Source: a bacterium (GTDB lineage: Bacteria > Patescibacteriota > Minisyncoccia > Phycocordibacterales > Zambryskibacteraceae). From it: DNA of 64,000 nt. The position numbers and the translations under genes were made by a program. The stretch is taken from positions 1 through 64,000 of the forward strand of contig JAUSGI010000006.1 in assembly GCA_030649135.1 (NCBI GenBank), given 5' to 3'. This document shows, in pieces, positions 1 to 64,000 of this stretch (within the stretch, counting starts at the first letter, position 1; every line of letters begins with the position of its first letter). The notes beneath the pieces were generated by a model. That model had not been told where the DNA came from and made no database searches. It was given only the letters and a program-made list of their open reading frames with translations.

Positions 1-254
1 GACGATTGGTTAAGTGTAAACAATGCGGACAGCTTTACCTTAAGGAGTTTTACGAGACGATTGATTGGATTGATGGAGAAGATCCTCAATATCTGACGTA
101 TATTCCGGTGGAAAATCAACAAGAGGCAGAGGTAATCAATAAAGTCGGGCTGTGGGAGTTTCAAACATTTTCTCCTCGTATGAACAGGGACTATCCAAAG
201 GGTAAGCCGAAAAAAATATACTGGATCGGCAGAATTCGATTCGAGACAGCCTGA
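1..254 (+). CDS. Hypothetical protein, 5'-partial; the reading frame runs in from the window edge (listed ORF begins at TTG, position 6)
   Basis: ORF MVKCKQCGQLYLKEF...; frame is open to position 1; no recognisable domain. Confidence 0.3.
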   Translation, partial: RLVKCKQCGQLYLKEFYETIDWIDGEDPQYLTYIPVENQQEAEVINKVGLWEFQTFSPRMNRDYPKGKPKKIYWIGRIRFETA

Positions 255-590
255 TTAGGCAATTGTGACTCGGCATAATTTGCTTAATCTTTTGAAAGTT
301 AAGCAAATCGTCCCACGCTCTCAAATTTGGTCTTACGGCTCGTCAGTGTCGCAATTGGTGCAAAGCTCTTACTCTCGGTACAAAGCTCGCCACAAAGGCA
401 ACCAAGTGGCGAATTCGGGTAACACAAAACCGCCTTTCGGGCGGTCTTGGTTTAAATCGTGGCAACCGGCAATAAAGGCTTCCGTCCCCTCTTACTTGGT
501 TCAAACTTCAGAGGGCCTAATACCATTTGAAACTTAAGCCCCTCATTCGTGTATGTTGCTACAAAAACCCGCTTGCCAGTAGGCGTAACC

Positions 591-1478
591 TTACCGGGTA
601 AGATATTTGATAATATTTTTTTTATGTCCATCAAATGTCTTGGCATAATGCATGGTACCCTCTTTGTCTGTCAAGAAATATAGATATGGTGTCGAGGTTG
701 GATGGAGCGCTGCTTCAATCGAAACTAACCCAGGATTATTGATTGGACTTTCTGGCAGTCCCACAAATTCGTAAGTGCCTGTTTCCGAATCAACCTGGAG
801 CGGCATACTGAGCTTGAGCCGTTTCCATAAAATATCCGAAGCAATTTCTCTCTCTTCTTTGGTCTTAGCTTCCGCTTCGAGAAGGGAGGCCATAATAATA
901 ACTTCGCCGAGTGTCCGGCCGGAAGATGCTATGCCTGACGTACTTGAGACAATTTTGCGGATAAAGTTATCGTTGAGCAGCTTGATGGTAGAAGAAGCGG
1001 TGGCAGTCACCGGCATAAAATAAGTATCCGGGAAGAGATATCCCTCCGGCGCTAGAGCCAGAAAATCGGCATGGTCAAAAAATGAAAATCTTTCGTCAAA
1101 AAGCTCAGAGATTTTCTCCACCGTGAAGCCCTCGGGAATAGTCAATTTAACCGTCTCGATATCATAATCTCCATGGAACACACGCCAAGCAATAACGAGG
1201 GTGTTTTGCGGATGAGACATGAAATACTGACCGGCTTTCATCTCTCGCTCTCCCCCGAGCATAATGGCAACCATACGAAACCAGAAGGGTGAACGTATGA
1301 CTCGGTCTTCTCGCAATCTTTCTGCCAGAGTATATAGTCCGACTCCTTCCGGAATAGTGACAATGGAACCGGACGGAAAAGAAAAAGGAGGAACAACCAA
1401 CCATAAATACCACGCAAAGATTATCCCTATAATAAAAAGGTGGACCCTCTTGTCCCTTAAAATAGGTTTATCCATCAT
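591..1478 (-). CDS. mltG: Endolytic murein transglycosylase MltG (YceG-like)
   Basis: N-terminal TM anchor followed by a YceG-like domain (…EGYLFPDTYF…, …LLEAEA… motifs); start chosen at MMDKPIL so that it abuts the upstream gene. Confidence 0.7.
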   Translation of the reverse strand: MMDKPILRDKRVHLFIIGIIFAWYLWLVVPPFSFPSGSIVTIPEGVGLYTLAERLREDRVIRSPFWFRMVAIMLGGEREMKAGQYFMSHPQNTLVIAWRVFHGDYDIETVKLTIPEGFTVEKISELFDERFSFFDHADFLALAPEGYLFPDTYFMPVTATASSTIKLLNDNFIRKIVSSTSGIASSGRTLGEVIIMASLLEAEAKTKEEREIASDILWKRLKLSMPLQVDSETGTYEFVGLPESPINNPGLVSIEAALHPTSTPYLYFLTDKEGTMHYAKTFDGHKKNIIKYLTR

Positions 1479-1479
1479 G

Positions 1480-2739
1480 CTACATCGGCAAATTTGACGG
1501 AGCATCCACTTTCTTCGAAGACACGCGTGTCAGGGTCGGGGTAGTCACGGTTGTGCCCGGGAAGTGAAAGAGGGTGGCTAGCTCTTCTGTGGTCAGAACA
1601 TATGGTTTGCCGAAAACATGCTTAAACGGAACATTGAAGACGGAGCGTCTCTTATATGCTTCAAGTAGTGTCCTTTGATTATATTCCTTGTTAATATTAA
1701 GAAAATCCTCCCAAGGATACTGAATACCGGGAATAAATTTATGCGGCCGGAGGGTGTTCAAAAGAGTTCTCGAACCGAACTGACGCATGGCGCCGACAAT
1801 GCCAACGGTTCTGCTAACAGATACTTCTTTGGGTGCTATGTACACCATCCTCCACATCGCATCGAAAGCAAGTTTGGCGGCATTCCTTTCGATGGCCTGT
1901 ATAGTTTCCCCCTGAGTCTTGGTAAGGTCGAGAAGCGTCCTCGGTTTGATTGCCCCCAACTTATCTTTCTCCGGCGTACCGAAAGACTCTTTTTCTATCA
2001 TTGTATTTATTTCTTTCTTGATACCTTCCCTCCAATCGGGCTTGCTAAACAGGCGCACATCTTGGAATCCTTCCTTGCGATGCCCTTGAAGCAAAATTTG
2101 AATCCATTGATTCTCTCCCGGTTTAAGAGTCCCGAGATATTCAAGAACAGGCGCGAGCGGGTCCACTATTTCCTCTTGTTCCTTATTGCCTTTATCGAGT
2201 TCAAAATCTATATAAGTCTTAATGGGGTAAGCATCCGGTTTATGCAGCCGAGTGGTAACACCTGACAAATTCATTGTTGTGGGGTCAAAGACAACTTTTA
2301 AAGCATAGTCTTCCACCTCCACCACTTCAGCACCCGGATAGTGAGCATAAATTCTTGATTCTATAATACTTTTCCACTTGGGAAATGCCCAGATAAAAAA
2401 TTTCACTTGACCACCTAGTGACACTATTTCAAGAGAAAAGACATCTCTCACTTCTCCCTCCAAATACGCACCCGTAAGCGAGCCTAGGACGTCTTCCCAA
2501 ATACCCTCGAGGACCATCTCCATGGCGGCCGGCGATTTCTCCGTATTTTTCGGAATTTTTATTTCCAGAAGAATACTCCCTGTTTTTTTCAACCACTCCC
2601 GTCTCTTGTAAGAAAACCAGGTGCGTAAGAGCAGACTGACCAGAGCAAAAGGCAACCAAACGGGCCAAGTGACAAATACAACCTGCCAAACCTTCTGATA
2701 AAAGTCGACTTGAAAAAGAGAGAGAAATTCTGCAATCAT
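1480..2739 (-). CDS. Hypothetical membrane-anchored protein (419 aa)
   Basis: Long ORF with two N-terminal hydrophobic helices; no P-loop or known catalytic motif recognised. Confidence 0.5.
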   Translation of the reverse strand: MIAEFLSLFQVDFYQKVWQVVFVTWPVWLPFALVSLLLRTWFSYKRREWLKKTGSILLEIKIPKNTEKSPAAMEMVLEGIWEDVLGSLTGAYLEGEVRDVFSLEIVSLGGQVKFFIWAFPKWKSIIESRIYAHYPGAEVVEVEDYALKVVFDPTTMNLSGVTTRLHKPDAYPIKTYIDFELDKGNKEQEEIVDPLAPVLEYLGTLKPGENQWIQILLQGHRKEGFQDVRLFSKPDWREGIKKEINTMIEKESFGTPEKDKLGAIKPRTLLDLTKTQGETIQAIERNAAKLAFDAMWRMVYIAPKEVSVSRTVGIVGAMRQFGSRTLLNTLRPHKFIPGIQYPWEDFLNINKEYNQRTLLEAYKRRSVFNVPFKHVFGKPYVLTTEELATLFHFPGTTVTTPTLTRVSSKKVDAPSNLPM

Positions 2740-2751
2740 TACCCCTATATT

Positions 2752-3810
2752 CTACACATTATGGTAGCGATTGTCTCGGTCTTTTTTGAAATACTTTGGG
2801 TTCTGAAGATTGACCAGGATGGTATTCTCTTTGACATAACGTTCCTTGAGAGCTTTTTCGATAATTTTATCCTTAAGCAGAGGCCCCTCTTTTTCCAAAA
2901 TTTTCCTAATGACATCTTTCACCACACCCGACATATAACCCCATTCCGATAGAGCGTAGAGTCCCCGGCCTACCAAAACAAATCGTGGGTCTTTAATCAG
3001 CTCGTTGTGAGTGGTTGCCACGTGCGCTTTCTTATTAAAATATTGGGTGATGGCTTTAGCCACATCTTTGAAGTGAATCGGGGAACCGTGCTTTCTGATA
3101 ACGAGGAAAGCAAAATCACGCATGCCCTTGGCATTGACATTGGAAGAAGATGAGCGACCCCATTCGCCCAAAGGATTTTTACCAATCTTATGAGAAATGG
3201 AAAGCCAACGCTTGATTACCTCGTCATTTTTATACTTCTCGTTCAAATCTTTAACCTCTTCGAGGAAAGAACCAATGAGGTCACTTTCAACCACCAACTC
3301 GTCATCGGAGAGCTTGGAATACAGTTTGCGAAGAGCGGTCTTGATTTTGTCCGACAATATCGCGTCCACGTGCCAGCGGTGCTTGAATTCTTCGTCCTCC
3401 TTCTCGCGTGTAAACTCTTCCCCAATGACCAACAGAAAGTGAAAATGGTTTTGAGTATTCAAATCTTCGCTCAAATGCTTTAAAAGGTCTTTTTCGGAAA
3501 CCAGACCACCTAGGCCGAGGATAAGTTCTTTCAGTTCGGTAAAAATTGGTTCAGAATCTTTGTATACTTTCGATTTGCGAATAGTGGCAAGCGAATGATT
3601 CTCAATCTGGCGCACACGTTCGCGGGTAATGTTATATTTCTTGCCGATAGCATCGAGGGTAAGCTTGGTGGCTTTGGTTCCCAGTCCATATCGGCTGACA
3701 AGCACATCCTGACTGCGCTTAGTGAGACTCGACAAAAGGCGCTTGGTGACGTCCTTGGATTTGAAGCTTAAAGTAATCTTTTCATTCATGATTAACTCTA
3801 TTTGTATCAC
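2752..3810 (-). CDS. Sigma-70 region-4-like HTH domain protein with C-terminal domain of unknown function
   Basis: N-terminal ...YNITRERVRQIENHSLATIRK... matches the sigma-70 region 4 HTH signature; rest uncharacterised. Confidence 0.5.
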   Translation of the reverse strand: MIQIELIMNEKITLSFKSKDVTKRLLSSLTKRSQDVLVSRYGLGTKATKLTLDAIGKKYNITRERVRQIENHSLATIRKSKVYKDSEPIFTELKELILGLGGLVSEKDLLKHLSEDLNTQNHFHFLLVIGEEFTREKEDEEFKHRWHVDAILSDKIKTALRKLYSKLSDDELVVESDLIGSFLEEVKDLNEKYKNDEVIKRWLSISHKIGKNPLGEWGRSSSSNVNAKGMRDFAFLVIRKHGSPIHFKDVAKAITQYFNKKAHVATTHNELIKDPRFVLVGRGLYALSEWGYMSGVVKDVIRKILEKEGPLLKDKIIEKALKERYVKENTILVNLQNPKYFKKDRDNRYHNV

Positions 3811-3825
3811 CTATACAAATATATG

Positions 3826-5997
3826 TCAAGTAACGATGCTAATAATCTTTCTGGGGACGACAATTACCCTTTTCGGTTCTTTCCCGCCGAGCCATTTTTT
3901 AACTTCTGACATCGCCAGCACGGCCGTTTTAATCTCATCTTCACTCTGCCCACGGGAAACAGTGAGACTTGCCCTGACTTTACCATCGATTTGTATAGCC
4001 AGAGTGATTTCATCTTTTTCAATCTTCTGCGGGTCATAGACTGGCCATTTTTGCAGATGAATAGAGTCTTTATGTCCAAGTATTTCCCACAGTTCTTCTG
4101 TAATATGCGGAGCAAAGGGCGCCAGGAGAATAAGTAAAGTTTCAAATTCTTTTTGAGACACCTTCTCCTGTTTATCTAAAGTGTTGGTGAAAATCATCAG
4201 AGTCGAGACGGCAGTATTGAATCCCATTGATTCAATATCTAAAGAAACTTTTTTAATCGTCTGATGTACCAAGGCAAGGCCTTGGTAATCCGTATCTTCC
4301 AAGGCCTTGCCTTGGTAAATCTTGTCTTTCAGTTTCCAAACTCTCTCCAGAAACCGGCGCGGACCAACCAGCGACTCTTCGTTCCAGGCGATAGCTTGTT
4401 CAAATGGACCCATAAACATCTCGTAGAGCCTAAGAGTATCAGCGCCGAAGCGTTCTACTATGGCATCCGGATTAACCACGTTACCCTTGGATTTACTCAT
4501 CTTTTCCCCGCCTTCAGCGAGGATGAGGCCATGGGACGTTCGTTTCTTATAGGGCTCGCTCGTAGGAACCAGTTTCAAATCATAAAGAAATTTATTCCAA
4601 AAACGTGAATATAGAAGGTGGAGCACCGTGTGTTCCATGCCCCCGTTATACCAATCCACCGGCATCCAATATTTCAAATTATCCATAGATGCAAATTCTT
4701 TGTCATTTTCATGGTCACAATAACGTAAGAAATACCATGAGGAACCCGCCCAGTTTGGCATGGTATCGGTCTCGCGCTTGGCCTTCCCTCCACACTTTGG
4801 ACACGTCGTATTCGCCCACTCTTCTATTGCAGCTAGGGGCGATTCCCCAGTATCGGTAGGCTGATAATTCTTGACTTCCGGCAGAAGGACCGGTAAATCT
4901 TTTTCCGGCACCGGTACTACGCCGCACTTATCGCAGTGAACTATTGGTATCGGCTCCCCCCAGTAACGCTGTCTCGAGAATACCCAATCACGAAGTTTGT
5001 ATTTTATTACCTTCTTGCCATAGTCTTCAAAACCAGCAGGAGTGTAGTTCTCTACAATTGGCAGACTAAATTTCTTAGCAAACTCCATATCCCTCTCATC
5101 GTGGGCCGGCACAGCCATAATGGCACCGGTACCGTAGTCTGACATCACATATTCTGCTTCCCAGACGGGAATTTTTTCTTTGGTAGCCGGATTGGTAACA
5201 TACCGACCGGTAAATCGGTCTTCCTTCCCAGAAATTACAATAAACGTAGCCCCGAAAATTGTGTCAGGCCTCGTGGTAAAGATTTCTATGTCATCAAATT
5301 TAATCAACGCACCCTCGCTTTTACCAATCCAATTCCTTTGTTGAGTCTTCACTCTCTCCGGATAGTCCACCGTGTCCAGGTCATCAAGTAGTCGGTCGGC
5401 GTACTTGGTAATGGCAAGCATCCACTGCTCTTTTTCCTTCTGTTCTACCGGCGTACCGCAACGTTCGCAGGCACCATCTACCACCTCCTCATTTGCTAAA
5501 CCAATCTTATCTTTCGGGCACCAGTTGATAGCCATCTTGGCCTTATACGCGAGACCTTTCTCGAGAAATTTTAAAAATAACCATTGCGTCCATTTATAAT
5601 ATTTTGGGTCGGTCGTATTAATTTCCCGCGACCAGTCGAAAGAGATTCCCAGCGATTGAATCTGCCGTCGGAAAGTGTCGGAGTTTTCCTTGGTCACTAT
5701 CCGTGGGTCTTTGCCAGTTTTTATCGCGTAATTCTCCGTCGGCAAACCGAAAGCATCCCAACCAATAGGATAAAGTACATTAAACCCTTCCATTCGCTTT
5801 TTACGAGCAATGATATCAATGCCTATGTATGGTCGAGGATGCCCAACATGCAAACCATCTCCGGACGGATAAGGAAATTCTATCAATGCATAATACTTCG
5901 GCTTCTTGGAAGAATCTAACGCTCGATAAATAAGAGATTTTTCCCACTCCTTCTGCCACTTCCCTTCAATCTCTTTAGGATTATATTCCTTAGCCAT
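3826..5997 (-). CDS. leuS: Leucyl-tRNA synthetase (short, 723 aa; CP1 editing domain abridged)
   Basis: HVGH and KMSKS class I motifs, CxxC zinc knuckle, TTRPDT and VPAHDERD editing-domain flank motifs present with only ~20 aa between them. Confidence 0.9.
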   Translation of the reverse strand: MAKEYNPKEIEGKWQKEWEKSLIYRALDSSKKPKYYALIEFPYPSGDGLHVGHPRPYIGIDIIARKKRMEGFNVLYPIGWDAFGLPTENYAIKTGKDPRIVTKENSDTFRRQIQSLGISFDWSREINTTDPKYYKWTQWLFLKFLEKGLAYKAKMAINWCPKDKIGLANEEVVDGACERCGTPVEQKEKEQWMLAITKYADRLLDDLDTVDYPERVKTQQRNWIGKSEGALIKFDDIEIFTTRPDTIFGATFIVISGKEDRFTGRYVTNPATKEKIPVWEAEYVMSDYGTGAIMAVPAHDERDMEFAKKFSLPIVENYTPAGFEDYGKKVIKYKLRDWVFSRQRYWGEPIPIVHCDKCGVVPVPEKDLPVLLPEVKNYQPTDTGESPLAAIEEWANTTCPKCGGKAKRETDTMPNWAGSSWYFLRYCDHENDKEFASMDNLKYWMPVDWYNGGMEHTVLHLLYSRFWNKFLYDLKLVPTSEPYKKRTSHGLILAEGGEKMSKSKGNVVNPDAIVERFGADTLRLYEMFMGPFEQAIAWNEESLVGPRRFLERVWKLKDKIYQGKALEDTDYQGLALVHQTIKKVSLDIESMGFNTAVSTLMIFTNTLDKQEKVSQKEFETLLILLAPFAPHITEELWEILGHKDSIHLQKWPVYDPQKIEKDEITLAIQIDGKVRASLTVSRGQSEDEIKTAVLAMSEVKKWLGGKEPKRVIVVPRKIISIVT

Positions 5998-6022
5998 AAT
6001 GGCTAGTATAGCAAAAACTTTA

Positions 6023-6946
6023 TTATCTCGGTCTTACCGGATAGAGGTCGGGGTCGATGGTGCGTTCGAAACATTGTCGTCCGGTTTCGTGTTGCCAGCT
6101 TTCTCCGGTTTTACTTATTGGTTCTGGATAAGCTATTCGAGTCACAGAACCATTTGCTGTTTGCGCTAGTTTGTTGAAATCGGCACATAGATTAAACGAA
6201 AGGTTTCCGGTTTTTGCATATTCGTACGACGCTTTAGTTTGGGGGTCTACAGGAACCGTGAAGCCGGAAATTGGATCTTGGAGTTGTTCGATAGTGGTGG
6301 GTAGCGTTCCTTTCTGTTGCCAGTGATTGACGATCTGCCATTGAATACTTTGTAAATCTGAAACCTTTTGTGAGTCGTAACGAAGTGCACGCTGGCTCTG
6401 CGGTGTTCCAAGCACGCTAAATCCTGCCACAATCGAACCAAGTACCAAAACTGCCGCAACCACTCTCCAGATATTTCTGCGTGTACCGGTCAGTCGGTCC
6501 TTGAGGTCATCCATGTAGTAACCAAAGATGCAACCAGTAACTACCAGTACCGAAAGAATTTTAAGGAGAAAAGCGGTGGTCAATTCCTGCCCGTCCAAAA
6601 AATAATAGATAAGGGTAACGAGATCACCAGCGAGTACCCCTCCGGCAATAAAAAGCGTTATGTAAATGAGCCACTTACGGATAGGATAGTCCTTGCGGGC
6701 GGGTTCTTCCATATATCCTTTGCGAAGCACGTTAGCAAGGAAAAGAAAGAGTGGAAAAACTACCACAAGAGTTGCCACCGGTAAACTGATAGAACTTGAA
6801 CTGTAGTAGTTATATTGAGTAATCTGCGGAAAAGCGACATTTATAACATTGAATAAAATGTTCAAAAGTGCCACCGTGCCGGTGTATAAAAGAGCAATAA
6901 CAGCAATGTGCAGGAAGAAATCCTTGGCAGTTATTTTGGTGTTCAT
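6023..6946 (-). CDS. Hypothetical polytopic membrane protein
   Basis: Multiple hydrophobic helices in N-terminal half, soluble C-terminal region. Confidence 0.5.
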   Translation of the reverse strand: MNTKITAKDFFLHIAVIALLYTGTVALLNILFNVINVAFPQITQYNYYSSSSISLPVATLVVVFPLFLFLANVLRKGYMEEPARKDYPIRKWLIYITLFIAGGVLAGDLVTLIYYFLDGQELTTAFLLKILSVLVVTGCIFGYYMDDLKDRLTGTRRNIWRVVAAVLVLGSIVAGFSVLGTPQSQRALRYDSQKVSDLQSIQWQIVNHWQQKGTLPTTIEQLQDPISGFTVPVDPQTKASYEYAKTGNLSFNLCADFNKLAQTANGSVTRIAYPEPISKTGESWQHETGRQCFERTIDPDLYPVRPR

Positions 6947-6954
6947 GGCTTTAA

Positions 6955-7812
6955 CTATATCAAGAACTCTACAACATCTCCATCCTGTACTACATACTCC
7001 TTGCCTTCGGTACGCAACCAGCCTTTTTCTCGAGCGGCGGCCACCGCACTTTGCGGGGTCCCGCCAGAGGCGGTGACATAAGAACCGGCTTCCATGAGTT
7101 TATCGTAATGAATCACTTCTGCGCGGATAAATTTTTCTTGAAAGTCGGTATGGATTGACTTGCCCGCCTCCGGCGCCTTGGCGCCACGCCTGGTAGTCCA
7201 AGCCCTTGATTCATCTTCCCCTGTGGTGAAAAAAGTAATCAGGTCGAGCAATTTATAAGCTTCGACTATCAATTGGTCTAGTCCTGTGCCAAAAATTGGG
7301 TCAACTTCAAGATACGGCCCAGGAATTTTACTTTTAAACTCCTTAGAGATCTGACCAGACACTTCAGAAATATTTAAGACATAGAGAGTCGGTTTTTTAA
7401 TGCCCGCGGCTTCGAGTTCCAGATTAATAATTTCGATATCGAATAACGGGTCAACCTTTTCATGAACATGAATAATGTCGGGATCTTCAAAAGTCCGCAC
7501 CATTTCAATAATGGCATCCACTTCACGGATATTGGAAAGAAATTTATTGCCGAGCCCCTCCCCCTCTGAAGCACCCTTAACTAGTCCGGCAATATCAACA
7601 AACTCCACCACTGCCGGAATAGTTTTCTTCGATTTACTTAGAATAGAGAGTCTCTCCAGCCGTTCGTCCGGCACGGGAACAATACCAACCGAGGGGTCAA
7701 TGGTACAAAAGGGATAGTTTTCCGCCGGCACGCTTTTCTTCGTCAGCGCATTAAAGAGCGTGGACTTCCCCACATTTGGCAAACCCACAATTCCGACCAA
7801 TAATTTGCTCAT
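6955..7812 (-). CDS. ychF: Ribosome-binding ATPase YchF (short form)
   Basis: [19 protein letters not shown]-loop, OBG-type G domain and a TGS-like C-terminus. Confidence 0.85.
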
Positions 7813-8094
7813 AGAAATTAAAGAATATCACAAATTGCGTTAGATTAATATTTGTGGTAATATGTTTTCATCATGATTCCAATCATGTCACAACTGAATA
7901 GAATCCAAACCCCTCGAATTTTTGGGGGCGTCTTTGGCGCATCCTCTGTATCAGAGTGGCATGTTGTTGTAAATATTTGATTATTTCCACATAAATCGAG
8001 TCTTTGAAACAGCGTGCCACAAGGCACGCTGTTTCGTTCTTTATGTTCTTTCACATTCACACTAAATCCTAACCCCCAAACACAGGAGGAAGTG

Positions 8095-9888
8095 ATGGAA
8101 ACTCACAACGACGAGAAACGTAACTCGCTATTGTACCTCTTCAGCAAAACCTGGCGGTACTCCGAAGGTAACCGAAACAAGGTGGTCTGGTACTGGATCA
8201 TGTTCATAGTGGCCAACTCTATCCACATGTTCGCGAGTCCCCTGATTATGGCCAAGGTCATAAACATCATTCAGAAAGAAGGGGTCACGACGAAGAACTT
8301 CAAAGTTCTTTTGGGACTCTTGATGCTTACTCTCCTCATCACCCTAGTTTTTTGGTCGCTTCATGGTCCAGCGCGCTGTATCGAGAGAGGTAATGCCTTC
8401 CATGCCCGCCTGAACTACTGGCGATTTCTCTTAAGGGGCGTGATGACCCTCCCCATGGAATGGCACGCGGGTCATCATTCGGGCGACACGATCGACAAGA
8501 GTCAGAAAGGGACTAGTTCCCTCTTCACCTTCGCGGAAGACTCGTTCATGGTGATCTGGGGAACTGTCCAGCTCACAGCAAGTCTCATGATGCTCTTCGT
8601 CTTCGGCAATGTATCGGTCGTACTAATCGTCCTCATGATGATCTTCATTTCGATCTGGATCACAGTACACTTCGACCGACAGTTGCTCCCGCAATACACA
8701 GCGCTCAACAGAATGGAGAATGAGATCTCGGCAAGTGTCTTTGACGCGATCTCAAACATTGCTACCGTCATCACCTTGCGCGTCGAGAAACTGGTCTTCT
8801 CTGCCATCATGCACAAGATGGAGAAGCCATTTGAACTCTTCAAGTACAATCAGCGACTAAGTGAGTTCAAGTGGTTCCTGAACGGCGTATGTGTCACTAT
8901 CATGACCATCCTGGTCCTTGTCGTGTACTTCTGGCAGAACATCGACACAGCTCAAGGCGTGTTGGTGGGAAGTGTCTATATCCTCATCAACTACCTCGAA
9001 AAAATCAGTGAGTTGTTCTACACCTTCACTAGGATGTACGGCGACATCGTCAGACAGAAGTCCCGAGTGATAAACTCCGAGGAACTCGCGCGAGACTTCA
9101 AGACCGAAAACTTCACAAACCATGTGTTGCCAGAAAGTTGGCAACGCTTGGAGATAGGAGGTCTAAACTTCTCGTATCACAACGACAACGATGGTGCCCT
9201 ACACTTAGAGAACATATCAGCTTCGTTCGAACGTGGTAAGCGGTATGCCATAGTTGGAGCAAGCGGGGGCGGTAAATCAACCCTTCTTAAGATCATGAGA
9301 GACCTTTACCATCCTCGTAGTGGCATACTCCGAGTAGATGGCGAGAGAGTTCACGATGGCTTTGCGGGAATCAGTCGAGCTATCGCCCTCGTACCACAGA
9401 ACCCGGAGATCTTTGCCACCACCATATGGGAGAACATCACCCTAGGGACAGAGTATGATCTGGAGTTCGTCAAACACTTCACCGACATGGCTTGCTTTAC
9501 TGATGTGGTTGAAGGACTTCCGAAAAAGTTCGAATCCTCAATCAAGGAGAAAGGGGTGAATCTCTCAGGTGGCCAGCAACAACGCCTGGCACTAGCTCGA
9601 GGACTTTTGGCTTGTCATGACAAAGATGTGGTACTTCTCGATGAACCTACGTCGAGCCTAGATACAGCCACAGAGATGAGAGTCTATCGGAATATCTTCC
9701 GAGAGTTTCGCGACAAGACTATCGTCTCCTCTGTTCACCGACTGCATTTACTCCCACTCTTCCATGAGATCTACATATTCAGCGGCGGGAGAATCATAGC
9801 TTCAGGAACTCTCGAGAACTTACTCACAGACTGTCCCGAGTTCCAGGAGCTGTGGCAGGAGTATCACGAGCACAGAGAGGAGGTGTGA
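8095..9888 (+). CDS. ABC transporter, fused permease/ATP-binding protein (type I exporter)
   Basis: Six predicted TM helices, then Walker A GASGGGKST, signature LSGGQQQR and Walker B VVLLDEPTS; AGGAGG SD 8 nt upstream of the ATG at 8095; GC content somewhat above the local background. Confidence 0.85.
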   Translation: METHNDEKRNSLLYLFSKTWRYSEGNRNKVVWYWIMFIVANSIHMFASPLIMAKVINIIQKEGVTTKNFKVLLGLLMLTLLITLVFWSLHGPARCIERGNAFHARLNYWRFLLRGVMTLPMEWHAGHHSGDTIDKSQKGTSSLFTFAEDSFMVIWGTVQLTASLMMLFVFGNVSVVLIVLMMIFISIWITVHFDRQLLPQYTALNRMENEISASVFDAISNIATVITLRVEKLVFSAIMHKMEKPFELFKYNQRLSEFKWFLNGVCVTIMTILVLVVYFWQNIDTAQGVLVGSVYILINYLEKISELFYTFTRMYGDIVRQKSRVINSEELARDFKTENFTNHVLPESWQRLEIGGLNFSYHNDNDGALHLENISASFERGKRYAIVGASGGGKSTLLKIMRDLYHPRSGILRVDGERVHDGFAGISRAIALVPQNPEIFATTIWENITLGTEYDLEFVKHFTDMACFTDVVEGLPKKFESSIKEKGVNLSGGQQQRLALARGLLACHDKDVVLLDEPTSSLDTATEMRVYRNIFREFRDKTIVSSVHRLHLLPLFHEIYIFSGGRIIASGTLENLLTDCPEFQELWQEYHEHREEV

Positions 9889-9902
9889 ATGGTCAAATAC
9901 AA

Positions 9903-9940
9903 CCGCCTAGTAGCGAAAGCACTAGGCGGTCTTTGTTTTA
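9903..9940 (+). terminator. Rho-independent terminator shared by the convergent ABC exporter gene and the purM-like gene
   Basis: ccgcctagt...actaggcgg hairpin followed by tctttgtttta. Confidence 0.55.
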
Positions 9941-11082
9941 TAAATTATCTTCTTTCCTTGTGTTAATTTAGAAACAATCTCAACTTGTGGGACTTTTTCT
10001 TTTGTAATACGACCCGCCACTCTAGCTTGTATAGAAAATTGTTTGGCACGCTTTAAACAAAATTTAACATCTTTCTCGTCAATAACCATGAGTACACCCT
10101 GGCCACCATTCCAAGTTTCATAAAATTCCTCATCAGATAAACTGCGCCACTCTGCACAGCTTCTCATTATGGTTGGTGGTTCCCATAAATCATTTAGACT
10201 GGCTGACAATCCTCTAGGAAACAGGATATCTTTAGCAAATTTTTCTTTAATGGCACCCCCAGAGAGATGCACGATGGCATGCACCTTTATCTCCTGCTTG
10301 AAGCTCGGCCTAAACCATCCATTTAGAGTCGTGAGAAGTGGGTCATAAAGTACTGATGGAGTGGCTGCTTCTTTTATGCTCTTTCTGGCACGTGGATTGT
10401 TCCACCATTTTTTACCGAATTTAAAGGCAAGGGCTTTCCGCACCGAACTGATGCCGTTACATCTGAAGCCATTTTCTTTCAAAGCGATGACTATTTGCCC
10501 ATTCTTTAAAGTGCCCCCAGTAATCATTTTAGTTCTATGATAAGCGCCTATCATCGTCCCGGACCAATTTATTTTCGTCTTAGAATTAGTTATTTCTGAG
10601 CCAAGAGAAACGCCCATCTGGGCTGTCTCCCCCTTCAAGACAACTATCTTTTCTTTCTTGGCTACCCTGCCCAAGCCTCTTAGAACTTTCTTATATGTCT
10701 CACCCACTTTATTTCCAGCTTCCCCAATAGAGACGGTATCTAAGACATTGACAAAAACTAGCGGTAGACCGCCAAATCTCGAAATATCACTTGCGGTCAT
10801 CGCGACAATATCGTAAGCCGCGTCCTCATGGCTCTTAGCTGCATCAATAATTATGCCCTTGGTACCAATGCCATCAGTTGTGGCCTCGATACTTATCCCC
10901 CGTGGCAATCCTTTTAAAAGAAAAGGTCTCGGCCCGCGGAAATTCCCGACTGAAAAATCCTGTACTTTAACATACGGAGAATTTTTATAACTAGCCTTAC
11001 AGATAAAACTGGCGTACTGGCTAAAGAGAGATTCTTCTTCCACATCCACGCCGTCACTTGCGTACTTACTTTTCACTTTCAT
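9922..11082 (-). CDS. PurM-like protein (AIR synthase-related family)
   Basis: N-terminal YASDGVDV and TTDGIGTK motifs as in PurM N- and C-terminal domain architecture; start MKVKSK overlaps the upstream gene's stop by 4 nt. Confidence 0.6.
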   Translation of the reverse strand: MKVKSKYASDGVDVEEESLFSQYASFICKASYKNSPYVKVQDFSVGNFRGPRPFLLKGLPRGISIEATTDGIGTKGIIIDAAKSHEDAAYDIVAMTASDISRFGGLPLVFVNVLDTVSIGEAGNKVGETYKKVLRGLGRVAKKEKIVVLKGETAQMGVSLGSEITNSKTKINWSGTMIGAYHRTKMITGGTLKNGQIVIALKENGFRCNGISSVRKALAFKFGKKWWNNPRARKSIKEAATPSVLYDPLLTTLNGWFRPSFKQEIKVHAIVHLSGGAIKEKFAKDILFPRGLSASLNDLWEPPTIMRSCAEWRSLSDEEFYETWNGGQGVLMVIDEKDVKFCLKRAKQFSIQARVAGRITKEKVPQVEIVSKLTQGKKIIYKTKTA

Positions 11083-11675
11083 CTCGCTCTCTTTCCAAGG
11101 TCGTAGACTTTGCGCTTCATGCGCTCGCGCCGCCACATGCCGAAATGTTTCAGATAGCCGAATTTGTAGACACGGATGGGAGCAAAACCGGCAAACCACA
11201 AAATGCCTTTGCGTAATTCGTTTGTGGTATCACCGAAAATAATACGCTGGACGAGAGGGGCCGTATCAGAAGTAACGACCATGGTGGCACTTTTCCCTTT
11301 CAGAAGTTTCCGCCACATATTGCCTCCATGGGTAAACTTGAAAGCAAATCCGGGAAGCCAAGTACGGTCGATTAAACCCTTTAGAAGCGCCGGCATCGTG
11401 GACCACCACGATGGATAGAACACCACAAAGTGTTCGCACCACCGTGTGTTCTCTTGGAACGCATGCAAATCCGGCTCGAGTTCTTGAATTTGCTTATAAC
11501 CCAAATGGAGAACGGGGTCGAAAACCATATCACCGATATTCATACGGCGTACTTCGTGCCCCGCCTCCCCCGCTCCCCGTTCATATTCACTGGCGAGCGT
11601 GCCATTGAGAGTATCCTTGTCCGGATGACCAAGCAAGATAAAAATTTTTTTCTTTTTATTTCCGAATCCAAACAT
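11079..11675 (-). CDS. NAD(P)H-dependent oxidoreductase, flavodoxin-like fold
   Basis: ILLGHPDKDTLNGTLA N-terminus and overall similarity to the MdaB/AzoR/KefF family. Confidence 0.65.
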   Translation of the reverse strand: MFGFGNKKKKIFILLGHPDKDTLNGTLASEYERGAGEAGHEVRRMNIGDMVFDPVLHLGYKQIQELEPDLHAFQENTRWCEHFVVFYPSWWSTMPALLKGLIDRTWLPGFAFKFTHGGNMWRKLLKGKSATMVVTSDTAPLVQRIIFGDTTNELRKGILWFAGFAPIRVYKFGYLKHFGMWRRERMKRKVYDLGKRAR

Positions 11676-11678
11676 TTT

Positions 11679-11909
11679 TTATTTCATTAATTTCTGCAGT
11701 TCGGCTTGATGTTCACGCATCACCACCATCGTAGCGGCCATTTCACTTTGTCCGGCCTTCACTCTCTTCTGAACCTCTTCGCCAACCTTCTTGAAAAACT
11801 CGGGGTTTCTTTCCATTAACGCAAGCATTTTTTCACGCTCCGCTTCCGGCACGTCCTTCATCTTCGCCTTAAGCGCCTGCCTGAGCAGAAAACTTTTGAA
11901 TATTCCCAT
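11679..11909 (-). CDS. Hypothetical small helical protein (76 aa)
   Basis: ORF with charged helical composition; no identifiable family. Confidence 0.35.
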   Translation of the reverse strand: MGIFKSFLLRQALKAKMKDVPEAEREKMLALMERNPEFFKKVGEEVQKRVKAGQSEMAATMVVMREHQAELQKLMK

Positions 11910-12027
11910 GTCCCCTCTTTTACTTTGCCCCCTTCTTCGGCTTCTTCTTTTCTTTCCTCCGTGCGTTATTGCCTTTCGCCATATGTTTTTTATCTACTGA
12001 TAATGTATCCATTATACCAATAAAAAA

Positions 12028-12942
12028 TTATTTTACTCCACAGAATGCTCGCAAAGCCGAGAGATCGGTCTGTGCCAAAACTCCGGTATCGCCCTCATTT
12101 AAACGATACATGATGGCGTCCTTATCATTGATATGCTCAAGTCCGAGAGCATGTCCTAGCTCATGCGCCATAATCCGCAGTAACTTTTCCCTGCTACTGA
12201 ATTCATAAATATCGATACCGCGGTCTCCCTCGACGCTATAATACATGCCTCCGGTAAATGTCTCCCCTCGAGAGGCCCCAACCGTGTTGTACTTGTCTAC
12301 GTTTAGATTGAGCGAGTCGGCTAGACGATTGAGTGTGCCTGCCAGGGTGTTGATTTCTCTAACTATTTCCTTCAGTTGCGCTTCCAAAATTCCCAATTCC
12401 GCTACCTCCAGCTCAAGCGTCTTTCTTTCTGCTTCCAATTGATTAAACTTAGACTGAGAAGTTTTCTTGCCCTTATTCCAAGACTCGACCTGTGTCTGGT
12501 AAGCATCGCTCTTTTCGTTGAACAGGCCGACTCGCATATCATAAATATTTTTCGCGCTGTTATATTCTGTCTTCAGTCCTCTATATCTAGTCTCGAGAGT
12601 AGCATAGGTAGCTTTGTCTTCTTCCACAGTACTCTCGAGATTAGAGAGAGTACCAGTTACTTCCTGCCGATAGTCATAGACAAGATTAACGGCCAAGTCA
12701 CCACTCTCCGGCTCGTAAGCAAAGAGTTCAATGCCCAACGGTTTTTCCCAAACTGCTTCGGCTCGGGCGAGTGTCTCCAGAAAAGTTTTTTGCGAAATAC
12801 CGAATCTTCTATCGAAAGTACCTATAGCATAAGTAATCGGTTTCTCACAGGGAATGGGCATCCTGAGAAACTTCGTTAGATTCCAAGCAACCAACACTAC
12901 CGTCAAAATGGCCAAAGTGGTAACTGTGTTTTTAAAATTCAT
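12028..12942 (-). CDS. Membrane-anchored zinc metalloprotease (matrixin/zincin-like) with central coiled coil
   Basis: N-terminal signal anchor, long heptad-rich region, C-terminal HELGHALGLEH (HExxHxxGxxH) zinc site. Confidence 0.65.
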   Translation of the reverse strand: MNFKNTVTTLAILTVVLVAWNLTKFLRMPIPCEKPITYAIGTFDRRFGISQKTFLETLARAEAVWEKPLGIELFAYEPESGDLAVNLVYDYRQEVTGTLSNLESTVEEDKATYATLETRYRGLKTEYNSAKNIYDMRVGLFNEKSDAYQTQVESWNKGKKTSQSKFNQLEAERKTLELEVAELGILEAQLKEIVREINTLAGTLNRLADSLNLNVDKYNTVGASRGETFTGGMYYSVEGDRGIDIYEFSSREKLLRIMAHELGHALGLEHINDKDAIMYRLNEGDTGVLAQTDLSALRAFCGVK

Positions 12943-13045
12943 AGTTCAATCTTATCACCCCAATACACATCATAAAATTAAAAGGGGTGCCGCTCGCAAG
13001 CGCACACCCCGGTGAGATGCCGACCATCGCTAGTGGCAGTAGCGG

Positions 13046-13594
13046 TTATCCTTCTTGGACGGCCTTGTAGTCATGGCCCTCCGCATAGTCCCAGTGATAG
13101 TTGGCTGCGACGCGGAGGTGCTGTACAACCGCCCCTATTGCCTTCCCGACAAGCGCGGAGATGAACTTCTCGTGCTTGTACTCATTCCAGTCCGGGGAGC
13201 GCCGCCACTGGTCGCTAATGTATTGCGTGACCTCCAGGAACTGCTTGTGGGAGTGGAGCACGAACCGCCGCCCCTTAGTCGCCCAAAGTAGCAGTATGAT
13301 CCCGTCGACGTCGGTCTTCTCAGTCACCGAGGCCAGTGTACAACTACGGCTAGTCACCTCTTTTCCCAACGGAAAGAGGTCCGCATAGACCAGGTCGATA
13401 CGCGGTACGCCAGGCTGAATGAGTTCCATGGAAGGAGAGAGCCTGGAGATATCGCGAGTGGGAATTCCCTCTCCGTTCAGATACTCGGCCGTCCCCCTCA
13501 AACCAAGGAGGTTCCAACCCAGCGCACGAAGACTACCAGCGAATGGAACGAGGCCTTGCTTGTCAGCTGCGGACAACAGAATAGCTGTGTGCAA
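13046..13594 (-). CDS. MGS-like domain protein resembling the IMP cyclohydrolase (N-terminal) domain of PurH; GC-rich
   Basis: AILLSAADKQGLVPFAGSL...GTAEYL...IDLVYADLFP aligns to the PurH N-terminal MGS domain; about 58% GC versus about 42% background. Confidence 0.45.
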   Translation of the reverse strand: MHTAILLSAADKQGLVPFAGSLRALGWNLLGLRGTAEYLNGEGIPTRDISRLSPSMELIQPGVPRIDLVYADLFPLGKEVTSRSCTLASVTEKTDVDGIILLLWATKGRRFVLHSHKQFLEVTQYISDQWRRSPDWNEYKHEKFISALVGKAIGAVVQHLRVAANYHWDYAEGHDYKAVQEG

Positions 13595-13691
13595 GTGATT
13601 CTCCTTTCCGGGACTTTAACCCGGTGAGCTCTTGTTGTTTCTGTGGAGAATACTACCAGCAAAAAAACTTAGGGCAAGAGAATGTATCTTG

Positions 13692-14219
13692 TCATAATTT
13701 TAATTCTTTATAGCGAAAGCAAGACTGGACGTGATCATTCGCCATCCCCACCGCTTGCATATGGGCGTAGACGACAGTCGGACCGAGAAATTTGAAGCCG
13801 CGCCGTTTGAGATCTTTGGATAAAGCTTCTGACTCTTTGGTAATAGCCGGTATATCCGACAAACTCTTGCGCTTGCCGTCAATCGGTTTTCCCTTCACAA
13901 AACTCCACATATATTTGCTGAAACTGCCAAACTCTTTTTTAACTTCCAAGAATCTTTGGGCATTATTGATGGCTGCTTCTATCTTCAGCCGATTTCTGAT
14001 GATATTGGGATTTTTAAGTAATTTCGAGACATCTCGCACGCTAAACCGCGCCACTTGGCGCGGTTTGAAATTGGCGAAAGCACGTCTGTAACCTTCTCTC
14101 TTGCGTAAGATGGTAAGCCAAGAGAGTCCGGCTTGAGCACTCTCTAAAACGAGGAACTCAAAAATTTTCCTGTCGTCCCTGACCGGCTTGCCCCACTCCT
14201 TGTCGTGATACTTAACCAT
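13692..14219 (-). CDS. tag: DNA-3-methyladenine glycosylase I
   Basis: YHDKEWG, AGLSW and FKFLGPT...AVG Tag signature blocks; start set at MVKYHD. Confidence 0.85.
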   Translation of the reverse strand: MVKYHDKEWGKPVRDDRKIFEFLVLESAQAGLSWLTILRKREGYRRAFANFKPRQVARFSVRDVSKLLKNPNIIRNRLKIEAAINNAQRFLEVKKEFGSFSKYMWSFVKGKPIDGKRKSLSDIPAITKESEALSKDLKRRGFKFLGPTVVYAHMQAVGMANDHVQSCFRYKELKL

Positions 14220-14259
14220 CAGGGGCTCACCCCTGGGCCACGAACAAGTCCCCATAGGA

Positions 14260-14421
14260 TTACTTCTTCTTGCTGGAAAGAATGCGATACATGCCTGTGC
14301 CACACACCGGGCACTTGCCTTTAGCGGCAGGACGGCCGGGCTTGATTTCTACCTTTGTGACATCCTTCATCTCACGCTTTGTTTTGCACTTCACACAATA
14401 CCCAATGACTTGTTCATCCAT
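14260..14421 (-). CDS. Small zinc-ribbon protein (53 aa) not present in the ORF track
   Basis: Manual translation MDEQVIGYCVKCKTKREMKDVTKVEIKPGRPAAKGKCPVCGTGMYRILSSKKK with two CxxC pairs. Confidence 0.45.
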   Translation of the reverse strand: MDEQVIGYCVKCKTKREMKDVTKVEIKPGRPAAKGKCPVCGTGMYRILSSKKK

Positions 14422-14489
14422 AAATTATGATTCTAATGGTTAAATCTTGTACCAGCTGTCATTATACCATGGAAAAAGCCCCGCGCCAC

Positions 14490-14843
14490 CTATTCCGAAG
14501 TCCATTTCTCTTCGCCCCACTTGACGTTCTTGGTCTTAAATATATCGGAGAGAGCATGACCAACCTTTCGCGCGAGTTCAGCATTATCTTTTGTTTCGTT
14601 GCACATATGAACATCAATCGTCACATGTCGAGCGTCAAGATACGCGCTAACAGTAACGTGAGATTCTTGTAAAACCGCGACCCACGTTATTGTATCGTCA
14701 GAGAAGATACGATAATACTGCCCTAGAACTACCACTTCCACTGAACCAATCGCCTTTTCAAGTTCAAGAAGTACACCATCTTTGACAGTCAGTGGTCCAG
14801 CACAGTTGTTAAGGTTAATTGCAATTCGTATTCCGGATGCCAT
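14490..14843 (-). CDS. speH: S-adenosylmethionine decarboxylase proenzyme (small pyruvoyl-dependent bacterial/archaeal type)
   Basis: ...VAVLQESHVTVSAYLDARHVTIDVHMC... matches the self-cleavage site (ES|H) and core of SpeH/SpeD-type AdoMetDC. Confidence 0.75.
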   Translation of the reverse strand: MASGIRIAINLNNCAGPLTVKDGVLLELEKAIGSVEVVVLGQYYRIFSDDTITWVAVLQESHVTVSAYLDARHVTIDVHMCNETKDNAELARKVGHALSDIFKTKNVKWGEEKWTSE

Positions 14844-14897
14844 AGCAAAAAGTATATGCTATCGTGACAAAAAATATAGGTGTGGATAACAAAAATT

Positions 14898-15593
14898 TTA
14901 AATGTCTATACCAGTTGCCCCGACTTTTTTTGTCCCATTCCATATCCGATAAATAATCCAAACAAAAACAGCCAGTAAAACAAATCTGATGCCTACCAAG
15001 GAGAGCGTTCTCTCGCCGACGAAGTAGACAAGTGTTCCCCAAAAAGTATTCCAAAGCATTGCTGCCAAGAGCGATAACATTAAAAATTTTGAGAAAGAGA
15101 ATTTGAGAATACCGGCTGAAGTGGCCACAAGCGCCGCCAGATTCGGCTGCCAATAGCTCATAAAGATTGCCAAGAGACCATACTTGGTCACCCGAGCCCT
15201 GACATCATCCAGCGCCTCTCTCAATCCGAATCTCAGAAGCAGGCGATACCAGCCATATTTGCCAAGCAGGAAATTTAGAATGTAGGCAAAAAAGAGTCCA
15301 ACAGTAATCGCCGCTACCGCCGCCATCACTTTCGGAATATCTTTGCCGGCGAGAATTACCCCGAGAAAAATAACCAAACTGCCGGGATAATACCAACCGA
15401 CCAGAACCGTCCCTTCTATGAGTGCGCTAACCAGAAGAATGGCCAAGCCATATTTATCGAAATAGAACCGCGCAATCTCAATCAGCTTGTCTTCCGGCGG
15501 CAAAGCAAAAAACCTCCAGGCCAGATAGATTAAAAGAAAGATGCCCAAAACTGAGACGGGCAACAGTGCTTTTTTAAAATCAATTTTGGACAC
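14898..15593 (-). CDS. DedA/VTT-family membrane protein
   Basis: Size and polytopic topology consistent with DedA. Confidence 0.6.
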   Translation of the reverse strand: MSKIDFKKALLPVSVLGIFLLIYLAWRFFALPPEDKLIEIARFYFDKYGLAILLVSALIEGTVLVGWYYPGSLVIFLGVILAGKDIPKVMAAVAAITVGLFFAYILNFLLGKYGWYRLLLRFGLREALDDVRARVTKYGLLAIFMSYWQPNLAALVATSAGILKFSFSKFLMLSLLAAMLWNTFWGTLVYFVGERTLSLVGIRFVLLAVFVWIIYRIWNGTKKVGATGIDI

Positions 15594-15639
15594 GATGAAG
15601 CCATTATATCAGCAGAGCCTGTTATGTTAAAATGCCTTT

Positions 15640-16632
15640 ATGCGCAGAATCATACTTAAGGAAGGGCCACTGGTCTTCCTAAGGAACGTCCTGGTCATGG
15701 AAATCGTGGCCACCGTTTTTCTCTACGCCATTTCATTTCTTCAAAACTACGAGATGCTCTATCGAAGTTGGGGCCTGGCTAAATTTGCCCGTTACGACAT
15801 ATTCTTAATAGTCGCATTTTCGATCTTCCAATTGGTTTATGTCTCGTTACTTTTCCTCGATTGGTATTTTTCCCATTTCGAAATAACCGAAAAAGAGATT
15901 ACCAAAAAATCAGGCCTTTTATTCCGCCACCGCAAATCAGTCGCCCTCTCTGATGTGGTGTCTATCGAAACATACCATTCACCACTCGGTCGAATGATGC
16001 GTCACGCCACCATTATCCTCCAGCATGGCACAGGCAGAACCACTAAACTGAAAAACGTGTCCGGCGCAGACGAGTATGTCCATGTCATCAAACAAATGAC
16101 GCGCAATCCTTCCGGACGATTACCGACACATGATATTTCCTACCTGCTTAAAGAAGGAGAGGGCTTCTTGACCGAATTTAAGGAAACCCTTCGTTACGAC
16201 AAAAGGAGGCGCACGGTCAGCAAGGAAATAGAGCGCATGGTTATAAAAACTATTGTGGCTTTTCTCAATACTAAAGGCGGAACACTCCTCATTGGTGTTA
16301 GTGATGACGGCAACGTGGTGGGACTGGAAGATGATTATAAAACTCTGGTGAAGAAAAACCGTGATGGGTTTGAAAATCACTTAAGCATGCTCGTGAAAAC
16401 TATGATTGGACTGCCATTCACAAAATATGTCAGTGTTAAGTTTGAAAAAGTAAACGATTTAGAGGTTTGTTTGGTGTCCGTGGAAGAAAGCCACAGACCC
16501 GCATATCTCTACAACGGCGACCGGAAAGAAGATTTCTTTGTCCGGGTAGGCAACTCAACCCAGCCATTTTCTATGAGTGAAACGGAGGAGTATATCAAAA
16601 CGCGGTGGACCCTACCGGATTCGAACCGGTGA
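15640..16632 (+). CDS. Membrane-anchored bPH-like / AlbA_2 (Schlafen-like) domain protein
   Basis: Two N-terminal TM helices, then a C-terminal ...KTIVAFLNTKGGTLLIGVSDDGNVVGLED... AlbA_2-type fold; the last ~9 codons are antisense to tRNA-Cys. Confidence 0.55.
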   Translation: MRRIILKEGPLVFLRNVLVMEIVATVFLYAISFLQNYEMLYRSWGLAKFARYDIFLIVAFSIFQLVYVSLLFLDWYFSHFEITEKEITKKSGLLFRHRKSVALSDVVSIETYHSPLGRMMRHATIILQHGTGRTTKLKNVSGADEYVHVIKQMTRNPSGRLPTHDISYLLKEGEGFLTEFKETLRYDKRRRTVSKEIERMVIKTIVAFLNTKGGTLLIGVSDDGNVVGLEDDYKTLVKKNRDGFENHLSMLVKTMIGLPFTKYVSVKFEKVNDLEVCLVSVEESHRPAYLYNGDRKEDFFVRVGNSTQPFSMSETEEYIKTRWTLPDSNR

Positions 16633-16678
16633 CCTCCTCATTGCAAATGAGGCGCTCTACCAACTAAGCTAAGGGCCC
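16606..16678 (-). tRNA. tRNA-Cys (GCA)
   Basis: Reverse complement GGGCCCTTAGCTTAGTTGGTAGAGCGCCTCATTTGCAATGAGGAGGTCACCGGTTCGAATCCGGTAGGGTCCA folds as a cloverleaf with 7-bp acceptor stem, GCA anticodon in CTCAT/ATGAG stem and GGTTCGAATCC T-arm. Confidence 0.85.
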
Positions 16679-16732
16679 AGTAAAGCAAAAGTATAGTGGA
16701 CAGAAACTGAAAAATCAATGAGAAAGTAGGGC

Positions 16733-16762
16733 ATTGGGAACTGCGCGCAATATATGTTATAA
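16733..16762 (+). promoter_or_regulatory. Sigma70-like promoter (TTGGGA-N17-TATAAT) for the small secreted ORF
   Basis: ttgggaactgcgcgcaatatatgttataat, preceded by the 15-nt repeat cagaaactgaaaaat at 16701-16715. Confidence 0.4.
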
Positions 16763-16799
16763 TTCCGTACTAGATAAGCCAGACCACAAAGGGGGTACC

Positions 16800-17048
16800 A
16801 TGAAAGCATTCCTACTTGCGACCAGTGCCGTAGCTTTCGCCAACGGTATAAGACCGGTGACAAACACATTCTGTATAGAGACTGACCCAGCTAGGGAGAG
16901 CGATCCGTCGTACCTGCGAAAGATGGCTCTCGAAACCTACTGGGAGCGTAAGCTTTGGAAACAGCCGTGGGAGGATGTGCAGTTCTGGGTCACCGAGTAT
17001 CGCGATGGCCAGCCACGAGCTGTTCGCGAGCCGCTCTTTTCCGTTTAA
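16800..17048 (+). CDS. Small secreted hypothetical protein (82 aa), GC-rich cassette
   Basis: aagggggtacc-ATG Shine-Dalgarno; MKAFLLATSAVAFANG signal peptide; terminator hairpin follows. Confidence 0.5.
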   Translation: MKAFLLATSAVAFANGIRPVTNTFCIETDPARESDPSYLRKMALETYWERKLWKQPWEDVQFWVTEYRDGQPRAVREPLFSV

Positions 17049-17064
17049 ACACCCGCAGATAAAT

Positions 17065-17093
17065 GCCCGCAGAACATTGCGGGCGTTTTCGTT
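17065..17093 (+). terminator. Rho-independent terminator
   Basis: gcccgcagaacattgcgggc hairpin followed by gttttcgtt. Confidence 0.55.
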
Positions 17094-17177
17094 CCAAATG
17101 CTACCAGCGATTAACGAAGTCAAATAGTTATCCCCAGAAACTGAAAAATGGCTTAAAATATGAGTGTTATAACGTCA

Positions 17178-17206
17178 TTGACAAAGGCATGGTTATTTGC
17201 TATACT
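17178..17206 (+). promoter_or_regulatory. Sigma70 promoter TTGACA-N17-TATACT for the TlpA-like gene
   Basis: Consensus -35 and near-consensus -10 with 17-nt spacer; second copy of the 15-nt repeat cagaaactgaaaaat at 17135-17149. Confidence 0.5.
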
Positions 17207-17265
17207 GGAAGTAGACGTTCGCAATATGCAGTGAAATCCCACCCCTAACCAGAAAGGAACTAGTC

Positions 17266-17871
17266 ATGAAAACGTTTGTGACGATTCTCGCAGCACTCGC
17301 CATCGTGGCGACCTCGTCGACGGCGTCCGCTCAGATGATGAGCCGGACGACGCCCGGGGACGCTGTGACCACCAAGGTCACGGCGGACCGAGACATCCGG
17401 CTGAAGGAGCTGATCACGGCAACTGCCGTGCTCTCTCCCTGGCCCACCAGGCAACCACCGCCGTTCGAGTTCCCTGATGCGAGCGACCAGAAACGGTTGC
17501 TGACTCGGGACTACAAGGGCAAGGTGGTCATCGCCTACCTCTTTGCCGAGTGGTGACGCTCGTGCTGGAGCCAGTTGGCTCCCCTCGAGCAACTCTACAG
17601 GGCGTACCAGCCCCAGGGGCTGGCAGTGGTGGGTATCGAGAGCTGGTCGAGGCGCGGCAAGATGCGACTCCAGCTCTACCATGAGCAGTATGGGGTGACA
17701 TTCCCGCTACTGTATGGTGGCCCGCCCGACAAGTACTACTCGTTCGGCAGTCCGGCCACGTATCTCATCGACCGTTCTGGTCGAGTCGTGGCCTTCCGTT
17801 CGGGAGGGAGTGCGGACTGGAGTAGCGCCGAGTTTGGCGCTCTCCTCAAGACCCTCCTCGACGAGAAGTAA
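17266..17871 (+). CDS. TlpA/ResA-like periplasmic thiol:disulfide oxidoreductase with an in-frame UGA at the first Cys of CxxC (candidate selenoprotein W-U-RS-C); otherwise a nonsense-disrupted pseudogene
   Basis: Signal peptide MKTFVTILAALAIVATSSTASA; ...GKVVIAYLFAEW-TGA(17554-17556)-RSCWSQLAPLEQLYRAYQPQGLAVVGI...YGVTFPLL...PATYLIDRSGRVV follows the TlpA consensus WCxPCRxExPxL..LY..Y...G..V.G; the same frame continues 5' and 3' of the TGA. Confidence 0.55.
17558..17590 (+). promoter_or_regulatory. Candidate bacterial SECIS-like stem-loop immediately downstream of the in-frame UGA
   Basis: gctcg-tgct-GGAGCC-agtt-GGCTCC-cct-cgagc: upper stem starts 11 nt after UGA, lower stem gctcg/cgagc. Confidence 0.35.
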
Positions 17872-17932
17872 CTCTTCTCGCCGACCACAACACCCGCCAG
17901 CGACACCATGTCGCTGGCGGTTTTTCGTAATT

Positions 17933-18616
17933 CTACTTCCCCATTCTGCGTTCACGATTTTTATACTCGTTGAGTATGGAGTCCAGTATTACTTCACTAA
18001 AGTCTGGCCAATATGCATCCACAAAGAAAAGCTCACTATAAATACTCTGCCAGGTAAGAAATCCGGAAAGCCGCTTTTCCCCACCTGTGCGAATAATGAT
18101 AGCTGGATTGGGCATGCCAAGAGTCCAGAGATGCCGGGTAAGTGTCTCCTCGGTAATCTTGCCTTCCGTCGCGGCCGCATTAGCGGCCGCGGCTATCTCC
18201 GAGCGCCCACCGTAAGAAAGACACACCCACAGCATTAGGGCATCATTCTTCACGCCCATTTCTTCAATACGCGCCATGGCTTTCTGCATCTCAGTATCAA
18301 AACGCCCACGCTCTCCTATAAATCGAATGCGAATATTTTCCTTAGAAAGTTTGGCAAATAATCTGTCTATCCATATTTGAAACAGTTTCAAGAGGTACAA
18401 AACCTCTGCTTCGCTACGATTCCAGTTTTCTGTTGAAAATGCGTAGACAACTAGATGCTTGATTCCGCGATCACGTACCCAATACATGGTTTCGTGCAAG
18501 CGCTCCGCCCCTTGCCGATGCCCTTCAAGCAGAGGTAATCCTCTCTCTTTGGCCCAGCGTCGATTACCATCCAAGATAATGCCGATGCACTCAGGTATTT
18601 TGCTATCCGTATGCAT
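17933..18616 (-). CDS. uppS: Undecaprenyl-diphosphate synthase (cis-isoprenyl transferase)
   Basis: ILDGNRRWA, ...AFSTENWNR... and RTGGEKRLSGFL signature blocks. Confidence 0.85.
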   Translation of the reverse strand: MHTDSKIPECIGIILDGNRRWAKERGLPLLEGHRQGAERLHETMYWVRDRGIKHLVVYAFSTENWNRSEAEVLYLLKLFQIWIDRLFAKLSKENIRIRFIGERGRFDTEMQKAMARIEEMGVKNDALMLWVCLSYGGRSEIAAAANAAATEGKITEETLTRHLWTLGMPNPAIIIRTGGEKRLSGFLTWQSIYSELFFVDAYWPDFSEVILDSILNEYKNRERRMGK

Positions 18617-18645
18617 AGAAAATTAAAATACGACTCTGGTCTCGT

Positions 18646-19557
18646 TTATAACGCCAGTTTGAGAACGTGGTCGACAAAATCACGAGGGTGCCAACCTGTA
18701 GCTTCAAGCGAGCGATGGGTTAGAGAATCCTTATGGAGCGCCGGCAAAGAGTTGGTTTCCAATATATAAATCTTTCTTTTGGGCGTGACAATAAAGTCCG
18801 AGCTGGAGTAGTGGCGCAATCCGAGGACTTCGTGCGCCCGCTTTGCCATCTGCTCAATCCGCTTATTTTCTTCCACATTCAGTTCAAAATCGGCTTTACT
18901 CGACGGGATGAGAGCATAGATTCTTTCTCCCTTGGCATCATTAATGACGGCGCACGATACTTCCCCGCCCTTAACAAACTCCTCGACCAGTGCCCGTGGT
19001 GAATAAGTGAAAACCTTTTTAATTGACTGCTTAAGTTCATCAAAGGTGTGCGCCAGAGACACTCCGAGAGACCCGCTCGCATTTGCCGGTTTAACTATCA
19101 CTGGATGAAGATAGGTTCTAAAAATATTAATTAGTTGGTCCTCGTTTAAATTATCTTCGGTGATAAGTTCGTGTACAGGAGTGAGGAGAGAATGCTCTTG
19201 GTATAGACGCTTGGACAACTCTTTGTTCATAGCCAATGTCGAAGCTAGGGCACCCGAACCAGTAAAAGGAACCTGCAGTCCATCGAGAATTCTTTGCACT
19301 TGACCATCTTCTCCATATGAGCCATGAAGTGCGTTCCAGACTACGTCTGTGTGCTCTAGAGCACGATGCGGCTCATGCACCAATCCTCCGCGATGCCATT
19401 CACCATCTTTAGAGATAAAGATGTCTACTGGTTCGTAGGTCTCCGGCGTCTCTCGCAAGGCCGAAAGAATATGCGCCCCTGTCTGAAGAGAAGCGCTATA
19501 GTCGCTAGACGGCCCCCCGCGTAGTACAGCTACCCTAATTTTCGAAGAAAGGTTCAT
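18646..19557 (-). CDS. ddl: D-alanine--D-alanine ligase
   Basis: IRVAVLRGGPSSDY...; ATP-grasp core; start set at MNLSSKIRV. Confidence 0.85.
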   Translation of the reverse strand: MNLSSKIRVAVLRGGPSSDYSASLQTGAHILSALRETPETYEPVDIFISKDGEWHRGGLVHEPHRALEHTDVVWNALHGSYGEDGQVQRILDGLQVPFTGSGALASTLAMNKELSKRLYQEHSLLTPVHELITEDNLNEDQLINIFRTYLHPVIVKPANASGSLGVSLAHTFDELKQSIKKVFTYSPRALVEEFVKGGEVSCAVINDAKGERIYALIPSSKADFELNVEENKRIEQMAKRAHEVLGLRHYSSSDFIVTPKRKIYILETNSLPALHKDSLTHRSLEATGWHPRDFVDHVLKLAL

Positions 19558-19564
19558 CTCTGAA

Positions 19565-20731
19565 TTATATCCTAAATCCCTTCCCGCGTAACTTTCGATG
19601 ATAATTGATAGCAAAACGATGCGCTTCCGAGTTGGCCAGGAGAATTTCTCTGGAATGTTTTGTATCACCCATAATCTCCCGGGCCTTGTGCCTCTCATCT
19701 TTGACCACAGCTGCCACATTGATATCCAAACCAGCCTTCTCCAGAACTTCTTTAGCTACATTTATCTGTCCCTTTCCCCCATCGACCACAACCAGATTCG
19801 GAAGTCGCCACTCCGGATGAGCAAGTCTTCTCGTAAGCACTTCTTTCAAGTTAGCAGTATCGTTATTTTTATCGTCACGGATTTTAAACTTTCTATATTG
19901 GCTTTTCGCTAATTCTCCGTCCTCTATTACCGTCATCACACCCACTACGTTTGTCCCAGATATATGGGCGACATCATAGGCTTCTATTCTGAAAGAATTT
20001 CCCGTCATTCTTTCGATATCTTTTTTTATAAGCGCGATGTCCTGGATATGTTCCAGGGCGAAGATTTGTCTCTTGACCTTCTCGGCATCTTCGAACTTGT
20101 GTTCTTTGGCAAGAGTTTTCATTTCTTTTTCAAGAGATTTAATGAGCCGAGGCTTCTTAGCTTCGAAGAAAAGGCGCAGGTGATGGATAATTTTCCTATA
20201 ATCATTTTTTGATATCCGTCCGGCGCATGGTCCGGGGCAGAGACCGATTTGCGCGTTGAAACATAATCTGTTATTGAGTTTGCATTTACTATCGCGATAG
20301 GGAAAAATTTTGCGGATAATTTTAAGAGCCTCCTTCAATTCTCCCCCGTGCGGAAACGGTCCATATGTGCCAGAACCACGAGTCACAAGTACTTTAGGAA
20401 AATCTTCTTCGGTAATGGTGACGTAGTTATAACTTTTGTCGTCTTTCTCTTTGGAGTTGTAGAACGGCTGATGTTTTTTAATTTTACTTGCTTCGAGCAT
20501 CAGTGCTTCAAGCACCGAATCTGTCTCGATGAACTCAATGTTTTCCACCTCCTCAAGCATTTTAGCTATGAGCGGCCCCCTGGTGTCAAAGACGGTCTTT
20601 GACATGTAGCTTTTGACTCTGTCCCGAAGGCTCGTGGCCTTGCCTATGTACAGAATATTTTTCCCTTTTTTAAAGAAATAGATCCCTGGGGTGTCCGGCA
20701 AGGTAAATTTCTTTAAATCTTGACTATTCAT
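19565..20731 (-). CDS. uvrC: Excinuclease ABC subunit C, short form (GIY-YIG + UvrBC + RNaseH-like, no C-terminal HhH pair)
   Basis: GIYFFKKGKNILYIGKATSLRDRV GIY-YIG motif, conserved UvrC core; start at MNSQDLKK. Confidence 0.8.
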   Translation of the reverse strand: MNSQDLKKFTLPDTPGIYFFKKGKNILYIGKATSLRDRVKSYMSKTVFDTRGPLIAKMLEEVENIEFIETDSVLEALMLEASKIKKHQPFYNSKEKDDKSYNYVTITEEDFPKVLVTRGSGTYGPFPHGGELKEALKIIRKIFPYRDSKCKLNNRLCFNAQIGLCPGPCAGRISKNDYRKIIHHLRLFFEAKKPRLIKSLEKEMKTLAKEHKFEDAEKVKRQIFALEHIQDIALIKKDIERMTGNSFRIEAYDVAHISGTNVVGVMTVIEDGELAKSQYRKFKIRDDKNNDTANLKEVLTRRLAHPEWRLPNLVVVDGGKGQINVAKEVLEKAGLDINVAAVVKDERHKAREIMGDTKHSREILLANSEAHRFAINYHRKLRGKGFRI

Positions 20732-20792
20732 ATGGTGAGTATAGTATTTGACTTGAGTAGGTTGTACAACACCGCCGAGGAGGAGGCAGGCC

Positions 20793-20987
20793 ATGATGGT
20801 TTTCGGCCGACAGAAGGCAGCTCGTCTTCAGCCTACGCTGGAGGAGGAGATCCACCAGACATGGAATGACCAGGAGGATGTCATCAAGGATCTCCCCGCC
20901 TACGACTGGGGTGAGTTGGAGGAGCTCAACTCCCCCTTCGCAGTGAGGACACACCCCACTCTCGGCGACATTTTGCGGTTCCTGTAG
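20793..20987 (+). CDS. Small hypothetical protein (64 aa) in a GC-rich minicassette between uvrC and uvrA
   Basis: gaggaggagg SD, acidic 64-aa ORF, strong terminator immediately downstream. Confidence 0.4.
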   Translation: MMVFGRQKAARLQPTLEEEIHQTWNDQEDVIKDLPAYDWGELEELNSPFAVRTHPTLGDILRFL

Positions 20988-21003
20988 CGCACCGAAGGTG
21001 GGC

Positions 21004-21045
21004 GACGACCCGGGCTAGCACAAGCCGGGTCGTCTATTTTTTATT
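21004..21045 (+). terminator. Rho-independent terminator, likely bidirectional for the minicassette and uvrA
   Basis: gacgacccgg-gctagcacaag-ccgggtcgtc hairpin followed by tatttttt. Confidence 0.6.
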
Positions 21046-23547
21046 AAGAGTTTTTCTCAAATACTTGCCGGTATGGGTATCGGTATTGGCTACTTCTTCC
21101 GGCGTACCGTGAGCCACCAGTTTCCCTCCACCGTCACCCGCCTCCGGACCAATGTCGAGTACGTAGTCGGCGCTTTTTATAAAATCTAGGTTATGCTCGA
21201 TGACTACGACGGTATTGCCTTTATCTACTAACTTCTGGAGAATTTCGATTAGCTTTTTAACATCTTCGTAGTGTAGGCCGATAGTCGGCTCGTCGAGAAG
21301 ATAAATAGTTTTCTGTAAGTGCGGACGGTAAAGCTCCGATGCAATTTTCACTCTCTGCGCTTCCCCGCCAGAGAGCGTGGTGGCGGATTGGCCGAGGCAA
21401 AGATAACCGAGGCCGACGCCGGTTAGACTTTTCAGTCTGTCGTAAATCGCCGGAATGTCTTCGAAAAAGGTAAGTGCTTCTTCAATCGTCATCTCGAGAA
21501 TATCGTAGATATTTTTCTTATTGTATTTTACTTCGAGAGTTTCTTTCATGAAGCGCTTACCGAGACAAACATCGCACGGCACATAAACCGTCGGCAGAAA
21601 GTGCATTTCCACTTCGATCATGCCGTTACCTTGGCAAGTTTCGCACCGGCCACCTTTTACATTGAATGAGAATCTGTTTGACCTCCAACCACGCGCCCGA
21701 GCTTCCGCGGTTTCGGCAAATAATTCGCGAATGAAAGTAAAAGCGCCGGTGTAAGTGGCGGGATTTGAACGCGGAGTTCGGCCAATCGGCGACTGGTCTA
21801 TTAAAATTGAGCGACCCAAGTATTCCGAACCGGCAAAACTCTGGCAATTATAAGTCTCGGGACTACGGTAACGGCGGTCAAGCCGGGCTTGAAGATTTTT
21901 ATGAAGAATTTCGTACACAAATGAAGACTTGCCGGAACCGGAGACACCGGTCACCGCTACCAGTCGGCCGAGCGGAATATCGACATTGAGATGTTTGATA
22001 TTGAAGATGGAACCGGCGCGGATGACAATTTTACCTTTCTCGCTACTTCGGCGTTTCTCCGGCATCTCAATATTTTTCTCCCCACGCAGATACGAGAGAG
22101 TCAGAGACTTGCTCTCGTTTTTCTTGGCCAGAAGAAGCGGCTCGAGATAATCCGCCACTACCACTTTCCCGCCATGAATACCGGCACCCGGACCGATATC
22201 AACCAGATAGTCGGAAGAATAAATAGTCTCTTCGTCATGTTCGACCACGATAATGGTATTACCCAAGTCGCGCAGATTAAGAAGTGTCTTAATCAAGCGA
22301 GCATTGTCCCGAGCATGAAGACCGATGGTCGGCTCATCGAGTACGTAGAGCGCCCCCACCAGACCGGAACCAAGTTGGCTCGCCAAACGTATTCGCTGGG
22401 CTTCCCCACCGGAAAGGGTGTGTGCTCGACGGTTAAGCGAAAGATATTCGATACCGACATCGAGCATAAAAGACAGACGCGCTTCTATTTCTTTCGTTAC
22501 TACTTTGGAAATATTTTTCTCGCGGATTGTTAATTTAAGTTTTTTGAAGAAGTCATCGCAATCCTTGATGGAAAGCGCGGTAAGCTCAACAATATTTTTG
22601 CCCCCCACCAACACACTTAAGGCCTCTTTCCGAAGGCGTTTGCCGAGGCATGATTCGCATGGTTCAGTGCCAAAAAAATATTTGGTGCCAAGACCGTTGC
22701 AGTCGGGACATGCGCCATATGGTGAGTTGAAAGAAAATAGGCGTGGTTCTATCTCCGGGAAAGAGAAGCCGTCCTTGGGGCAAGCCCACTTGGCCGACAT
22801 GAGAAATTCCTCGTCCTTAAATTTAATAACCACAAGTCCGTCTGATTCATTGAGAGCTCTTTCTATAGCTTCTGAAAGTCTTTCGAGAGCCCCGGCTTCT
22901 TCTAAATTTATCGAGTCAACCAAGACGGAGATTTCGTGTTTCTTGGTTTTAGTCAATTCAATGCGCTCTCGGAGAGAGTGCTTCCCACCATCCACGACGA
23001 CAGTCTCATAACCCTTGCCTAAAAGGTCGTAAAGCAGTTGGTAGTATTCGCCCTTCCTGCCACGAACGACCGGAGCTAGTATGTCAAAGACGCCTTTTGA
23101 TACTTTTTCTAAGACAAAGTTTTTGATTTCTTCGTTGGAAAGTTTTTTAATCTCACTGCCACAAACCAGACAATGAGGTCGGCCAATACGGGCGTAGAGA
23201 ATGCGCAGATAGTCATAAATTTCGGTGATAGTGGCCACGGTCGAGCGCGGATTATTGGAACGACTTTTCTGGTCAATGGAAATAGCCGGTGAAAGACCGG
23301 TGATTTCATCCACATCCGGCTTCTGCATCTGACGCAAGAATTGTCTGGCATAAGAAGACAGAGATTCAACATAGCGCCTTTGTCCCTCCGCAAAGATGGT
23401 GTCGAAAGCAAGCGAGGACTTGCCCGAACCGGAAATACCGGTAAAGACCGTCATCGAATTCCTCGGTATCTCAACGGTAATATTTTTGAGATTATGGGTG
23501 CGCGCCCCTTTGACGACAATTTTTTCCTCCGTTTTTTTATCTTTCAT
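21034..23547 (-). CDS. uvrA: Excinuclease ABC subunit A (837 aa, shorter than the canonical ~940 aa)
   Basis: Tandem ABC ATPase modules ([23 protein letters not shown]), Zn-finger CxxC pairs, LSGGEAQR signatures. Confidence 0.9.
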
Positions 23548-23613
23548 ATAAGTTTATAGCCCCCGAGGCAAGGCCTAGGGGGTATCTATCGCCAACCGAG
23601 TATATCACAGTAG

Positions 23614-25632
23614 TTATTTTTTCACTAAATGACTCTCGAGAATCTTAATCTCGTCGCGGAGGATGGCGGCGGATTCGAAGTCGAGGATGCGGACTGCCTC
23701 TTCCATTTCCTTCTTCTTGGCTCTAATCAGTTTCTTGGGACTTTTGGTAAAAAGCTTTTCGTCTGTCTCCAAGAGAAGATTGACTGCCTGATGATGTTCC
23801 CGTTCCAAGGTGTCGGTAATATCTTTGATTTTCTTGATAATCGTCTTGGGAGTAATACCATGAGATTTGTTGTAAGCAGTCTGGATTGCCCGGCGGCGCG
23901 CCGTCTCACCTATTGCTCTCTCCATCGAGCCCGTCATATTATCGGCATATAGGATGACCCTCCCCTCCACGTTGCGCGCCGCCCGCCCGATAATCTGTAT
24001 CAAAGAAGTGTCGCTCCTTAAAAATCCTTCTTTGTCCGCGTCGAGAATTCCGATGAGAGTCACCTCCGGCAAATCTAAGCCCTCTCTCAAAAGGTTGACT
24101 CCAACTAGACAATCAAATTCACCACGGCGAAAAGCGGTCAAAATCTCAATGCGTTCTATGGTTTTTATTTCGCTATGCAGATATCGCGCGTTGATTTTTT
24201 TCTCTCTCAAAAACTCCGATAAATCTTCCGCCATTTTTTTGGTCAAAGTGGTGGCAATCACCCGCCCACCCTTCTTTATCGCTTTCTCGGATTCTTCTAT
24301 AAAATCAGAAACCTGACCCTTGTATTGCCCTCTTGATTGAATCGGTTTGACCGAAACTTCCGGGTCAACCAATCCTGTCGGGCGAATGACTTGTTCAACT
24401 ACTTTAGAACTATTTTCCTTCTCAAATTTTGCCGGCGTAGCGGAAGTAAAGATGACTTGCCCGACCCGCTCCTCGAATTCTTCAAATCTAAGCGGCCGAT
24501 TGTCTCGAGCGGACGGTAATCGAAAGCCGTGTTCAATCAAAACATCTTTGCGAGACTTATCTCCGGCATACATGCCACCAATCTGGGGAATGGTGACATG
24601 AGATTCATCGATGATAGTGAGGAAATCCGCACTACCATCAGCTTTCTTAGGAAAATAATCGAGTAGAGTGTATGGGGCTTCGCCGGCAGATTTGCCGGAG
24701 AAGTGTCTGGAATAATTTTCAATGCCGTTGGTATAGCCAACCTCGCGAATCATAGCTAAATCGTAAGTGGTCCGGCGTTTAAGCCGCTCGGCTTCAAGCA
24801 GTTTGCCTTCTTTTTTTAATTCCGCCAGACGTTCTTCCAATTCTGCTTTAATGCTTAGGAATGCGCGTTTCGCATCTTCGTCACCAGTAATAAAATGCTT
24901 GGCGGGAAAGAGATAAAAGACCGGCAATTCTTTGATAACAATTCGCGATACCGCATCTATTTTCAGAATCTTTTGAATTCTCTCGTTCTCAATCTCGATT
25001 CTATAAATCATTCGCTCGGAAACAGGCATAATTTCAATGGCATTGCCAAGCGCCCGAAAGGTACCGGGATTAACATCAGCGTTCGTGCGGGTGAAGTGGA
25101 TACCGACAAGGTCACGGATTAGAGCAGAGCGGGATACATATTGGGCAAATTCCAACTTAAGATTCACCTTCTCATATTCCTCCGGATTACCGAGGCCATA
25201 GATGCAGGAAACCGAAGCCACAATAATGACATCCTTTCTTGAGAGAAGGGCTTGGGTAGACGCGTGACGCAGGCGCTCAATCTCTTCGTTAATCATCGCT
25301 TCTTTCTCGATATAGGTATCGGTCACCGGCATATACGCCTCCGGCTGGTAGTAGTCGTAATAAGAAACAAAGTAATGCACTGCATTGTCAGGGAAAAATT
25401 CCCTGTACTCTTGTGCCAATTGAGCAGCTAGCGTTTTATTGTGCGCAATCACTAAGGTCGGCTTGCCGATTTTGTCTATCACGTTTGCGGCAGTAAAGGT
25501 CTTACCGGAACCGGTCACGCCCAAAAGAGTTTGGTATCGCAGACCCTTGTGAAGTCCCTCCAGCAGCTCCTTGATCGCTTTAGGCTGGTCCCCCGCCGGC
25601 TTGAATTCCCTGTGTATCTTGAAAACTCCCAT
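23614..25632 (-). CDS. uvrB: Excinuclease ABC subunit B
   Basis: GVTGSGKTFT Walker A, helicase motifs, YYDYYQPEAY beta-hairpin region, C-terminal UVR domain. Confidence 0.9.
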   Translation of the reverse strand: MGVFKIHREFKPAGDQPKAIKELLEGLHKGLRYQTLLGVTGSGKTFTAANVIDKIGKPTLVIAHNKTLAAQLAQEYREFFPDNAVHYFVSYYDYYQPEAYMPVTDTYIEKEAMINEEIERLRHASTQALLSRKDVIIVASVSCIYGLGNPEEYEKVNLKLEFAQYVSRSALIRDLVGIHFTRTNADVNPGTFRALGNAIEIMPVSERMIYRIEIENERIQKILKIDAVSRIVIKELPVFYLFPAKHFITGDEDAKRAFLSIKAELEERLAELKKEGKLLEAERLKRRTTYDLAMIREVGYTNGIENYSRHFSGKSAGEAPYTLLDYFPKKADGSADFLTIIDESHVTIPQIGGMYAGDKSRKDVLIEHGFRLPSARDNRPLRFEEFEERVGQVIFTSATPAKFEKENSSKVVEQVIRPTGLVDPEVSVKPIQSRGQYKGQVSDFIEESEKAIKKGGRVIATTLTKKMAEDLSEFLREKKINARYLHSEIKTIERIEILTAFRRGEFDCLVGVNLLREGLDLPEVTLIGILDADKEGFLRSDTSLIQIIGRAARNVEGRVILYADNMTGSMERAIGETARRRAIQTAYNKSHGITPKTIIKKIKDITDTLEREHHQAVNLLLETDEKLFTKSPKKLIRAKKKEMEEAVRILDFESAAILRDEIKILESHLVKK

Positions 25633-25749
25633 AAGAAACTTACATTACAATACTTTTGGACATTTTGCTGTTAACTATTGATACTTACGACATCATATGA
25701 TACCCTGCCCTGCAGACACCCCCAACCTCCCACACACGAAGGAGAAGTC

Positions 25750-26166
25750 ATGGTCATCAGAACAGCTCGGAGAAGACGAGAAGAGCGAGAAAGGTACGTC
25801 GAGAAGGATGCACGAACCCTCTACAACCCGACACTCAACGGAATCTGCATCACGATTGCGTGGGCAACCAACTACGCGATGAAAGGACATCCTCTCAACG
25901 AGAATCATCCGAAGTGGGCGGAGTACTTCGCCTACAGCGAATGGTTCCGGCACCGTATCTGTGCCCAGCTCAAGCTCCCGCTCGACACGAAGTGGGAAGA
26001 CATCTATCGTCGCGTAGGTGTTCTCGTCGAGGAGGCGTGTCCTTCCAGGGACGAATTCAAGAGGGCATACGACTTCGGGAAGAGCCAGCACCTTCACGAC
26101 GAGCTAGGACCTGAGATGTTCGCCAGATTCGAGATGATCAAGTACCAGATCGTCGGACGTATCTGA
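25750..26166 (+). CDS. Hypothetical protein (138 aa), GC-rich minicassette between uvrB and tgt
   Basis: aaggagaagtc-ATG SD; Arg/Glu-rich N-terminus; about 58% GC; terminator follows. Confidence 0.4.
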   Translation: MVIRTARRRREERERYVEKDARTLYNPTLNGICITIAWATNYAMKGHPLNENHPKWAEYFAYSEWFRHRICAQLKLPLDTKWEDIYRRVGVLVEEACPSRDEFKRAYDFGKSQHLHDELGPEMFARFEMIKYQIVGRI

Positions 26167-26185
26167 CACAGCTTCCCGTGACCGG

Positions 26186-26218
26186 CCGCGTGGGTCTACC
26201 TGACCACGCGGCTTTTTC
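26186..26218 (+). terminator. Rho-independent terminator (bidirectional with tgt)
   Basis: ccgcgtgg-gtctacctga-ccacgcgg hairpin followed by ctttttc. Confidence 0.55.
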
Positions 26219-27437
26219 ATTTGTTATATTCTGCCAAAAATCTTTCTTTCAACTCTTTAAAATTCCCATCGATAATTGATTGCCTCATGTGCTTCACTAA
26301 ATTAATAATGAAATAGAGATTGTGTATTGAACCAAGGGTACCACCGAGCATTTCGTGAGCTCGGTAGAGATGACAAAGATAAGCGCGAGAATAGTTTTTG
26401 CATACTTCGCACTGACAATCTTGGTCGAGTGGCCCTGTATCTTCACGGAACTCCGCATTTCTGATATTTACTTTTCCTTTGGAAGTATATAAAGTTCCGC
26501 CGCGGCCATTACGAGTGGGCGCGACACAATCAAAAAGGTCCACACCATTTTCCACTCCCATAAACAAATCTTCCGGCTCGCCGATACCGAGAAGGTGTCT
26601 TGGTTTCTCTTTCGGTAATATTTCATTAACCCACTTCACCACGGTTTCCATATCTTCTTTAGCAAACGAGCCACCAATGCCGAAACCATCAAAATCAAGA
26701 CCACCGATAAACTCCGCCGACCTCTTGCGCAGTGACTCTTCCCTACCTCCTTGGACAATACCAAAAAGCGCCGGCACAGAGGTTAAACCTCTGGGATTCT
26801 CGAGGTTTAACCTCTGATGATGCTCGAGGGAACGCTCGGCCCAGCGATGAGTACGTTCAAGGGCCTCTTCTTGATAGCGAAAATTCTCCGCTGGCGAAGT
26901 GCATTCATCGAAAGCAAAAATGATATCGGCACCGAGATTGTGTTGTATCTCAATCGATTTTTCCGGTGTGATGTAGTGAAGTGAACCGTCAATGTGCGAC
27001 CGAAAAGAGACGCCGTCGGCGCCGATGGTGGCAAGACGCGGAGTTTCGGAATCCAGAGACCTCTCGGCAATCATCTGTGACGGATCGGTAATCTTAGTAA
27101 TCTTGGAAAGCTCTTTGCCATAGGCGGCACCGAGAGAAAAGACTTGGAAGCCGCCGGAGTCGGTCATTAATGGCCCGGACCAATTCATAAACTTGTGTAA
27201 CCCGCCAAAACTTTTGATACGTTCCGCGCCCGGTTCCAGATAAAGATGATAAGTATTAGCAAGCACCACTTCCGCCACCGTACTTTTGATTTGTTCCGGA
27301 GTCAGAGCTTTAACAGTCGCTTTGGTTCCAACAGAAACAAACGCGGGAGTGTGAATAACCCCATGTGGAGTTTCTAAAGTCCCCGCCCTGCCAAGTGCCC
27401 CTTTAAGCTCTTTTTCTATATAAAATTTTATAGCCAC
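26217..27437 (-). CDS. tgt: Queuine tRNA-ribosyltransferase
   Basis: TPAFVSVGTKA, ...LMTDSGGFQV..., zinc site C-x-C-x2-C...H in the C-terminus. Confidence 0.9.
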   Translation of the reverse strand: MAIKFYIEKELKGALGRAGTLETPHGVIHTPAFVSVGTKATVKALTPEQIKSTVAEVVLANTYHLYLEPGAERIKSFGGLHKFMNWSGPLMTDSGGFQVFSLGAAYGKELSKITKITDPSQMIAERSLDSETPRLATIGADGVSFRSHIDGSLHYITPEKSIEIQHNLGADIIFAFDECTSPAENFRYQEEALERTHRWAERSLEHHQRLNLENPRGLTSVPALFGIVQGGREESLRKRSAEFIGGLDFDGFGIGGSFAKEDMETVVKWVNEILPKEKPRHLLGIGEPEDLFMGVENGVDLFDCVAPTRNGRGGTLYTSKGKVNIRNAEFREDTGPLDQDCQCEVCKNYSRAYLCHLYRAHEMLGGTLGSIHNLYFIINLVKHMRQSIIDGNFKELKERFLAEYNK

Positions 27438-28441
27438 TACCTTTTGGCGATAATACTCTTTTTATACATATCTAAATGCTCAAGCGCTACGCCAGTACCT
27501 TTGGCGACACAGTAGTACGCGTCTTTGGCCATCACGGCCTTCACACCAGTGCGACGAAACATCAATTCGGGAAAATTGCGCAACTGACTTGAACCACCCG
27601 TCATGATAATCCCCCGGTCGATGATATCGGAAGAGAGTTCCGGCGGAGTTTCTTGAAGCACTTCCTTAACCGCCCGAATCATCTCTCGCAATTCTTTGGA
27701 CATCGCCTTGACCACTTCATTAGTCTTGACCTCAATAGTTCTCGGCAAACCGAGGATAAAATCTCTCCCCTTCACCGCCATAACCAGTTCCTCGTCCATC
27801 GGAATGGCGGAGCCGATGGCAATTTTGATATCTTCAGCCGTCTTGTCTCCAATAACCAGATTAAAATTTTTCTTGATGTAGTCCGCTATGGCCGTATCAA
27901 TTTTGTTGCCGGCCACTTTGACGGAAGTGGAAGCGACAATGCCCCCGAGAGAAATAACTGCCACGTCGGTCGTCCCACCGCCGATGTCGACAATCATGTG
28001 ACCGGCCGCTTCCTGGATGGGAATACCGGCGCCAATGGCGGCAAGAATCGGTTCCTTGACCACGTAAGCATTCTTGGCCCCGGCTTTGATGGCCGCCTCG
28101 ACCACCGCCCGCCGTTCGGTAGAGGTTACGCCCGCTGGCACCGAGATAAGCACGTCCGGTTTGAAAAGATTCCATCTCCCCAGTACTTTGTTTATGTAGT
28201 AACGGAGCATAGCTTCCGTCACCCGATAATCGGCGATGACTCCATCCTTCATCGGCCGGTAAGCGATAATATTGCCGGGCGTCCGGCCAATCATCATCTT
28301 GGCTTCCGCGCCAATAGCGAGAATTTTATTGTCTTCAGAAACCGCGACCACCGAAGGTTCATTCAAAACAATGCCCTTGCCGGGCACAAACACCAGGATA
28401 TTGGTGGTGCCGAGGTCGATACCAAGTTTTTTCGCCATCAT
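27437..28441 (-). CDS. mreB: Rod-shape-determining actin homologue MreB
   Basis: GIDLGTTN and DIGGGTTD phosphate motifs, actin-like fold; start at MMAKK. Confidence 0.85.
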   Translation of the reverse strand: MMAKKLGIDLGTTNILVFVPGKGIVLNEPSVVAVSEDNKILAIGAEAKMMIGRTPGNIIAYRPMKDGVIADYRVTEAMLRYYINKVLGRWNLFKPDVLISVPAGVTSTERRAVVEAAIKAGAKNAYVVKEPILAAIGAGIPIQEAAGHMIVDIGGGTTDVAVISLGGIVASTSVKVAGNKIDTAIADYIKKNFNLVIGDKTAEDIKIAIGSAIPMDEELVMAVKGRDFILGLPRTIEVKTNEVVKAMSKELREMIRAVKEVLQETPPELSSDIIDRGIIMTGGSSQLRNFPELMFRRTGVKAVMAKDAYYCVAKGTGVALEHLDMYKKSIIAKR

Positions 28442-28755
28442 TAACGCTATGATACTATAGTTCCATAGCGGAATGAAATCTCTTGACGAAAACCTCAAAA
28501 ACCGCGATGTTAAAGGACTCTTCAAGCATCCGCGCCTGAAGATGCTCGACGAATTCCACAGGCGGATTAATGCCGAAAGAAGAGCGGTCGACATGAAAGA
28601 ACTGCCCATGAGAGCGGTGGCCATCAAGACCTCTCACCTGTCCGTACAAGACTTGGCATACTTCCTAAAGAGATGCTCTCAGAGTTCCAATTTCTCGCGC
28701 TGTTTCTTCGGTAGTCTAAAAATCCCACCCCTCGACCAAGCTCGGGGCAAGCAAG

Positions 28756-30072
28756 ATGTCAAAAACTAAAATCCTACAAAAAGACGCCCCCGTGCTCCGA
28801 GAGATAGCTAAACTTGTACCTATCAAAAGTATTGGGTCCAAGAAAATTCAGAACACCCTACGGCGGATGAAGAGAGCGCTCCATGCCGAAGAGGATGGCG
28901 TGGCCATCGCCGCGCCCCAAATAGGAGAGAGCTTGCGCATATTTATAGTAAGCGGTAAAGCGATTGCCTGGTCTAGCAGAACAAAAAGAACAGACGGGCG
29001 CAATGAATTGAAGGACCTGGTGTTTATCAATCCGGAGATAACCAAAATTTCGAAAAAAAAGAAAAAAGTGGAAGAGGGATGTTTATCTGTCCGCTGGCTC
29101 TATGGGCAAGTCAAAAGGAGCGAGAAGATAACTATTCGAGCTTACGATGAAACCGGCAAATCATTTGAGAGAGGGGCATCGGGGCTCTTGGCTCAGATTT
29201 TCCAACACGAGACGGACCACTTAAACGGCATTCTCTTTACCGATAAGGCGGAAAATATTCAAGACATACCACCGGCCAAAAATACCACCGCCTCTGGCGG
29301 GGCCCCGCTAAAAGCGGTGGTCAAGTTTGTCTTTTTCGGCAGTTCGCAATTTTCCGGTTATGTGCTTGAGGAACTGGGATTGATAGGCTTTACCCCAATA
29401 CTCAACATTACTTCGGCAAAAGATCCACTACCAATGGCGGAACTGAAAAAATTTGATGCGGATATGTTTGTGGTAGCGTCTTTCGGTAAAATTTTGCCGA
29501 AAGAACTAATTGAGTTACCTAGATATCACACCCTCAATGTGCACCCTTCGCTTCTGCCAGAACTACGCGGCCCGGCACCCATTCAGAACACTATACTCGG
29601 CAAAGGAGAACCGGGAATAACCATCATCCAAATGGATGAGAAGATGGACCATGGACCGATACTGGCACAAGCCAAAGTGGACATCACACCATGGCCGGAC
29701 CGTTACAGTCTGGTGGAGGAAAAACTCGGTCGAGCCGGCGGCAGAATATTGGGAACATTACTCCCCAAGTGGGTCAACGGTGAAATCAAGGCGACACCAC
29801 AAAACGAGGCCGAATCAAGTTACACCAAATTGATTAAGAAGGGAGACGGCTTATTGAATCTCGATGACACGGCAGAAGAGAATTTGAGAAAAGTCATGGC
29901 GTACAATACCTGGCCCGGGGCTTACATGTTTTTCAAAAATAAAAAAGGGAGGGATATCCGCTTAGTTATCAAGGATGCCAAAGTAGAAAATGAAAAGTTT
30001 ATACCCACCCGTGTTATTCCGGCCGGCAAGAGAGAAATGGACTGGCAAGATTTCTTGCGAGGTAACGCCTAA
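28756..30072 (+). CDS. def-fmt: Fused peptide deformylase / methionyl-tRNA formyltransferase (Def-Fmt)
   Basis: Def motifs GVAIAAPQIG, EGCLSV, QHETDHLNG in residues 1-175; Fmt motifs ...FFGSSQFS..., NVHPSLLPELRGPAPIQNTIL, ...TIIQMDEKMDHGPIL in residues ~195-438; single uninterrupted ORF. Confidence 0.8.
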   Translation: MSKTKILQKDAPVLREIAKLVPIKSIGSKKIQNTLRRMKRALHAEEDGVAIAAPQIGESLRIFIVSGKAIAWSSRTKRTDGRNELKDLVFINPEITKISKKKKKVEEGCLSVRWLYGQVKRSEKITIRAYDETGKSFERGASGLLAQIFQHETDHLNGILFTDKAENIQDIPPAKNTTASGGAPLKAVVKFVFFGSSQFSGYVLEELGLIGFTPILNITSAKDPLPMAELKKFDADMFVVASFGKILPKELIELPRYHTLNVHPSLLPELRGPAPIQNTILGKGEPGITIIQMDEKMDHGPILAQAKVDITPWPDRYSLVEEKLGRAGGRILGTLLPKWVNGEIKATPQNEAESSYTKLIKKGDGLLNLDDTAEENLRKVMAYNTWPGAYMFFKNKKGRDIRLVIKDAKVENEKFIPTRVIPAGKREMDWQDFLRGNA

Positions 30073-30452
30073 CCTTTTTTCTTAAAGAAATTTAAACCTT
30101 TCATGACACTTTTCATCATTTTGGCACCCCTGCGAGTAAGCGTTTCCCGCTTGCCTTTCAATTGAAGCACATTTTGTACTATCTCATCTTTAACAACATC
30201 GATAGCCGCATATAAATCCTCCATTTCCGAAACAGCATACAGGTCGAGACCCACGCCTGTGATATGCACCTCTGCGCGGAAAATATTGCCGGCTTTGTGA
30301 TGACGCGTACTCATACCCACTTCCACTTGAGCGATAACGTCCGGACTATTTTTCTTATCCAAGTACTTCTCGATTGATGAGATTTTTTTATCTACATAGT
30401 TTGAGATGGCCGGGGTAAGTACTATGCCGGTCGCCTTGATGTTTGTCTTCAT
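30069..30452 (-). CDS. hpf: Ribosome hibernation promoting factor (RaiA/HPF family)
   Basis: MKTNIKATGIVLTPAISNYVDKKISSIEKYLD N-terminus and size typical of short HPF. Confidence 0.8.
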   Translation of the reverse strand: MKTNIKATGIVLTPAISNYVDKKISSIEKYLDKKNSPDVIAQVEVGMSTRHHKAGNIFRAEVHITGVGLDLYAVSEMEDLYAAIDVVKDEIVQNVLQLKGKRETLTRRGAKMMKSVMKGLNFFKKKG

Positions 30453-30462
30453 GGGTGAAGAA

Positions 30463-30678
30463 CTACCTATTCTTCAGGCCGTAATAGGCGAGATATCCGG
30501 CAATTACTATGCCCGCATAGCTTACCCACATCGGAATGTCAGAGGACCCGAAAGTAACAGACATGCCGTTAATTATCCTCCAGAGATGCATGACGGCCAC
30601 GACAAGAAAGACCAAACCCACCAGCAAATTAAAAGTTTTCTGGTTCATGATAATTGTGTTATCTTTTAAACCCCTCAA
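30463..30678 (-). CDS. Small two-helix membrane protein
   Basis: Two hydrophobic helices; no family recognised. Confidence 0.35.
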   Translation of the reverse strand: MRGLKDNTIIMNQKTFNLLVGLVFLVVAVMHLWRIINGMSVTFGSSDIPMWVSYAGIVIAGYLAYYGLKNR

Positions 30679-30700
30679 TTATACCCCATTTCCGGTAAGA

Positions 30701-31573
30701 CTAATCGAACAGTTTTATCAGATAAACATCTATCTCGCGCTGGCCAAGGTCATAGAAATATTCTTTATTGACATAAAGCTTCTTCGCCAGTTCCACTCCG
30801 ACAAATCTCCAGTGCCAGGGTTCAAATTTGTAATAGGCATTACCTTCTGGATAAGAAAGTACGAAACCATATTTATAGGCATTATCCAACAACCACTTAT
30901 AAGCGGGGTCTGTCTGGAACTTCGAGGAAGACGTACCCCCCACGGAGGTGGTAGTAAAATCGACGGCAGTACCCAATTGATGTTCGGAATATCCCTGGTC
31001 CGCGGAAAACTGGTTGGCCGTGCCCGCGCCGTAAACTATTTTGTACTCGGACTTGAGAGAGGCTTGAGTGTCGAATGAACGAAAGGCCGAAGCAATAAGT
31101 AAATCAATATCCCTACCGCGCGCAATCTCTACCATGGTTTCAAGATATGGCAGGACTTGGGTATGGATATAGGCGTCGTCTTTATTGAACAAATACTTAT
31201 GGTCTATAGCCGAGAGCTTCGCCGGTCGGTAGTTCTCGCTCAAGAAATAGACTTTGGAATACTTCTTCAGAAGCTCCTCGTCGGTCGTGGCAAGTTTCTC
31301 AAGGGTGCCGACGGTATTGCCGAGTGAAAGAATTTGGGATTGGAATTCGTCGATAGTGGCCTGCTGGGTTCTAGTTTGTAACAAGAGTTCGTAGCCCTTC
31401 TCTCTGGTAGTTTCCAATTCAGACAGGAGAGCCGTTTTTTCTTTCTGCAAAAGGTTGTAACTATAGGCGCCATAACCGACCATACCAATGAGCGCTATGC
31501 CAACCGCCAAGGATATGAGCAATCTTGCCTGCGGAGAGAAACCTTTCAATTTGTCTGGGGTATCCGGATTCAC
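30701..31573 (-). CDS. D-alanyl-D-alanine carboxypeptidase, VanY/M15-family, membrane-anchored
   Basis: SEHQLGTAVDF and EPWHWRFVG zinc-binding motifs of the VanY/M15B family; N-terminal TM helix. Confidence 0.75.
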   Translation of the reverse strand: MNPDTPDKLKGFSPQARLLISLAVGIALIGMVGYGAYSYNLLQKEKTALLSELETTREKGYELLLQTRTQQATIDEFQSQILSLGNTVGTLEKLATTDEELLKKYSKVYFLSENYRPAKLSAIDHKYLFNKDDAYIHTQVLPYLETMVEIARGRDIDLLIASAFRSFDTQASLKSEYKIVYGAGTANQFSADQGYSEHQLGTAVDFTTTSVGGTSSSKFQTDPAYKWLLDNAYKYGFVLSYPEGNAYYKFEPWHWRFVGVELAKKLYVNKEYFYDLGQREIDVYLIKLFD

Positions 31574-31642
31574 TTACTTATTCTAGCATGAGTGCCAACT
31601 CCGTTGGAATTACGCCCTATTTCTGTTATTATTTGGCATTAT

Positions 31643-31714
31643 TCCGCGGTGGCGCAGTGGTAGCGCAGGCGCCTGTTAAGCGCTTGGTCGTAGGTTCGAA
31701 TCCTACCCGCGGAG
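31643..31714 (+). tRNA. tRNA-Asn (GTT)
   Basis: TCCGCGGTGGCGCAGTGGTAGCGCAGGCGCCTGTTAAGCGCTTGGTCGTAGGTTCGAATCCTACCCGCGGAG cloverleaf, anticodon loop CTGTTAA. Confidence 0.85.
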
Positions 31715-33409
31715 CAAGGTTGAACGCACAGGCACGAAATCTTCATTTAAGATTGAAGTGTCTATAATATTTTCAGGTTCGAACCGAGGGTATTTTGTTT
31801 TGGCTGTAAGTAGGCCATTCATAATCACTCCATAGAGATTTGTGTTGTGAACATTTGGCTTTTTATCTTTAATTGTTAGGTTCGAACCTATCTCCGCGAA
31901 TGCCTCTTTTTTCTCCTCCGGGCCTCCATTCTTGAATATTTCCTCGATACCGATAGCCAGATTAAACGCCTTATATGCCTTTTGGAGCCCACTTTGGTCC
32001 ACATGCTCTAGTTTACCTAACTCTCGCTTCCAAGCCTCAATTTCGCCCCTTAAGGTCTCTTTAATCCCCATGAACTCGTCGTCAGTCAGTTGTCCTCGCA
32101 CCCTCATAAGCGCCAGCTCCTTCTGTTCATGTTGTTTCTGGTCTAATGTTTTTCGGAGAGACGTTTTTCTTTCAAACTCATTTTGCTTGTCATCCTTCTC
32201 AAGAGCAGTGATGTTTTCAATACACCAATCGCTCAGTGCTTTTGATATTTTTAGCTTACTTCCGTAGTAATCAGCAAGGTATTTATCGATCGCAACTTCT
32301 TCAACACACTTTTCTTTGCAGTTTGGATTTTTCTTTCTAGTGCAGTGATAGTAAATGTAGTGTAGGTATAATGGGGTTTCTATATCTGTAATAAGTACGC
32401 TACATTTCGGACATTTTTCTTTGTCTCGGTAAGAGAACTTTAACTTGCAATCACAGATCACTTGATATTTATGTTCAGCCGTAACACCTCCGCCACAACC
32501 TCCACATCTTGTTGTCGGATCTTTATATGGAAACATTTCTAGATTTACAGACGGTCTCTGTCTGCCTTTGTTACCCATAATCTTCTGTATGTGCCAATAA
32601 TTCTCATCTGTGATCATTCGGGGAATACTCTCGTGTAGTTTGTGTCTCTCTCCATCCTTAGTGAAGAAGAACCCAGCATAGACAGGATTTTTTAGGATTG
32701 TGCCTGCTATGTATGAGAGAACGAGTTTTTTCCCGCCCTGTCTTTTTCTTAATGGGGTGCGAAGACCCATCTCCTCATTTGCAATTCTTAAGAGTTTTCT
32801 AAATGAGTACCGGCCGGTCAGATAGAGTTCGAGCAACTGCTTTATGAGTGGAAAACGATCTTTATCCACTAACCAACCCCTATTACCTCGCTCTTTGGAG
32901 AGATCATTTATAAAACCTATAGTAGCAACGCCGTTAGGATAGCCCTTGTCTGCCCGCTCTCGTATACCTCTCTTTGTGTCAGTGCTTAGGTCGCGCACAT
33001 ATTGATTGGCCATACCAAGCTCAACAGACATGATGAGTACATTGTCGTCCGGGTAGTAGCTACGCCCGTAAGTTTGAATATGCTTTACTACGCTCTGTTG
33101 AAGCATCCAACTGATAGTGCCACCGTCCACAGGATTTCTTGCTAGACGATTTATTTTCCAAACAATTATCCCGTCTGCTTCACCTTTATTAAGTCGACTA
33201 ATCATATTTGTGAACACAGGTCTTCCGGGTGCCTTAGCCGACATTGATTCTTGAAGTATTTCAACAATCTCAAGTCCGTTCTCCGTTGCTAGTTCTTTGA
33301 GAACTTTTATCTGGTCTGGTATTGATTGCACTTGTCGATCCTCTGCATCACTCGACTTTCTCACATACATGAAGTACTTAAGTTTTCTGTCGTGTGTTTT
33401 ATTTATCAT
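31703..33409 (-). mobile_element. Large serine recombinase (integrase) of a tRNA-Asn-associated integrative element; its 3' end overlaps the tRNA 3' end
   Basis: N-terminal resolvase catalytic domain YVRKSSDAEDRQ...SIPDQ, recombinase domain, Cys-rich zinc ribbon and long coiled coil. Confidence 0.85.
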
Positions 33410-35546
33410 CTAATTTTCTGTTTACCCCAATAACAACATTACCGCTAGGTTCTGACAAGTCCAGCCCTTGTTTTTCGGCCACAACGCCTTGCCGGTCATA
33501 TTCTCGAACATGATGCCCTACCACATCCAAGTCAACTTTTGTTTTAGAGAGAGTATTTTCCCGCTCCGGCTCTGCCAAAATCAGCGAATCTTGGGAACAA
33601 GAGATGATGTTTGAAGAATCAGGGTTTTCTGTCGATTTCGTTTCTCGTTTTTCTCGTCCCGTATATATATGGGGAACAAGAGAACAAGAATAGAGATAGG
33701 GGTCGTTGCGCTTTCCAGCACCTGTACGTTGCACCGACCCTTTGGTAACTAAATCCCGTAACGCCTTACGCTTTAGTCCCGTGCGACCCTCGACCTCGTT
33801 TTCGATGGCCTTTTCGATAGATGACTCCTCTTGCTCGGATAGAAAAGTGAGAATCTCATCCGCAACACGCTGTATATCGTCATCTTCCTTCGTACCACCG
33901 AGAGACGTTGTCTGGGTTGTCTCATCGAATAGCAACACCGTCGACTCCGTATCTGTGCCGTAGCGTTGTTGGGTCTCGATGGTCCGTTTACCCTCGGTTC
34001 TTTTGAGAATAATCGCTGTATCGACAGAGCCAAATATTGCTGTCGAGCCAAGAACAGAATCGCCACCGCTCCTGTCACCTTTGCCCGCATGATGCACAAC
34101 CATCACATGCGCTCCATGCTCTCTGGCAAGCGTAAGCAATGGCGAGAGTGCTGCAGTCACTTCTGCGTAGTCGTTGCCATTTCTAATCGAGACGAAGCGA
34201 AATAATGTATCGATAATAACGAGCACAGGCTTGCGGGCGACAATTTCTTTCTCAAGCCATCTAGATGCTTCTTGAGGAACTGAACCAATATATGTGTACA
34301 AATCTTCACTACCTGTCGCTCCGAGCAACTTGAAGTGATTTTTAACCTCGCTTCGTTTTTCCTCAAGCGAAACATACAGGACAGCACCTTTTGTCGTTTG
34401 GCGACCAAGAAATATCTCGCCCTGCGCGACATAGAGTGCTAACTGCCTCGCGAGCGTTGACTTACCGACCTTTGGTTTCGCGACTATCATGGAAAATCCG
34501 CTTGTAGGAAGTAACCCATCAACGATCCAGCTTGTCTCTTCATCCGGCTCGTTCAGAAGTGTGCCAAGAGAGGTGAAGCCGAATTTTTCACGAACGACTT
34601 CTGCCGATTCTACAGCTGTTTTTACCGCAGAAGGACCCCGAAGTATATATAGGTCATTGAAATCAGTTGTAGTCCCTCCGTTGATTGTTTCACCATCCTC
34701 AAATTTCGGAATCGCTAATCGTGCGCCAATATTTGCCGCCTCTCTCGCTTTCAAGAGTCCGTTAGTATCAGCATCGGCACAGATAATTATTTCTGCATTT
34801 GGAAATTTCTTCCGCATTTCCTCAGCCGTTGCTCTTAGATTCGTGGAAGAAAATGAGATTGCTGTGGCATACCCTGTGGCCTCAAACACACTCGCGCCGG
34901 TGGCAAATCCTTCCACGATGCACAGTCGTTCCATTGGCACTCCTATGAGAAAGAAGCACTTTGCTGTTATAGCTTCACTCAGGAATTGTTTACCTCCATC
35001 AGCATCAATGAACTGTATAGACGAGAGAAAGCCGTTACCAGTGTAGAGCGGTAGTACCAGCTTGTTTCTCTTAAAACGAACTCCGTGTGGTAAAACTTGT
35101 TTCTTTTTGAGATATGGGAAGTCGACGGGTGCTTCGCTTGCAGCCTCCCAAATTTCTTGAGCATTTAGGGCGCCTGTGTGTTTTTCACTTCTTTGCGAAT
35201 CCTGTTTCTCCATAGCTGGCCGATGATAAATACCGTCTCCAAGATGTCGTGCAAACATAGTGAAATTTCCCTTTGCGTCGCACTTCTTGCAGTGGTATAA
35301 ACCTGTTTCGGAGGCAATGTATAGATGCGCCTCGTTGCCTTTGCTATCTCTGTCACAATCACCGAATATACAGTGGGTGATAAGTTCACCGTTCACTTCG
35401 CGAAATGGTATGTTTTTATTAGAGAGATACTCACGAACGGCGAGATATTCGTTTATTGCGTTGTTTTTCATGTACAGTCGGAGTTTCTTATTGAAATCCT
35501 GGTGTCCGACTGTACGTTCTTTCACCAGAACTTCAATAAAAAACAA
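33399..35546 (-). CDS. Bifunctional primase (zinc-finger + Toprim) / P-loop helicase (AAA_25/RepA-like), replication protein of the element
   Basis: CHC2-like HCIFGDCD...HCKKCDAKG zinc finger, Toprim CIVEGFATGASV...ICADADTNG, Walker A VAKPKVGKST and Walker B VLVIIDTL; 11-nt overlap with the recombinase gene. Confidence 0.75.
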   Translation of the reverse strand: MFFIEVLVKERTVGHQDFNKKLRLYMKNNAINEYLAVREYLSNKNIPFREVNGELITHCIFGDCDRDSKGNEAHLYIASETGLYHCKKCDAKGNFTMFARHLGDGIYHRPAMEKQDSQRSEKHTGALNAQEIWEAASEAPVDFPYLKKKQVLPHGVRFKRNKLVLPLYTGNGFLSSIQFIDADGGKQFLSEAITAKCFFLIGVPMERLCIVEGFATGASVFEATGYATAISFSSTNLRATAEEMRKKFPNAEIIICADADTNGLLKAREAANIGARLAIPKFEDGETINGGTTTDFNDLYILRGPSAVKTAVESAEVVREKFGFTSLGTLLNEPDEETSWIVDGLLPTSGFSMIVAKPKVGKSTLARQLALYVAQGEIFLGRQTTKGAVLYVSLEEKRSEVKNHFKLLGATGSEDLYTYIGSVPQEASRWLEKEIVARKPVLVIIDTLFRFVSIRNGNDYAEVTAALSPLLTLAREHGAHVMVVHHAGKGDRSGGDSVLGSTAIFGSVDTAIILKRTEGKRTIETQQRYGTDTESTVLLFDETTQTTSLGGTKEDDDIQRVADEILTFLSEQEESSIEKAIENEVEGRTGLKRKALRDLVTKGSVQRTGAGKRNDPYLYSCSLVPHIYTGREKRETKSTENPDSSNIISCSQDSLILAEPERENTLSKTKVDLDVVGHHVREYDRQGVVAEKQGLDLSEPSGNVVIGVNRKLDDK

Positions 35547-36027
35547 AGAATTAATTTATAATTGGTTTGACTATTGAACGTCTTTCCTCTGCCCGGGCAA
35601 GAGCAACACTAGCCAGTCGAGCAAGTCTCAACAGAGATACACCAAAAACCTGAGTTTCATCTTCACTCATTTGTTTTCCGTAATCTTTATAGAGAATAAG
35701 CCGAAGCTTCTCTATGGCTTGAGGTGAAAGAGTTACCATGCCGCGATCTCGTGGCTGTAGTGTGCGGTAACTTAAAAGGCTGCCACCGCATCCCACAACG
35801 TGAGATGAAATGGCAGCCCCTCAACTTTGCCTGCCCAGCGGGGTCCCACCCCCGATTTACTATCCTCGGGCTTATCCGGGGATACCTTGATACACCCCAC
35901 ATTGGCATGTATCAAGAGGTACGCTAACTTACTCAGTATAACAAAGTTTTGCTGATAAGTATGTGTAGATATCCACAGTAATAATGCTAGACAGAAAAAA
36001 GTTTGATACAATGTAATTGCTCTCGTG

Positions 36028-36583
36028 CATTAAGGGTGCATGAGCAAGGTCAGAAATGATAGCAACCGGCACTCAATTCAGATATGGCCTAAGTACCTAC
36101 GATAAACAAGTTTGAAGGAACCATCGTTTTGACTGGTACTTAGGTAGGGAGGAGGGTAAAACCAACTCCAAACCTTAGTCCCTTAAACTTTGGTTTGGGT
36201 GTCAGGCTGAAAAGTCTTACTCCTGAACTGAGTGCCGGTCATAGTGATGGTTCCTTTTGCTTATCCGTGGTCTAAAGGCAATAGGCTATGAAAAAGCTGG
36301 CTAGGCACATTTAACCCCACTGCCATTAACAACGGCACAATTTGGGGGCTGACAAATCTTGGGGCGTGGAACTTCTTCGCTCTACAGCATGTTGTCAGAC
36401 AGCAGCAGGCAACGATCAACGTACTGACCGCAAGGTTGGCACAGTTGGAAAATCGTCTCCCTGCTCCCGCACAGGCATCGCGGCCTCTATTGCCTAATAC
36501 GAATAATCGCCGTCTACCGTAAGGTAAACAGCGATTACTCTGGATTAAAGCAGGTGTCCCGAAAGGGACGCTTGCTTTTTATT
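36028..36583 (+). ncRNA. Candidate large structured non-coding RNA (unclassified) within a ~1.1 kb ORF-free region (35560-36640)
   Basis: No credible ORF; nested long-range helices (36066-36081 with 36224-36239; 36088-36097 with 36135-36144; inner 36099-36103 with 36123-36127), many local hairpins, putative promoter TAGACA-N18-TGTAAT around 35987-36020, strong intrinsic terminator at the 3' end. Confidence 0.3.
36549..36583 (+). terminator. Rho-independent terminator with GAAA-capped stem (possibly bidirectional)
   Basis: agcaggtgtccc-gaaa-gggacgcttgct followed by tttttatt. Confidence 0.6.
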
Positions 36584-36638
36584 ATACCCCCGCCAGTAAC
36601 GGCGAGAGCAACCAATTTACCCTACCTGTGTATAACTA

Positions 36639-37157
36639 TCAAGCTGTGCCTGATTCTGGCTCATATTCATACTGTTTGCGTACCTCCCGCATACTAACGG
36701 GGCGATAGTTCTCCGCATCTTCTATCATGCTGATTCTCGGCATTATTGCCATGTTTTCTGGTATGGACGTGTCAAACTCTTCACGACGCTTCCTTGCCAG
36801 ATACCACATAGCTACCTTTGGGTCCGTTTCTAGCCGGTCCACAATGGTCTTTCTAGCTCTTAGTACAGGCATTTGTCTAAGAGCCTCAATTATATGGGAA
36901 AACTCCGGATGCTTCTCTACGAAATACTTATACTGATCTATTGAAATACCTGCTGAAAAGCACGCTTCTTTGATAGTTGCATCGTATTTGAAGGCGGTGA
37001 TTAAGCGGAGGACTTTTCCCTGATCACGATACCAGGCGTTGGCTGAGTTTTCGACCCGCAAAATGCCAAAAGCTCTGTCTTTAATGGTGTACGCGTACTG
37101 ATCTAACTTAGTTACTTCTAATACTTGATGGGTAGTGATTTGGTTTTGGTCTGTCAT
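36639..37157 (-). CDS. Hypothetical protein with a putative HTH
   Basis: ...TIKEACFSAGISIDQYKYFVEKHPEF... HTH-like segment; no firm family. Confidence 0.4.
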   Translation of the reverse strand: MTDQNQITTHQVLEVTKLDQYAYTIKDRAFGILRVENSANAWYRDQGKVLRLITAFKYDATIKEACFSAGISIDQYKYFVEKHPEFSHIIEALRQMPVLRARKTIVDRLETDPKVAMWYLARKRREEFDTSIPENMAIMPRISMIEDAENYRPVSMREVRKQYEYEPESGTA

Positions 37158-37197
37158 TCAAGCATTATATCTCAACTTCTATAGCCAGAGAACTATC

Positions 37198-38019
37198 TTA
37201 ATACCAACAGAACTCAGCTTTTTCTCCTATCTGATCTTCAACGTACTTCGTAGCAGTCGTGATATCTCCAATCTCATCAATCAGTCCAGACTTCAAAGCG
37301 TCCTCGCCTATATAGGTTAATCCATTAGCCAGACTCTCAACAGCCTTTAATTCAAGGCCTCTGTTCGTTGCCACATCCTTGACAAAAACATTGTGAGCCT
37401 TGCGGACGTCAGATAATAGAATCTCCTTTTCTTCCTGTGTTAATGGTTTGTTTGGATCACCAGTATCCTTATATTTAGCAGAAGAGAGTTCTACGAATGT
37501 GTAACCGTCCTTTGCGTTTTTATTGGATTCATTTAGATAAGAAGCTGTTACCCCAATACCTCCCACATCAGAGATTTTAGAAGCGTATATTTTATCCGCA
37601 CCGGTAGCCGCCCAGTAGGCAGCCGAAGCTCCAATACCTCGTATGACAGCCACGCTTGGTTTATCAAGACTTTTTAATGCTCGCGCTATTTCCTCTCCAG
37701 CTACTCCATCACCTCCGGGTGAGTCAATCGACAACATCACTGCTTTGATATCTGGATCATTTTGAGCACGTAGTATCCCATACACGATATCTTCTGACGA
37801 GGAAACATCCACTTCCTGTCCCTCTGGCTGGCTTGGTAAGTATGTACTCAAGTACCCTTTGATTGAGAATGCCAAGACATTACAGTCATCCTGTTGTAAT
37901 GAGTCAGTGATAGTAGTCTCTTCAGAAAAGTATGATCCTGCAAGAAAAGCCAGCACTCCAATAACTACAGCTAGTATGAGTACTTTCTTCTTGCTGATCT
38001 TTTTCTCCTCGTTCATATT
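37198..38019 (-). CDS. Signal peptide peptidase SppA-like serine protease (S49 family), membrane-anchored
   Basis: ...SIDSPGGDGVAGEEI... and ...GIGASAAYWAA... S49 motifs; TM anchor; start taken at MNEEKK (the ORF could extend to 38094). Confidence 0.65.
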   Translation of the reverse strand, partial: NMNEEKKISKKKVLILAVVIGVLAFLAGSYFSEETTITDSLQQDDCNVLAFSIKGYLSTYLPSQPEGQEVDVSSSEDIVYGILRAQNDPDIKAVMLSIDSPGGDGVAGEEIARALKSLDKPSVAVIRGIGASAAYWAATGADKIYASKISDVGGIGVTASYLNESNKNAKDGYTFVELSSAKYKDTGDPNKPLTQEEKEILLSDVRKAHNVFVKDVATNRGLELKAVESLANGLTYIGEDALKSGLIDEIGDITTATKYVEDQIGEKAEFCWY

Positions 38020-38032
38020 CAAGATTATAGCT

Positions 38033-38473
38033 CTATTTCTTAATATATTCCCTATTCCTTTCCTTATGTCTTTCAATGATTCTCTGTGGATCAAAGGCTT
38101 TGCTTAATGGCATTGATGTTTCGAATTGAAAACTATTTTTAATGGCAGTCATAAGCTCCGGCCATTCCGGTATATATTCGCTATCAATCTCCTCATCAAT
38201 AGCTTCAGATATTTTACGTATTATTTCATCTTCATATATAGAGGTGTAATCATCTGTATCCATAAGATCACTAAGAGCGTCATCGTGGTACCTCTTAAGA
38301 AGAGCTAAATTAAGTTCCTCTGCTTTTTTTAGATTTTCCATATCAGCATCCAATGCTAGTCTCAGAATCACATTGCTCTTAAAGCTTTGGTATTTAGATA
38401 ATCTGTCAATCGTTCTAAGGAGTCTAAACCAGAGGATGAATAATACGGCAAGTAGTATATAGATTAATGTCAT
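38033..38473 (-). CDS. Hypothetical membrane-anchored acidic protein
   Basis: N-terminal TM helix, acidic C-terminal region. Confidence 0.4.
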   Translation of the reverse strand: MTLIYILLAVLFILWFRLLRTIDRLSKYQSFKSNVILRLALDADMENLKKAEELNLALLKRYHDDALSDLMDTDDYTSIYEDEIIRKISEAIDEEIDSEYIPEWPELMTAIKNSFQFETSMPLSKAFDPQRIIERHKERNREYIKK

Positions 38474-38475
38474 AA

Positions 38476-39417
38476 TTAATAAAAGATTGGCTTTTCACAA
38501 TACCAAGAATAGTTAGTCGGGTTTTTGTTAACACACTCTTGATATTGTTGCTGTTGGTATAGTTTGTATTCTAGATCGCTTTGTGGAGTATTAGTCCCGC
38601 ATTTAACCTCCCTGATTCTTCTTTGTTGTTGCGGAGATAGAGTTCGTAGTTCTGGCGGAGTAGGTTCTAATAAACAATCTGATTGTTGTTTTTGGGCTGT
38701 TATTGACTGTTGTTGCTGTTCACTTTTTGCCTTGTTATATTTCTCAACCTGAGCATCAATAAGTATTCGAAAACTCATATTACTCATGTAGCCATCGAGA
38801 AATTTAGAGTCTTTGCACGTTAGTGAGTTCACTTCTGGAACTTCCCCGCACATTTTAAACAGAGCACCCAGTTGTTGTGCCGTGGGAGGGGTAGCATACG
38901 GTTGTTGTATTTCCGCTTTGCTGTTCTTGCGAACCCACTGATTGCTTTCCTTTCTGTAGTATCTTTCTTCCCTCTGACGAGTAATGGAAATGGATGTCCA
39001 TCCCTTTGAATCAGCTTCGATGAAGAATCTTCGCTCCAGACTTTCCCAGGTCTCGACAGCAGGTGTCGCGATGTTTGAAGTAGTTATATTATTTATCGGT
39101 AGTGTCTCTTTTTCTATATTGTTTGCAGTAGACTGTTTCTCTTTTAACTTTTCTACCTCTCTTTTCAGCTTTTCAATTTCAACACTTTGATTGTCTACTA
39201 CGGGTACTGGTTGTACTTTTTCTGTAGTTACTGTTGGTTTTTCTACTTTATTCGGAACTACTACCGAAGAGGTTGCACTCTCGCTCGGCACTGGTTGTTC
39301 GATTTTTACTTCTTGCTTCTTATTAAATATTCTCCATGTAAATGGATTCCACCATGCCGCAAAAGCCACCTGAGGAATTATTATCGCAAGTAGGATTATT
39401 GGAATTATTTTTTTCAT
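38476..39417 (-). CDS. Hypothetical secreted protein with coiled coil and Gln/Cys-rich C-terminus
   Basis: Signal peptide MKKIIPIILLAIIIPQVAFA; heptad region; eight Cys in the C-terminal 100 aa. Confidence 0.5.
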   Translation of the reverse strand: MKKIIPIILLAIIIPQVAFAAWWNPFTWRIFNKKQEVKIEQPVPSESATSSVVVPNKVEKPTVTTEKVQPVPVVDNQSVEIEKLKREVEKLKEKQSTANNIEKETLPINNITTSNIATPAVETWESLERRFFIEADSKGWTSISITRQREERYYRKESNQWVRKNSKAEIQQPYATPPTAQQLGALFKMCGEVPEVNSLTCKDSKFLDGYMSNMSFRILIDAQVEKYNKAKSEQQQQSITAQKQQSDCLLEPTPPELRTLSPQQQRRIREVKCGTNTPQSDLEYKLYQQQQYQECVNKNPTNYSWYCEKPIFY

Positions 39418-39632
39418 AATTTTGGGGGAATTTCGTCGACTTTCTTTTTGTTAAGTTTGTAGTTCAAGTGAGAATAAAGAACTATGCCTAGTGGCCAGAT
39501 TAATGCTCCTGCCAAGGCCGCAATGATTTTGTTCATATTGTGTCTCTGAGCAACTCTATAACAATAAACACCAGACCAAATAACCATCACCACACCTACT
39601 AAGTACAGAAGACCACCTAGTACAGATCCCAT
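39414..39632 (-). CDS. Small two-TM membrane protein
   Basis: Hydrophobic 72-aa ORF, translationally coupled (4-nt overlap) to the downstream gene. Confidence 0.4.
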   Translation of the reverse strand: MGSVLGGLLYLVGVVMVIWSGVYCYRVAQRHNMNKIIAALAGALIWPLGIVLYSHLNYKLNKKKVDEIPPKL

Positions 39633-39657
39633 TTTATTTTAGTGATTATTTATAACA

Positions 39658-39791
39658 CAAAGCCCGCTACCAGGAAGGCGCCTTTCGACCACCTCTACCA
39701 GAGTTTCCCCTGGTAACGCGACGAACGCCCTGATAACGGGTTCTCTATGTTCGTCGCGCTTTCTTGCCATGCCGGTGGTTGCCCGGTTTAG
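39658..39791. repeat. Structured repeat element, copy 1 (~134 nt, GC-rich), upstream of a minus-strand operon
   Basis: Shares aaagcccgc..gtttccc..gcgaNNaaNcg.ccct.a.acgggtt..NttNNtcg.c..ttgccatgccggtg..cccggtttagg with copy 2; 9-bp stem gcgacgaac/gttcgtcgc. Confidence 0.5.
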
Positions 39792-39907
39792 GTTTGTCGC
39801 ACATCCACAGTTGCATAATTCTATGGATGTTCTGAAAAGTTGAGCTTCGTTAGAGTCCTGTTTCTTATCTGATACTCTAGCTAAGGTAATTGCTTTCATA
39901 AAGTATT

Positions 39908-40678
39908 TTAGTAGTAAATATCTTTAAGCAATTTAGCGTTGTAACCAGAATTTTCAAAGATATATTTAGCATAACTCTTTTGACCTTCCGTAACAGCTTT
40001 GTCAGCTTCTTCTTTGCTTAAAGAAGGATCCAGCCAATACCAACTAGGATAATCTCCTAACTGCTTATTAGAAGATACATCGTAAATCTTGTCTGATTTT
40101 TTCGTGTAATACTCGCTTTTTACGTTGTTATAATTACTGTAATCGTAACTATAATCAGTAGTATAAAGGCAAGTGTTCATTGAAGGACTGTAGAAAATAA
40201 AATTTAACTCTTCTTTTTCTGTTACAAAAGTGGTGTTTTTATATTTTTTAGAAAGTTCATCTTTGATGTTACTGGTTAATTTCGCACATTCAGTGTTTTT
40301 ACTAAACAAAGTATCTTTATCAATTTTAGAGTTCTTAACCAAGTCCGCTACATCCTTTTTTAGTTGAGCAAGTATATCCTTCGTAGCTGGGTCTGCTTTA
40401 ATTTCATCCGACATTGTAAGTATCAATGTGTTCTGTATTTTTGAGTCTTCCTTGTCGGCTTCTTCAGCAACCTTTTTTATTCTTTCATCAACTATCTTGT
40501 ATTTATCTTCTGGCAAAAGACTTTTATAAACATTTAAGTACTTATAAAATTCAACATCTTCGTTTGTACCAGAGTCTGCAACTTTGATAGAAGACATATT
40601 GGTTTTTCCTTTAACAAAAGGTATTCCGAGCCAAACAATTATTACCACAAGAACAACGATAATTATATTTTTAATCAT
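39908..40678 (-). CDS. Hypothetical secreted/membrane-anchored Lys/Asp-rich protein
   Basis: N-terminal signal anchor; low-complexity lysine-rich sequence. Confidence 0.5.
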   Translation of the reverse strand: MIKNIIIVVLVVIIVWLGIPFVKGKTNMSSIKVADSGTNEDVEFYKYLNVYKSLLPEDKYKIVDERIKKVAEEADKEDSKIQNTLILTMSDEIKADPATKDILAQLKKDVADLVKNSKIDKDTLFSKNTECAKLTSNIKDELSKKYKNTTFVTEKEELNFIFYSPSMNTCLYTTDYSYDYSNYNNVKSEYYTKKSDKIYDVSSNKQLGDYPSWYWLDPSLSKEEADKAVTEGQKSYAKYIFENSGYNAKLLKDIYY

Positions 40679-40687
40679 ATTATTTTG

Positions 40688-40990
40688 TTATTTATTAAAT
40701 TCAAACCGACCGAAGAACCAAGAGAGTAAGCTTCTACTCCTCATTTTAAAGAAATAGCTTATGGAAATATAACCTGTCACTGCTGATATAAATCCCTCAA
40801 AAATACTTTCGGTAAATAGATAAATGACTATCCCAATGATGATCAGGGATAGGATGACTATGAATAGGTCAGCTAGTTTGGCCAGAATATAACGTACGAA
40901 TAGTTGACCACGACCCCTCTCCTTTATTGCTCTTAATTCTTCAAGGGCATCTCTCGCTATACCGTTAGCTTTAGATATATGTTCTTCCAT
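40688..40990 (-). CDS. Small membrane protein (start taken at MEEHISK; upstream in-frame extension lies in the repeat element)
   Basis: Two TM helices; the N-terminal 33 codons of the longest ORF are encoded by repeat copy 2. Confidence 0.4.
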   Translation of the reverse strand: MEEHISKANGIARDALEELRAIKERGRGQLFVRYILAKLADLFIVILSLIIIGIVIYLFTESIFEGFISAVTGYISISYFFKMRSRSLLSWFFGRFEFNK

Positions 40991-41029
40991 ATTGTTGCTT
41001 GATCGTCTTGTAATCTTTTGCGGGCACAA

Positions 41030-41151
41030 AAAGCCCGCCACAGGTAGAGGCCGAGGCCCCTCATACCGGTTTCCCGATATGGCGATCAAGCGACCCTATG
41101 ACGGGGTTTTTACCTTGATCGACTTTTTGCCATGCCGGTGCCCGGTTTAGG
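41030..41151. repeat. Structured repeat element, copy 2 (~122 nt)
   Basis: Homologous to copy 1 with compensatory changes in the main stem (gcgatcaag/cttgatcg); extra hairpin gcgggc-acaaaaa-gcccgc at 41021-41040. Confidence 0.5.
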
Positions 41152-41276
41152 CCTATTTTCTTCACACTACCATTTTACCAGTTTTACAGAGTTAAGCTAA
41201 TGGCCTCAAATGTTCTCCTTCGAGCAGGGCAACTAAAGGTGGCAAAAGCGGTAGTGCACGGTATACTTCTTCTAAA

Positions 41277-42497
41277 ATGTTATATACCAAGCCCATTACT
41301 GAAATTACTTATGTCGATGTCATTGACTTCTGCAAACAGTCGTTAAAAGAGAATATAAACCTGGACTACAAGCTGGATGTCGATACTGGCATAGCCAAGA
41401 CCATAGCGGCAATGGCTAATACTTGGGGTGGGCTGATTGTGGTCGGTGTTGAAGACGAGGATAGTAAGCCCAAGCTACCTGTCGAGGGTATTCCATATCG
41501 CGAGCACATTGAGGAGCAGATAAACAACATTATTCTAGGTAATATCACTCCGCCAACCTTTCCAGAAGTTAAGGTGTGCCTGTCTGAAAATAAAGAGAAA
41601 ATGTTTGTGGTAATCAGGATTCCACAAAGCAATCTCACGCCTCATGCTATTAGGGGCAATACCAGAGTCTACATCAGAACCAATACTAGCAATGAACCTG
41701 AAGAAGAAATAACTATAGAAAAGTTAGGGTGGTTAGTTGATAAGCGAAAAAAGTCACTCGACCTGAAAGAACAACTACATCAGGAAGCTGATAGACGGTT
41801 TGAAAAACTATGCAGGATACAAGGAATAAAAAATTTTAGACATAACGATGTTAGTCTTATGACGTCTCCTCTATATCCATTCGAAATTCTAACTAAAAAG
41901 GAGCAACTTATCAGGGAGATACCTGAAAGGATGCGGACTGAAGCCTGGGGTAGATACTTCCCAAAGACTTTACATAGAACAAGCTACGAAGCTATTAATG
42001 GCGGTAGTTATGCCTTTATCTCGAATGGTCAGTCAGGATACTTTCTATATGAGGAATTTAATCATTACGGTCTTTTTTATCATAGGGAAGATTGGTGTAA
42101 AAGTGATAAAGATGAAGAAACTGGAGAAATCAAGCACACAGGTTTTTTGCATAGCTATTTATCCGAGATAGACCTAATGATTGAATCCGCAAGTAAATTC
42201 TATTCTGCAGTAGGATACTGGGGTCTTGTCGAAATAAAAGTTATTGCCAGAGAGTTAGAAGAAGTCAATTTTAGGGATTTACCAGCTCCAAAAGGTTTCT
42301 ATAAATTCGATAAACTTGAGAAGAGACCCATTGATAATAATCTTGAATTTACCAAAGAAGTTTCGGTCAGAGAACTGGTAGAAAAAAGGGTGGCACTAGT
42401 AACATATTTGATGCTCGATTTGAGCTGGGCACTTGGCTTCACTCATATCGATGAAGAAGGTATAGGAAGACTTCTAGAGGAGCAGGGTCGTCTCTAG
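41277..42497 (+). CDS. AlbA_2 (Schlafen-like, 'divergent AAA / putative DNA-binding') domain protein
   Basis: N-terminal ...IAKTIAAMANTWGGLIVVGVEDED... AlbA_2 signature; long uncharacterised C-terminal domain. Confidence 0.6.
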   Translation: MLYTKPITEITYVDVIDFCKQSLKENINLDYKLDVDTGIAKTIAAMANTWGGLIVVGVEDEDSKPKLPVEGIPYREHIEEQINNIILGNITPPTFPEVKVCLSENKEKMFVVIRIPQSNLTPHAIRGNTRVYIRTNTSNEPEEEITIEKLGWLVDKRKKSLDLKEQLHQEADRRFEKLCRIQGIKNFRHNDVSLMTSPLYPFEILTKKEQLIREIPERMRTEAWGRYFPKTLHRTSYEAINGGSYAFISNGQSGYFLYEEFNHYGLFYHREDWCKSDKDEETGEIKHTGFLHSYLSEIDLMIESASKFYSAVGYWGLVEIKVIARELEEVNFRDLPAPKGFYKFDKLEKRPIDNNLEFTKEVSVRELVEKRVALVTYLMLDLSWALGFTHIDEEGIGRLLEEQGRL

Positions 42498-42689
42498 AAT
42501 AGTCATTTTGGCTCTTACGTGCACAGGACCATCTGAAGCATTGTGTCCGGTACCTCTTTCTCCTAGTAGTTCTGTACTATCATGGCAGTTCTTCCTAATG
42601 CTCGTTCTGGCTCCCTGTGATCGTTTCTGGTGCGAGTTTATCTTCCGTTGAGAAACCCGACAAAGAATCAGGACCAGAGACAGATATGG

Positions 42690-45203
42690 TCACTCTGAAA
42701 GTGAAACATCTAAGGATGACCTGAAATTTTCTATATTTTTATCTCTGATACTTTGGAAATATCCGTTGAAATCTGTCGGGGTAAGGAAGTTGAATTTGTA
42801 TGATATGCCTTTCTTATTCTTTCGTAAATACGCATTTATCCTTTCAAAATGAGCGAGCGCATATTCGTTTTTCTTTTTGTTCTCCACGGACGGCTCGCTA
42901 ATCTCGTCGTCGTCTTTAATCTCAACAATCAAAATCAACTTGCCGGTCTTGATAAAAAAGTCGGGATTGAATTTTCCACGCTTTGGATGTTCGCCTTTCT
43001 TCCAAAAATAATCAATCTCGTAGAAACTCATCGGCGTTGATTTAATCCATGCGTCAATGTGTTGCGTGTTTTCGGATTTTACTAGCTCTTTAACGAATCT
43101 GCGCTCATTGTCATGATCCGAGACAACAGCATTGAGCGGTGTTTTGAAATCATAATGATTGGCGACTTTTGCGCACTTAAACCCGCTCCCTTCCTCCACG
43201 GCTTCTTCGTAAAATTCTTTATACTCATCCGGCATATTTTCTTTCGTTTTGCTTGTATAGAAAATCGTTTTGCCATTTTTCAGGTCGGATGCGCTTGCGC
43301 TCTCCTGCGGTCGCTCGGTCGTTAATATCGGATAGTAATTTGTCGGCTCAAAATCATAGCGAACCACTTGCGCTGCTTTTCTTTGAAGCGTTCCGAGCGA
43401 CTGCAAAAACTTTTGCCGCATATTTTCGGTAATAACCTTGTTGTCTGTTTCTTTAAGCGATTTTTTTACAATTTCCTCCAGTTTTTCAACGGGAAATTGC
43501 TTTATGTAAAATTTGCGGTCTTCGCCGTCCACCAAATCCTCAAACCGCTGGAACATCACCTCGGCAACTTCGTGCGTGGTATAGGTCTTATGCTTGATTT
43601 TCGTTTTCCATTGTGTCCGCACGCCGGTATCTGCTTCCTCAAACTCAACTGTCATATCCTCCACAGGAAGTTCCGTTGAAAGATCAACATAACCCTTTTT
43701 GAATAACTGATATGGCTTCTCCATTTTGTAAGTTTCGGTGCGCGGCTTCGGATCGTACTCAATGTTCAGCAGTTCAAAATTAAATTCGGACGAGGTAACT
43801 GGAAATGTTGGTATTCGTTTTTCAAATTCCAAAACTTCATGGACAAGGTGTCGTATGTCATCCGCCCATCTATCATGATTGAAAACAGTTACTTCCGGTT
43901 GCGCGCCTTTCCAGCCGTCCGGCACGCGTAAGCCGCGCCCAAGCACTTGAGCGATAAGCAACTTACTTTCAAACGCTCTTTTTTCGTGGGGGACAATTTG
44001 AAAAACGCGTTTTACATCCCAACCCTCGTTGAGCATGGAAACCGACAAAATCCACTCGACCTTACTGTTTGCGTTGTTTACGCTTGCGAGGCGCGGCAAA
44101 TCTGGTGCGTCGCTATGAATAACAAGCACCTGTTCGTCAATCTGCTCTCGGCTTTTGCCGGTCTCTTCTTTCAAAAACGCTTTGAATTTTTCTGCTACAT
44201 CTTTACACCCACTAATATCTTTCGTAACGATAATTGTAAGCGGGCGCAATTTATGCGCTTTCAATTTGCGCCTTATTTCTTCGTGGTGATTAAGTACCAA
44301 CTGCCACTTTTCTGTTTCCGGTTGTCTCGTCTGCGGCATTTCGGCAACATACTGCACTTTCTTAACAAATTTTTCTTCCATTGCTTGCCGCAACGAGTAA
44401 CGATAAATCACATCGGAAAAATACTCGTTGCCGAGATAGCAAGTGCCAGAAACGCCAATGACATAACGAAAGCCGTAATCTGGATCGGTCAAAAATTCCT
44501 TCCACTTTTTCGCTTTGCTCGCCACTTCGTTTGCGACATGGTGCGTCTCGTCGTTCAAAATGAGTGTCCTGTCTCCTTTGCCCTGCAGGCTGTCGCGGAT
44601 TGACGAGCGCACATGAGCGAGAATTGCGTGATAGTTTTCTATACAAATACTGCCAGATACAATGCTTTCGCTCGCGTTTATGACGTGCGGAGCGTTCACT
44701 GCTGCGTTTGCGGGTAAAAGGTCGCGCAAGTCGGCGTTTCCTGCCAGTAGCTCAAATTTTTCCAGCAATCCGGTCTCTATCGTCGTGGACGGACACAACA
44801 CTAAAACTCTATCAACCGCGCCCTCGGCAAGCATGATCGCCGCAATGCCATACATCACATAGCTTTTGCCCGTGCCGGTCGCCAAATCAAGCGAGGCGGC
44901 GAGTTGGTCCGGCAATTGCAAATACCGTTCCAGATTTCCGATTGAGCCGTATTTATCGCGCAAAACTTCGTTATGCTCAAAATTCTTTCCAGCCAAATCG
45001 CGCAAATCCCGATACTCGCCGCCGAGTAAATACCGCGTAGCGGCGCGGATTGCGTCTTTTTGATACTCACGAATGCCGCAAAGCTCATCAAGAAACGCCT
45101 CGTACTTATTTTCGTCCCATTTGCGACGATCAACCGAAGTGCTGACATCAAGCACTAGGTCTTCATTATGAAATCGTTTTGTTCCGTTTGTTCTTCTTGG
45201 CAT
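42690..45203 (-). CDS. res: Type III restriction endonuclease, Res subunit
   Basis: SF2 helicase motifs (TGTGKSY Walker A, LNDETHHV DEAH box), C-terminal nuclease region; immediately downstream of mod. Confidence 0.85.
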   Translation of the reverse strand: MPRRTNGTKRFHNEDLVLDVSTSVDRRKWDENKYEAFLDELCGIREYQKDAIRAATRYLLGGEYRDLRDLAGKNFEHNEVLRDKYGSIGNLERYLQLPDQLAASLDLATGTGKSYVMYGIAAIMLAEGAVDRVLVLCPSTTIETGLLEKFELLAGNADLRDLLPANAAVNAPHVINASESIVSGSICIENYHAILAHVRSSIRDSLQGKGDRTLILNDETHHVANEVASKAKKWKEFLTDPDYGFRYVIGVSGTCYLGNEYFSDVIYRYSLRQAMEEKFVKKVQYVAEMPQTRQPETEKWQLVLNHHEEIRRKLKAHKLRPLTIIVTKDISGCKDVAEKFKAFLKEETGKSREQIDEQVLVIHSDAPDLPRLASVNNANSKVEWILSVSMLNEGWDVKRVFQIVPHEKRAFESKLLIAQVLGRGLRVPDGWKGAQPEVTVFNHDRWADDIRHLVHEVLEFEKRIPTFPVTSSEFNFELLNIEYDPKPRTETYKMEKPYQLFKKGYVDLSTELPVEDMTVEFEEADTGVRTQWKTKIKHKTYTTHEVAEVMFQRFEDLVDGEDRKFYIKQFPVEKLEEIVKKSLKETDNKVITENMRQKFLQSLGTLQRKAAQVVRYDFEPTNYYPILTTERPQESASASDLKNGKTIFYTSKTKENMPDEYKEFYEEAVEEGSGFKCAKVANHYDFKTPLNAVVSDHDNERRFVKELVKSENTQHIDAWIKSTPMSFYEIDYFWKKGEHPKRGKFNPDFFIKTGKLILIVEIKDDDEISEPSVENKKKNEYALAHFERINAYLRKNKKGISYKFNFLTPTDFNGYFQSIRDKNIENFRSSLDVSLSE

Positions 45204-45205
45204 AA

Positions 45206-47077
45206 TTATTTTTTAGCTTTGGCACGAAGCACTTTTGGTGTAATGACAATGCGTGATTCGTTGCCGTAAATATCCAAAAATACGAGCATGACATCACCTT
45301 TAATTTCTTTGGTGGGTAGCTCTATTTTCCACTTGTTATCTTTTATCGCGCTCGCGTAAAACGCTTTATCCAAATCAAATACCTTTCCGTTGTAATCGTA
45401 ATCTACCATCACCATTGAAAGCGCGTCGTGCTTGCTAATTTTATCCTCTCCGCGCAGTCGCGCCTTGCTCTCAAACTTCTTTATTTTAACAGACACGGCT
45501 TGTTTCTTTGCGGCAAGCTCAAGCTCAACTACCGGCGGCTGGATAAAATCAAAACCCACCGCCTCAACGGTTTCGTTGATAGCCATTTCGTCGTTTGGCT
45601 GAACGAGCGCGGAAAATTTACGTCGGTGCAGTTCGTTGATAAAAGAATACGGAATACGAAGCGCGTAATATCGCACACCGTCCATTTCGAGATAATCCTC
45701 TTGGAAAAGGAACGCGCCGCGCGGAGCAATAATAAAGCAACGATCTCCAACGGCTTTTCCAATGCTTGCGTGCAAGTCTGCTATTGTCTGCTGGCTAATC
45801 TGTCCTTCCTTAAAATGATTGAAAACATGAACGCTTGAACCTTGTCGCTTGCCATCCATTTGGAAGCCATGAATTTTGTGTGGCTCGTCTTTGCACTCAA
45901 AAAGCTGGAGCGCAAAAAATCGCCAATCTTCCCACGGCAAATTTCTCAAATTCTCAAAATCATACAAACCAGCGTTATAAAGTGTGAACGGCTTGGCGGC
46001 AAGCGACTCACCAGTATTGCTGATATTTTTGCGTAAAGTTAGCATTCGTTTTTGAATGGTATAAACTGCGAGCTTACTTACATCAATTGCAATCCAGCGT
46101 CGCTCTAACTTTTCGGCTGTCGCGGAAGTCGTTCCCGAACCCGCAAAAACATCCATAACAATATCACCTTTATTTGAGGAAGCTTCAATAATGCGCTTAA
46201 TCAATGCCTCTGGTTTCTGTGTCGGAAAATCAACTCGCTCTTTTGAATCCGCCTCTGTACCTAAAGGATAAATATCTTCCCAAACATCCCTACATACAGA
46301 ATTGTGATACCACTTTTGTTTGTCTTTATCGAAAAATTCAGGATATTTTTCACTAAAGTTATATTTCTTTTGCTGATACGATTTGTAGTATTGTGTGTTA
46401 AAAAGAAAATTACCGTTTTTTGCGTAGTAATAAATATTATCGTGTTTTCTGGCAAAGAAATTTTTACTTACACCACCAGTCCTATAACTCCAAATAATCT
46501 CATTTATAAAATTTTGTTCTCCAAAAATTTCATCCATTAAAACTTTTATGTAATGGCCTTTCCTATAATCAAGATGCACATAAATTCCACCATCATTTGC
46601 GAGTAACTCTTTTAAAAGAATAAGCCTCTTTCGCATAAATTCTAAAAATGCGCTGCCAGCAATTTTATCTTGATATGCTTTTTGATCTTGGCTTCCTTTG
46701 AAATCTCGCCGTGTTGAAAATGGTGGATCAATGTAAATAAGCCGAACGCCCGGCGTGCCGTCGGCGTTCACCAGCTTTCCATCTGCTTTCATTTGCAAAA
46801 GCGTCTTTATAGCCTGCAAATTGTCGCCAAAAATAAGTTTGTTGTGCCAATCAACCCCGTTCTGTCCAAAAGTGCTGACTTCTTGAAACGGCACAGCCAT
46901 TGTGTCGGCGAGAATTTGCTCCTCGGTTTCTTTGCCGTTGTAGACAAGTTCGTACTCGCGGCGTTCGGGCGGAAAAAACTCTCGCGCCCACTCTGCCGGA
47001 AGTTCCTCGCCGGTTTCGGTCAGCTTGAGTCCTCGTTTTAGCAACTCGTATATCTTTTCTTGACGACGTTTGTCCAT
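45206..47077 (-). CDS. mod: Type III restriction-modification methyltransferase, Mod subunit (N6-adenine, beta class)
   Basis: Motif IV LIYIDPPFS precedes motif I VMDVFAGSGTTSA. Confidence 0.85.
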   Translation of the reverse strand: MDKRRQEKIYELLKRGLKLTETGEELPAEWAREFFPPERREYELVYNGKETEEQILADTMAVPFQEVSTFGQNGVDWHNKLIFGDNLQAIKTLLQMKADGKLVNADGTPGVRLIYIDPPFSTRRDFKGSQDQKAYQDKIAGSAFLEFMRKRLILLKELLANDGGIYVHLDYRKGHYIKVLMDEIFGEQNFINEIIWSYRTGGVSKNFFARKHDNIYYYAKNGNFLFNTQYYKSYQQKKYNFSEKYPEFFDKDKQKWYHNSVCRDVWEDIYPLGTEADSKERVDFPTQKPEALIKRIIEASSNKGDIVMDVFAGSGTTSATAEKLERRWIAIDVSKLAVYTIQKRMLTLRKNISNTGESLAAKPFTLYNAGLYDFENLRNLPWEDWRFFALQLFECKDEPHKIHGFQMDGKRQGSSVHVFNHFKEGQISQQTIADLHASIGKAVGDRCFIIAPRGAFLFQEDYLEMDGVRYYALRIPYSFINELHRRKFSALVQPNDEMAINETVEAVGFDFIQPPVVELELAAKKQAVSVKIKKFESKARLRGEDKISKHDALSMVMVDYDYNGKVFDLDKAFYASAIKDNKWKIELPTKEIKGDVMLVFLDIYGNESRIVITPKVLRAKAKK

Positions 47078-47325
47078 TCAATTCATCATACCCCAAAACA
47101 TCTCTATTCGTCTTGCATTGCCAATATATGTATTATCTATCCTCATACTGTCATTGTGGCTTGCTGTGGTCCTCTGGGGCGCGAGTTTTGTGCTATTTTG
47201 TAGTTACGCCTTGTTGGCCCGAAATCTCACTATATTGCCCTAAAGCACACGTTCTAACTTCGTTCAACATGCGGAGCCAGTCAGAATTTGGCAAGGTTTT
47301 GGGAAAAGAAAAACTTTGAACTACA

Positions 47326-47682
47326 ATGGACGAAAAAGCAGAAAATAAAAATGATAAGCCGATTCTGTCGAAGACGAAAAAGGTTATCATATTGGCTCTT
47401 GCCATAACTTTTTTTGTATTCTCCATATTCAATGTATATTTAGAAATTCGCAGGCAATTTATGTGTAGTCAGATGGTACTTCTTAATGCACAAATCCCGC
47501 CCTCCGACATTGATAGTTACATCTTGAGAAAAGAGGCTTTTGAAAATGTTTGCCTTGAAAGAACTGGACTTGGAAGTTACTTTTGGGCATTCGCTAGTTT
47601 CTGGTTTCTCGGCTATGTGATAACTTTTTTCGGCAAACATCCAGAAAAAGTACAAGCTAAGGATAACGGCATTGCTTCTTGA
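47326..47682 (+). CDS. Hypothetical membrane protein
   Basis: Two hydrophobic helices; no family. Confidence 0.4.
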   Translation: MDEKAENKNDKPILSKTKKVIILALAITFFVFSIFNVYLEIRRQFMCSQMVLLNAQIPPSDIDSYILRKEAFENVCLERTGLGSYFWAFASFWFLGYVITFFGKHPEKVQAKDNGIAS

Positions 47683-47712
47683 CCTTTCATCTGATAAGCG
47701 TATCGTAAGTTT

Positions 47713-48159
47713 ATGAGAAAATATGTCTTTATTGCGCTTTTTACATATACATTCATCCCATTAGCAGTCAGTGCCCATCCTGGCAACACAGCTTCTGATG
47801 GATGCCACTATTGCAGGACAAATTGTGATAAATGGGGTGTCGCATGGAATGAAAGGCATTGTCATGCTTCTAAGGGTGTCCCCCAACCTACGGAACCTAT
47901 AAGAAGTATTCGGGGAGAGGTTAGAGGAACTGCGGTACCGGCACCTGAGTATCAGACCTATATACCTAAGGCTTCCATTCCTGTTAGTGAGCCAGCCAAA
48001 GCTTTAAAGGAGATTAAAACTCAGGTACAAAAGAAGACATCAGCACCAGTTAATAATCAAGTAGTGGGAACATCAACGTCGTCCAAAGATATTGTTCCAA
48101 TATCTCAACCGAAGCCACAACAGAAGAAAAGCTTTTGGGCTAGATTCTTTGGCAGGTAG
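47713..48159 (+). CDS. Hypothetical secreted protein with Cys/His-rich N-terminal motif
   Basis: Signal peptide MRKYVFIALFTYTFIPLAVSA; HPGNTASDGCHYCRTNCDKWGVAWNERHCHA possible metal site. Confidence 0.45.
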   Translation: MRKYVFIALFTYTFIPLAVSAHPGNTASDGCHYCRTNCDKWGVAWNERHCHASKGVPQPTEPIRSIRGEVRGTAVPAPEYQTYIPKASIPVSEPAKALKEIKTQVQKKTSAPVNNQVVGTSTSSKDIVPISQPKPQQKKSFWARFFGR

Positions 48160-48307
48160 TATATTTATCTACTGCTTGGGTTGAAATTCATTTTTTAGCT
48201 TTCCTTAAACTTTCTCAGCTTCTTCCACTTTTCTCATAGCTCTAATTAACATTAACCTTTGAGCCATTTGTTGCATATATTCTCGGTTTAAAAGGAGCGG
48301 TATATGA

Positions 48308-48733
48308 ATGCTATACTTGGGGAGCCCGAATAAAATGTCTTACCCTAGAGGATATATAAATAAGGAATTAGAGAAAGAGATCGATAGGTATGGTGATGAA
48401 AGTCCAAATAGTCATTTGGGACCTTCCTACTACGCAAGAGCTTCACTTGGATTAACTGAATTAGAAAGAAGGAGCACAAAGAAAATAAATATGTTCTCTC
48501 TTTCTATAAGTACGCTTGCCTTAGTCTTTTCATTTTTAGCAGTTAAATACTCGGCAGAGCAAGCTGAATATTCAAGAATTCAAAGCGGTCCAGAACAAGT
48601 AAATCTGGCTCGTGCCATAAAACAGGCATTAGAATTTTGTAAGAACCAAAGAGAATGGGAACCTACAAGTCTGATGAATACCTCATCAGGAGAACAGATG
48701 ACGTGTTCAGAAGTGTTAAAATCATATAAATAA
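48308..48733 (+). CDS. Hypothetical protein with one TM segment
   Basis: ORF only. Confidence 0.35.
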   Translation: MLYLGSPNKMSYPRGYINKELEKEIDRYGDESPNSHLGPSYYARASLGLTELERRSTKKINMFSLSISTLALVFSFLAVKYSAEQAEYSRIQSGPEQVNLARAIKQALEFCKNQREWEPTSLMNTSSGEQMTCSEVLKSYK

Positions 48734-49117
48734 ATGAAGACAATCTTAGTTGATGCTGTAGATTGTTTCGTTTCAGATACAGGAGAGATTTATAATGAAA
48801 TGCACGATCTTCTTGAGACCTACCCTAACAAGAAGATTATTCTTACTGGTGCAAATGATGAGCAATTTCAGAAATTCGGCTTAGACAAGATGCCTTATGA
48901 GGTATTTACCCTAAAGCATAGTCCTGAAAAAACAGACCCTTCCTATTATGTAAAGATGCTTGAGAACTTTGGATTAGGTAAGGAAGAGGTTATCTACTTT
49001 GAACACAACCCTGAAGCAGTTAAGAGCGCTCAATCTGCTGGAATAAAATCTTATTTCTTTGATTACGATAAGAAGGACTTGGCAAGCCTAAAAATATTCT
49101 TAGATAAAGACCTGTAG
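48734..49117 (+). CDS. HAD-superfamily-like small hydrolase
   Basis: N-terminal ...ILVDAVDCF... resembling HAD motif I; size of a capless HAD. Confidence 0.45.
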   Translation: MKTILVDAVDCFVSDTGEIYNEMHDLLETYPNKKIILTGANDEQFQKFGLDKMPYEVFTLKHSPEKTDPSYYVKMLENFGLGKEEVIYFEHNPEAVKSAQSAGIKSYFFDYDKKDLASLKIFLDKDL

Positions 49118-49123
49118 ATAATA

Positions 49124-49426
49124 ATGGGATATCTAATTCTTATCTTTTTCTTTGGAATCATACCGTCTATATTGTTATTGTATTTCGCGAGAAATTATTT
49201 TAATTGGAAAGCATTCGGCATTACAGTCTTTATAGTATTTGTAGCGGCTTTTATCAGTGACTATATCGGAATTGAGAAAGAACTGTGGACCTATGGCATC
49301 AGTGGTACACAAACAATTGGTAAAACCGTCTTTGGCGTCCCAATAGAAGATTTAATATTCTTCCTCACAATTCCCCCATGGATTATTGGTAGCTACGAGT
49401 TATTGAAAGCTAAGTTTTCAAGATAG
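49124..49426 (+). CDS. Lycopene-cyclase-domain-like small membrane protein
   Basis: ~100 aa, three TM helices, ...GVPIEDLIFF... matching the PxE(E/D) motif of the CrtYcd-type domain. Confidence 0.4.
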   Translation: MGYLILIFFFGIIPSILLLYFARNYFNWKAFGITVFIVFVAAFISDYIGIEKELWTYGISGTQTIGKTVFGVPIEDLIFFLTIPPWIIGSYELLKAKFSR

Positions 49427-49499
49427 ACAGGTTTAATAAATACCCTTGCATGGTAATCGAGACCCATGGTCGCTGATTAATTTGACTTAATTTTATAAT

Positions 49500-49901
49500 G
49501 TGTTATCGTCTACCCTAGAAAGGGGTGTCCGAATGCCTAAGTCAGCAGGTAGAGAAAAGAAGCTGGTAGTGTACGGGCAGACCTTGCAGAAAGCTCGACT
49601 CTCCTCAGGCATACTCAACCAAAAGCAAGCAGCCTCCCGCCTAACAGATGGTGGGCTACAGTGCTCTCAGCCTCTTATCGCTCAACACGAGACTGGCCGG
49701 ATAGTGGATCCTTCGCTAAATTTTTTGAAGGCCATTGCAGCTTTGTACGAAGTTGACTACCGAGACCTGGTCGCTGTACTCGTGATGGATAAGTACGGTG
49801 TCGATTTCACCTCTGGAGAGAAGCCTCGGAACTTGCTGATCCAGCTCGTGGAAAAAAATCTGGAGGAGTTGCAAAAGGAGCTTGCCAGGCTCAAGAAATG
49901 A
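49500..49901 (+). CDS. XRE-family HTH transcriptional regulator
   Basis: ...LQKARLSSGILNQKQAASRL...SQPLIAQHETG... HTH_XRE pattern. Confidence 0.55.
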   Translation: MLSSTLERGVRMPKSAGREKKLVVYGQTLQKARLSSGILNQKQAASRLTDGGLQCSQPLIAQHETGRIVDPSLNFLKAIAALYEVDYRDLVAVLVMDKYGVDFTSGEKPRNLLIQLVEKNLEELQKELARLKK

Positions 49902-49921
49902 GTGTGGATGGGAAAATAAAG

Positions 49922-49963
49922 AACCGCTTACCACAAAACTGGGGAGGCGGTTTTGTGTTTTAT
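49922..49963 (+). terminator. Putative Rho-independent terminator
   Basis: aaccgc...gcggtt stem followed by ttttgtgttttat. Confidence 0.4.
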
Positions 49964-50107
49964 ACGGAACTAAACCTCATAAGCTCTAAGCCTCGCACTA
50001 TATTAGGCAAATTAAGAGTCCTGAACTGCTCAACTAGAGAGTTCTGAACCCCGCCTGCCAGGCCCGGCGGGCAGGTCGTCCAATCATCGGAGCCATGATG
50101 GGAGCAC

Positions 50108-50800
50108 TTGGGATATAATGGGAGCATGATCGATCAGATTAAAAAATGGAACCAAAGTCATACTGAAATTCCTAAAGATAAAAGTGTTTCTCAATATGCT
50201 ATTGAAAGAGAGAAAGATTTTACAAGAAACTCATTTGTCTGTGAATTGGGAGGAGGAACGGGAGCTGATGCCATTTATTTTTTGCAACATGAGCATAAAG
50301 TGGCTTTAGTTGATATTTCAGACTATGCCTTAAAAATAGCTTTGGAAAAAGCAGAACAACTAAGTTTAAAGTTGGAAACTCACAGGGTAACCTTAGGAAA
50401 AGATGCAATACCGTTAGAAGATGAGAGTATAGATGTCGTTTATTCTAGACTCGCCCTGCACTATTTTGATTGGCAAACTACAGTCAACATTTTTAAAGAA
50501 ATTTATCGCATAATGAAAAACGGAGGAAGAGCTTACATTACGGTCAAATCCCCCGATGATTATGAAGAAATGAGTTTTCTAAGACAAACAGCGGTAGAAA
50601 AAGATAAAGGTATTTTTATGGATAAAGGCGATATCAAGAGTAGGTTTACAATAGAACAACTCGAAGCAATTTTAAGAGAAGCAGAAATACGCTCATTTGA
50701 GGTCAAGTCTTACTCTGAAAATTTCGGTACCAGGGTGGATAAAGTTAAATCTGGTAATACCCAGACGATTCTCAATGAGATACAAATTTCAAAAGTTTGA
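50108..50800 (+). CDS. Class I SAM-dependent methyltransferase
   Basis: Motif I ...CELGGGTGADAIYF...; acidic motif II ...VALVDIS... Confidence 0.65.
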   Translation: MGYNGSMIDQIKKWNQSHTEIPKDKSVSQYAIEREKDFTRNSFVCELGGGTGADAIYFLQHEHKVALVDISDYALKIALEKAEQLSLKLETHRVTLGKDAIPLEDESIDVVYSRLALHYFDWQTTVNIFKEIYRIMKNGGRAYITVKSPDDYEEMSFLRQTAVEKDKGIFMDKGDIKSRFTIEQLEAILREAEIRSFEVKSYSENFGTRVDKVKSGNTQTILNEIQISKV

Positions 50801-50954
50801 CTATAAAGAGAATTTTATGGTCGCGGAGCCAAGTATTGACTTTGGTATCCGATTGTGATTGAATGTTTGAAGAAAGCACGGGGGACCCGATTTCGTCGTG
50901 ATGTTTCTGCTTCAAAGTGTACGCATTTAGAGGCGCTAAGGAGGGAAACTGCTC

Positions 50955-51203
50955 GTGACGAACAATAGACCGAACGACATACACTGGGGTGCGTATCCGA
51001 AGGACGCTGTGCAGTGCGACGGCTGCGGTGGCCATGGATGTGACGTCTGCGGCAACAGGGGCTGGTTGCCTGCTGGCCACCCTCAAGGAAGGCGATGCCG
51101 ACGGGAAGGATGCAGGGAGCCGATTGCGCCGCCGCATTTCGGTGTCTACTGCACTCAAACATGCGCCTTCTTAGACAAGTCACGGACTCAGGACAGAATG
51201 TGA
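50955..51203 (+). CDS. Small Cys-rich hypothetical protein (GTG start), GC-rich minicassette
   Basis: aaggaggg SD 9 nt upstream of GTG; CDGCGGHGCDVCGNRGW...C..GC...C; about 65% GC; terminator follows. Confidence 0.4.
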   Translation: MTNNRPNDIHWGAYPKDAVQCDGCGGHGCDVCGNRGWLPAGHPQGRRCRREGCREPIAPPHFGVYCTQTCAFLDKSRTQDRM

Positions 51204-51212
51204 CCGCCACCG

Positions 51213-51268
51213 CCGCGGGACGCGAGAAAAACCTCTCGTCCCGCGGCAGAGGGGCGGCTTTTCTTTTT
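51213..51268 (+). terminator. GC-rich terminator hairpin followed by a T-run
   Basis: ccgcgggacgcgag-aaaaacc-tctcgtcccgcgg ... cttttcttttt. Confidence 0.5.
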
Positions 51269-51600
51269 ATACATAGATTCGAACATCCTCAACCCAGCCA
51301 AGTGGTATGAACGACAAAAAAGCTATTGAAATATTAATGGGGATAGACCACAGGTATAAATTAAGCGACAAAGAAAAAGATGCTATTTCTTCAGCCATTG
51401 GCATGCTCAGCTAGTCTTCACTGACTCAAAGCAGACTAGAATCCAAGAAAAGAAAGCGAGACTAAGAATCACTCAGGTGGTGCCAAGCTATTGAACCTAT
51501 ACGTAACTATTGACAGAATATATTATATATGCTAGACTAGATAAGTAGCCAAATTCCACGCTAATTTCAAGACCACTTGGGATAGCTAAGGAGAAGAGAG

Positions 51601-52068
51601 ATGGCACAGCTCTTTGTAGTTGATCAGAACGGGCACGTGCTCAATAACAACGTAGCCAGCATCATCAACCTCCGGGCGCTCGGTAAGAACATCGATGCCG
51701 AGAAGAACGGATGGGTGTACACGTGGCAGGAGGTATTCACCAGCGGGACGTACAACCTGCCGAAACCAATCTGCCCCGAGGTTCTCACTTTCGGCACGGC
51801 GCGGGCCTACCTCCACGCAAGCAATGGAATCGGAGGACTGCGGGTCACGGCCCGCATCGAGTGTACGGACCCTGCGGTGCTGGAGAAGGCAATCGAAATC
51901 GTGGTCAAGTACGTCGGTGGAAAGGTCAGCACGTTTGACCTCAACCAGCCGGCGCAGCCGAACTCCTTTGTCGATGGAGTTCGGAATGACCTCAAGCGTC
52001 TCTGGCACTGGGTTCGGTACAACGCCCTGCTCATGAGACGGCGCATCCTGCTCCGCCTCAGCATCTAA
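51601..52068 (+). CDS. Hypothetical protein (155 aa), GC-rich minicassette
   Basis: TTGACA-N17-TAGACT promoter at 51511-51539, aaggagaagagag-ATG SD; no known domain. Confidence 0.45.
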   Translation: MAQLFVVDQNGHVLNNNVASIINLRALGKNIDAEKNGWVYTWQEVFTSGTYNLPKPICPEVLTFGTARAYLHASNGIGGLRVTARIECTDPAVLEKAIEIVVKYVGGKVSTFDLNQPAQPNSFVDGVRNDLKRLWHWVRYNALLMRRRILLRLSI

Positions 52069-52190
52069 TCTGGAACAACAAGTAGTATCCGGCTCCACAA
52101 ACGATTGGCTCTATACAGCCCGCCGTGTGTGGAGCCTTTCGTTTTCATTTTTATACAAATTATTTTTCTACTTCTGATATACTTTCTGCC

Positions 52191-52820
52191 ATGGAACATC
52201 TGACCAATCTGTTCAAGCTTATGGAGTTAACCAGGTCTCAACCACAGTATGGCTATGCTTTGGCTGGCATTCAACAAGACGAATTAAGTAACCTTGCGGA
52301 GCACCACTACTTAGTCACTTTTATAGCGTGGCAACTAGCTTCGCAGGTCAAGAAAGCCGGTGCCAAGATTGATATACGGAAAGTCTTGGAATTTGGACTC
52401 ATTCACGACCTTGGAGAATTATTTGGGGGCGACATATCGATGCCATATGCTCGCGCCAATCCAAAGGCAAGAGAATACGCCAAAGCATTCGAAGAAGAGA
52501 ATCAGAAATTCTTATCAAAATTTTTCGGCAATCAGTCCGAATACTTTAAGGAACTTGGGCATGAGATATTGGACGCAAAATCTGATGAATCTCTCATTGC
52601 CAAGATAGCCGATTATATCGAAGCAACTCACTATAAGCAGTACGTAAAAGTATTCTCCAAATTCGATACAGATTTAATAAAACCAAAACTTGCGTCAATG
52701 GTCGAGAAAATGACCGACCCCATCGCCAAGAAAGAGTTGGGTAAATTTATCAATGACTGGACCAGCGATATTACAAAGAAAGAAATTCCCGAAATTCTGT
52801 ATGAAAATACCGAGAAGTAG
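52191..52820 (+). CDS. HD-domain phosphohydrolase (YfbR-like 5'-nucleotidase family)
   Basis: ...EHHYLV... and ...LIHDLGE... HD motifs; start at MEHLTN. Confidence 0.65.
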   Translation: MEHLTNLFKLMELTRSQPQYGYALAGIQQDELSNLAEHHYLVTFIAWQLASQVKKAGAKIDIRKVLEFGLIHDLGELFGGDISMPYARANPKAREYAKAFEEENQKFLSKFFGNQSEYFKELGHEILDAKSDESLIAKIADYIEATHYKQYVKVFSKFDTDLIKPKLASMVEKMTDPIAKKELGKFINDWTSDITKKEIPEILYENTEK

Positions 52821-53007
52821 CAATAAACAATGTGGTTGAATCGAGGTAGAGATCCCAGCATTGCCGTGCGCAGCCCTTATGCTTACGGTTTTGTAAAAAG
52901 CATATTTTTTTTCATATAATTCGACCCCCCTAAATCGATGACGGTCAATCTGTTTATAAGTAGATTTACCCAAAAAAGATAGTGGTGTATACTGAAATTG
53001 AACAATT

Positions 53008-53742
53008 ATGATTTCGTCTATTAACTGGAGCGTAGAAAATTTCTTTGGTCTTTTCGCCCTTACCATGGGCTTACTTTGTAGTATCTACTTTTTCTATGAA
53101 TGGGTCAGGCATTACAGAAAACAAAATTACCTCCTCTTGTGGTCCATTAGCTTAGCGCTTTTTTATGTATTTCTGATTCCGTTCATTCAAATAAAATTTA
53201 GCGAGATAATTATTCTTACTGATTGGACAAATTTTTTCATTCCAACAGTTCCCTTTATATTTTTGGGCTGGGTACTTATCTATTGGACCATAACTCAAAT
53301 AAAATCGTCCGTAACGGATAGAAAATCAGCCAGACTTAAGGTATTTCTTTTGTTTTGGGTCCTTGCATCTTTTATTTTTTATTTTTTCAGATTTTCTTCA
53401 ACAGAAAACGGGAAGTTATTGTCAATTATCGGTCTTTTAATTTTCTTTATCACTATACATGTTTTCATTCTCTCAGCGTTATGGAAGTTATTTAAAACGG
53501 AACGTTGGCAAAAAAACATGCGGGTAAATGCTGGCATTATTTTTATAGCGAGCGCAATTATTATTTCTATCGTAAGATATCTGTTTCTTCTTAACAGCCT
53601 TATGAGACTTCCCGGAGATTTTTGGTTTTTGTCGATAGCATCGTTTGATTTCGTATTTATTTTAAGAAGTGTGGTTGTTATTCTATTAACTATTGGCTTT
53701 GTCCTGATACATAAGCACTATCTTCTCAAGTCTAGGATATAA
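53008..53742 (+). CDS. Hypothetical polytopic membrane protein (7-8 TM)
   Basis: Highly hydrophobic, AT-rich ORF. Confidence 0.5.
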   Translation: MISSINWSVENFFGLFALTMGLLCSIYFFYEWVRHYRKQNYLLLWSISLALFYVFLIPFIQIKFSEIIILTDWTNFFIPTVPFIFLGWVLIYWTITQIKSSVTDRKSARLKVFLLFWVLASFIFYFFRFSSTENGKLLSIIGLLIFFITIHVFILSALWKLFKTERWQKNMRVNAGIIFIASAIIISIVRYLFLLNSLMRLPGDFWFLSIASFDFVFILRSVVVILLTIGFVLIHKHYLLKSRI

Positions 53743-53794
53743 ATATACTCCTTTTGTTTCTGTGTAATGGTTCTAACATCACTCACGGTGCGAA

Positions 53795-54022
53795 TTGGCT
53801 TTCAAACAACGTCTCAGGGAGAACTTGAGGGACAAATTAGATGGAGACGAGGGTATGTATGAGCGTGAAACTGTAGTAAAAGATTTCGATGCTACTCGCG
53901 AGATACTTCTTAAAATTGGACCGATTGAAAATCAGATTTATCGTCTGAAAGGACTGGACGACAGAAATTACACTAAACTTACCTTCTCCGAACAAATAAA
54001 GCGCGCAGAAAACAAATTTTAA
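53795..54022 (+). CDS. Small hypothetical protein
   Basis: ORF only. Confidence 0.3.
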   Translation: MAFKQRLRENLRDKLDGDEGMYERETVVKDFDATREILLKIGPIENQIYRLKGLDDRNYTKLTFSEQIKRAENKF

Positions 54023-54303
54023 TACAAAACAGTTGGCGGAATAGAAAAGGAAGTCGTAGAGTCACCTACGACTTCCAAAAACAATGTCGGGCACATCACT
54101 ACACTCTCGGGAGCCACCCGAGGAGGGATTGCAAACTCCATCCCATGTGAAAACTCACGAGCGAAATCGCTATCACGATGATTACGAAGACGATGGTCCA
54201 GTCATAACTGTAGCTAGGCTTAGGCGTCGCCTTCGGTCTCTCGACAATCCAGAGTAAGTTATGAAGGTCATCCCTCTTTCGCATTTGCTTTCTCCTACCG
54301 TGC

Positions 54304-54570
54304 CTAGCGCTTGGCACATCTGGTTGTGAGAACAATCGCAGTGCCATCCCCATTGATGACAGCGGAGGAAGTAACTTGCTTGCATCCGGCGGTGATGTAG
54401 AGAGTCATTTCTTGTTCATTCAGCACCCTCTTAAAGTCTCTGGGCGCGAGATTCTCCGAAGTGCTGACCTTCCGGCTGATGACTTGCACCTCCTCTAGAG
54501 GGGGAGCATTAGCGCCTACAAATGACCATGCAGACATCACCAGCAACACCGCCACTAGCACCTCTACCAT
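54304..54570 (-). CDS. Small secreted hypothetical protein, GC-rich block
   Basis: aaggagggcgtg-ATG SD, signal peptide MVEVLVAVLLVMSAWSFVGANA. Confidence 0.4.
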   Translation of the reverse strand: MVEVLVAVLLVMSAWSFVGANAPPLEEVQVISRKVSTSENLAPRDFKRVLNEQEMTLYITAGCKQVTSSAVINGDGTAIVLTTRCAKR

Positions 54571-54822
54571 CACGCCCTCCTTCGTTCTCTGCGTTTTGTT
54601 CGGTACGGAGAATTACGATTGAGAACGGCGCACCACGCAGCGCCGTCCTTTCCCGCTTCTACATTTCCTGCGAGAAACACATGACCCCCAACGAGAATGT
54701 CTTCCGAACCTACGTCATCGACGGGATGTTTATCACATCGCCTCGGACTCATCGTACGCGGATCGAAGTCATCGCCCAGACATACGGGGCACACTTCAGC
54801 AACCCCTGCCATGTCTACCATG

Positions 54823-55089
54823 TCAGACCTCCATTGTCTCGAGAAGTGTGCTTCTATCCAACTCCTGACGATTAGCACAACGGCAGACCTTCTCACTTCC
54901 CGGTACCTTAAACTGCAACCACAAAGTGCTGTTGTACCAAACCCTGATCTCGTACCAGACGTACCAGCAGTGATACGGGACTCCATCTTCAGTAAAATGG
55001 TACAGTTCATCTTCCATCTTGCACCATCCATTTCTTGTATCGAAGAGCTCTCCTACCTTCATTGTACCCCTCATACAACCATCTTTCAC
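54823..55089 (-). CDS. Small Trp/Cys-rich hypothetical protein, GC-rich block
   Basis: taaggagggg SD upstream; 88-aa ORF. Confidence 0.35.
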   Translation of the reverse strand: MKDGCMRGTMKVGELFDTRNGWCKMEDELYHFTEDGVPYHCWYVWYEIRVWYNSTLWLQFKVPGSEKVCRCANRQELDRSTLLETMEV

Positions 55090-55190
55090 TTTTGTTATCC
55101 CCTCCTTAGTACGCCCCCATTTTACGATATAATTATAGGCAGAAACGATCTTAGTTCTAAATAAAATCGTCGGAGAGAGGGAGGGTTACC

Positions 55191-55934
55191 ATGTACTATC
55201 AGCTTCTCTTGGTGTTCGGTGTCGCAATGCTCTTGTCACAAGTGGCCGTGCTCGCGACGACCATCCAACTGCATCGTGCCGCAACACATGCAACGCTTGG
55301 AGGGCTCGTCCTCGATCCGAAGGTTGCATGGGCATGCAATCTCATCCTGTGGATTACCACTGGTCAGAGGAGGAGGCAGTGGGTGGCCGTGCACCGCAAG
55401 CACCACGTCTTCACAGACAAGGTGGGTGACCCGCACAGCCCACGCGTGCTCGGCTTCTGGCATGTCCAACTCGGCAACGTCTTTTACTATGTGTGGGCGC
55501 TGAGGGAGAAAGATATCCTGGACAAGTACGCTCCCGATATCCAGGAAGACAAGTGGGACCGGTGGCTCTTCAACCACGGCAAGCTTGGTCTCCTGCTAGG
55601 AACGGTAGCACTCTGCTCGCTCATGGGCATGTGGTGGGGACTGCTCACGGCACTAATTCATGCCGTGACATACATCTTCGTCATCGCCTCCTCCATCAAC
55701 GGCCTGTGCCACACCTACGGCTACAGGAACTTCGATAACACAGCGACTAATCTGCGTCTCCTCGCGTGGATCACCGGAGGCGAAGGGTTGCACAACAACC
55801 ATCACGAATACCCAACTCGTGCGAAGTTCAGTTTCTTCCCGGGCGAGTGGGACCCAGGGTGGTCGATCATCAAGCTTTTGATCAGAGTCAACCTGGCCAC
55901 CATGAAGAAGACCCTTTGGACAGTCCCGAGGTAA
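55191..55934 (+). CDS. Membrane fatty-acid desaturase
   Basis: His boxes HRAATH, HRKHH and HNNHH with 4 TM helices; gagagggaggg SD; about 58% GC. Confidence 0.7.
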   Translation: MYYQLLLVFGVAMLLSQVAVLATTIQLHRAATHATLGGLVLDPKVAWACNLILWITTGQRRRQWVAVHRKHHVFTDKVGDPHSPRVLGFWHVQLGNVFYYVWALREKDILDKYAPDIQEDKWDRWLFNHGKLGLLLGTVALCSLMGMWWGLLTALIHAVTYIFVIASSINGLCHTYGYRNFDNTATNLRLLAWITGGEGLHNNHHEYPTRAKFSFFPGEWDPGWSIIKLLIRVNLATMKKTLWTVPR

Positions 55935-56085
55935 GGATAACGGAAGGGCAAAACCTTCCTTCGACCCAACCCTGGGCGCATAGCGCCCAGGGTTGTTTTC
56001 ATTCACCACCAAGAGTTGTGCACATTCTGTCAACAGGATATCCACCAACTTATTCTGATGACATTGTTGTGTTAGAATCACTCAC

Positions 56086-56631
56086 ATGAAGAAAGTGGTA
56101 GTCATCTTGGTTATCATCGGGGCGGTTGCACTTATATACACCATGCGCAATGGTTCTGCCACAACAAGTAACGTTCCGACAGTAAGCGATAAGGGTATCT
56201 TCCGTCCCGACCCGTCGGGCGCCACTTTCACCTTCGACGACGAATCGGTTACTCTGTCGGCAGGACGAAATGAAACAACCATTACCCCGGGAAGTGCGCT
56301 AGTAGAAGAAACAGCCTTGTTGGACCAATTTGCCTACGGGGATATCAATGCGGACGGCAAAGAGGACACCGTCCTACTTTTGGCCCGTTATGGTGGCGGT
56401 TCAGGAACATTTATATATTTGGCGGCCTTTGTTTCCGGGCCAGTCACTTACCGCGGGTCGGAGGCCACTTTTATCGGAGATCGAGTGTCTCCCCAATCTC
56501 TTTCTATAAATAAAGGCGTTGTGACCATACAATATTTAGACCGTAAAGCGGATGAATCTTTTGCTGCCGAGCCGACCGTGCCGGTATCAAAGCAATTTGT
56601 TTACAAAGCCGGAGGATTTGAAGAAAGATAG
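56086..56631 (+). CDS. Hypothetical secreted / membrane-anchored protein
   Basis: N-terminal signal anchor MKKVVVILVIIGAVALIY. Confidence 0.5.
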   Translation: MKKVVVILVIIGAVALIYTMRNGSATTSNVPTVSDKGIFRPDPSGATFTFDDESVTLSAGRNETTITPGSALVEETALLDQFAYGDINADGKEDTVLLLARYGGGSGTFIYLAAFVSGPVTYRGSEATFIGDRVSPQSLSINKGVVTIQYLDRKADESFAAEPTVPVSKQFVYKAGGFEER

Positions 56632-56654
56632 AAAATGTGTTTTAATAGCCACTT

Positions 56655-58442
56655 ATGGAAATAAGGAATATAGCTATTATCGCGCACGTCGACCACGGTA
56701 AAACCACTCTTACCGACGCTTTGATGCGAGAGACGGGAATGACGGGGGAGGGGGTAACGATGGACTCAAACGCTCTAGAACTGGAACGTGGTATTACCAT
56801 TTATGCCAAAAATACCTCCATTTTTTACAAAGATACGAAGATAAATATTGTCGATACTCCCGGCCACTCTGACTTCGGCTCGGAAGTGGAACGCGTCTTG
56901 CGCTCCATAGATACAGTCCTTCTGGTTGTAGACGCGCAGGAGGGACCGATGCCTCAAACTCGTTTCGTTCTGAAGAAGTCACTCGAGCTCGGTTTGAAAC
57001 CAATCGTAGTGATAAATAAAATTGATAAGCCGGCGGCCCGGCCGGAAGTGGCACATGAATTGGTGCTTGAACTCTTCCTGGAGCTGGGTGCCAACAATGA
57101 GCAGATTGAATTCCCCACCGTTTTCGCTATCGGTAGAGAAGGTGTTGCAAAGAAAAAGTTGACCGACGAATCAAAAGACCTAACCCCCCTACTCGATACT
57201 ATTCTCGAACACGTGCCGCCCGCCGAGCAGAAACTTGATGCACCTGCCCGTTTACAACCCTTTAACCTCGCTTACGATAATTTCCTCGGGCGTCTTGCTA
57301 TCGCACGTATTTACGAAGGCACGTTGAAAAACGGCCAAAAAGTTTTTGTGAAAAAGCCGGATGGAGAAACTTACGCGGGAAAGATAAGCAAACTCTACAC
57401 TTTCGAAGGCCTGAAAAGGAAAGAAGTTGCTGAAGCCGTGGCTGGAGATATTTGTATGCTCGCAGGACTGCCACAAATTTATATCGGTGACACTATCACG
57501 GCAAGCGAGGATACTCCGGCTCTGCCGGCTATTTCGGTCGATGAACCAACTATTTCTCTTAATCTTGTGGTAAACGATTCCCCTTTCGCCGGTCGTGTCG
57601 GTAAATTCGTCACCGGTCGCCAGATCCGTGAGCGCCTTGAACGCGAACTGGAAGTTAACGTTGGACTCAAGATAGATTTTTCCTCCAGTGAATTCATGAC
57701 CGTCTACGGTCGGGGCGAACTTCATCTTGCTATCCTTCTTGAGAATATGCGCCGCGAAGGATTCGAACTCCAAGTTTCGCAGCCGCATGTTTTGGAAAAA
57801 ACAGAAAACGGCAACAGACTTGAACCCTTCGAAGAGGTGCTGATAGATGTGCCGGAACAAATGTCGAGTGCTGTTATCTCCAAGCTAACGGAGCGACGCG
57901 CCAGTCTTATGGATATGAAGACGGAAAATGGACAGACTCGTATTACCTTTGAGGCGCCTACCCGCGGACTATTGGGGTATCGTAATCAATTTATTATTGA
58001 TACTAAAGGTTTGGGCATTCTTTCCTCTCGCTTTACCGCGTTTAAACCATATGCCGGAGAGATGAAACATGAGAAGGGTGGCTCAATGATATCTATGGAG
58101 AACGGCAAAGCGCTCGCTTTCTCGCTCGATAATCTACAAGACAGAGGGGTATTATATATCAAGCCAGCGGAGGAGGTATATGAAGGACAGGTTATCGGTA
58201 ATACCTCAAAGGGTGAAGACCTTTATGTTAATCCAACTAAAGGTAAACAGCTCACCAACATGCGCGCTTCTGGTTCTGACGAAGGTATTTATCTGACCCC
58301 CGCTTACAAACTTGATATAGAACGAGCCATGGAGATTATGGGTGACGATGAATATATAGAAATTACTCCGGATGATGTCCGTCTCCGAAAAATCCTTCTG
58401 ACACAACAGGCACGTTCAAAGGCTCAAAGAAAGACTGTATAA
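56655..58442 (+). CDS. typA: Translational GTPase TypA/BipA
   Basis: [10 protein letters not shown]1, DTPGH G3, NKID G4, EF-G-like domain order. Confidence 0.9.
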
Positions 58443-58449
58443 TATCCCT

Positions 58450-59214
58450 ATGGCAAAACTTGATACGGGACCCTACAAAGGCGTCAGGGATTTTTATCCC
58501 GAAGATATGGCTATCGAGAACCATATCTTCAAAACTTGGCGAGAAGTCGTCGAGAAAGCAGGATACCAAGAATATAGCGCTTCTATCCTTGAACCTACCG
58601 AAATTTATACCGAGAAATCGGGCGTAGAGATAATCAATGAACAGACCTTCACTTTCACGGATAGAGGCGACCGGTCAGTTACTTTACGTCCAGAGATGAC
58701 CCCTACTCTTGCACGCATGATTGCCGCGCGTCGTAGAAATTTGAAATTTCCCCTACGTTGGTACTCGATTCCCAACCTCTTTCGTTACGAACGTCCCCAG
58801 CGCGGCAGAAAGCGCGAACATTGGCAATTAAATTGCGACCTCTTGGGTATCACCGGCATTGAGGCAGATATAGAAATTATCTCCCTTGCTTATAAAATTA
58901 TGAAAGAATTTGGAGCCAAGGATGAAAATTTTGAAATCAGAATCAATAATTCCAATACAGACGACTTGAAAGAAATCGGGCCAAACATAGTCTACGACCC
59001 TACTTTGGCCAGAGGACAAACTTACTACACAGGAATAGTCTTTGAAATCTTTGATACTAACAAAGAAAACGGGCGTTCTATAGCCGGTGGCGGTCGATAT
59101 GACAACCTCCTGGAAATATTTGAGGTAGATCCTATACCGGCAGTTGGTTTCGGTATGGGCGATATAACCATTAACGACTTCCTCGAGACACATAAGTTAG
59201 GTCCTTATGCGTAA
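58450..59214 (+). CDS. hisS: Histidyl-tRNA synthetase catalytic core only (no anticodon-binding domain)
   Basis: Class II motif 2 FRYERPQRGRKREHWQ and motif 3 GGGRYDNL; ORF ends right after the ...AVGFGMG... block. Confidence 0.6.
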   Translation: MAKLDTGPYKGVRDFYPEDMAIENHIFKTWREVVEKAGYQEYSASILEPTEIYTEKSGVEIINEQTFTFTDRGDRSVTLRPEMTPTLARMIAARRRNLKFPLRWYSIPNLFRYERPQRGRKREHWQLNCDLLGITGIEADIEIISLAYKIMKEFGAKDENFEIRINNSNTDDLKEIGPNIVYDPTLARGQTYYTGIVFEIFDTNKENGRSIAGGGRYDNLLEIFEVDPIPAVGFGMGDITINDFLETHKLGPYA

Positions 59215-59782
59215 AATAGTTTTTGATATAGAAACAAAAAACTTCTTCCAGGAGGTCGGTAAAAATGACCCATCCCTCTTGGACCTCTCCTTGGTTGCTA
59301 TCTATGATTCCCTGACTGACTCGTATTCTTCGTACTTGGAAGAAGAGCTGGGAAAACTCTGGCCGATACTCGAGCGGGCCGACATGCTCATTGGTTTTAA
59401 TTCAGACCATTTCGACATTCCCCTACTTAATAAATACTACCCGGGAGATTTGACAAAAATAAAGAGTCTAGATATTTTAAAAGAAATCAAAGACTCTTAC
59501 GGACGCCGGATGCGCCTCGACCAGTTGGCGGAAGGAACACTTGGTAAAAATAAATCAGGCCACGGCGCAGATGCTACGGACTGGTGGAAGGCAGGCGATG
59601 TGGAAAGAGTCCGCGCCTATTGCCTAGATGACGTCAAACTCACTAAGGGACTCTACGACTACGCTCTTGCCAACAACAAACTTATATTCAAAGAAGGAGG
59701 TGCCCTCAATGAAATTAAACTGGACACTTCCGGATGGGAAAAAGCCAACGACCACAAACTCACTTTCTCTCTGCCATTTTGA
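59207..59782 (+). CDS. DEDDh-family 3'-5' exonuclease (DnaQ-like)
   Basis: Exo I FDIET, Exo II GFNSDHFDIP, Exo III HGADATD; 8-nt overlap with the hisS-like ORF. Confidence 0.6.
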   Translation: MRKIVFDIETKNFFQEVGKNDPSLLDLSLVAIYDSLTDSYSSYLEEELGKLWPILERADMLIGFNSDHFDIPLLNKYYPGDLTKIKSLDILKEIKDSYGRRMRLDQLAEGTLGKNKSGHGADATDWWKAGDVERVRAYCLDDVKLTKGLYDYALANNKLIFKEGGALNEIKLDTSGWEKANDHKLTFSLPF

Positions 59783-59811
59783 ATGCTATAATATTTACTT
59801 AATAAAAAACG

Positions 59812-60498
59812 ATGGAATCAACACCACAAAATAAATACCTTATCCCTTTAGCTATCATAGCCGCGGGCGGTTTGGTCGCAGTCGCCATTTACTTCGGCGG
59901 TTCGACAAGCTCACCGCAAGCGGTCGTAAATAATACAGGCCCAGAAATTGACCTCCCTCCTGTCACAGAGAAGGACCACATCATCGGCAGCAGGAACGCC
60001 GACTTGGTGATAGTCGAGTATTCAGATACCGAATGTCCTTTTTGTAAAACCTTCCACAACACTATGAAAGAGGTGGTACAAACTTACGAGGGAAAAGTGG
60101 CCTGGGTTTACAGACATTTCCCAATCGTCCAATTACATTCCAAGGCGCCTAAAGAGGCGGAAGCCACAGAGTGCGCAGCAGAACTCGGAGGTAATCAGAT
60201 TTTTTGGGACTACATCGATAAACTTTTGGAAACTACCAAATCCAACGACTCACTTAACCCAAGCGAGTTGCCGAAAATAGCAACATCTGTAGGGCTTGAT
60301 GCGACTGCATTCACTACATGTCTCTCAAGCGGTAAATATACCGAATTGGTACAAAAGAGTGTGGAAGAAGCAATTAAGGCCGGCGCCCTGGGGACACCTT
60401 ACTCCATTATCGTCACCAAAGATGGTCAAAAAATAGTGATAAACGGAGCCGAACCGCTTAGAGACGTTAAGCTGAAAATTGACGCCCTGCTTAAGTAA
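59812..60498 (+). CDS. DsbA-like thioredoxin-fold thiol:disulfide oxidoreductase, membrane-anchored
   Basis: TM anchor, CPFC active site (…VEYSDTECPFCKTFH…). Confidence 0.7.
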   Translation: MESTPQNKYLIPLAIIAAGGLVAVAIYFGGSTSSPQAVVNNTGPEIDLPPVTEKDHIIGSRNADLVIVEYSDTECPFCKTFHNTMKEVVQTYEGKVAWVYRHFPIVQLHSKAPKEAEATECAAELGGNQIFWDYIDKLLETTKSNDSLNPSELPKIATSVGLDATAFTTCLSSGKYTELVQKSVEEAIKAGALGTPYSIIVTKDGQKIVINGAEPLRDVKLKIDALLK

Positions 60499-60501
60499 CT
60501 T

Positions 60502-62043
60502 CTAAACTCTTTCTTCAAGATACTTGAGGATAGCATACATCGCATAAGTATCTAAGCCGCAGTATTCTCGAAGATCATCCATTATTTTCTCTTTCTTATC
60601 CGAGTCTTTCCCGCGTAAAACAGTTTGCATCCAGACACGTTGTGCTTGCCCGCCTTCGGAAATATTGAGCTTTTTATAACTGAATTCCGGGAGAAGCGCC
60701 GGCAAGACCGACTTTATTGAAGCCTTGCCGAAGAAGTCTTTATCTACAAACCACCCTTTGGAAAATGGAATCATCAGGTCAACCATCCTTTCATTGACTC
60801 CCGCCAGAAACTTTTCATATTTGGGATGCATTTTCCCCATCTCTGTGTTTCTAGCTTTTTCAAAAGTCATGTACCAGGAAATGACAGAGCCTTTGGCATC
60901 CCGCCTGCTAGCGCCTGAGCTTAGCGATGGCGGGCAGGCAAAATCATTTTGGAGGTGTTCCAGGAGGGCCGGCACCGGGTCGGAATTATCCGTGTGCAAA
61001 TACTCCTTCTGTCTCAGTTCCCCACCCGGTTTATCCAGAATATGCAGAGAATATTGGAAAGGCACTTGCTGATATGGCCGATAACCATCAAAGGCCGGTA
61101 TCACGCTTGCAAGAGTCTCATAATCCAAAAAATATAATGGGTACTCTAAATCGTTGAGAAAGGCTTTAATCTCTTCCTTGTTTATATGTTGTGTCCCGGA
61201 CTTCATGGCTTCGACTTGCCGCAATTGTTTTTCCGTAAGAGGCCCATCAAGCGGAATGTCATCGAGAAGTTCTATGCCATTGTCTTCGAGCCACGCAATA
61301 GTCTTTACATCGGGACCGGCGAGTTTATAGATGCTGTACTTAGGAAACTCTCCTTTTATAGCTTGTACAATACTAAGCCACTCTTCTATCACGCCTGCAT
61401 TCTGTTTGAGATGGCGCGGGGAGAGGTCAGGCATCTTCTTTTCTTTCAATATCTCAAATGCTTTTTGGATATTCTCTTTTGTTTCCTCAATTATTTCTCG
61501 TACTTCCTCGGTCACATCTGTTTTTTCAGAAATCAGAGCGGGATCAATCTCGCCCTGTCTTACATATTTATTATTGACATGCAGGACAAACATCTTGCGC
61601 ACAGAAAGTCCCGCGCTCTCTAAAACGATAGTCTGGAACGCAAGGTCTGGGATATGTTCAGGTTTGACGCTGGTGGAAGATTTTATTTCGTAAAGGTCAT
61701 AAGTTTTATCACCTGTTTTTTCCAAGACATCGAAAATAGAAGTAATATTATCGGCCTCTACCCTACCTTGTAGTATTACTTCCGTTCCCTTCTCAATTTC
61801 CTTAGCTGTAAGCTCCGGCAGAGCATAATACTTAGTGCCGCTGAATTCATTATCATTCTTGTAACCAAGCTTAGCCGCTTTAGGGAAAAGTTTTTCGGCA
61901 TACTGTTCGAATAGAGACCCTTCGTCGAAAAGTGCCTGTAGACCCTCGTCCGGCACCGGCAACTTTTCTTTATCGAATTTCTTAAGCCACAACCACGCCG
62001 GGTGCTTCAGAAACATCATGAATTCTGATTTGGAGATAACCAT
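60502..62043 (-). CDS. DUF2779-like predicted nuclease
   Basis: PD-(D/E)xK-like N-terminal region and central ...YPLYFLDYETL... block characteristic of DUF2779. Confidence 0.5.
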   Translation of the reverse strand: MVISKSEFMMFLKHPAWLWLKKFDKEKLPVPDEGLQALFDEGSLFEQYAEKLFPKAAKLGYKNDNEFSGTKYYALPELTAKEIEKGTEVILQGRVEADNITSIFDVLEKTGDKTYDLYEIKSSTSVKPEHIPDLAFQTIVLESAGLSVRKMFVLHVNNKYVRQGEIDPALISEKTDVTEEVREIIEETKENIQKAFEILKEKKMPDLSPRHLKQNAGVIEEWLSIVQAIKGEFPKYSIYKLAGPDVKTIAWLEDNGIELLDDIPLDGPLTEKQLRQVEAMKSGTQHINKEEIKAFLNDLEYPLYFLDYETLASVIPAFDGYRPYQQVPFQYSLHILDKPGGELRQKEYLHTDNSDPVPALLEHLQNDFACPPSLSSGASRRDAKGSVISWYMTFEKARNTEMGKMHPKYEKFLAGVNERMVDLMIPFSKGWFVDKDFFGKASIKSVLPALLPEFSYKKLNISEGGQAQRVWMQTVLRGKDSDKKEKIMDDLREYCGLDTYAMYAILKYLEERV

Positions 62044-62044
62044 T

Positions 62045-63253
62045 CTAATACCCCCTTAGCCTGTTTATTTTTTCGTGCTGGCGGATTTTTTCGTGGGCTT
62101 TGGCTTCTATTTGGCGAATACGTTCACGAGTGACGCCGAAAACTTTTCCCACTTCTTCGAGCGTGTGAGTATAACCGTCGACCAGCCCATGACGCATCTC
62201 CAAAATTTTCCTTTCCTTAGGAGGTAAGTCACCCAAGATTTCTTTCACCTGGTCAGAAACAATACGCCGTGAGGAGTCCTGGTCCGGGGACAGAATCTTG
62301 TCATCGGCCAAGAAATCCCCAAGCTTGCTCTTATCGTCTTCGCCGTCATTGCCCACCGGACTCTCAAGTGATACCGTGGACTGGTCAATTTTTTCGATCT
62401 GATAAATTTTCTCAACATCCAAATTCATCTCCAGAGCAATTTCTTCCTGTAGCGGGTCTCGGCCGAGGTCCTGCGTCAGGCGCCTAACTACTTGTTTATA
62501 TTTGGCGATAGTCTCCACCATGTGCACCGGTACGCGGATAGTGCGAGACTGGTCTGCCAGAGCACGAGTGATGGCCTGTCTAATCCACCATGTCGCATAG
62601 GTTGAAAATTTAAATCCTTTGGTCCAGTCAAACTTCTCTACCGCCTTATGCAACCCCAAATTTCCTTCCTGAATAAGGTCAAGCAGAGTAAGATCGGGAC
62701 TACGATTGGCGTATTTTTTGGCAATTGAGACCACCAGACGGAGATTGGCTTTCATTAAGAGGTTCTTGGCGTCCTCGTCTCCGCCTTCGATTCTTTTGGC
62801 CAGCTCTTTTTCCATCGCACCGGCAATGAGAGGATACTGGCCGATTTCCCTAAGATACATTTGAATGGAATCGTAGGATGAGTCACCTCTTGAGTAGGCG
62901 TAGTGCTTACCGGTTTCTGCTTCCGGCATTTCCAACAACCCTCCCCCTTCAAGAATATCGACACCCATGACATGCAACTTTTCATACAACTCATCCAGAA
63001 ACACAATATTGGTCTCAATATTCGGAAACTCTTTCAAAATTTCATCGTAGGTGACAAAACCACGGTCTTTGCCGCGCGAGATAAGACGTCCCATCTTGGA
63101 GGCCTCCTCCATGTTCTTTTTAGATATGGGCCTGGCTTTCGCTTTGCGCTTCTTTTTCGTCTTATGAGTCTTGGAGGCAACAGACCTTTTGTTGGGCTGT
63201 TTTTTACTCACCTTTTTGGATTTCTTAATTTTATGTTTTTTATTTTTTTTCAT
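62045..63253 (-). CDS. rpoD: RNA polymerase sigma factor RpoD (sigma-70)
   Basis: Region 2 ...DLIQEGNLGLHKAVEKFD...FSTYATWWIRQAI..., region 4 ...TLEEVGKVFGVTRERIRQIEAKA... Confidence 0.9.
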   Translation of the reverse strand: MKKNKKHKIKKSKKVSKKQPNKRSVASKTHKTKKKRKAKARPISKKNMEEASKMGRLISRGKDRGFVTYDEILKEFPNIETNIVFLDELYEKLHVMGVDILEGGGLLEMPEAETGKHYAYSRGDSSYDSIQMYLREIGQYPLIAGAMEKELAKRIEGGDEDAKNLLMKANLRLVVSIAKKYANRSPDLTLLDLIQEGNLGLHKAVEKFDWTKGFKFSTYATWWIRQAITRALADQSRTIRVPVHMVETIAKYKQVVRRLTQDLGRDPLQEEIALEMNLDVEKIYQIEKIDQSTVSLESPVGNDGEDDKSKLGDFLADDKILSPDQDSSRRIVSDQVKEILGDLPPKERKILEMRHGLVDGYTHTLEEVGKVFGVTRERIRQIEAKAHEKIRQHEKINRLRGY

Positions 63254-63314
63254 GGTTCGACTTTACTCACCATGACCCTGAGCTGTGTCGAAGGGTCATC
63301 AAATATGCCTTATC

Positions 63315-64000
63315 TTACAACATTTTCTTCTTTTCCTCGAGAGCCCTCATTTGACCGTGAACTTTTTGAATCCTCACGGTTAAGCTCGCAATCAATTTGC
63401 CGTCTTTGGACACCTCTGCCTGCGTAAGCTCGGAGAGCAGATGACTTAGATTATCGCGCAACACAATACCAGAGAGATTGTCCGAGAGTTCCGCCTCTTC
63501 TTTCTTAAGTACGACAAGCTCTGGAGCAGACTCCGGTAACTCTTTCTGCCAAAGTCTCATTTCAGCCAGGCGCTCTTCGATTTGCTCTCGATACGATGGC
63601 GGAAGTATTTTCTCGGCCTCGTCACCGAGAGCCAGCTTGGAGTCGGGCATCGGAGCGACATCAGCCCGTTTGGCTTTCTTCAAATCTTCCCAGAGTATTT
63701 CTTCCTTAATGCCTGTGCGCTTGGCAAGCATAGAAATAAAATAAGACTGTTCAATGGCACTTCCGATAATTTTTACCAGAGGCAAAATTCTTTTTTCGAC
63801 CAATTTGCCGAGCTTTCTCGGGTTCTTTTCTTTCTCTTCAACTTTGTTGAAGAAGAACTCCACTGCCGGCAAAGATTGCCTAAGAATATCTCTCCATACA
63901 AGAGGGTCCTCTTGTGCTATTTCCGCCGGGTCACGGCCCGATGGCACATTTGCCACTTTTACTTCAAGACCCAAGGCTATTCCAAGTATGCTTGCCTTCT
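63315..64000 (-). CDS. dnaG: DNA primase DnaG, C-terminal portion (gene continues beyond the window end)
   Basis: Frame open to position 64000; located directly upstream of rpoD as in the conserved dnaG-rpoD operon; Toprim-distal helical region. Confidence 0.55.
   Translation of the reverse strand, partial: KASILGIALGLEVKVANVPSGRDPAEIAQEDPLVWRDILRQSLPAVEFFFNKVEEKEKNPRKLGKLVEKRILPLVKIIGSAIEQSYFISMLAKRTGIKEEILWEDLKKAKRADVAPMPDSKLALGDEAEKILPPSYREQIEERLAEMRLWQKELPESAPELVVLKKEEAELSDNLSGIVLRDNLSHLLSELTQAEVSKDGKLIASLTVRIQKVHGQMRALEEKKKML

What the first reader, a model, noticed from the sequence alone, without database searches (positions are those of the whole stretch)
16700..17900. GC-rich (55-65%) minigene cassettes, each with its own consensus promoter/SD and terminator, inserted between AT-rich core genes throughout the window
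Discrete high-GC blocks occur at several sites. These are 13046-13594 (PurH-like MGS domain), 16800-17871 (secreted protein plus TlpA-like), 20793-20987 (between uvrC and uvrA), 25750-26166 (between uvrB and tgt), 50955-51203, 51601-52068 and 54304-55934 (desaturase and small ORFs). All start with strong AGGAGG-type Shine-Dalgarno sequences; some begin with GTG, and several have near-consensus TTGACA/TATAAT promoters. All end in GC-rich hairpin terminators. This contrasts with the weak signals of the about 42% GC core genes. The pattern suggests recent acquisitions from a high-GC donor (a host organism?) that integrated at intergenic sites, or an unrecognised cassette-insertion mechanism. Assembly chimerism is a less likely cause, given how cleanly the blocks fit between intact operons.
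Basis: seen in the sequence. Interest (0 to 1): 0.5.

Follow-up and report, generated by a model that had tools for sequence, protein, structure and literature searches.

The report
Foreign GC-rich genes, one a selenoprotein

Summary
About eleven small transcription units have GC3 of 0.59-0.79, against 0.49 for the core. Each has a promoter, a 35-60 nt leader with a GGAGG-type Shine-Dalgarno sequence, and a strong hairpin terminator.

The contrast is sharper than reported. Native genes are leaderless: a -10 box lies 3-12 nt before the start in 30 of 52 genes, and an SD in only 4 of 52. Among GC-rich genes, 11 of 12 are SD-led (Fisher p = 2e-8).

Mis-assembly is excluded by a second assembly and by a relative from another sample. 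No flanking repeats, attC sites or integrase support a dedicated cassette mechanism.

"Recent" is wrong for at least six units. The TlpA-like gene, the PurH-like gene, the desaturase and three small ORFs have positional orthologues in a relative, with dS of 0.6-0.9, similar to core genes. Other sites carry unrelated ORFs, are empty, or show deletion scars in relatives.

Best reading: hotspot-borne horizontally acquired genes from high-GC, SD-using bacteria, slowly ameliorating.

The TlpA-like ORF (17266-17871) has an in-frame TGA at the first Cys of its CxxC motif, followed by a SECIS-like hairpin. The relative keeps both, with two compensatory base-pair changes, and dN/dS downstream is 0.14. 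This is a probable selenoprotein. Sec machinery was not found in the sequence available.

The parts
16604..16678 (-). tRNA-Ala(TGC), the left border of the variable zone that holds units C2 and C3
   Evidence: ARAGORN and Rfam. It is 100% identical in relative L073. Sequence beside it differs between relatives.
16701..16715 (+). Left copy of an exact 15-bp direct repeat, CAGAAACTGAAAAAT; the right copy is at 17135-17149
   Evidence: Only two copies occur in the window. Together they bracket unit C2. L073 has a single diverged copy upstream of its TlpA promoter. Its meaning is unresolved.
16734..17093 (+). Unit C2: promoter 16734-16763, SD 16787-16799, 82-aa signal-peptide ORF 16800-17048 (GC3 0.59), terminator 17065-17093
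   Evidence: No Pfam, PHROG, NCBIfam or PADLOC match. In L073 this position holds unrelated sequence.
17178..17925 (+). Unit C3: promoter 17178-17206 (11/12 match), weak SD within 17249-17265, 201-codon TlpA/ResA-like AhpC-TSA ORF 17266-17871 (GC3 0.79) with a signal peptide, terminator 17894-17925
   Evidence: Pfam PF00578, E = 5.6e-12. ResA/TlpA/DsbE are the best matches in the PDB. There is a positional orthologue at L073 1230-625 on the minus strand, 75% nt and 71% aa identical.
17554..17556 (+). In-frame TGA at the first Cys of the W-C-x-x-C redox motif (W-U-R-S-C); proposed selenocysteine codon
   Evidence: It aligns with the first Cys of WCGPC/WCPNC in all four Cys homologues. The same TGA is kept in L073. 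It is the only TGA in the window with coding-like GC3 on both sides (0.76 and 0.78). TGA is an ordinary stop in 10 of 45 long ORFs.
17558..17590 (+). SECIS-like hairpin: 5-bp lower stem, internal loop, 6-bp upper stem, 4-nt apical loop AGUU
   Evidence: MFE -20.1 kcal/mol, z = -3.47, 0 of 200 shuffles as stable. Against L073, 11 pairs are kept, 2 by compensatory double changes and 0 are broken.
12980..13660 (-). Unit C1: leader with SD within 13595-13609, TTG start, 182-aa PurH-N-terminal (MGS-like) ORF 13046-13594 (GC3 0.68), terminator 12980-13010
   Evidence: Positional orthologue at L073 10001-10552, 62% identical, and one further homologue at 46%.
20720..21042 (+). Unit C4 between uvrC and uvrA: promoter 20720-20747 overlapping the uvrC start, SD within 20777-20792, 64-aa ORF 20793-20987 (GC3 0.75), terminator 21004-21042
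   Evidence: L009/L010 carry a diverged homologue with the same N-terminal motif and a near-identical terminator. L012/L013 and L011 carry unrelated ORFs at the same junction.
25657..26217 (+). Unit C5 between uvrB and tgt: promoter 25657-25685, SD within 25738-25749, 138-aa ORF 25750-26166 (GC3 0.69), terminator 26185-26217
   Evidence: The junction is empty in L011 (tgt and uvrB a few bp apart) and holds an unrelated 165-aa ORF in L013.
50836..51268 (+). Unit C6: SD within 50936-50954, GTG start, 82-aa Cys-rich (CxxCxGxG-type) ORF 50955-51203 (GC3 0.64), terminator 51215-51268
   Evidence: No family match.
51510..52145 (+). Unit C7: promoter 51510-51538, SD within 51585-51600, 155-aa ORF 51601-52068 (GC3 0.77), terminator 52107-52145
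54049..55161 (-). Three SD-led small minus-strand ORFs: 54099-54284 (61 aa), 54304-54570 (88 aa, signal peptide) and 54823-55089 (88 aa); promoter 55161-55132; terminator 54076-54049
   Evidence: All three have orthologues in L071, 48-56% identical.
55172..55999 (+). Unit C10: SD within 55172-55190, 247-aa Delta-9-type fatty-acid desaturase ORF 55191-55934 (GC3 0.73-0.74), terminator 55967-55999
   Evidence: Pfam PF00487 and NCBIfam DesA family. Positional orthologue in L071, 78% identical, with GC3 0.74 in both. More than 6000 homologues. The P0029 homologue, 63% identical, lies in a 65.5% GC genome.
14471..14489 (-). Orphan right arm plus T-run of a terminator: the scar of a lost GC-rich response-regulator unit
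   Evidence: L073 has a 134-aa response-regulator gene here (8655-9059, GC3 0.74, SD-led) with a complete hairpin. The window keeps only GGCGCGGGGC plus Ts.
8095..9888 (+).

Best explanation
The blocks are accessory genes that entered this Patescibacterial lineage by horizontal transfer from bacteria with higher G+C and Shine-Dalgarno-dependent translation. Each arrived as, or became, a self-contained transcription unit: a sigma-70-type promoter, a 35-60 nt leader with an SD, the ORF, and an intrinsic terminator. Such a unit can sit between native operons without disturbing them. In the host genome, native genes are translated from leaderless or SD-less mRNAs.

The units occupy a few junctions between syntenic core genes. 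These are the tRNA-Ala flank, uvrA/uvrC, tgt/uvrB, AdoMetDC/DUF5679, Tag/peptidase M10, and the edge of the tRNA-Asn island. There they are gained, replaced and deleted over time.

Their ages differ. At least six predate the split from the nearest available relative and are still ameliorating. Others are lineage-specific.

Many encode envelope or secreted proteins. The unit at the reported coordinates encodes an exported ResA/TlpA-like thiol:disulfide oxidoreductase whose nucleophilic Cys is replaced by a UGA-encoded selenocysteine, directed by a bacterial-type SECIS hairpin.

Shown: the composition contrast, the signal contrast, positional orthology, turnover, and the conservation of UGA, hairpin and downstream ORF. 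Inferred: the direction and source of transfer, leaderless translation, the way units are exchanged, and actual Sec insertion.
For: Composition
- Pooled GC3 is 0.68 in cassettes and 0.49 in core genes.
- At two-fold sites, C/(C+T) is 0.71 against 0.40 and G/(G+A) is 0.77 against 0.42.
- Native high-GC3 mreB keeps 0.43 and 0.42, so this is not the native bias seen in mreB.
- R/(R+K) is 0.59 against 0.41.

Signals
- 11 of 12 genes with GC3 of at least 0.59 are SD-led, against 4 of 52 others.
- 30 of those 52 have a TANNNT box 3-12 nt before the start; the background rate is 15%.
- The same split is seen in the relative.

Turnover
- Relatives carry unrelated ORFs, empty sites, or a deletion scar at the same junctions.

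Age
- Six units have positional orthologues.
- For the three large ones, dS is 0.63-0.92 and GC3 is 0.74/0.74, 0.79/0.75 and 0.68/0.56.

Donor-like background
- A desaturase homologue, 63% identical, is native to a 65.5% GC genome with GC3 0.85.

Real sequence
- second assembly; relative from another sample.

Selenoprotein
-.

Published context
- Transfers into Patescibacteria are common and mostly not recent (PMC12455944).
Against: - No donor was identified for any unit except, loosely, the desaturase.
- Most cassette proteins are orphans or have only 30-48% identical homologues.
- For three units, the closest homologue other than the window's own protein comes from a related Patescibacterium with similarly raised local GC. 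This is what a lineage-intrinsic gene class would also give.
- GC3 has stayed high over about one synonymous substitution per site. My rough two-state estimate (inference, not a tool result) fits simple amelioration only if the donor's GC3 was at least 0.85-0.9 and acquisition came shortly before the split.
- The shift is larger at two-fold than at four-fold sites, which is not the classic high-GC signature.
- Leaderless initiation is inferred from motif spacing only.
- No selA, selB, selC or selD was seen. Only 64 kb of the genome and the flanks of relatives were searchable.
Confidence: 0.65

Rival explanations
1. Lineage-intrinsic gene class. The GC-rich, SD-led genes are native, fast-evolving Patescibacterial genes. 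Selection tied to SD-dependent, leadered expression (codon choice, mRNA stability or structure) holds their composition high, rather than foreign ancestry.
For: - Six units are inherited, and GC3 stays high in both lineages at dS of 0.6-0.9.
- Apart from the window's own protein, the best homologue of the PurH-like gene is in a relative, and the TlpA-like gene's only close homologue is its orthologue in that same relative.
- There is a perfect class association between SD use and GC3 in two genomes.
- The shift is strongest at two-fold sites.
Against: - Amino-acid composition is shifted too.
- Boundaries are sharp, with no spill-over into adjacent core gene ends.
- Presence/absence and replacement occur at the same junctions.
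- The desaturase has thousands of 60-63% identical homologues, one of them in a 65.5% GC genome.
- Native mreB, with high GC3, shows a different codon pattern.
Confidence: 0.2
2. Dedicated cassette-insertion system. An integron-like or other site-specific machinery captures promoter-ORF-terminator cassettes at defined intergenic sites.
For: - Units have a uniform architecture.
- The same junctions are re-used by unrelated ORFs.
- One unit (C2) is bracketed by an exact 15-bp direct repeat beside a tRNA gene.
Against: - Units share no terminal motif beyond the SD. Shared k-mers are near the shuffled expectation at k=10 (25 against 15.1, null maximum 29); at k=11-12 the counts (9 and 6) are near or above the null means (3.8 and 0.9) only because of the C2/C3 15-mer and SD-type runs.
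- No attC-like inverted repeats were found other than the terminators.
- No tyrosine recombinase or IntI was seen among the ORFs scanned. The only recombinase is a large serine recombinase inside the separate tRNA-Asn island.
- The right copy of the 15-mer is ancestral, not a target-site duplication.
- Exchange through flanking homology fits the pattern without dedicated machinery (my inference).
Confidence: 0.05
3. Artefact. The blocks are assembly chimeras or contaminating reads from a high-GC community member.
For: The source is a metagenome-assembled genome, and the composition jumps are abrupt.
Against: - A second assembler reproduces 16650-21850 base for base, as well as the 50-58 kb and 25-27 kb regions.
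- A relative from a different sample has the same genes in the same positions at 75-80% nt identity.
- Promoters and terminators mesh with the neighbouring genes.
Confidence: 0.02
4. The in-frame TGA marks a dead or split gene rather than selenocysteine. The TlpA-like gene was disabled on arrival from a Sec-using donor, or UGA is read through by another route (for example, near-cognate Cys or Trp).
For: - No Sec machinery or tRNA-Sec was found in the available sequence.
- TGY to TGA is a single substitution.
- The reviews and searches I checked do not report Sec use in Patescibacteria.
Against: - TGA is conserved in two genomes that differ at about 25% of nucleotides across the unit.
- dN/dS downstream of the TGA is 0.14 at dS 1.2, stricter than upstream (0.31).
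- The hairpin is preserved by two compensatory changes, one of which costs an amino-acid change.
- A pseudogene would not show any of these three.
Confidence: 0.2

Closest known systems
Phage 'morons' (Hendrix/Juhala concept; from my own knowledge)
   Same: A single extra gene with its own promoter and terminator, inserted between two conserved genes, with nucleotide composition unlike its neighbours, and present or absent between relatives.
   Different: Here the units sit in a cellular chromosome between housekeeping genes (uvrA/uvrC, tgt/uvrB), not in a prophage. They are GC-richer than the host. They also differ from native genes in translation-initiation mode.
Chromosomal HGT hotspots and genomic islets, including those reported for Patescibacteria (PMC12455944)
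   Same: Accessory genes are concentrated at a few junctions flanked by core genes and tRNA genes. Different cargo occupies the same site in relatives. Most transfers are old.
   Different: The units are very small, often a single gene. They are GC-rich, whereas horizontally acquired DNA is often AT-rich (my own knowledge). They are uniformly SD-led in an otherwise leaderless genome.
Integron gene cassettes
   Same: Small, single-ORF mobile units; several different ORFs can occupy one site.
   Different: Integron cassettes are usually promoterless, carry attC sites and need IntI (my own knowledge). Here each unit has its own promoter and terminator, and neither attC nor an integrase was found.
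Prx-like thiol:disulfide oxidoreductase selenoproteins (PF00578, UxxC) and Sec-containing TlpA/thiol:disulfide interchange proteins (listed in PMC13188914; PMC1088965)
   Same: AhpC-TSA/thioredoxin fold. UGA replaces the first Cys of CxxC. A stem-loop with a small G-containing apical loop lies immediately downstream of the UGA.
   Different: Only about 34% identity to the nearest Cys homologues. It has a signal peptide, like ResA/TlpA. It is found in a Patescibacterium, a group for which I found no report of Sec use.

Membership tests
Bacterial selenoprotein (Prx-like / TlpA-like thiol:disulfide oxidoreductase, UxxC) | In-frame UGA aligned with a conserved redox Cys in Cys-containing homologues | tested here: met
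   The TGA at 17554-17556 aligns with the first Cys of WCxxC in P0001-P0004 and with ResA.
Bacterial selenoprotein (Prx-like / TlpA-like thiol:disulfide oxidoreductase, UxxC) | Stable stem-loop immediately downstream of the UGA with a small apical loop containing G (bacterial SECIS) | tested here: met
   17558-17590, -20.1 kcal/mol, z = -3.47, loop AGUU. Two compensatory pairs against the orthologue and none broken. No Rfam model matches, which is usual for bacterial SECIS elements. The loop-distance criteria are recalled from the bSECISearch literature and were not run.
Bacterial selenoprotein (Prx-like / TlpA-like thiol:disulfide oxidoreductase, UxxC) | Coding sequence conserved on both sides of the UGA | tested here: met
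   dN/dS is 0.31 upstream and 0.14 downstream. Downstream amino-acid identity is 76%.
Bacterial selenoprotein (Prx-like / TlpA-like thiol:disulfide oxidoreductase, UxxC) | Genome encodes selA, selB, selD and tRNA-Sec | tested here: inconclusive
   None is present in the 64-kb window or in the fetched flanks. The AIRS protein at 9922-11199 scores as PurM-like, not SelD. The rest of the genome is out of reach.
Bacterial selenoprotein (Prx-like / TlpA-like thiol:disulfide oxidoreductase, UxxC) | Thioredoxin-fold AhpC-TSA/Redoxin domain | tested here: met
   PF00578, E = 5.6e-12, 46.1 bits against a cutoff of 26.
Moron-like autonomous insert | Own promoter and own terminator flanking a single ORF between conserved genes | tested here: met
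   Consensus scans and direct reading. These are motif-level results only; no transcript data exist.
Moron-like autonomous insert | Composition unlike the neighbours, and presence/absence between relatives | tested here: met
Moron-like autonomous insert | Resides in a phage or prophage genome | tested here: not met
   The flanks are uvrABC, tgt, ddl and uppS. There are no phage genes nearby and no IMG/VR relatives of three cassette proteins.
Integron cassette | attC recombination site at the cassette end and an IntI integrase with attI | tested here: not met
   No shared terminal motif or imperfect inverted repeat other than the terminators. No tyrosine recombinase was seen among the ORFs scanned.
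Recently transferred genomic islet | Absent from close relatives, or near-identical to a donor sequence | tested here: not met
   Not met for six of eleven units, which have positional orthologues at dS 0.63-0.92. No near-identical donor was found for any unit. Two units (C4, C5) could not be checked in the closest relative.

The most novel reading that the evidence does not exclude
A member of the Patescibacteria (CPR) uses selenocysteine. A horizontally acquired, exported ResA/TlpA-like oxidoreductase has kept its UGA codon and SECIS hairpin under purifying selection in at least two diverged genomes, which implies a working Sec-insertion system in an ultra-small symbiont.

More broadly, this lineage may run two translation-initiation regimes side by side. 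Native genes are leaderless. The horizontally acquired, GC-rich accessory genome is SD-led. The mode of initiation would then mark, and perhaps filter, foreign genes.
Probability: 0.5. Interest if true: 0.7.

Novelty: new variant of a known kind. Interest (0 to 1): 0.6.

Why it matters
Patescibacteria have minimal genomes and depend on other cells, so what they acquire and keep is informative about their lifestyle.

This window suggests that their accessory genome can be recognised by two sequence features alone: raised GC3 and an SD-bearing leader, in a genome that is otherwise leaderless. That gives a cheap way to chart gene flow in uncultured lineages.

The retained cargo is biased towards envelope and secreted functions: a signal-peptide redox enzyme, a lipid desaturase and small secreted proteins.

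If the TlpA-like gene is a true selenoprotein, Sec decoding exists in a phylum where I found no report of it. The gene would also serve as a handle for finding the Sec machinery, or an alternative way of decoding UGA, in these organisms.

Tried and rejected
- Structured-RNA reading of the GC blocks. Rfam gathering and E-value scans gave only the two tRNAs and two LOOT RNAs elsewhere, and codon periodicity argues for coding.
- Shared flanking repeats or att sites. None was found; CAGAAAC is over-represented window-wide (22 against 10 expected) and is not specific to cassettes.
- SelD candidate. The AIRS/AIRS_C protein at 9922-11199 scores as PurM-like.
- tRNA-Sec. Absent from the window and from 29 fetched loci.
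- Phage origin. Three IMG/VR scans found no relatives. PHROG hits were weak and of unknown function.
- Defence function. No PADLOC hit.
- The context of homologue P0130 was uninformative (1.3-kb contig, no DNA).
- att repeats for the tRNA-Asn island were not found.
- GTDB relatives (51-62% identical UppS for the three Patescibacterial hits) were too distant for synteny.
- Other in-frame TGA candidates. None was credible.
- Literature searches for Sec or leaderless translation in CPR returned nothing relevant.
Full report
ORGANISM AND OBSERVATION

The window is 45.1% GC. Its UppS finds 51-62% identical relatives in Minisyncoccia/Paceibacterota and Yonathbacteria MAGs. NCBI holds the same proteins as 'MAG: bacterium', locus tag Q7R69_, on a 107.5-kb contig. 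This is a Patescibacterium.

The ORFs inside them have GC3 of 0.59-0.79, against 0.44-0.54 for core genes, and show the GC3 > GC1 > GC2 order expected of real coding sequence.

Reading the sequence confirms the rest of the description (consensus scans; coordinates). Each unit has a promoter-like site, a 35-60 nt leader with AAGGAG/GGAGG, an ATG, GTG or TTG start, and a strong G+C hairpin with a T-run.

A SHARPER CONTRAST THAN REPORTED

The core genes do not merely have 'weak' signals. In a first set of 47 long, ordinary-GC3 ORFs, 25 have a TANNNT box ending 3-12 nt before the start codon, against a background of 15%. Only 2 have any SD-like motif, against a background of 8%.

On a curated list of 64 genes, 11 of 12 with GC3 of at least 0.59 are SD-led. 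Only 4 of the other 52 are, and 30 of those 52 have the start-proximal -10 box (Fisher p = 2e-8; Mann-Whitney p = 3e-6). The same split is seen in database gene calls of a relative.

Native genes therefore appear to be leaderless, and the GC-rich genes are leadered and SD-dependent. This is inferred from motif spacing; no transcript data are available.

FOREIGN-LOOKING IN OTHER WAYS

- At two-fold sites, cassette genes use C over T at 0.71 (core 0.40) and G over A at 0.77 (core 0.42).
- Native mreB, which also has raised GC3, keeps 0.43 and 0.42 at those sites. The cassette bias is therefore not the native codon bias seen in mreB.
- Arg/(Arg+Lys) is 0.59 against 0.41, and GARP/FYMINK is 0.97 against 0.82.
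- GC boundaries are sharp and do not bleed into the ends of the neighbouring core genes.

NOT AN ARTEFACT

Logan contigs of SRR13727527 reproduce 16650-21850 with 100% identity, as well as the 25-27 kb and 47-58 kb regions. A 35-kb contig from a different sample (ERZ27247831 k141_27910; loci L071 and L073) is collinear with the window at 75-82% nucleotide identity. That collinearity runs through the TlpA-like unit, the PurH-like unit and the desaturase block.

HOW OLD ARE THEY?

Core proteins of that relative are 68-94% identical to the window's, most of them 80-94%, with dS of 0.78-2.0. Positional orthologues exist for the following units:

| Unit | aa identity | dS | GC3 (window / relative) |
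|---|---|---|---|
| Desaturase | 78-79% | 0.63 | 0.74 / 0.74 |
| PurH-like gene | 62-63% | 0.84 | 0.68 / 0.56 |
| TlpA-like gene | 71% | 0.92 | 0.79 / 0.75 |
| Three small ORFs at 54.1-55.1 kb | 48-56% | not computed | - |

So at least six of eleven units predate this split, and they evolve faster than core proteins. 'Recent acquisition' fails for these six.

A rough two-state calculation (my inference) shows the retained GC3 is still compatible with plain amelioration. It requires that the donor's GC3 was at least 0.85-0.9 and that acquisition came shortly before the split. A desaturase homologue, 63% identical, sits next to serC in a 65.5% GC genome with GC3 0.85. This shows that such donors exist.

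TURNOVER AT FIXED JUNCTIONS

More distant relatives (core proteins 73-90% identical) keep the order mreB-tgt-uvrB-uvrA-[X]-uvrC.

- uvrA/uvrC. The window and L009/L010 carry diverged versions of one small gene, with the shared N-terminus M-x-FG-x-QKA-x-R and a near-identical terminator. L012/L013 carry an unrelated 87-aa ORF. L011 carries a 196-aa repeat protein. All have AAGGAGG SDs and raised GC.
- tgt/uvrB. This junction is empty in L011. It is occupied by unrelated ORFs in the same convergent architecture in the window and in L013.
- AdoMetDC/DUF5679. The relative L073 has a GC-rich, SD-led response-regulator gene. The window keeps only the right arm and T-run of its terminator (14471-14489), which is a deletion scar.
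- Beside tRNA-Ala. The 82-aa unit of the window is replaced by other sequence in L073.

MECHANISM OF INSERTION

The units share no terminal repeat beyond the SD itself. None of the ORFs scanned against Pfam near the scattered sites is a recombinase. The only recombinase found is a large serine recombinase at 31703-33409, next to tRNA-Asn. It belongs to a separate island that carries a primase-helicase, two LOOT RNAs and a type III R-M system. That island fills roughly 31.7-54 kb and is missing from L071.

Nothing supports a dedicated cassette system. Illegitimate insertion, followed by exchange through the conserved flanks, is the economical reading; this is my inference.

THE UNIT AT THE REPORTED COORDINATES

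ORF 17266-17871 is a signal-peptide AhpC-TSA/Redoxin protein (PF00578). Its closest solved relatives are ResA, TlpA and DsbE. Codon 97 is TGA (17554-17556), which lies exactly where homologues have the first Cys of W-C-x-x-C.

A hairpin follows four nucleotides after the TGA. It has a 5-bp lower stem, an internal loop, a 6-bp upper stem and the loop AGUU. Its MFE is -20.1 kcal/mol, z = -3.47.

The orthologue in L073 keeps the TGA. Of its five differences within the hairpin, four form two compensatory pairs (C:G to U:A and A:U to G:C, the latter at the cost of a Ser-to-Gly change). The fifth lies in the internal loop, and none breaks a pair.

Downstream of the TGA, dN/dS is 0.14 at dS 1.2. This is stricter than upstream, where it is 0.31. 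TGA is an ordinary stop in 10 of 45 long ORFs, and no other in-frame TGA in the window looks coding.

These are the standard criteria for a bacterial selenoprotein. UxxC Prx-like and TlpA-like oxidoreductases are known selenoprotein families (PMC13188914; PMC1088965).

What is missing is the machinery. No selA, selB, selD or tRNA-Sec occurs in the sequence I could reach. I found no report of Sec use in Patescibacteria in the reviews and searches available. That is absence of evidence only.

FUNCTIONS OF THE OTHER UNITS

- The desaturase is a short Delta-9-type enzyme.
- The 182-aa protein resembles only the first ~60 residues of PurH.
- The 155-aa protein defines a rare family of about 20 members with a confident but unmatched fold.
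- The remaining units are orphans with no Pfam, PHROG, NCBIfam or PADLOC match.
- Several carry signal peptides or membrane segments, which suggests envelope or host-contact roles. This is inference.

VERDICT

The finding is real and is not an artefact. The underlying process is an ordinary one: accessory genes at chromosomal hotspots, moron-like in architecture.

Three features are unusual:
- The acquired genes are GC-richer than the host.
- They form a distinct SD-led class in a leaderless genome.
- One of them is a well-supported selenoprotein candidate in a phylum not known to me to use selenocysteine.

The 'recent transfer' and 'novel insertion mechanism' readings are not supported.

Noticed in passing
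window 39675-39794 and 41046-41153 (minus strand): Two copies of the LOOT RNA motif (Rfam RF03000, 61-65 bits) lie 1.3 kb apart inside the tRNA-Asn island. They flank a very AT-rich 256-aa ORF (39908-40678; 31% GC, 37 Lys and 1 Arg).
   Followed up: no
window 31643-~54050: An integrated element sits beside tRNA-Asn. It carries a large serine recombinase (31703-33409), a Toprim/AAA_25 primase-helicase (33399-35546), an S49 peptidase, an AlbA_2 protein and a type III restriction-modification pair (42690-47077). In relative L071 the whole stretch is replaced by about 5.4 kb of other variable genes. No att repeat was found.
   Followed up: partly
window-wide, e.g. 5998-6020, 15594-15630, 56060-56085, 58425-58449: Core genes carry a TANNNT -10 box 3-12 nt upstream of the start codon and no SD. 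This implies predominantly leaderless mRNAs in this Patescibacterium and its relatives.
   Followed up: partly
window 16701-16715 and 17135-17149: An exact 15-bp direct repeat, CAGAAACTGAAAAAT, brackets the 82-aa unit next to tRNA-Ala. The relative has a single diverged copy at the right-hand position. It could be an insertion footprint or a shared regulatory site.
   Followed up: partly
window 17933-18616 vs L073 564-570: uppS lies between ddl and the TlpA-like terminator in the window. It is absent from that position in the closest relative, where ddl abuts the terminator directly.
   Followed up: no
L073 1810-2100 (beside tRNA-Ala): A roughly 280-bp AT-rich insertion is flanked by an 11-bp repeat of the tRNA end (GCTAAGGGCCC) and by 14-bp inverted repeats (CCTCACATGACTAT). 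It looks like a miniature mobile element.
   Followed up: no
L011 9328-9918: At the uvrA/uvrC junction a relative carries a 196-aa signal-peptide protein. Its C-terminal part is a tandem array of GL(A/V)(L/Y)-type repeats, and it has a consensus TTGACA/TATAAT promoter and an AAGGAGG SD.
   Followed up: no
window 9922-11100 and 13046-13594: A lone PurM-like AIRS protein and a lone PurH-N-terminal-domain-like protein occur in the window. No other purine-biosynthesis gene was recognised among the window ORFs scanned.
   Followed up: no
window 50955-51203: An 82-aa Cys-rich ORF has a DnaJ-like CxxCxGxG zinc-finger motif followed by a second Cys cluster. It has no family match.
   Followed up: no
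window 14471-14489: Half of a terminator hairpin is left behind where the relative has a complete GC-rich response-regulator unit. This is direct evidence that these units are lost by deletion.
   Followed up: yes

What the first reader, a model, noticed from the sequence alone, without database searches (positions are those of the whole stretch)
31643..47077. Integrative element inserted at tRNA-Asn with serine integrase, primase-helicase, non-coding RNA region, secretome block and Type III RM
tRNA-Asn(GTT) is followed immediately, on the opposite strand and with 12-nt overlap, by a 568-aa large serine recombinase. This is translationally linked to a Zn-finger/Toprim/P-loop primase-helicase. 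Further in are a 1.1 kb ORF-free structured region, a run of secreted and membrane proteins including an SppA-type peptidase, an AlbA_2 protein and a complete Type III mod-res pair. Gene order, strand bias and content are typical of an integrative, possibly mobilisable island rather than core genome. The right-hand boundary is not obvious: no clean direct repeat of the tRNA 3' end was found downstream of 47 kb.
Basis: partly seen in the sequence, partly recalled or inferred. Interest (0 to 1): 0.6.

Follow-up and report, generated by a model that had tools for sequence, protein, structure and literature searches.

The report
Serine-integrase mobile element at tRNA-Asn
A 15.6-kb mobile DNA element sits at the very end of a tRNA-Asn gene in a tiny "candidate phyla radiation" bacterium; a serine integrase probably inserted it, the integrase's own gene end is rewritten by insertion, and the element carries an orphan structured RNA (LOOT) that turns out to be a hallmark of this element family.

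Summary
tRNA-Asn(GTT) (31643-31714) is overlapped by the stop region of a 568-aa large serine recombinase (LSR). Then come a Toprim/AAA_25 primase-helicase, an ORF-poor structured segment, membrane/secreted-protein genes including an SppA peptidase, an AlbA_2 protein and a Type III mod-res pair.

I mapped both ends. attL has its central GA at 31712-13 and attR at 47274-75, with a 7-nt identity block GCGGAGC, giving 15.56 kb. The closest relative lacks the element, and homology stops exactly at the tRNA end. A near-identical element sits in a distant host. The far-end "P arm" is conserved in about 20 elements. attP-form junctions exist in metagenomes.

No long direct repeat is expected: crossover lies within the last four tRNA bases (GGAG), most likely at GA.

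New points:
- All 16 informative relatives with an LSR at least 50% identical show the same tRNA-Asn overlap.
- The LSR reading frame crosses attP, so excision would swap ...TLLRG* for a conserved ...TLLRMLNEVRT... tail.
- Two LOOT RNAs (RF03000) head the secretome operons, and LOOT occurs only inside such elements.

The 0.85-kb structured segment remains an orphan. Transfer mode is unknown. DNA from 47.3 to 54.1 kb is older foreign material.

The parts
31643..31714 (+). tRNA-Asn(GTT), intact. Its T-stem/acceptor 3' strand forms the left half of attB.
   Evidence: ARAGORN and Rfam RF00005 at 70.7 bits.
31709..31715 (+). attL identity block GCGGAGC, with the inferred central crossover dinucleotide GA at 31712-31713.
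   Evidence: Homology with the SR-less relative L090 ends at 31715. Homology with the 85%-identical element in another context (L001) begins at about 31711. The same 7-mer occurs at attR.
31703..33409 (-). Large serine recombinase, 568 aa in the integrated state. The last codons L-R-G-stop are templated by the complement of the tRNA acceptor/T stem.
   Evidence: Pfam Resolvase plus Recombinase. PHROG integrase 2e-45. Invariant YxRxS catalytic motif and 9 invariant Cys in a 44-sequence alignment. Profile hit to SPbeta integrase 9dxh, 3e-15.
33399..35546 (-). Zn-finger/Toprim primase fused to an AAA_25 (RepA/DnaB-like) helicase. The true start is probably the ATG near 35471. The stop overlaps the SR start by 11 nt.
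   Evidence: Pfam. PHROG DNA primase 8e-49. Homologs of 641-667 aa with the same architecture lie next to LSR genes.
35551..35739 (-). Conserved 62-aa ORF upstream of the replication gene. Candidate regulator or directionality factor.
   Evidence: nhmmer and tblastn conservation in L010, L001, L011, L007, L032, L024-26, L029 and L095. No family hit.
35797..36638 (+). Orphan, highly structured non-coding segment. A transcript on the + strand of about 0.56 kb (about 36020-36585) is probable, ending in an intrinsic terminator at 36547-36585.
   Evidence: z = -8.6 and -9.5. Terminator. The + strand is more stable over the core, -220 against -208 kcal/mol, and no ORF appears even with TGA read-through. 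No iterons. No Rfam, phage-database or locus homolog.
36639..37157 (-). 172-aa DNA-binding-type protein resembling small terminase subunits.
   Evidence: phrog_4102 terminase small subunit, 4e-8. Homologs at the same position in L010 (39%) and L001 (33%).
37198..38094 (-). Membrane-anchored SppA-type signal peptide peptidase (S49).
   Evidence: Pfam Peptidase_S49 1e-32. TIGR00706 SppA_dom 157.4 bits, at or above the 155.45 cutoff. 82-85% identical in L001 and L010.
38033..39632 (-). Three ORFs (146, 313 and 72 aa) with N-terminal TM or signal-like segments. They form the body of the LOOT-2 operon.
   Evidence: Translations. No family hits.
39675..39794 (-). LOOT RNA copy 2, 38 nt upstream of the 72-aa membrane ORF.
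   Evidence: Rfam RF03000 61.3 bits (gathering score 46.4). Own covariance model 97 bits.
39908..40990 (-). A 100-aa two-TM protein (start at MEEH...) and a 256-aa N-terminally anchored protein. They form the body of the LOOT-1 operon.
   Evidence: Translations. The 100-aa protein is 71% identical in L001, also directly after LOOT.
41046..41153 (-). LOOT RNA copy 1.
   Evidence: Rfam RF03000 64.7 bits. Own covariance model 121 bits.
41277..42497 (+). AlbA_2/Schlafen-domain protein (cargo, possibly defence or regulation).
   Evidence: Pfam PF04326 7e-18. No PADLOC hit.
42690..45203 (-). Type III restriction subunit (res).
   Evidence: Pfam ResIII 3e-14, and RE_endonuc below its cutoff. PADLOC REase_III 2e-13.
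45206..47077 (-). Type III modification methyltransferase (mod).
   Evidence: Pfam N6_N4_Mtase 1e-46. PADLOC MTase_III 2e-55.
47193..47275 (-). P arm of attP, which is also the detached coding segment for the recombinase tail (R)MLNEVRTCALGQYSEISGQQGVTTK*. On excision this segment would be rejoined to the SR gene, giving a 592-aa protein.
   Evidence: Reconstruction. The motif is conserved in about 20 elements with mostly synonymous variation. 88% identity with L108 ends at 47279. attP-type tails occur in L107, P0010, P0003 and P0030.
47271..47277 (+). attR identity block GCGGAGC (central GA at 47274-47275), followed by the native tRNA trailer CAGTCAGAATTTGG.

Best explanation
Window 31714-47273 is one 15.56-kb integrative mobile element of a Patescibacteria (CPR) genome, inserted at the extreme 3' end of tRNA-Asn(GTT) by its own large serine recombinase.

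Shown:
- The element is absent from the nearest relative, with a breakpoint exactly at the tRNA end.
- Nearly the same element occurs at tRNA-Asn in a distant host.
- Its two ends share GCGGAGC.
- Joining the ends gives an attP with perfect 8-bp inverted arms: CGTTCAAC-N5-GA-N5-GTTGAACG.
- Joining the flanks gives an attB in which the tRNA sequence AATCCTA is mirrored by CAGAATT in the trailer.
- The far-end arm is conserved in about 20 related elements.
- P arm-core-recombinase (attP-type) junctions exist in metagenomes.

Inferred mechanism:
- The recombinase pairs attP with the tRNA end and exchanges strands at GA, acceptor positions about 71-72.
- The element supplies the same last bases, so the tRNA stays intact and no long repeat arises.
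- The recombinase reading frame crosses the attP core. The episomal form would therefore make a 592-aa protein ending ...TLLRMLNEVRT..., while the integrated form makes a 568-aa protein ending ...TLLRG*, with the stop codon taken from the tRNA T-stem.
- The primase-helicase would replicate the excised circle.
- Two LOOT RNAs lead operons of membrane and secreted proteins, including an SppA peptidase.
- The Type III RM system and the AlbA_2 protein are cargo.

Not known: how the element moves between cells.
For: Gene content.

Empty-site comparison: L090 homology covers window 27437-31715 and resumes only at 54094 and 54980. In L092 a gene 84% identical to 48734-49117 lies 1.4 kb from tRNA-Asn, with no SR.

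Horizontal transfer: L010 has SR 87%, SppA 85% and helicase domain 80% identical, but VanY only 36%.

Family rule: the SR stop overlaps the tRNA-Asn 3' end in 16 of 16 informative loci with SR at least 50% identical. Eleven tRNAs are intact and 5 are interrupted at the anticodon loop; a group I intron was confirmed in 4 of these. hpf and def/fmt recur on the host side in about 15 loci.

att sites. The P arm is conserved in L095 (1 mismatch in 24, 17.7 kb from its tRNA junction), L016, L031 and L035, and in 13 metagenome contigs. Homology of all of these with the window ends at 47277-47284.

attP forms: L107 has a full 579-aa SR reading through the core into the P arm. The tails of P0010, P0003 and P0030 are of the same type.

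Composition: GC 42.2% against 46.6%. Tetranucleotide r is 0.81, against 0.96-0.98 for equal-sized core chunks.

LSR membership.
Against: - No same-species empty site and no read-level attP or attB junction for this particular copy was available. Present-day activity of this copy is therefore inferred from intact parts only.
- The attP symmetry score alone (10 of 16) is not unique in the window: 94 positions score at least 10. The case rests on its combination with the identity block, the location and the cross-element conservation.
- No recombination directionality factor was identified.
- No transfer machinery (relaxase, T4SS, capsid, portal, large terminase) was found.
- The closest SR homolog (P0002, 85% identical, L001-L006) is not next to a tRNA. 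Target choice is therefore not absolute.
Confidence: 0.9

Rival explanations
1. The element is a phage satellite or cryptic prophage remnant (PICI/SaPI-like). Integrase, primase-helicase and a small-terminase-like protein would let it be packaged into a helper phage's capsids.
For: The 172-aa protein hits phrog_4102 terminase small subunit at 4e-8, and the S49 protein hits phrog_53 head maturation protease. The integrase plus primase-helicase module is typical of satellites. Six LOOT-bearing contigs are filed in IMG/VR as viral.
Against: No capsid, portal, large terminase, tail or lysis gene appears in the window's element. The gene tables of related elements, which are not full element inventories, show none either. 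The S49 protein has an N-terminal membrane anchor and meets the curated SppA cutoff, while the ClpP-related head-maturation model is far below its cutoff (32 against 120 bits). The terS-like hit is a weak match over about 85 residues of an HTH-type region. The primase, SR and P-arm queries found nothing in IMG/VR.
Confidence: 0.15
2. The segment is an old, fixed and now immobile island. The recombinase is domesticated or decaying, and the tRNA overlap is a frozen accident.
For: Most database copies of the recombinase are in the integrated state: 116 of 120 homolog clusters lack the episomal-type tail, nearly all ending in tRNA-templated residues. No excised form of this exact copy was seen.
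Against: The element is absent in the nearest relative. The same element occurs in a distant host. The catalytic motif, zinc-ribbon cysteines, both att arms and the 27-codon tail ORF are all intact. The tail-coding arm is under codon-level conservation, although it is only translated in the excised form. attP-form contigs exist.
Confidence: 0.05
3. The mobile unit is the whole variable block 31716 to about 54090 (22.4 kb) rather than 15.56 kb.
For: Homology with L090 does not resume until 54094. A tRNA-Asn 3' fragment lies at 50818-50833 in direct orientation. 47.3-54.1 kb is also compositionally atypical, with r = 0.74-0.80.
Against: The conserved P arm and the identity block lie at 47254-47277, and homology to 13 other elements ends there. 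The HAD-like gene at 48734-49117 lies next to tRNA-Asn in the SR-less L092. The 50818 fragment is of a different tRNA-Asn allele (the L090/L010 type) and is not preceded by a P arm. It therefore fits an older, separate insertion. Tandem accretion is seen elsewhere (L032, L114, L002).
Confidence: 0.05
4. The 0.85-kb structured segment (35797-36638) acts at the DNA level, as the replication origin or regulatory region for the adjacent primase-helicase, and is not an RNA gene.
For: It lies immediately upstream of the replication operon, where satellite and plasmid origins usually lie. Folding z-scores are equally extreme on both strands, as expected for DNA palindromes. The slot is variable between otherwise similar elements.
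Against: It has no iterons or AT-rich unwinding block. A strong intrinsic terminator sits on the + strand, and the + strand folds more stably. Relatives with about 68%-identical primases (L093, L095) have no comparable segment.
Confidence: 0.35

Closest known systems
Large serine integrases of temperate phages and ICEs (SPbeta SprA/YokA, phiC31, Bxb1, TP901-1, A118; TnpX, CcrAB)
   Same: Resolvase catalytic domain with the conserved Ser, a recombinase domain and Cys-rich zinc-ribbon region, and a length of about 570 aa. The att sites are short, with imperfect inverted arms around a central dinucleotide, and there is no long identity block. The profile matches SPbeta integrase structures at 3e-15.
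   Different: The family is very divergent: a single sequence hits only isolated catalytic domains in the PDB. The target is the 3' end of a tRNA gene, a niche the Islander abstract (PMC4383910) assigns to tyrosine integrases. The attP core lies inside the integrase ORF, so the C-terminal tail differs between integrated and excised states.
tRNA-integrating genomic islands (Islander/TIGER type; P4-like, SaPI/PICI, AICE such as pSAM2)
   Same: The integrase gene is adjacent to the tRNA, the tRNA is regenerated, cargo lies at the distal end, a primase/rep module is present, and successive elements accrete in tandem at one tRNA.
   Different: The enzyme is a serine, not a tyrosine, recombinase. 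The identity block is 4-9 nt rather than about 15-60 nt in this clade, although the distant member L043 has 21 nt. No packaging or conjugation genes are present.
Integration-dependent gene truncation in cluster G/P mycobacteriophages (attP inside the repressor gene; recalled from the literature, with search listings)
   Same: attP lies inside an element ORF, so integration changes the C-terminus of the encoded protein, giving two state-specific protein forms.
   Different: Here the ORF is the serine integrase itself and the partner sequence is a tRNA. Functional consequences are untested.
LOOT RNA (Rfam RF03000)
   Same: Both window copies exceed the gathering score (64.7 and 61.3 against 46.4 bits). 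30 of 32 base pairs show compensatory changes across 23 copies.
   Different: The Rfam 14 paper lists LOOT only as a "metagenomic-based RNA" (PMC7779021). Here it is placed in a defined genetic context: inside LSR-borne integrative elements of Patescibacteria, at the head of membrane/secreted-protein operons.

Membership tests
Large serine recombinase (integrase) family | N-terminal resolvase-type catalytic domain with the nucleophilic serine | tested here: met
   PF00239 at 4e-19 over residues 13-156. Y15, R17 and S19 are invariant in 44 homologs.
Large serine recombinase (integrase) family | Recombinase domain (PF07508) following the catalytic domain | tested here: met
   22.3 bits against the 21.1 cutoff, residues 186-278. 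The profile aligns to SPbeta integrase residues 16-335.
Large serine recombinase (integrase) family | Zinc-ribbon domain with an embedded coiled coil | tested here: inconclusive
   Nine invariant Cys: C302, C305, C319, C321, C333, C336, C356, C364 plus the near-invariant C396. PF13408 is recorded for several homologs but did not hit the window protein. The coiled coil was not analysed.
Large serine recombinase (integrase) family | Short attP and attB sites with inverted arms around a 2-bp crossover, and hybrid attL and attR products | tested here: met
   The reconstructed attP is CGTTCAAC-N5-GA-N5-GTTGAACG. The reconstructed attB has mirrored AATYCTR. The identity block is 7 nt. The P arm is conserved across elements.
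Large serine recombinase (integrase) family | Catalysis of attP x attB recombination, and RDF-dependent excision | not testable with these tools
   Needs biochemistry. The only indirect support is that both integrated and attP-type junctions exist in public data.
tRNA-targeting genomic island (Islander definition) | Integration into a tRNA or tmRNA gene with regeneration of the gene | tested here: met
   The tRNA-Asn is intact at attL, and the breakpoint lies at the tRNA end.
tRNA-targeting genomic island (Islander definition) | A displaced tRNA fragment marks the distal end | tested here: met
   Only GCGGAGC (7 nt) is repeated at 47271-47277. A 21-nt fragment occurs in the distant member L043.
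tRNA-targeting genomic island (Islander definition) | Tyrosine integrase | tested here: not met
   The integrase is a serine recombinase. No Phage_integrase domain occurs in the element.
Phage satellite (PICI/SaPI-like) | Integrase, primase/rep and ori, plus packaging-hijack genes (terS and capsid-size or morphogenesis genes) | tested here: inconclusive
   Integrase and primase are present. The terS-like hit is weak (4e-8). No capsid-related gene is present, and the S49 protein is SppA-type.
LOOT RNA (RF03000) | Score above the Rfam gathering threshold, with the consensus helices supported by covariation | tested here: met
   64.7 and 61.3 bits. 94.9% of cells are paired, 30 of 32 pairs have changes on both sides, and 0 of 500 shuffles reach the observed values.
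Type III restriction-modification system | Adjacent mod (N6/N4 methyltransferase) and res (SF2 helicase plus endonuclease) genes | tested here: met
   mod: PF01555 at 1e-46 and PADLOC MTase_III. res: PF04851 and PADLOC REase_III. The nuclease domain PF19778 is below its cutoff at 17.1 against 23.4 bits. The gene ends are 2 nt apart.
SppA signal peptide peptidase (36K type) | S49 domain at the curated score, plus an N-terminal membrane anchor | tested here: met
   TIGR00706 at 157.4 bits, at or above 155.45. The hydrophobic segment VLILAVVIGVLAFLAGSYF is visible in the translation.

The most novel reading that the evidence does not exclude
This would be a previously undescribed family of capsid-less, self-replicating integrative episomes of CPR bacteria, with three features.

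(i) The serine integrase senses its own state. The conserved tail (LLRMLN[D/E]VRT...) is made only from the excised circle, and the tRNA-truncated form only from the integrated copy. This would bias the enzyme towards integration or excision without, or together with, a separate directionality factor.

(ii) LOOT is the family's dedicated cis- or trans-acting RNA. It would switch on operons of envelope or secreted proteins (with their own SppA peptidase) that remodel the cell surface or mediate vesicle-like or contact-dependent transfer.

(iii) The orphan 0.56-kb + strand RNA is an element-specific regulator.
Probability: 0.15. Interest if true: 0.8.

Novelty: new variant of a known kind. Interest (0 to 1): 0.58.

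Why it matters
Mobile elements of CPR/Patescibacteria are poorly characterised, and these organisms have no genetic tools.

- This family supplies candidate integrases with predicted attP and attB sites (both reconstructed from junction sequences and untested) that target a universally conserved tRNA end. That is directly useful for building integration vectors for CPR bacteria, and it widens the known target range of serine integrases.
- An integrase reading frame that spans attP gives a simple, testable model for state-dependent control of recombination.
- It gives the orphan LOOT RNA, known only from metagenomes, a genetic home and a testable role.
- It shows that tRNA-Asn is a hotspot in these genomes where RM and other cargo are exchanged between distant lineages.

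Tried and rejected
- A long direct repeat of the tRNA 3' end: none at up to 3 mismatches. Generic repeat finding gave only chance-level families.
- Exact look-up of the SR protein by sequence: nothing on record.
- Single-protein scans of IMG/VR with the SR and the primase: no relatives.
- Native trailers of L090 and L092 as probes for attR: they yielded only the 16-nt L090-type fragment at 50818, which is an older scar and not this element's end.
- A mirror-image scan for a P arm using long (16-24 nt) targets: no standout. The site was found only after looking for 7-mers of the tRNA end.
- The 0.85-kb segment. No Rfam hit at E up to 1. No similarity by nhmmer against about 119 loci. No phage-database match by blastn. 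It is not a pseudogene of the ORFs that occupy the same slot in L010 and L001. It holds no decayed remnant of any of 6,176 ORFs from related loci. No ORF appears under TGA read-through. It has no iterons.
- Prohead protease reading of the S49 gene: rejected in favour of SppA.
- Relaxed Pfam and NCBIfam searches of the small and secreted proteins: nothing credible.
- PDB sequence search with the 172-aa protein: noise only.
- Weinberg et al. 2017 main text and held supplements for LOOT: no description available.

Full report
OBSERVATION

ARAGORN and Rfam both find tRNA-Asn(GTT) at 31643-31714/15 on the + strand. A 568-aa ORF on the opposite strand (31703-33409) carries Resolvase and Recombinase domains. 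Its last four codons (L-R-G-stop) overlap the tRNA 3' end by 12-13 nt.

Upstream of it, with an 11-nt overlap, lies a 715-aa ORF with a Cys-rich N-terminus, Toprim and AAA_25 domains and strong PHROG primase and helicase matches.

Further in are:
- a 172-aa protein with a weak small-terminase-like match;
- an S49 peptidase that meets the curated SppA cutoff;
- five more ORFs with N-terminal hydrophobic or signal-like segments;
- an AlbA_2 protein;
- an adjacent Type III res/mod pair.

The "1.1 kb ORF-free region" is real. Its first ~190 nt encode a 62-aa protein that is conserved in many related elements, which leaves about 0.85 kb without any ORF.

Each lies just upstream of a run of membrane or secreted-protein genes.

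IS IT AN INSERTION?

The left flank (uvrC, uvrA, uvrB, tgt, mreB, a def-fmt fusion, hpf, VanY) is core. Core genes return on the right with a fatty-acid desaturase, a 181-aa protein, BipA, HisRS and sigma-70.

Using the VanY protein I found host relatives. The closest contig, L090, has VanY 87-90% identical. It has the same gene order on both sides but no recombinase. DNA homology with the window runs from 27437 to 31715, which is exactly the tRNA 3' end, and resumes only at 54094 and 54980. L090 has 5.4 kb of unrelated DNA in between.

A second relative, L092, also lacks the recombinase. It has a gene 84% identical to window 48734-49117 only 1.4 kb from its tRNA-Asn.

Conversely L010, a genome whose VanY is only 36% identical, carries an element with recombinase 87%, SppA 85% and helicase domain 80% identical. 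It too abuts tRNA-Asn.

The segment is compositionally distinct. GC is 42.2% against 46.6%. Tetranucleotide correlation with core is 0.81, against 0.96-0.98 for equal-sized core pieces.

A FAMILY RULE

The recombinase has hundreds of homologs in Patescibacteria MAGs. A scan of species-representative genomes with a 44-sequence alignment returned 80 loci.

In all 16 informative loci whose recombinase is at least 50% identical to the window's, the stop codon region overlaps the 3' end of tRNA-Asn. Eleven of these tRNAs are intact. Five are interrupted at the anticodon loop, and Rfam confirmed a group I intron in four of them, in line with PMC13011429.

More distant members abut tRNA-Asn, and some abut Ser, Gln, Tyr, Trp, His or Glu tRNAs. 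hpf and def/fmt recur on the tRNA side in about 15 loci. The same conserved chromosomal site is therefore occupied again and again by elements with different cargo.

THE TWO ENDS

Left end. Alignment with an 85%-identical recombinase gene that sits in another context (L001) places the left breakpoint within GGAGC at 31711-31715.

Right end, first evidence. No long repeat exists, but 7-mers of the tRNA end pointed to 47271-47277 (GCGGAGC). Immediately to its left lies CGTTCAAC, the exact inverted complement of GTTGAACG just inside attL. Joining the element ends gives CGTTCAAC-ATGCG-GA-GCAAG-GTTGAACG. Joining the flanks gives AATCCTA-CCCGCG-GA-GCCAGT-CAGAATT, with the tRNA arm mirrored in the trailer. 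The symmetry score by itself is not unique in the window.

Right end, second evidence. The same arm (GGTTCTAACNTCGTTCAACATGCGGAGC) occurs at the far ends of other family members, always in the same orientation. It is in L095 with 1 mismatch in 24, 17.7 kb from that element's tRNA junction, and in diverged form in L016, L031 and L035. It is also in 13 metagenome contigs.

Right end, third evidence. Homology of all of these with the window ends at 47277-47284. This includes a 125-nt, 88% match with L108 that stops at 47279.

The element therefore spans about 31714-47273, which is 15.56 kb.

Crossover probably occurs at the central GA. The shortest identity block in the family is GGAG. That is at acceptor positions about 71-72.

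A distant member, L043, has a classical 21-nt repeat and a 7.8-kb element. Its displaced fragment still carries the native tRNA terminator.

EXCISED FORMS AND A STATE-DEPENDENT INTEGRASE

In two of the 13 metagenome hits the core is followed not by a host trailer but by the 3' end of a recombinase gene.
- L107 has a full 579-aa ORF that reads through the core into the P arm.
- L116 has only a C-terminal fragment of the recombinase.

In the recombinase frame the P arm encodes L-R-M-L-N-(D/E)-V-R-T-(C/Y). Variation among close members is almost all synonymous (GAA/GAC/GAT, AGA/CGA, ACN). Distant members keep the peptide with different DNA: LHMLYDVRT, LTMLNEVRT, LRIVDDVRT.

Among 120 homolog clusters, nearly all end in tRNA-templated residues (...TLLRG*, or read-through giving ...QDSNL...). 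P0010 ends ...TLLRMLNDVRTYA*. P0003 and P0030 share a conserved 33-aa extension beginning LLALL(K/N)DFRT. The P0003 contig runs from the recombinase straight into metal-handling cargo.

For the window, the excised form would encode a 592-aa protein ending ...TLLRMLNEVRTCALGQYSEISGQQGVTTK*. The tail is encoded at 47275-47193, and this ORF is intact.

What is shown is that two protein forms are encoded and that the tail is conserved. That the tail affects activity or direction is my inference.

LOOT

A covariance model built from five copies found 23 copies in 1.44 Mb of loci (including the five it was built from). All lie on the element side of the recombinase (634 kb searched on that side, 567 kb on the host side). 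None is in the SR-less relatives.

Further copies lie inside the elements of L093, L097 and L112.

Searching IMG/VR with a LOOT sequence pattern instead gave 6 confirmed copies. Four have a distantly related large serine recombinase (26-29% identical) within about 3 kb, and in three of these it is immediately adjacent and divergent.

The helices are strongly supported: 30 of 32 pairs have compensatory changes.

The first gene downstream differs between elements but is usually a membrane or secreted protein.

The Rfam 14 paper lists LOOT only as a metagenome-derived RNA. I found no description in the accessible text of its source paper.

THE STRUCTURED SEGMENT

The segment 35797-36638 folds far better than shuffled sequence on both strands. 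It has a strong terminator on the + strand and a more stable fold on the + strand.

It has no ORF, even with TGA read-through, and no iterons.

It has no counterpart in Rfam, in phage records or in about 119 related loci.

Unrelated ORFs of about 240 aa occupy the same slot in L010 and L001.

It may be an element-specific RNA or a DNA-level origin or regulatory region. Without homologs no covariation test is possible.

BEYOND THE ELEMENT

The stretch 47276 to about 54090 is also absent from L090 and compositionally atypical.

At 50818-50833 there is an exact 16-nt copy of the end of the other tRNA-Asn allele (the one in L090 and L010) plus its trailer, in direct orientation. It looks like the scar of an older insertion. 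Tandem arrangements occur elsewhere in the family.

COMPARISON AND VERDICT

The enzyme is a member of the large serine integrase family. The catalytic and recombinase domains and the att architecture were tested and met. The closest solved relative is the SPbeta integrase, by profile only.

The element behaves like a classical tRNA-borne genomic island. It fails that class's usual defining feature, a tyrosine integrase (PMC4383910).

It resembles phage satellites in its integrase-primase-terS-like set, but it lacks any capsid-related gene.

The papers I could search describe islands, RM systems and prophages in Patescibacteria only in general terms.

I rate it a new variant of a known kind. 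It is an ordinary class of object (an integrative element at a tRNA) with three unusual and testable properties: serine-integrase targeting of a tRNA end, an integrase ORF that spans attP, and LOOT as a family marker.

Noticed in passing
window 50818-50833: TGGTCGCGGAGCCAAG is an exact 16-nt copy of the last 11 nt plus 5-nt trailer of the other tRNA-Asn allele (the one found in L090 and L010). It lies in direct orientation, 3.5 kb beyond attR. It is probably the scar of an older insertion at the same tRNA.
   Followed up: partly
window 31643-31714 compared with L090 9778-9853: The tRNA-Asn genes of the window and of its closest relative differ at about 20 positions (D arm, anticodon stem, T stem), although the flanks are about 82% identical. 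More distant relatives (L091, L092) share the window's allele, and L010 has the L090 allele. This suggests whole-tRNA replacement linked to element traffic.
   Followed up: partly
L011 4739-4961, L015 11717-12006, L017 11714-11988, L018 2910-3215: Group I introns (RF00028, 52-82 bits) interrupt tRNA-Asn at the anticodon loop, directly beside the recombinase stop codon. ARAGORN misses these tRNAs, so tRNA-adjacent integrases are under-counted.
   Followed up: yes
window 28756-30072: A single 438-aa ORF fuses peptide deformylase with methionyl-tRNA formyltransferase. The fusion is conserved in L090-L092, but the two are separate genes in L009.
   Followed up: no
window 50955-51260 and 51586-52098: A GC-rich patch (about 0.53) in otherwise AT-richer DNA. 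It holds an 82-aa Cys-rich ORF followed by a long GC hairpin terminator, then a stretch with long open frames on both strands.
   Followed up: no
window 49500-50800: An HTH_31 regulator is followed by a SAM methyltransferase that hits the PADLOC model mad2 (1e-17). An HTH plus methyltransferase pair also flanks the element in L001. This may be a remnant of a defence or modification module.
   Followed up: no
L002/L003 14049-20774; L032; L114 10635 and 11907: Tandem structures: a second large serine recombinase with its own Type III RM next to the first element (L002/L003); a truncated tRNA fragment beside the recombinase with the full tRNA end 9 kb away (L032); and two P arms 1.3 kb apart (L114). 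These indicate serial accretion at the same site.
   Followed up: partly
L001-L006 about 11690-11720: The recombinase closest to the window's among those with fetched context (85% identical, on at least 24 contigs) ends ...TLLPN* and abuts GGTTTCAATTCG rather than a tRNA. The flanks beyond differ between contigs. This may be a secondary site or a rearranged junction.
   Followed up: partly
L119 3030-7358; L007 577-4846: Related elements carry copper or metal-handling cargo (cupredoxin, HMA, DUF305, P-type ATPase, cation efflux, DsbA/DsbB) instead of RM systems.
   Followed up: no
L097 13984-14057: A recombinase only 24% identical to the window's overlaps tRNA-Glu by about 60 nt. It is paired with a 63%-identical primase-helicase, a LOOT RNA and an S49 peptidase. 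The module therefore combines with different integrases and tRNA targets.
   Followed up: partly

What the first reader, a model, noticed from the sequence alone, without database searches (positions are those of the whole stretch)
39658..41151. Two diverged copies of a ~130 nt GC-rich structured element with compensatory stem changes, each at the head of a secreted-protein operon
Copy 1 (39658-39791) and copy 2 (41030-41151) share the blocks aaagcccgc..., gtttccc, a main hairpin and an invariant tail ttgccatgccggtg(N0-4)cccggtttagg. The main stem differs at three paired positions (gcgacgaac/gttcgtcgc versus gcgatcaag/cttgatcg) while staying complementary. An inner ccc.../...ggg hairpin and a GGGAAAC-loop hairpin are also preserved. 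Covariation like this argues for a functional RNA or protein-binding structure rather than a decaying duplication. On the minus strand both copies sit at the 5' end of operons encoding small membrane and secreted proteins. The apparent N-terminal extensions of ORFs 39639-39899 and 40688-41089 are translations of this element. It could be a cis-regulatory leader or riboswitch-like element, a small RNA, or a miniature mobile repeat.
Basis: seen in the sequence. Interest (0 to 1): 0.6.

Follow-up and report, generated by a model that had tools for sequence, protein, structure and literature searches.

The report
Two LOOT RNA leaders (Rfam RF03000)
The two GC-rich elements are members of LOOT, a catalogued structured RNA of ultra-small (CPR) bacteria with unknown function, and here they sit as 5' leaders in front of membrane and secreted-protein genes and end in a terminator-like helix that the database model lacks.

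Summary
Both copies, read on the minus strand, match Rfam RF03000 (LOOT RNA) full length and above its curated threshold: 64.7 and 61.3 bits against 46.4. The RNA class is therefore already known, but no functional study turned up in the paper library.

I collected 88 non-redundant LOOT RNAs from CPR genomes and metagenomes. They show three things that the 121-position Rfam model does not contain.
- **A 3' tail.** It is 11-17 nt long, covaries with the apical loop of the long hairpin P2, and is followed by a U-tract.
- **A 5' leader and promoter.** A conserved leader, ACAAYUNAAUA, lies behind an extended -10 promoter.
- **A downstream gene.** In 74 of 82 loci a same-strand gene starts a median of about 27-28 nt after the U-tract. 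76% of these genes have a hydrophobic N-terminus, against 26% of background genes.

The conserved internal loop of P1 is a variant of the 11-nt GAAA tetraloop receptor. The loop of P3 is always GAAA.

My best reading is a cis-acting 5' leader whose apex:tail helix acts as a conditional terminator. That step is inferred, not shown. A mobile repeat and a coding region are rejected.

The parts
41172..41200 (-). Putative promoter of copy 2: TTAGCT (41200-41195), 17-nt spacer, extended -10 TGgTAAAAT (41180-41172)
   Evidence: Read from the sequence. In the family alignment a tGnTAnnnT box sits at the same distance from the RNA start. The simple sigma-70 scan did not flag it.
41154..41165 (-). Predicted 5' leader of copy 2 (GUGAAGAAAAUA), a diverged counterpart of the family's ACAAYUNAAUA. 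The transcription start at about 41165 is inferred.
   Evidence: 66 of 86 LOOT RNAs have ACAAY within 35 nt upstream of CCUAAAC (mostly 11-21 nt), against a background of 10%. The last T of the -10 box lies 6 nt before the A.
41046..41153 (-). LOOT RNA copy 2, extent of the Rfam RF03000 match. P1 receptor hairpin 41152-41129. P2 stem 41121-41114 with 41090-41083. P2 apex 41113-41091. P3 41081-41062 with GAAA loop 41073-41070. P4 41061-41046.
   Evidence: 64.7 bits, model positions 1-121. (the minimum-energy fold without the tail reproduces the four hairpins, -44.3 kcal/mol, z -3.1).
41027..41045 (-). 3' tail of copy 2, outside the Rfam model. CCUGUGGCGGG (41044-41034) pairs 11/11 with apex CCCGUCAUAGG (41105-41095). 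The U-tract UUUUU lies at 41032-41028.
40688..40993 (-). First gene after copy 2: a 101-aa membrane protein (MEEHISK...). The start codon lies about 35 nt after the U-tract.
   Evidence: Homologue in L099 in the same position. No Pfam match.
39908..40678 (-). Second gene of the copy 2 unit: a 256-aa protein with an N-terminal hydrophobic segment and no Pfam match.
   Evidence: Absent from the related element in L099.
39818..39823 (-). Possible -10 box of copy 1 (TAGAAT), followed 4 nt later by CAACUG. No good -35 box and no TG extension.
   Evidence: This is a weak call. Copy 1 may also be reached by read-through from the copy 2 unit.
39675..39794 (-). LOOT RNA copy 1, extent of the Rfam RF03000 match. 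P1 39792-39767. P2 stem 39759-39749 with 39726-39716. P2 apex 39748-39727. P3 39715-39696 with GAAA loop 39707-39704. P4 39695-39675 with a GAAA loop.
   Evidence: 61.3 bits. (-48.0 kcal/mol, z -4.2).
39654..39674 (-). 3' tail of copy 1. CCUGGUAGCGGG (39674-39663) pairs 12/12 with apex CCCGUUAUCAGG (39740-39729). The U-tract UUUGUGUU lies at 39661-39654.
39414..39632 (-). First gene after copy 1: a 72-aa membrane protein. The start codon lies about 22 nt after the U-tract.
38476..39417 (-). Next gene: a 313-aa secreted protein with the N-terminal motif PQVAFAAWWNPFTW. Homologues follow LOOT RNAs in L093, L188 and L099.

Best explanation
Both elements are LOOT RNAs (Rfam RF03000) transcribed from the minus strand. 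Each forms the structured 5' untranslated leader of a transcription unit that starts with a small membrane-protein gene.

**Anatomy of the full unit**
- An extended -10 promoter and a short conserved 5' sequence.
- P1, a hairpin whose internal loop CCUAAA/CAUGG is a variant of the 11-nt GAAA-tetraloop receptor.
- An A-rich linker.
- P2, a long hairpin with a small apical hairpin.
- P3, whose loop is always GAAA and which probably docks into P1.
- P4.
- A 3' tail complementary to the whole P2 apex, then a U-tract, then the start codon 10-50 nt further on.

**Proposed mechanism**
The apex:tail helix plus the U-tract acts as an intrinsic-terminator-like attenuator. It competes with the local apical hairpin of P2. 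The tertiary fold, or an unknown ligand or factor that binds it, would decide between termination and read-through into the downstream gene.

**What is shown and what is inferred**
- Shown: family membership, the strand, the new helix with its covariation, the U-tract, and the position in front of genes.
- Inferred: the transcription start, the tetraloop-receptor docking, that the helix terminates transcription, and that termination is conditional.

My confidence by layer is about 0.97 for LOOT membership, about 0.75 for a cis leader co-transcribed with the gene, and about 0.45 for a conditional terminator or switch.
For: **Membership.** Both copies score 64.7 and 61.3 bits against a gathering score of 46.4, full length.

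**Apex:tail helix**
- RNAalifold predicts the helix on a plain MAFFT alignment of 23 LOOT RNAs. It has 13 pairs, 10 of them with changes on both sides, and 94% of cells are paired.
  - For the whole predicted structure (31 pairs) the covariation score is 0.609, against 0.226 in shuffles (0 of 500 shuffles reach it) and about 0.15 when the 3' partners are slid by one column.
- An alignment-free test on 88 non-redundant LOOT RNAs gives a mean duplex energy of -22.45 kcal/mol between each apex and its own tail. Apex i against tail j gives -14.1. None of 20000 permutations reaches the observed mean.
- The mini-LOOT in L087 lacks P3 and P4 but keeps P1, P2 and the apex:tail pairing.

**U-tract.** 82 of 85 sequences have at least 5 U in the 8 nt after the helix.

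**Competing structure**
- The local apex hairpin is more stable than shuffles (mean z -2.25). The tail on its own is not (z -0.25).
- The nucleotide that bulges in the long-range helix covaries with its partner in the local hairpin: CUGAAC/GUUCAG against CUAAAC/GUUUAG.
- Without the tail both window copies fold into the Rfam shape. With the tail the nested minimum-energy fold switches to the tail helix.

**Cis position**
- 74 of 82 loci have a same-strand ORF downstream and 4 have an opposite-strand ORF.
- The start codon lies a median of 27-28 nt after the element (quartiles 17-39), which leaves no room for a separate promoter.
- There is no -10 peak before the start codon that would suggest leaderless transcripts.
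- The upstream gene is divergent in 42 loci, on the same strand in 21, and absent in 17.
- An extended -10 box sits at a fixed distance upstream.

**Gene class.** 76% of downstream genes have a hydrophobic N-terminus, against 26% of background genes (odds ratio 8.8, p 6e-16).

**Tetraloop receptor.** The canonical motif is CCUAAG/UAUGG (bioRxiv 10.1101/2024.03.11.584472). LOOT has CCUAAA/CAUGG. The P3 loop is GAAA in 23 of 23 sequences.
Against: - There is no expression, termination or ligand data of any kind.
- The supposed terminator would enclose about 75 nt (the P2 3' strand, P3 and P4) instead of a short loop, which is atypical for intrinsic terminators.
- The helix could simply be a permanent pseudoknot of the final fold. 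An 8-nt A-rich loop crossing it is sterically plausible. The local hairpin would then be only a folding intermediate.
- The long-range helix (-22 kcal/mol) is far more stable than the local hairpin (-5 kcal/mol). A switch would therefore need kinetic or ligand control.
- Rfam types the family as 'Gene; sRNA'.
- In L151 one LOOT RNA is followed by the promoter of a second LOOT RNA rather than by a gene.
- The downstream genes share no single function. 54 of 74 are singletons by BLASTP, and some are DNA methylase or nuclease-like genes. This does not point to a specific metabolite.
- My search pattern required a fixed P1 sequence, so the sample does not cover the full diversity of the family.
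- The supplement of the paper that first described LOOT is not held in the library. I cannot rule out that the tail or the gene association was noted there.
Confidence: 0.6

Rival explanations
1. LOOT is a free-standing, trans-acting small RNA. It has its own promoter, and the apex:tail helix plus U-tract is its constitutive terminator. The neighbouring gene is incidental or is expressed by leaky read-through.
For: - Rfam lists the family as 'Gene; sRNA'.
- There is a promoter-like box at a fixed distance upstream.
- There is a strong helix followed by a U-tract at the 3' end.
- L151 has a LOOT RNA with its own promoter that is followed by another LOOT promoter and not by a gene.
- The tertiary motifs are typical of RNAs that act as folded molecules.
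Against: - 74 of 82 loci have a same-strand ORF. A randomly oriented element would give about 50%. The start lies a median of 27-28 nt after the U-tract.
- The spacer is too short for another promoter, and there is no -10 signal of the leaderless type.
- The downstream genes are strongly enriched for one class, envelope and secreted proteins. An unlinked small-RNA gene would not predict that.
Confidence: 0.22
2. LOOT is a constitutive structural 5' UTR module. It forms a compact pseudoknotted fold that protects the mRNA 5' end from exonucleases or helps translation. No switching and no ligand are involved.
For: - It always lies at the 5' end of the transcription unit.
- P2 and the apex:tail helix can coexist as an H-type pseudoknot, with an A-rich loop of about 8 nt.
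- The downstream genes are too diverse for one metabolite signal.
- It occurs in accessory or mobile regions, where a portable expression module would be useful.
Against: - A simple 5' hairpin is enough for stabilisation, and this RNA is far more elaborate.
- The U-tract directly after the helix is nearly universal, in 82 of 85 sequences, and stabilisation does not explain it.
- The local apex hairpin is conserved independently and is mutually exclusive with the helix.
Confidence: 0.13
3. The elements are a miniature mobile repeat, or a DNA-level recombination site that moves gene cassettes.
For: - The window holds two copies 1.36 kb apart inside an integrated element.
- The related element in L099 lacks the segment that carries copy 1 and its neighbours.
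- A recombinase-like N-terminal fragment lies just upstream of copy 1. This is read from the sequence and is unverified.
Against: - There are no terminal inverted repeats and no target duplications.
- Similarity between the copies stops at the RNA boundaries.
- The copies are only distantly related to each other.
- The many G-U pairs make the structure strand-specific.
- GAAA tetraloop and receptor motifs are RNA tertiary motifs.
- The promoter lies at a fixed distance upstream.
Confidence: 0.03
4. The region codes for protein, as the N-terminal parts of ORFs 39639-39899 and 40688-41089.
For: Open reading frames span both copies in the window.
Against: - Across 89 LOOT RNAs the best frame is open in only 22.
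- Element lengths are spread evenly over the three classes modulo 3.
- Conservation follows base pairing and not codons.
- The real start of the downstream gene is confirmed by its homologue in L099.
Confidence: 0.01

Closest known systems
LOOT RNA motif (Rfam RF03000, from the Weinberg/Breaker ZWD collection and the 2017 '224 candidate structured RNAs' study)
   Same: The four-hairpin architecture, the conserved nucleotides CCUAA..GCAUGG, the AAAA linker and the GAAA loop are the same. The relatives come from CPR/Patescibacteria. Both window copies score above the curated threshold over the full model.
   Different: Nothing conflicts with membership. The full unit seen here and in 88 relatives is longer than the 121-position model. 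It adds a 5' leader, ACAAYUNAAUA, and a 3' tail that pairs with the P2 apex and is followed by a U-tract. Rfam types the family as a small RNA, whereas the genomic position argues for a cis leader.
Transcription-terminating riboswitches and attenuators, for example GEMM-I (c-di-GMP-I), which in my recollection also uses a tetraloop-receptor contact and precedes diverse genes
   Same: - It lies in the 5' UTR.
- It has a compact fold with tertiary contacts.
- It has two mutually exclusive conserved structures, one of which ends in a U-tract.
- It precedes varied genes, including envelope and mobile-element genes.
   Different: - No ligand is known.
- The 5' strand of the terminator is the apical loop of an internal hairpin about 75 nt upstream, so the terminator is long-range or a pseudoknot.
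- There is no sequence or covariance-model match to any riboswitch family at E up to 1.
11-nt GAAA tetraloop receptor (CCUAAG/UAUGG), as in the P4-P6 domain of the Tetrahymena group I intron
   Same: It has the same two-strand internal loop with the CC/GG pairs, the U, the AA platform positions and the AU. A partner hairpin with an invariant GAAA loop is present.
   Different: The closing G-U wobble is replaced by A-C (CCUAAA/CAUGG). Docking is inferred and not shown. The same variant occurs in many phage contigs that look like group I introns, but Rfam did not confirm those at gathering thresholds.
Processive antitermination RNAs at the head of surface-structure operons (the EAR element, and put RNA of phage HK022; both recalled from memory)
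   Same: A structured RNA near the start of long operons for cell-surface functions or in mobile elements.
   Different: There is no sequence or structural match. LOOT carries a terminator-like element of its own. This comparison is speculative.

Membership tests
LOOT RNA (Rfam RF03000) | Covariance-model score at or above the curated gathering score (46.4 bits) | tested here: met
   64.7 bits (41153..41046) and 61.3 bits (39794..39675), E 7e-10 and 4.5e-9.
LOOT RNA (Rfam RF03000) | Full architecture: P1 with the CCUAA/GCAUGG internal loop, the A-rich linker, the long P2, P3 with a GAAA loop, and P4 | tested here: met
   Model positions 1-121 are matched in both copies. The minimum-energy folds of the matched stretches reproduce the four hairpins.
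LOOT RNA (Rfam RF03000) | Occurrence in CPR/Patescibacteria lineages (OD1, OP11 and TM7 in my recollection of the family description) | tested here: inconclusive
   The organism of the window was not identified (one search found no record). Nearly all named genomes that hold full LOOT relatives are CPR MAGs; the exception, L063, is binned as a Pacearchaeota archaeon. The closest genome relatives of copy 2 are Zambryskibacteria and Paceibacterota. The closest of copy 1 is Saccharibacteria.
Riboswitch or transcription attenuator | Located in the 5' UTR of the regulated gene, same strand, no intervening promoter | tested here: met
   74 of 82 loci. Median 27-28 nt from the U-tract to the start codon.
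Riboswitch or transcription attenuator | Mutually exclusive conserved structures, one of them a terminator (a stem directly followed by a U-tract) | tested here: inconclusive
   Both the local apex hairpin (z -2.25) and the apex:tail helix (-22.5 against -14.1 kcal/mol) are conserved and overlap, and 82 of 85 have a U-tract. The helix could instead be a static pseudoknot, and its enclosed 'loop' of about 75 nt is atypical.
Riboswitch or transcription attenuator | Specific binding of a ligand or factor that changes the structure | not testable with these tools
   Needs in-line probing, or a binding or termination assay.
Trans-acting small RNA gene | An independent transcription unit whose position is not tied to the neighbouring gene | tested here: not met
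   90% of loci have a co-oriented gene within a few tens of nt, and that gene class is enriched.
11-nt GAAA tetraloop receptor | Internal loop 5'-CCUAAG-3' / 5'-UAUGG-3' with a GAAA tetraloop partner in the same RNA | tested here: inconclusive
   The sequence is the variant CCUAAA/CAUGG, with A-C in place of G-U. The GAAA loop of P3 is invariant in 23 of 23. Docking cannot be tested here.
Miniature mobile repeat (MITE-like) | Terminal inverted repeats, target-site duplication, and near-identical copies | tested here: not met
   No terminal inverted repeats. The two copies share only a 32-nt BLAST match. Similarity ends at the RNA boundaries.

The most novel reading that the evidence does not exclude
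LOOT is an unrecognised riboswitch-like attenuator class that is widespread in CPR bacteria. It would switch on sets of envelope, secreted and accessory (mobile-element or defence) genes in response to one shared signal. Its expression platform would be unusual: a long-range or pseudoknot terminator formed between the tip of an internal hairpin and a 3' tail. Neither the tail nor the link to downstream genes is in the current Rfam entry, which types the family as a small RNA.
Probability: 0.3. Interest if true: 0.7.

Novelty: new member of a known kind. Interest (0 to 1): 0.4.

Why it matters
As found, this is ordinary: two further members of a catalogued RNA family. What matters is that LOOT is an orphan family with no assigned function, in a group of bacteria that can barely be cultured and whose gene regulation is almost unknown.

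The comparative results give concrete, testable handles.
- A covarying 3' helix with a U-tract.
- A defined promoter and probable start site.
- A probable tetraloop-receptor contact.
- A strong bias towards genes for membrane and secreted proteins.

If LOOT proves to be a conditional attenuator, it would be a family-wide control point for the cell-surface repertoire of these episymbiotic bacteria. It would also give an extended model, with leader and tail, for genome annotation.

Tried and rejected
- **Viral-contig scan.** A scan with the P1 pattern gave 61 loci, and only one (L052, identical to L098) is a LOOT RNA. The rest carry the same receptor motif in what look like phage group I introns followed by homing-endonuclease ORFs. 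Rfam at gathering thresholds found nothing in five of them, so the intron label remains my inference.
- **More copies in the window.** Neither Rfam at E up to 1 nor nhmmer found a third LOOT-like element.
- **Pairing partner for the 5' leader.** I tested the leader against the tail, the apex and the downstream spacer and found no cognate-specific signal (p 0.26-0.61).
- **P2 3' strand against the translation start region.** The family-wide signal is weak (p 0.02, with the control strand at p 0.03). Only a subset, which includes copy 2, repeats the P2 5' strand before the start codon.
- **Recombinase remnant.** The 34-codon ORF upstream of copy 1 has no BLASTP similarity to the element's own recombinase and no Pfam match.
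- **Second att site.** I found no second copy of the tRNA-Asn 3' end that would mark the far end of the integrated element.
- **Source genome.** No exact record exists for the UvrB protein of the window.
- **Literature.**
  - No functional study of LOOT is in the library.
  - The supplement of the 2017 paper that first described the motif is not held.
- **Promoter scan.** The simple sigma-70 and terminator scan does not flag the LOOT promoters or the long-range helix.
- **Leaderless promoter for the downstream genes.** No positional -10 signal precedes the start codons.
Full report
**1. Observation**

The region 39000-42000 holds two GC-rich stretches of about 130 nt in AT-rich surroundings. 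GC is 0.33-0.39 at 38-41 kb, against about 0.45 elsewhere.

- **Chance.** The shared P1 pattern occurs twice in the window, with 0.00 expected by chance.
- **Similarity between the copies.** An alignment of the two copies with their flanks shows that similarity starts at CCUAAACC and ends at GCGGGCUUU(U)UGU.
- **Main stem.** Its three differences are all double, compensatory changes.
- **Strand.** The minus-strand RNA folds far better than shuffled sequence (z -4.5 and -2.8). The plus strand does so less (z -1.6 and -2.2).

**2. Identity**

Rfam cmscan at curated thresholds reports both copies as full-length LOOT RNA (RF03000) on the minus strand.
- Copy 2: 41153..41046, 64.7 bits.
- Copy 1: 39794..39675, 61.3 bits.
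- The gathering score is 46.4 bits.

A permissive search (E up to 1) and an nhmmer profile find no third copy in the window.

The paper library says little about LOOT.
- It is one of the metagenome-based ZWD families added in Rfam 14 (PMC7779021).
- It has about 43 base pairs in six helices and an unusual number of 'cross-covariations' (10.1101/2020.02.04.933952).
- Rfam 15 added two covarying pairs (PMC11701678).
- The main text of the 2017 discovery paper does not discuss it, and its supplement is not held.
- I found no functional study.

**3. Relatives**

| Collection | Pattern | Result |
|---|---|---|
| Viral contigs | CCTAAACC-N(4-24)-GGCATGGCAA | 61 loci, only one a LOOT RNA (L052) |
| Species-representative genomes | the same pattern extended by RAA (CCTAAACC-N(4-24)-GGCATGGCAARAA) | 37 loci, about 23 true LOOT RNAs |

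- The true LOOT RNAs from genomes all lie in Patescibacteria/CPR MAGs, plus one contig binned as a Pacearchaeota archaeon.
- The other viral hits look like phage group I introns that share the P1 motif. Rfam did not confirm them.
- A profile HMM recovered 121 full-length LOOT RNAs. Of these 96 are unique, 89 remain after collapsing at 92% identity, and 88 could be parsed.
- **Caveat:** every sequence was required to carry this P1 sequence, so the sample is a slice of the family.

**4. A 3' helix that the Rfam model lacks**

Minimum-energy folds of both window copies pair the 12-19 nt just beyond the end of the model with the apical loop of P2.
- Copy 1: CCCGUUAUCAGG with CCUGGUAGCGGG, 12 of 12 paired.
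- Copy 2: CCCGUCAUAGG with CCUGUGGCGGG, 11 of 11 paired.
- One U-A pair in copy 1 is a C-G pair in copy 2.

*Covariation on an alignment.* RNAalifold predicts this helix by itself on a plain MAFFT alignment of 23 LOOT RNAs that was not fitted to any structure.
- The helix has 13 pairs. Ten of them have changes on both sides, and 94% of cells are paired.
- For the whole predicted structure (31 pairs) the covariation score is 0.609. Column shuffles give 0.226, with 0 of 500 reaching the observed value. Sliding the 3' partners by one column gives about 0.15.

*Alignment-free test on 88 sequences.* I compared the duplex energy of each apex with its own tail and with the tails of the other sequences.
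- Own tail: mean -22.45 +/- 2.3 kcal/mol.
- Other tails: mean -14.1 +/- 4.05 kcal/mol.
- None of 20000 permutations reaches the observed mean. The 24-sequence pilot gave the same result.

*Further features.*
- The helix is followed by a U-tract. 82 of 85 sequences have at least 5 U in the next 8 nt.
- A natural mini-LOOT in L087 lacks P3 and P4 but keeps P1, P2, the apex:tail pairing and the U-tract.

**5. Two competing structures**

- The P2 apex also forms the small local hairpin of the Rfam model. That hairpin is more stable than shuffles (mean -5.3 kcal/mol, z -2.25, with 65% of sequences below z -2). The tail alone is not (z -0.25).
- The local hairpin takes different sequences in different lineages: CCC/GGG, CUGAAC/GUUCAG, GCUC/GAGC and GGUC/GACC.
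- The nucleotide that bulges out of the long-range helix covaries with its partner in the local hairpin.
- The two structures use the same nucleotides.
- Folding only the Rfam stretch gives the four-hairpin shape (-48.0 and -44.3 kcal/mol). Adding the tail moves the nested optimum to the tail helix (-60.3 and -54.0 kcal/mol).
- P2 and the tail helix could also coexist as an H-type pseudoknot, with an A-rich loop of about 8 nt. I cannot tell a switch from a static pseudoknot with these tools.

**6. 5' end**

- 66 of 86 sequences have ACAAY within 35 nt upstream of CCUAAAC, mostly 11-21 nt. The background rate is 10% per 35-nt window.
- Aligned on this motif, the consensus is ACAAYUNAAUA.
- An extended -10 box (tGnTAnnnT) ends 6 nt before the A, which puts the transcription start at that A.
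- Copy 2 has TTAGCT, a 17-nt spacer, TGgTAAAAT, 6 nt, and then GUGAAGAAAAUA.
- Copy 1 has only TAGAAT and CAACUG, and may also be reached by read-through from the copy 2 unit.
- The leader shows no covarying pairing partner.

**7. Tertiary motif**

- The conserved internal loop of P1, CCUAAA(C)/(G)CAUGG, differs from the canonical 11-nt GAAA tetraloop receptor, CCUAAG/UAUGG, only in having A-C in place of the closing G-U.
- The P3 loop is GAAA in all 23 aligned sequences. The P4 loop varies (GAAA, GCAA, UUCG).
- A P1-P3 docking contact is therefore likely, but it is inferred.

**8. Genomic position**

- **Downstream gene.** Of 82 evaluable non-redundant loci, 74 have a same-strand ORF downstream, 4 have an opposite-strand ORF and 4 have none. 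After trimming over-extended starts, the start codon lies a median of 28.5 nt after the element (quartiles 17-39).
- **No second promoter.** No -10 peak precedes the start codons.
- **Upstream gene.** It is divergent in 42 loci, on the same strand in 21, and absent in 17.
- **Gene class.** 56 of 74 downstream proteins have a hydrophobic N-terminal segment, against 114 of 436 other genes in the same loci (odds ratio 8.8, p 6e-16). They are very diverse, with 54 singletons by BLASTP.
- **Pfam examples of downstream proteins.** A peptidoglycan-binding protein, a secreted trypsin-like protease, a T5orf172 protein and a DNA methylase. The window's own proteins have no match.
- **Coding test.** LOOT itself is not coding. 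The best frame is open in 22 of 89 sequences, and lengths are spread evenly modulo 3.

**9. The window locus**

The two LOOT RNAs lie in what looks like an integrated element next to tRNA-Asn (31643-31715). Its genes are:
- a large serine recombinase (31703-33409);
- a Toprim/AAA_25 primase-helicase (33399-35546);
- an S49 peptidase (37198-38094);
- an AlbA_2/Schlafen protein (41277-42497);
- a type III restriction-modification pair (42690-47077).

Metagenome contig L099 carries a related element. Comparison of the two shows:
- its LOOT RNA is 95% identical to copy 2;
- it shares the membrane protein, the WWNPF protein, the peptidase and the recombinase with the window;
- it lacks window 40685-39391, which holds the 256-aa gene, copy 1 and the 72-aa gene;
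- it carries other cargo in place of the restriction-modification system.

The two window copies belong to different LOOT sub-lineages and are not a recent duplication. There are no terminal inverted repeats.

**10. Interpretation**

- **Certain.** These are LOOT RNAs on the minus strand.
- **Well supported.** They are co-transcribed 5' leaders, and the family unit is longer than the Rfam model at both ends.
- **Most likely mechanism, inferred.** The apex:tail helix with its U-tract acts as an attenuator that competes with the local P2 tip. The tetraloop-receptor-stabilised fold, or something that binds it, would decide the outcome.
- **Rivals.** A small RNA with read-through, a static stabilising pseudoknot, a mobile repeat (rejected) and a coding region (rejected).

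**11. Verdict**

This is a known family with new members. Interest is moderate because the family is an orphan and the comparative results make its function testable.

Noticed in passing
window 31643-47300: A probable integrated mobile element lies next to tRNA-Asn. It carries a large serine recombinase whose 3' end overlaps the tRNA, a Toprim/AAA_25 primase-helicase, an S49 peptidase, an AlbA_2/Schlafen protein and a type III restriction-modification pair. A related element with different cargo is in L099. I found no second att repeat.
   Followed up: partly
window 39798-39899 (-): A 34-codon ORF directly upstream of copy 1 starts MKAITLARVSDKKQDSNEAQ. This resembles the N-terminus of small serine recombinases (the ARVS..Q motif with the catalytic serine). 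It may be a truncated gene remnant. It has no BLASTP match to the element's own recombinase and no Pfam match.
   Followed up: partly
window 40998-41005 and 41114-41121 (-): The 5' strand of P2 in copy 2 (CGAUCAAG) is repeated 5 nt upstream of the start codon of the downstream gene, so the P2 3' strand could pair there instead. The same arrangement, with different sequences, occurs in L099, L106, L207, L083 and L138. Family-wide the signal is weak.
   Followed up: partly
window 41020-41038 (-): In copy 2 the 3' half of the tail (GCGGGC) can also pair with GCCCGC just downstream, with the U-tract in the loop. This is kept in L099. Family-wide, a tail paired with its own downstream sequence shows a small but significant advantage (-7.3 against -6.5 kcal/mol).
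   Followed up: partly
L087 2006-2141 (-) and 2264-2350 (+); L068 and L072: L087 holds a full LOOT RNA and, divergent from it, a mini-LOOT that lacks P3 and P4. L068 and L072 have only the P1 receptor hairpin, followed directly by a signal-peptide gene.
   Followed up: partly
L151 3673-3827 and 3920-4058 (+): Two LOOT RNAs lie in tandem, each with its own promoter-like box and ACAAUUUAAUA leader, ahead of a single secreted-protein gene.
   Followed up: partly
L001-L061 (viral contigs): Dozens of phage contigs carry ...GGGAAACCUAAACC-loop-GGCAUGGCAAUCCC... followed by HNH or GIY-YIG-like ORFs. They are probably group I introns that use the same receptor variant as LOOT P1. Rfam at gathering thresholds found nothing in five of them.
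   Followed up: partly
L063 / L163 (contig DAOSDI010000007.1): A full LOOT RNA sits on a 43.7-kb contig binned as a Pacearchaeota (DPANN) archaeon. This is either a mis-binned CPR contig or a LOOT RNA outside bacteria.
   Followed up: no
window 38476-39417 (-); L093, L188, L099: A family of secreted proteins of unknown function has the N-terminal motif PQ(V/I)xFA(A/S)WWNPF(T/S)W right after the signal peptide. It recurs downstream of LOOT RNAs in different CPR lineages.
   Followed up: no
window 28756-30072 (+): A single 438-aa ORF combines peptide deformylase with methionyl-tRNA formyltransferase domains, which looks like a def-fmt fusion.
   Followed up: no
LOOT family, literature: Rivas and colleagues report 28 'cross-covariations' in the LOOT alignment. 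I could not test whether these relate to the unmodelled tail or to alternative registers of the apex.
   Followed up: no
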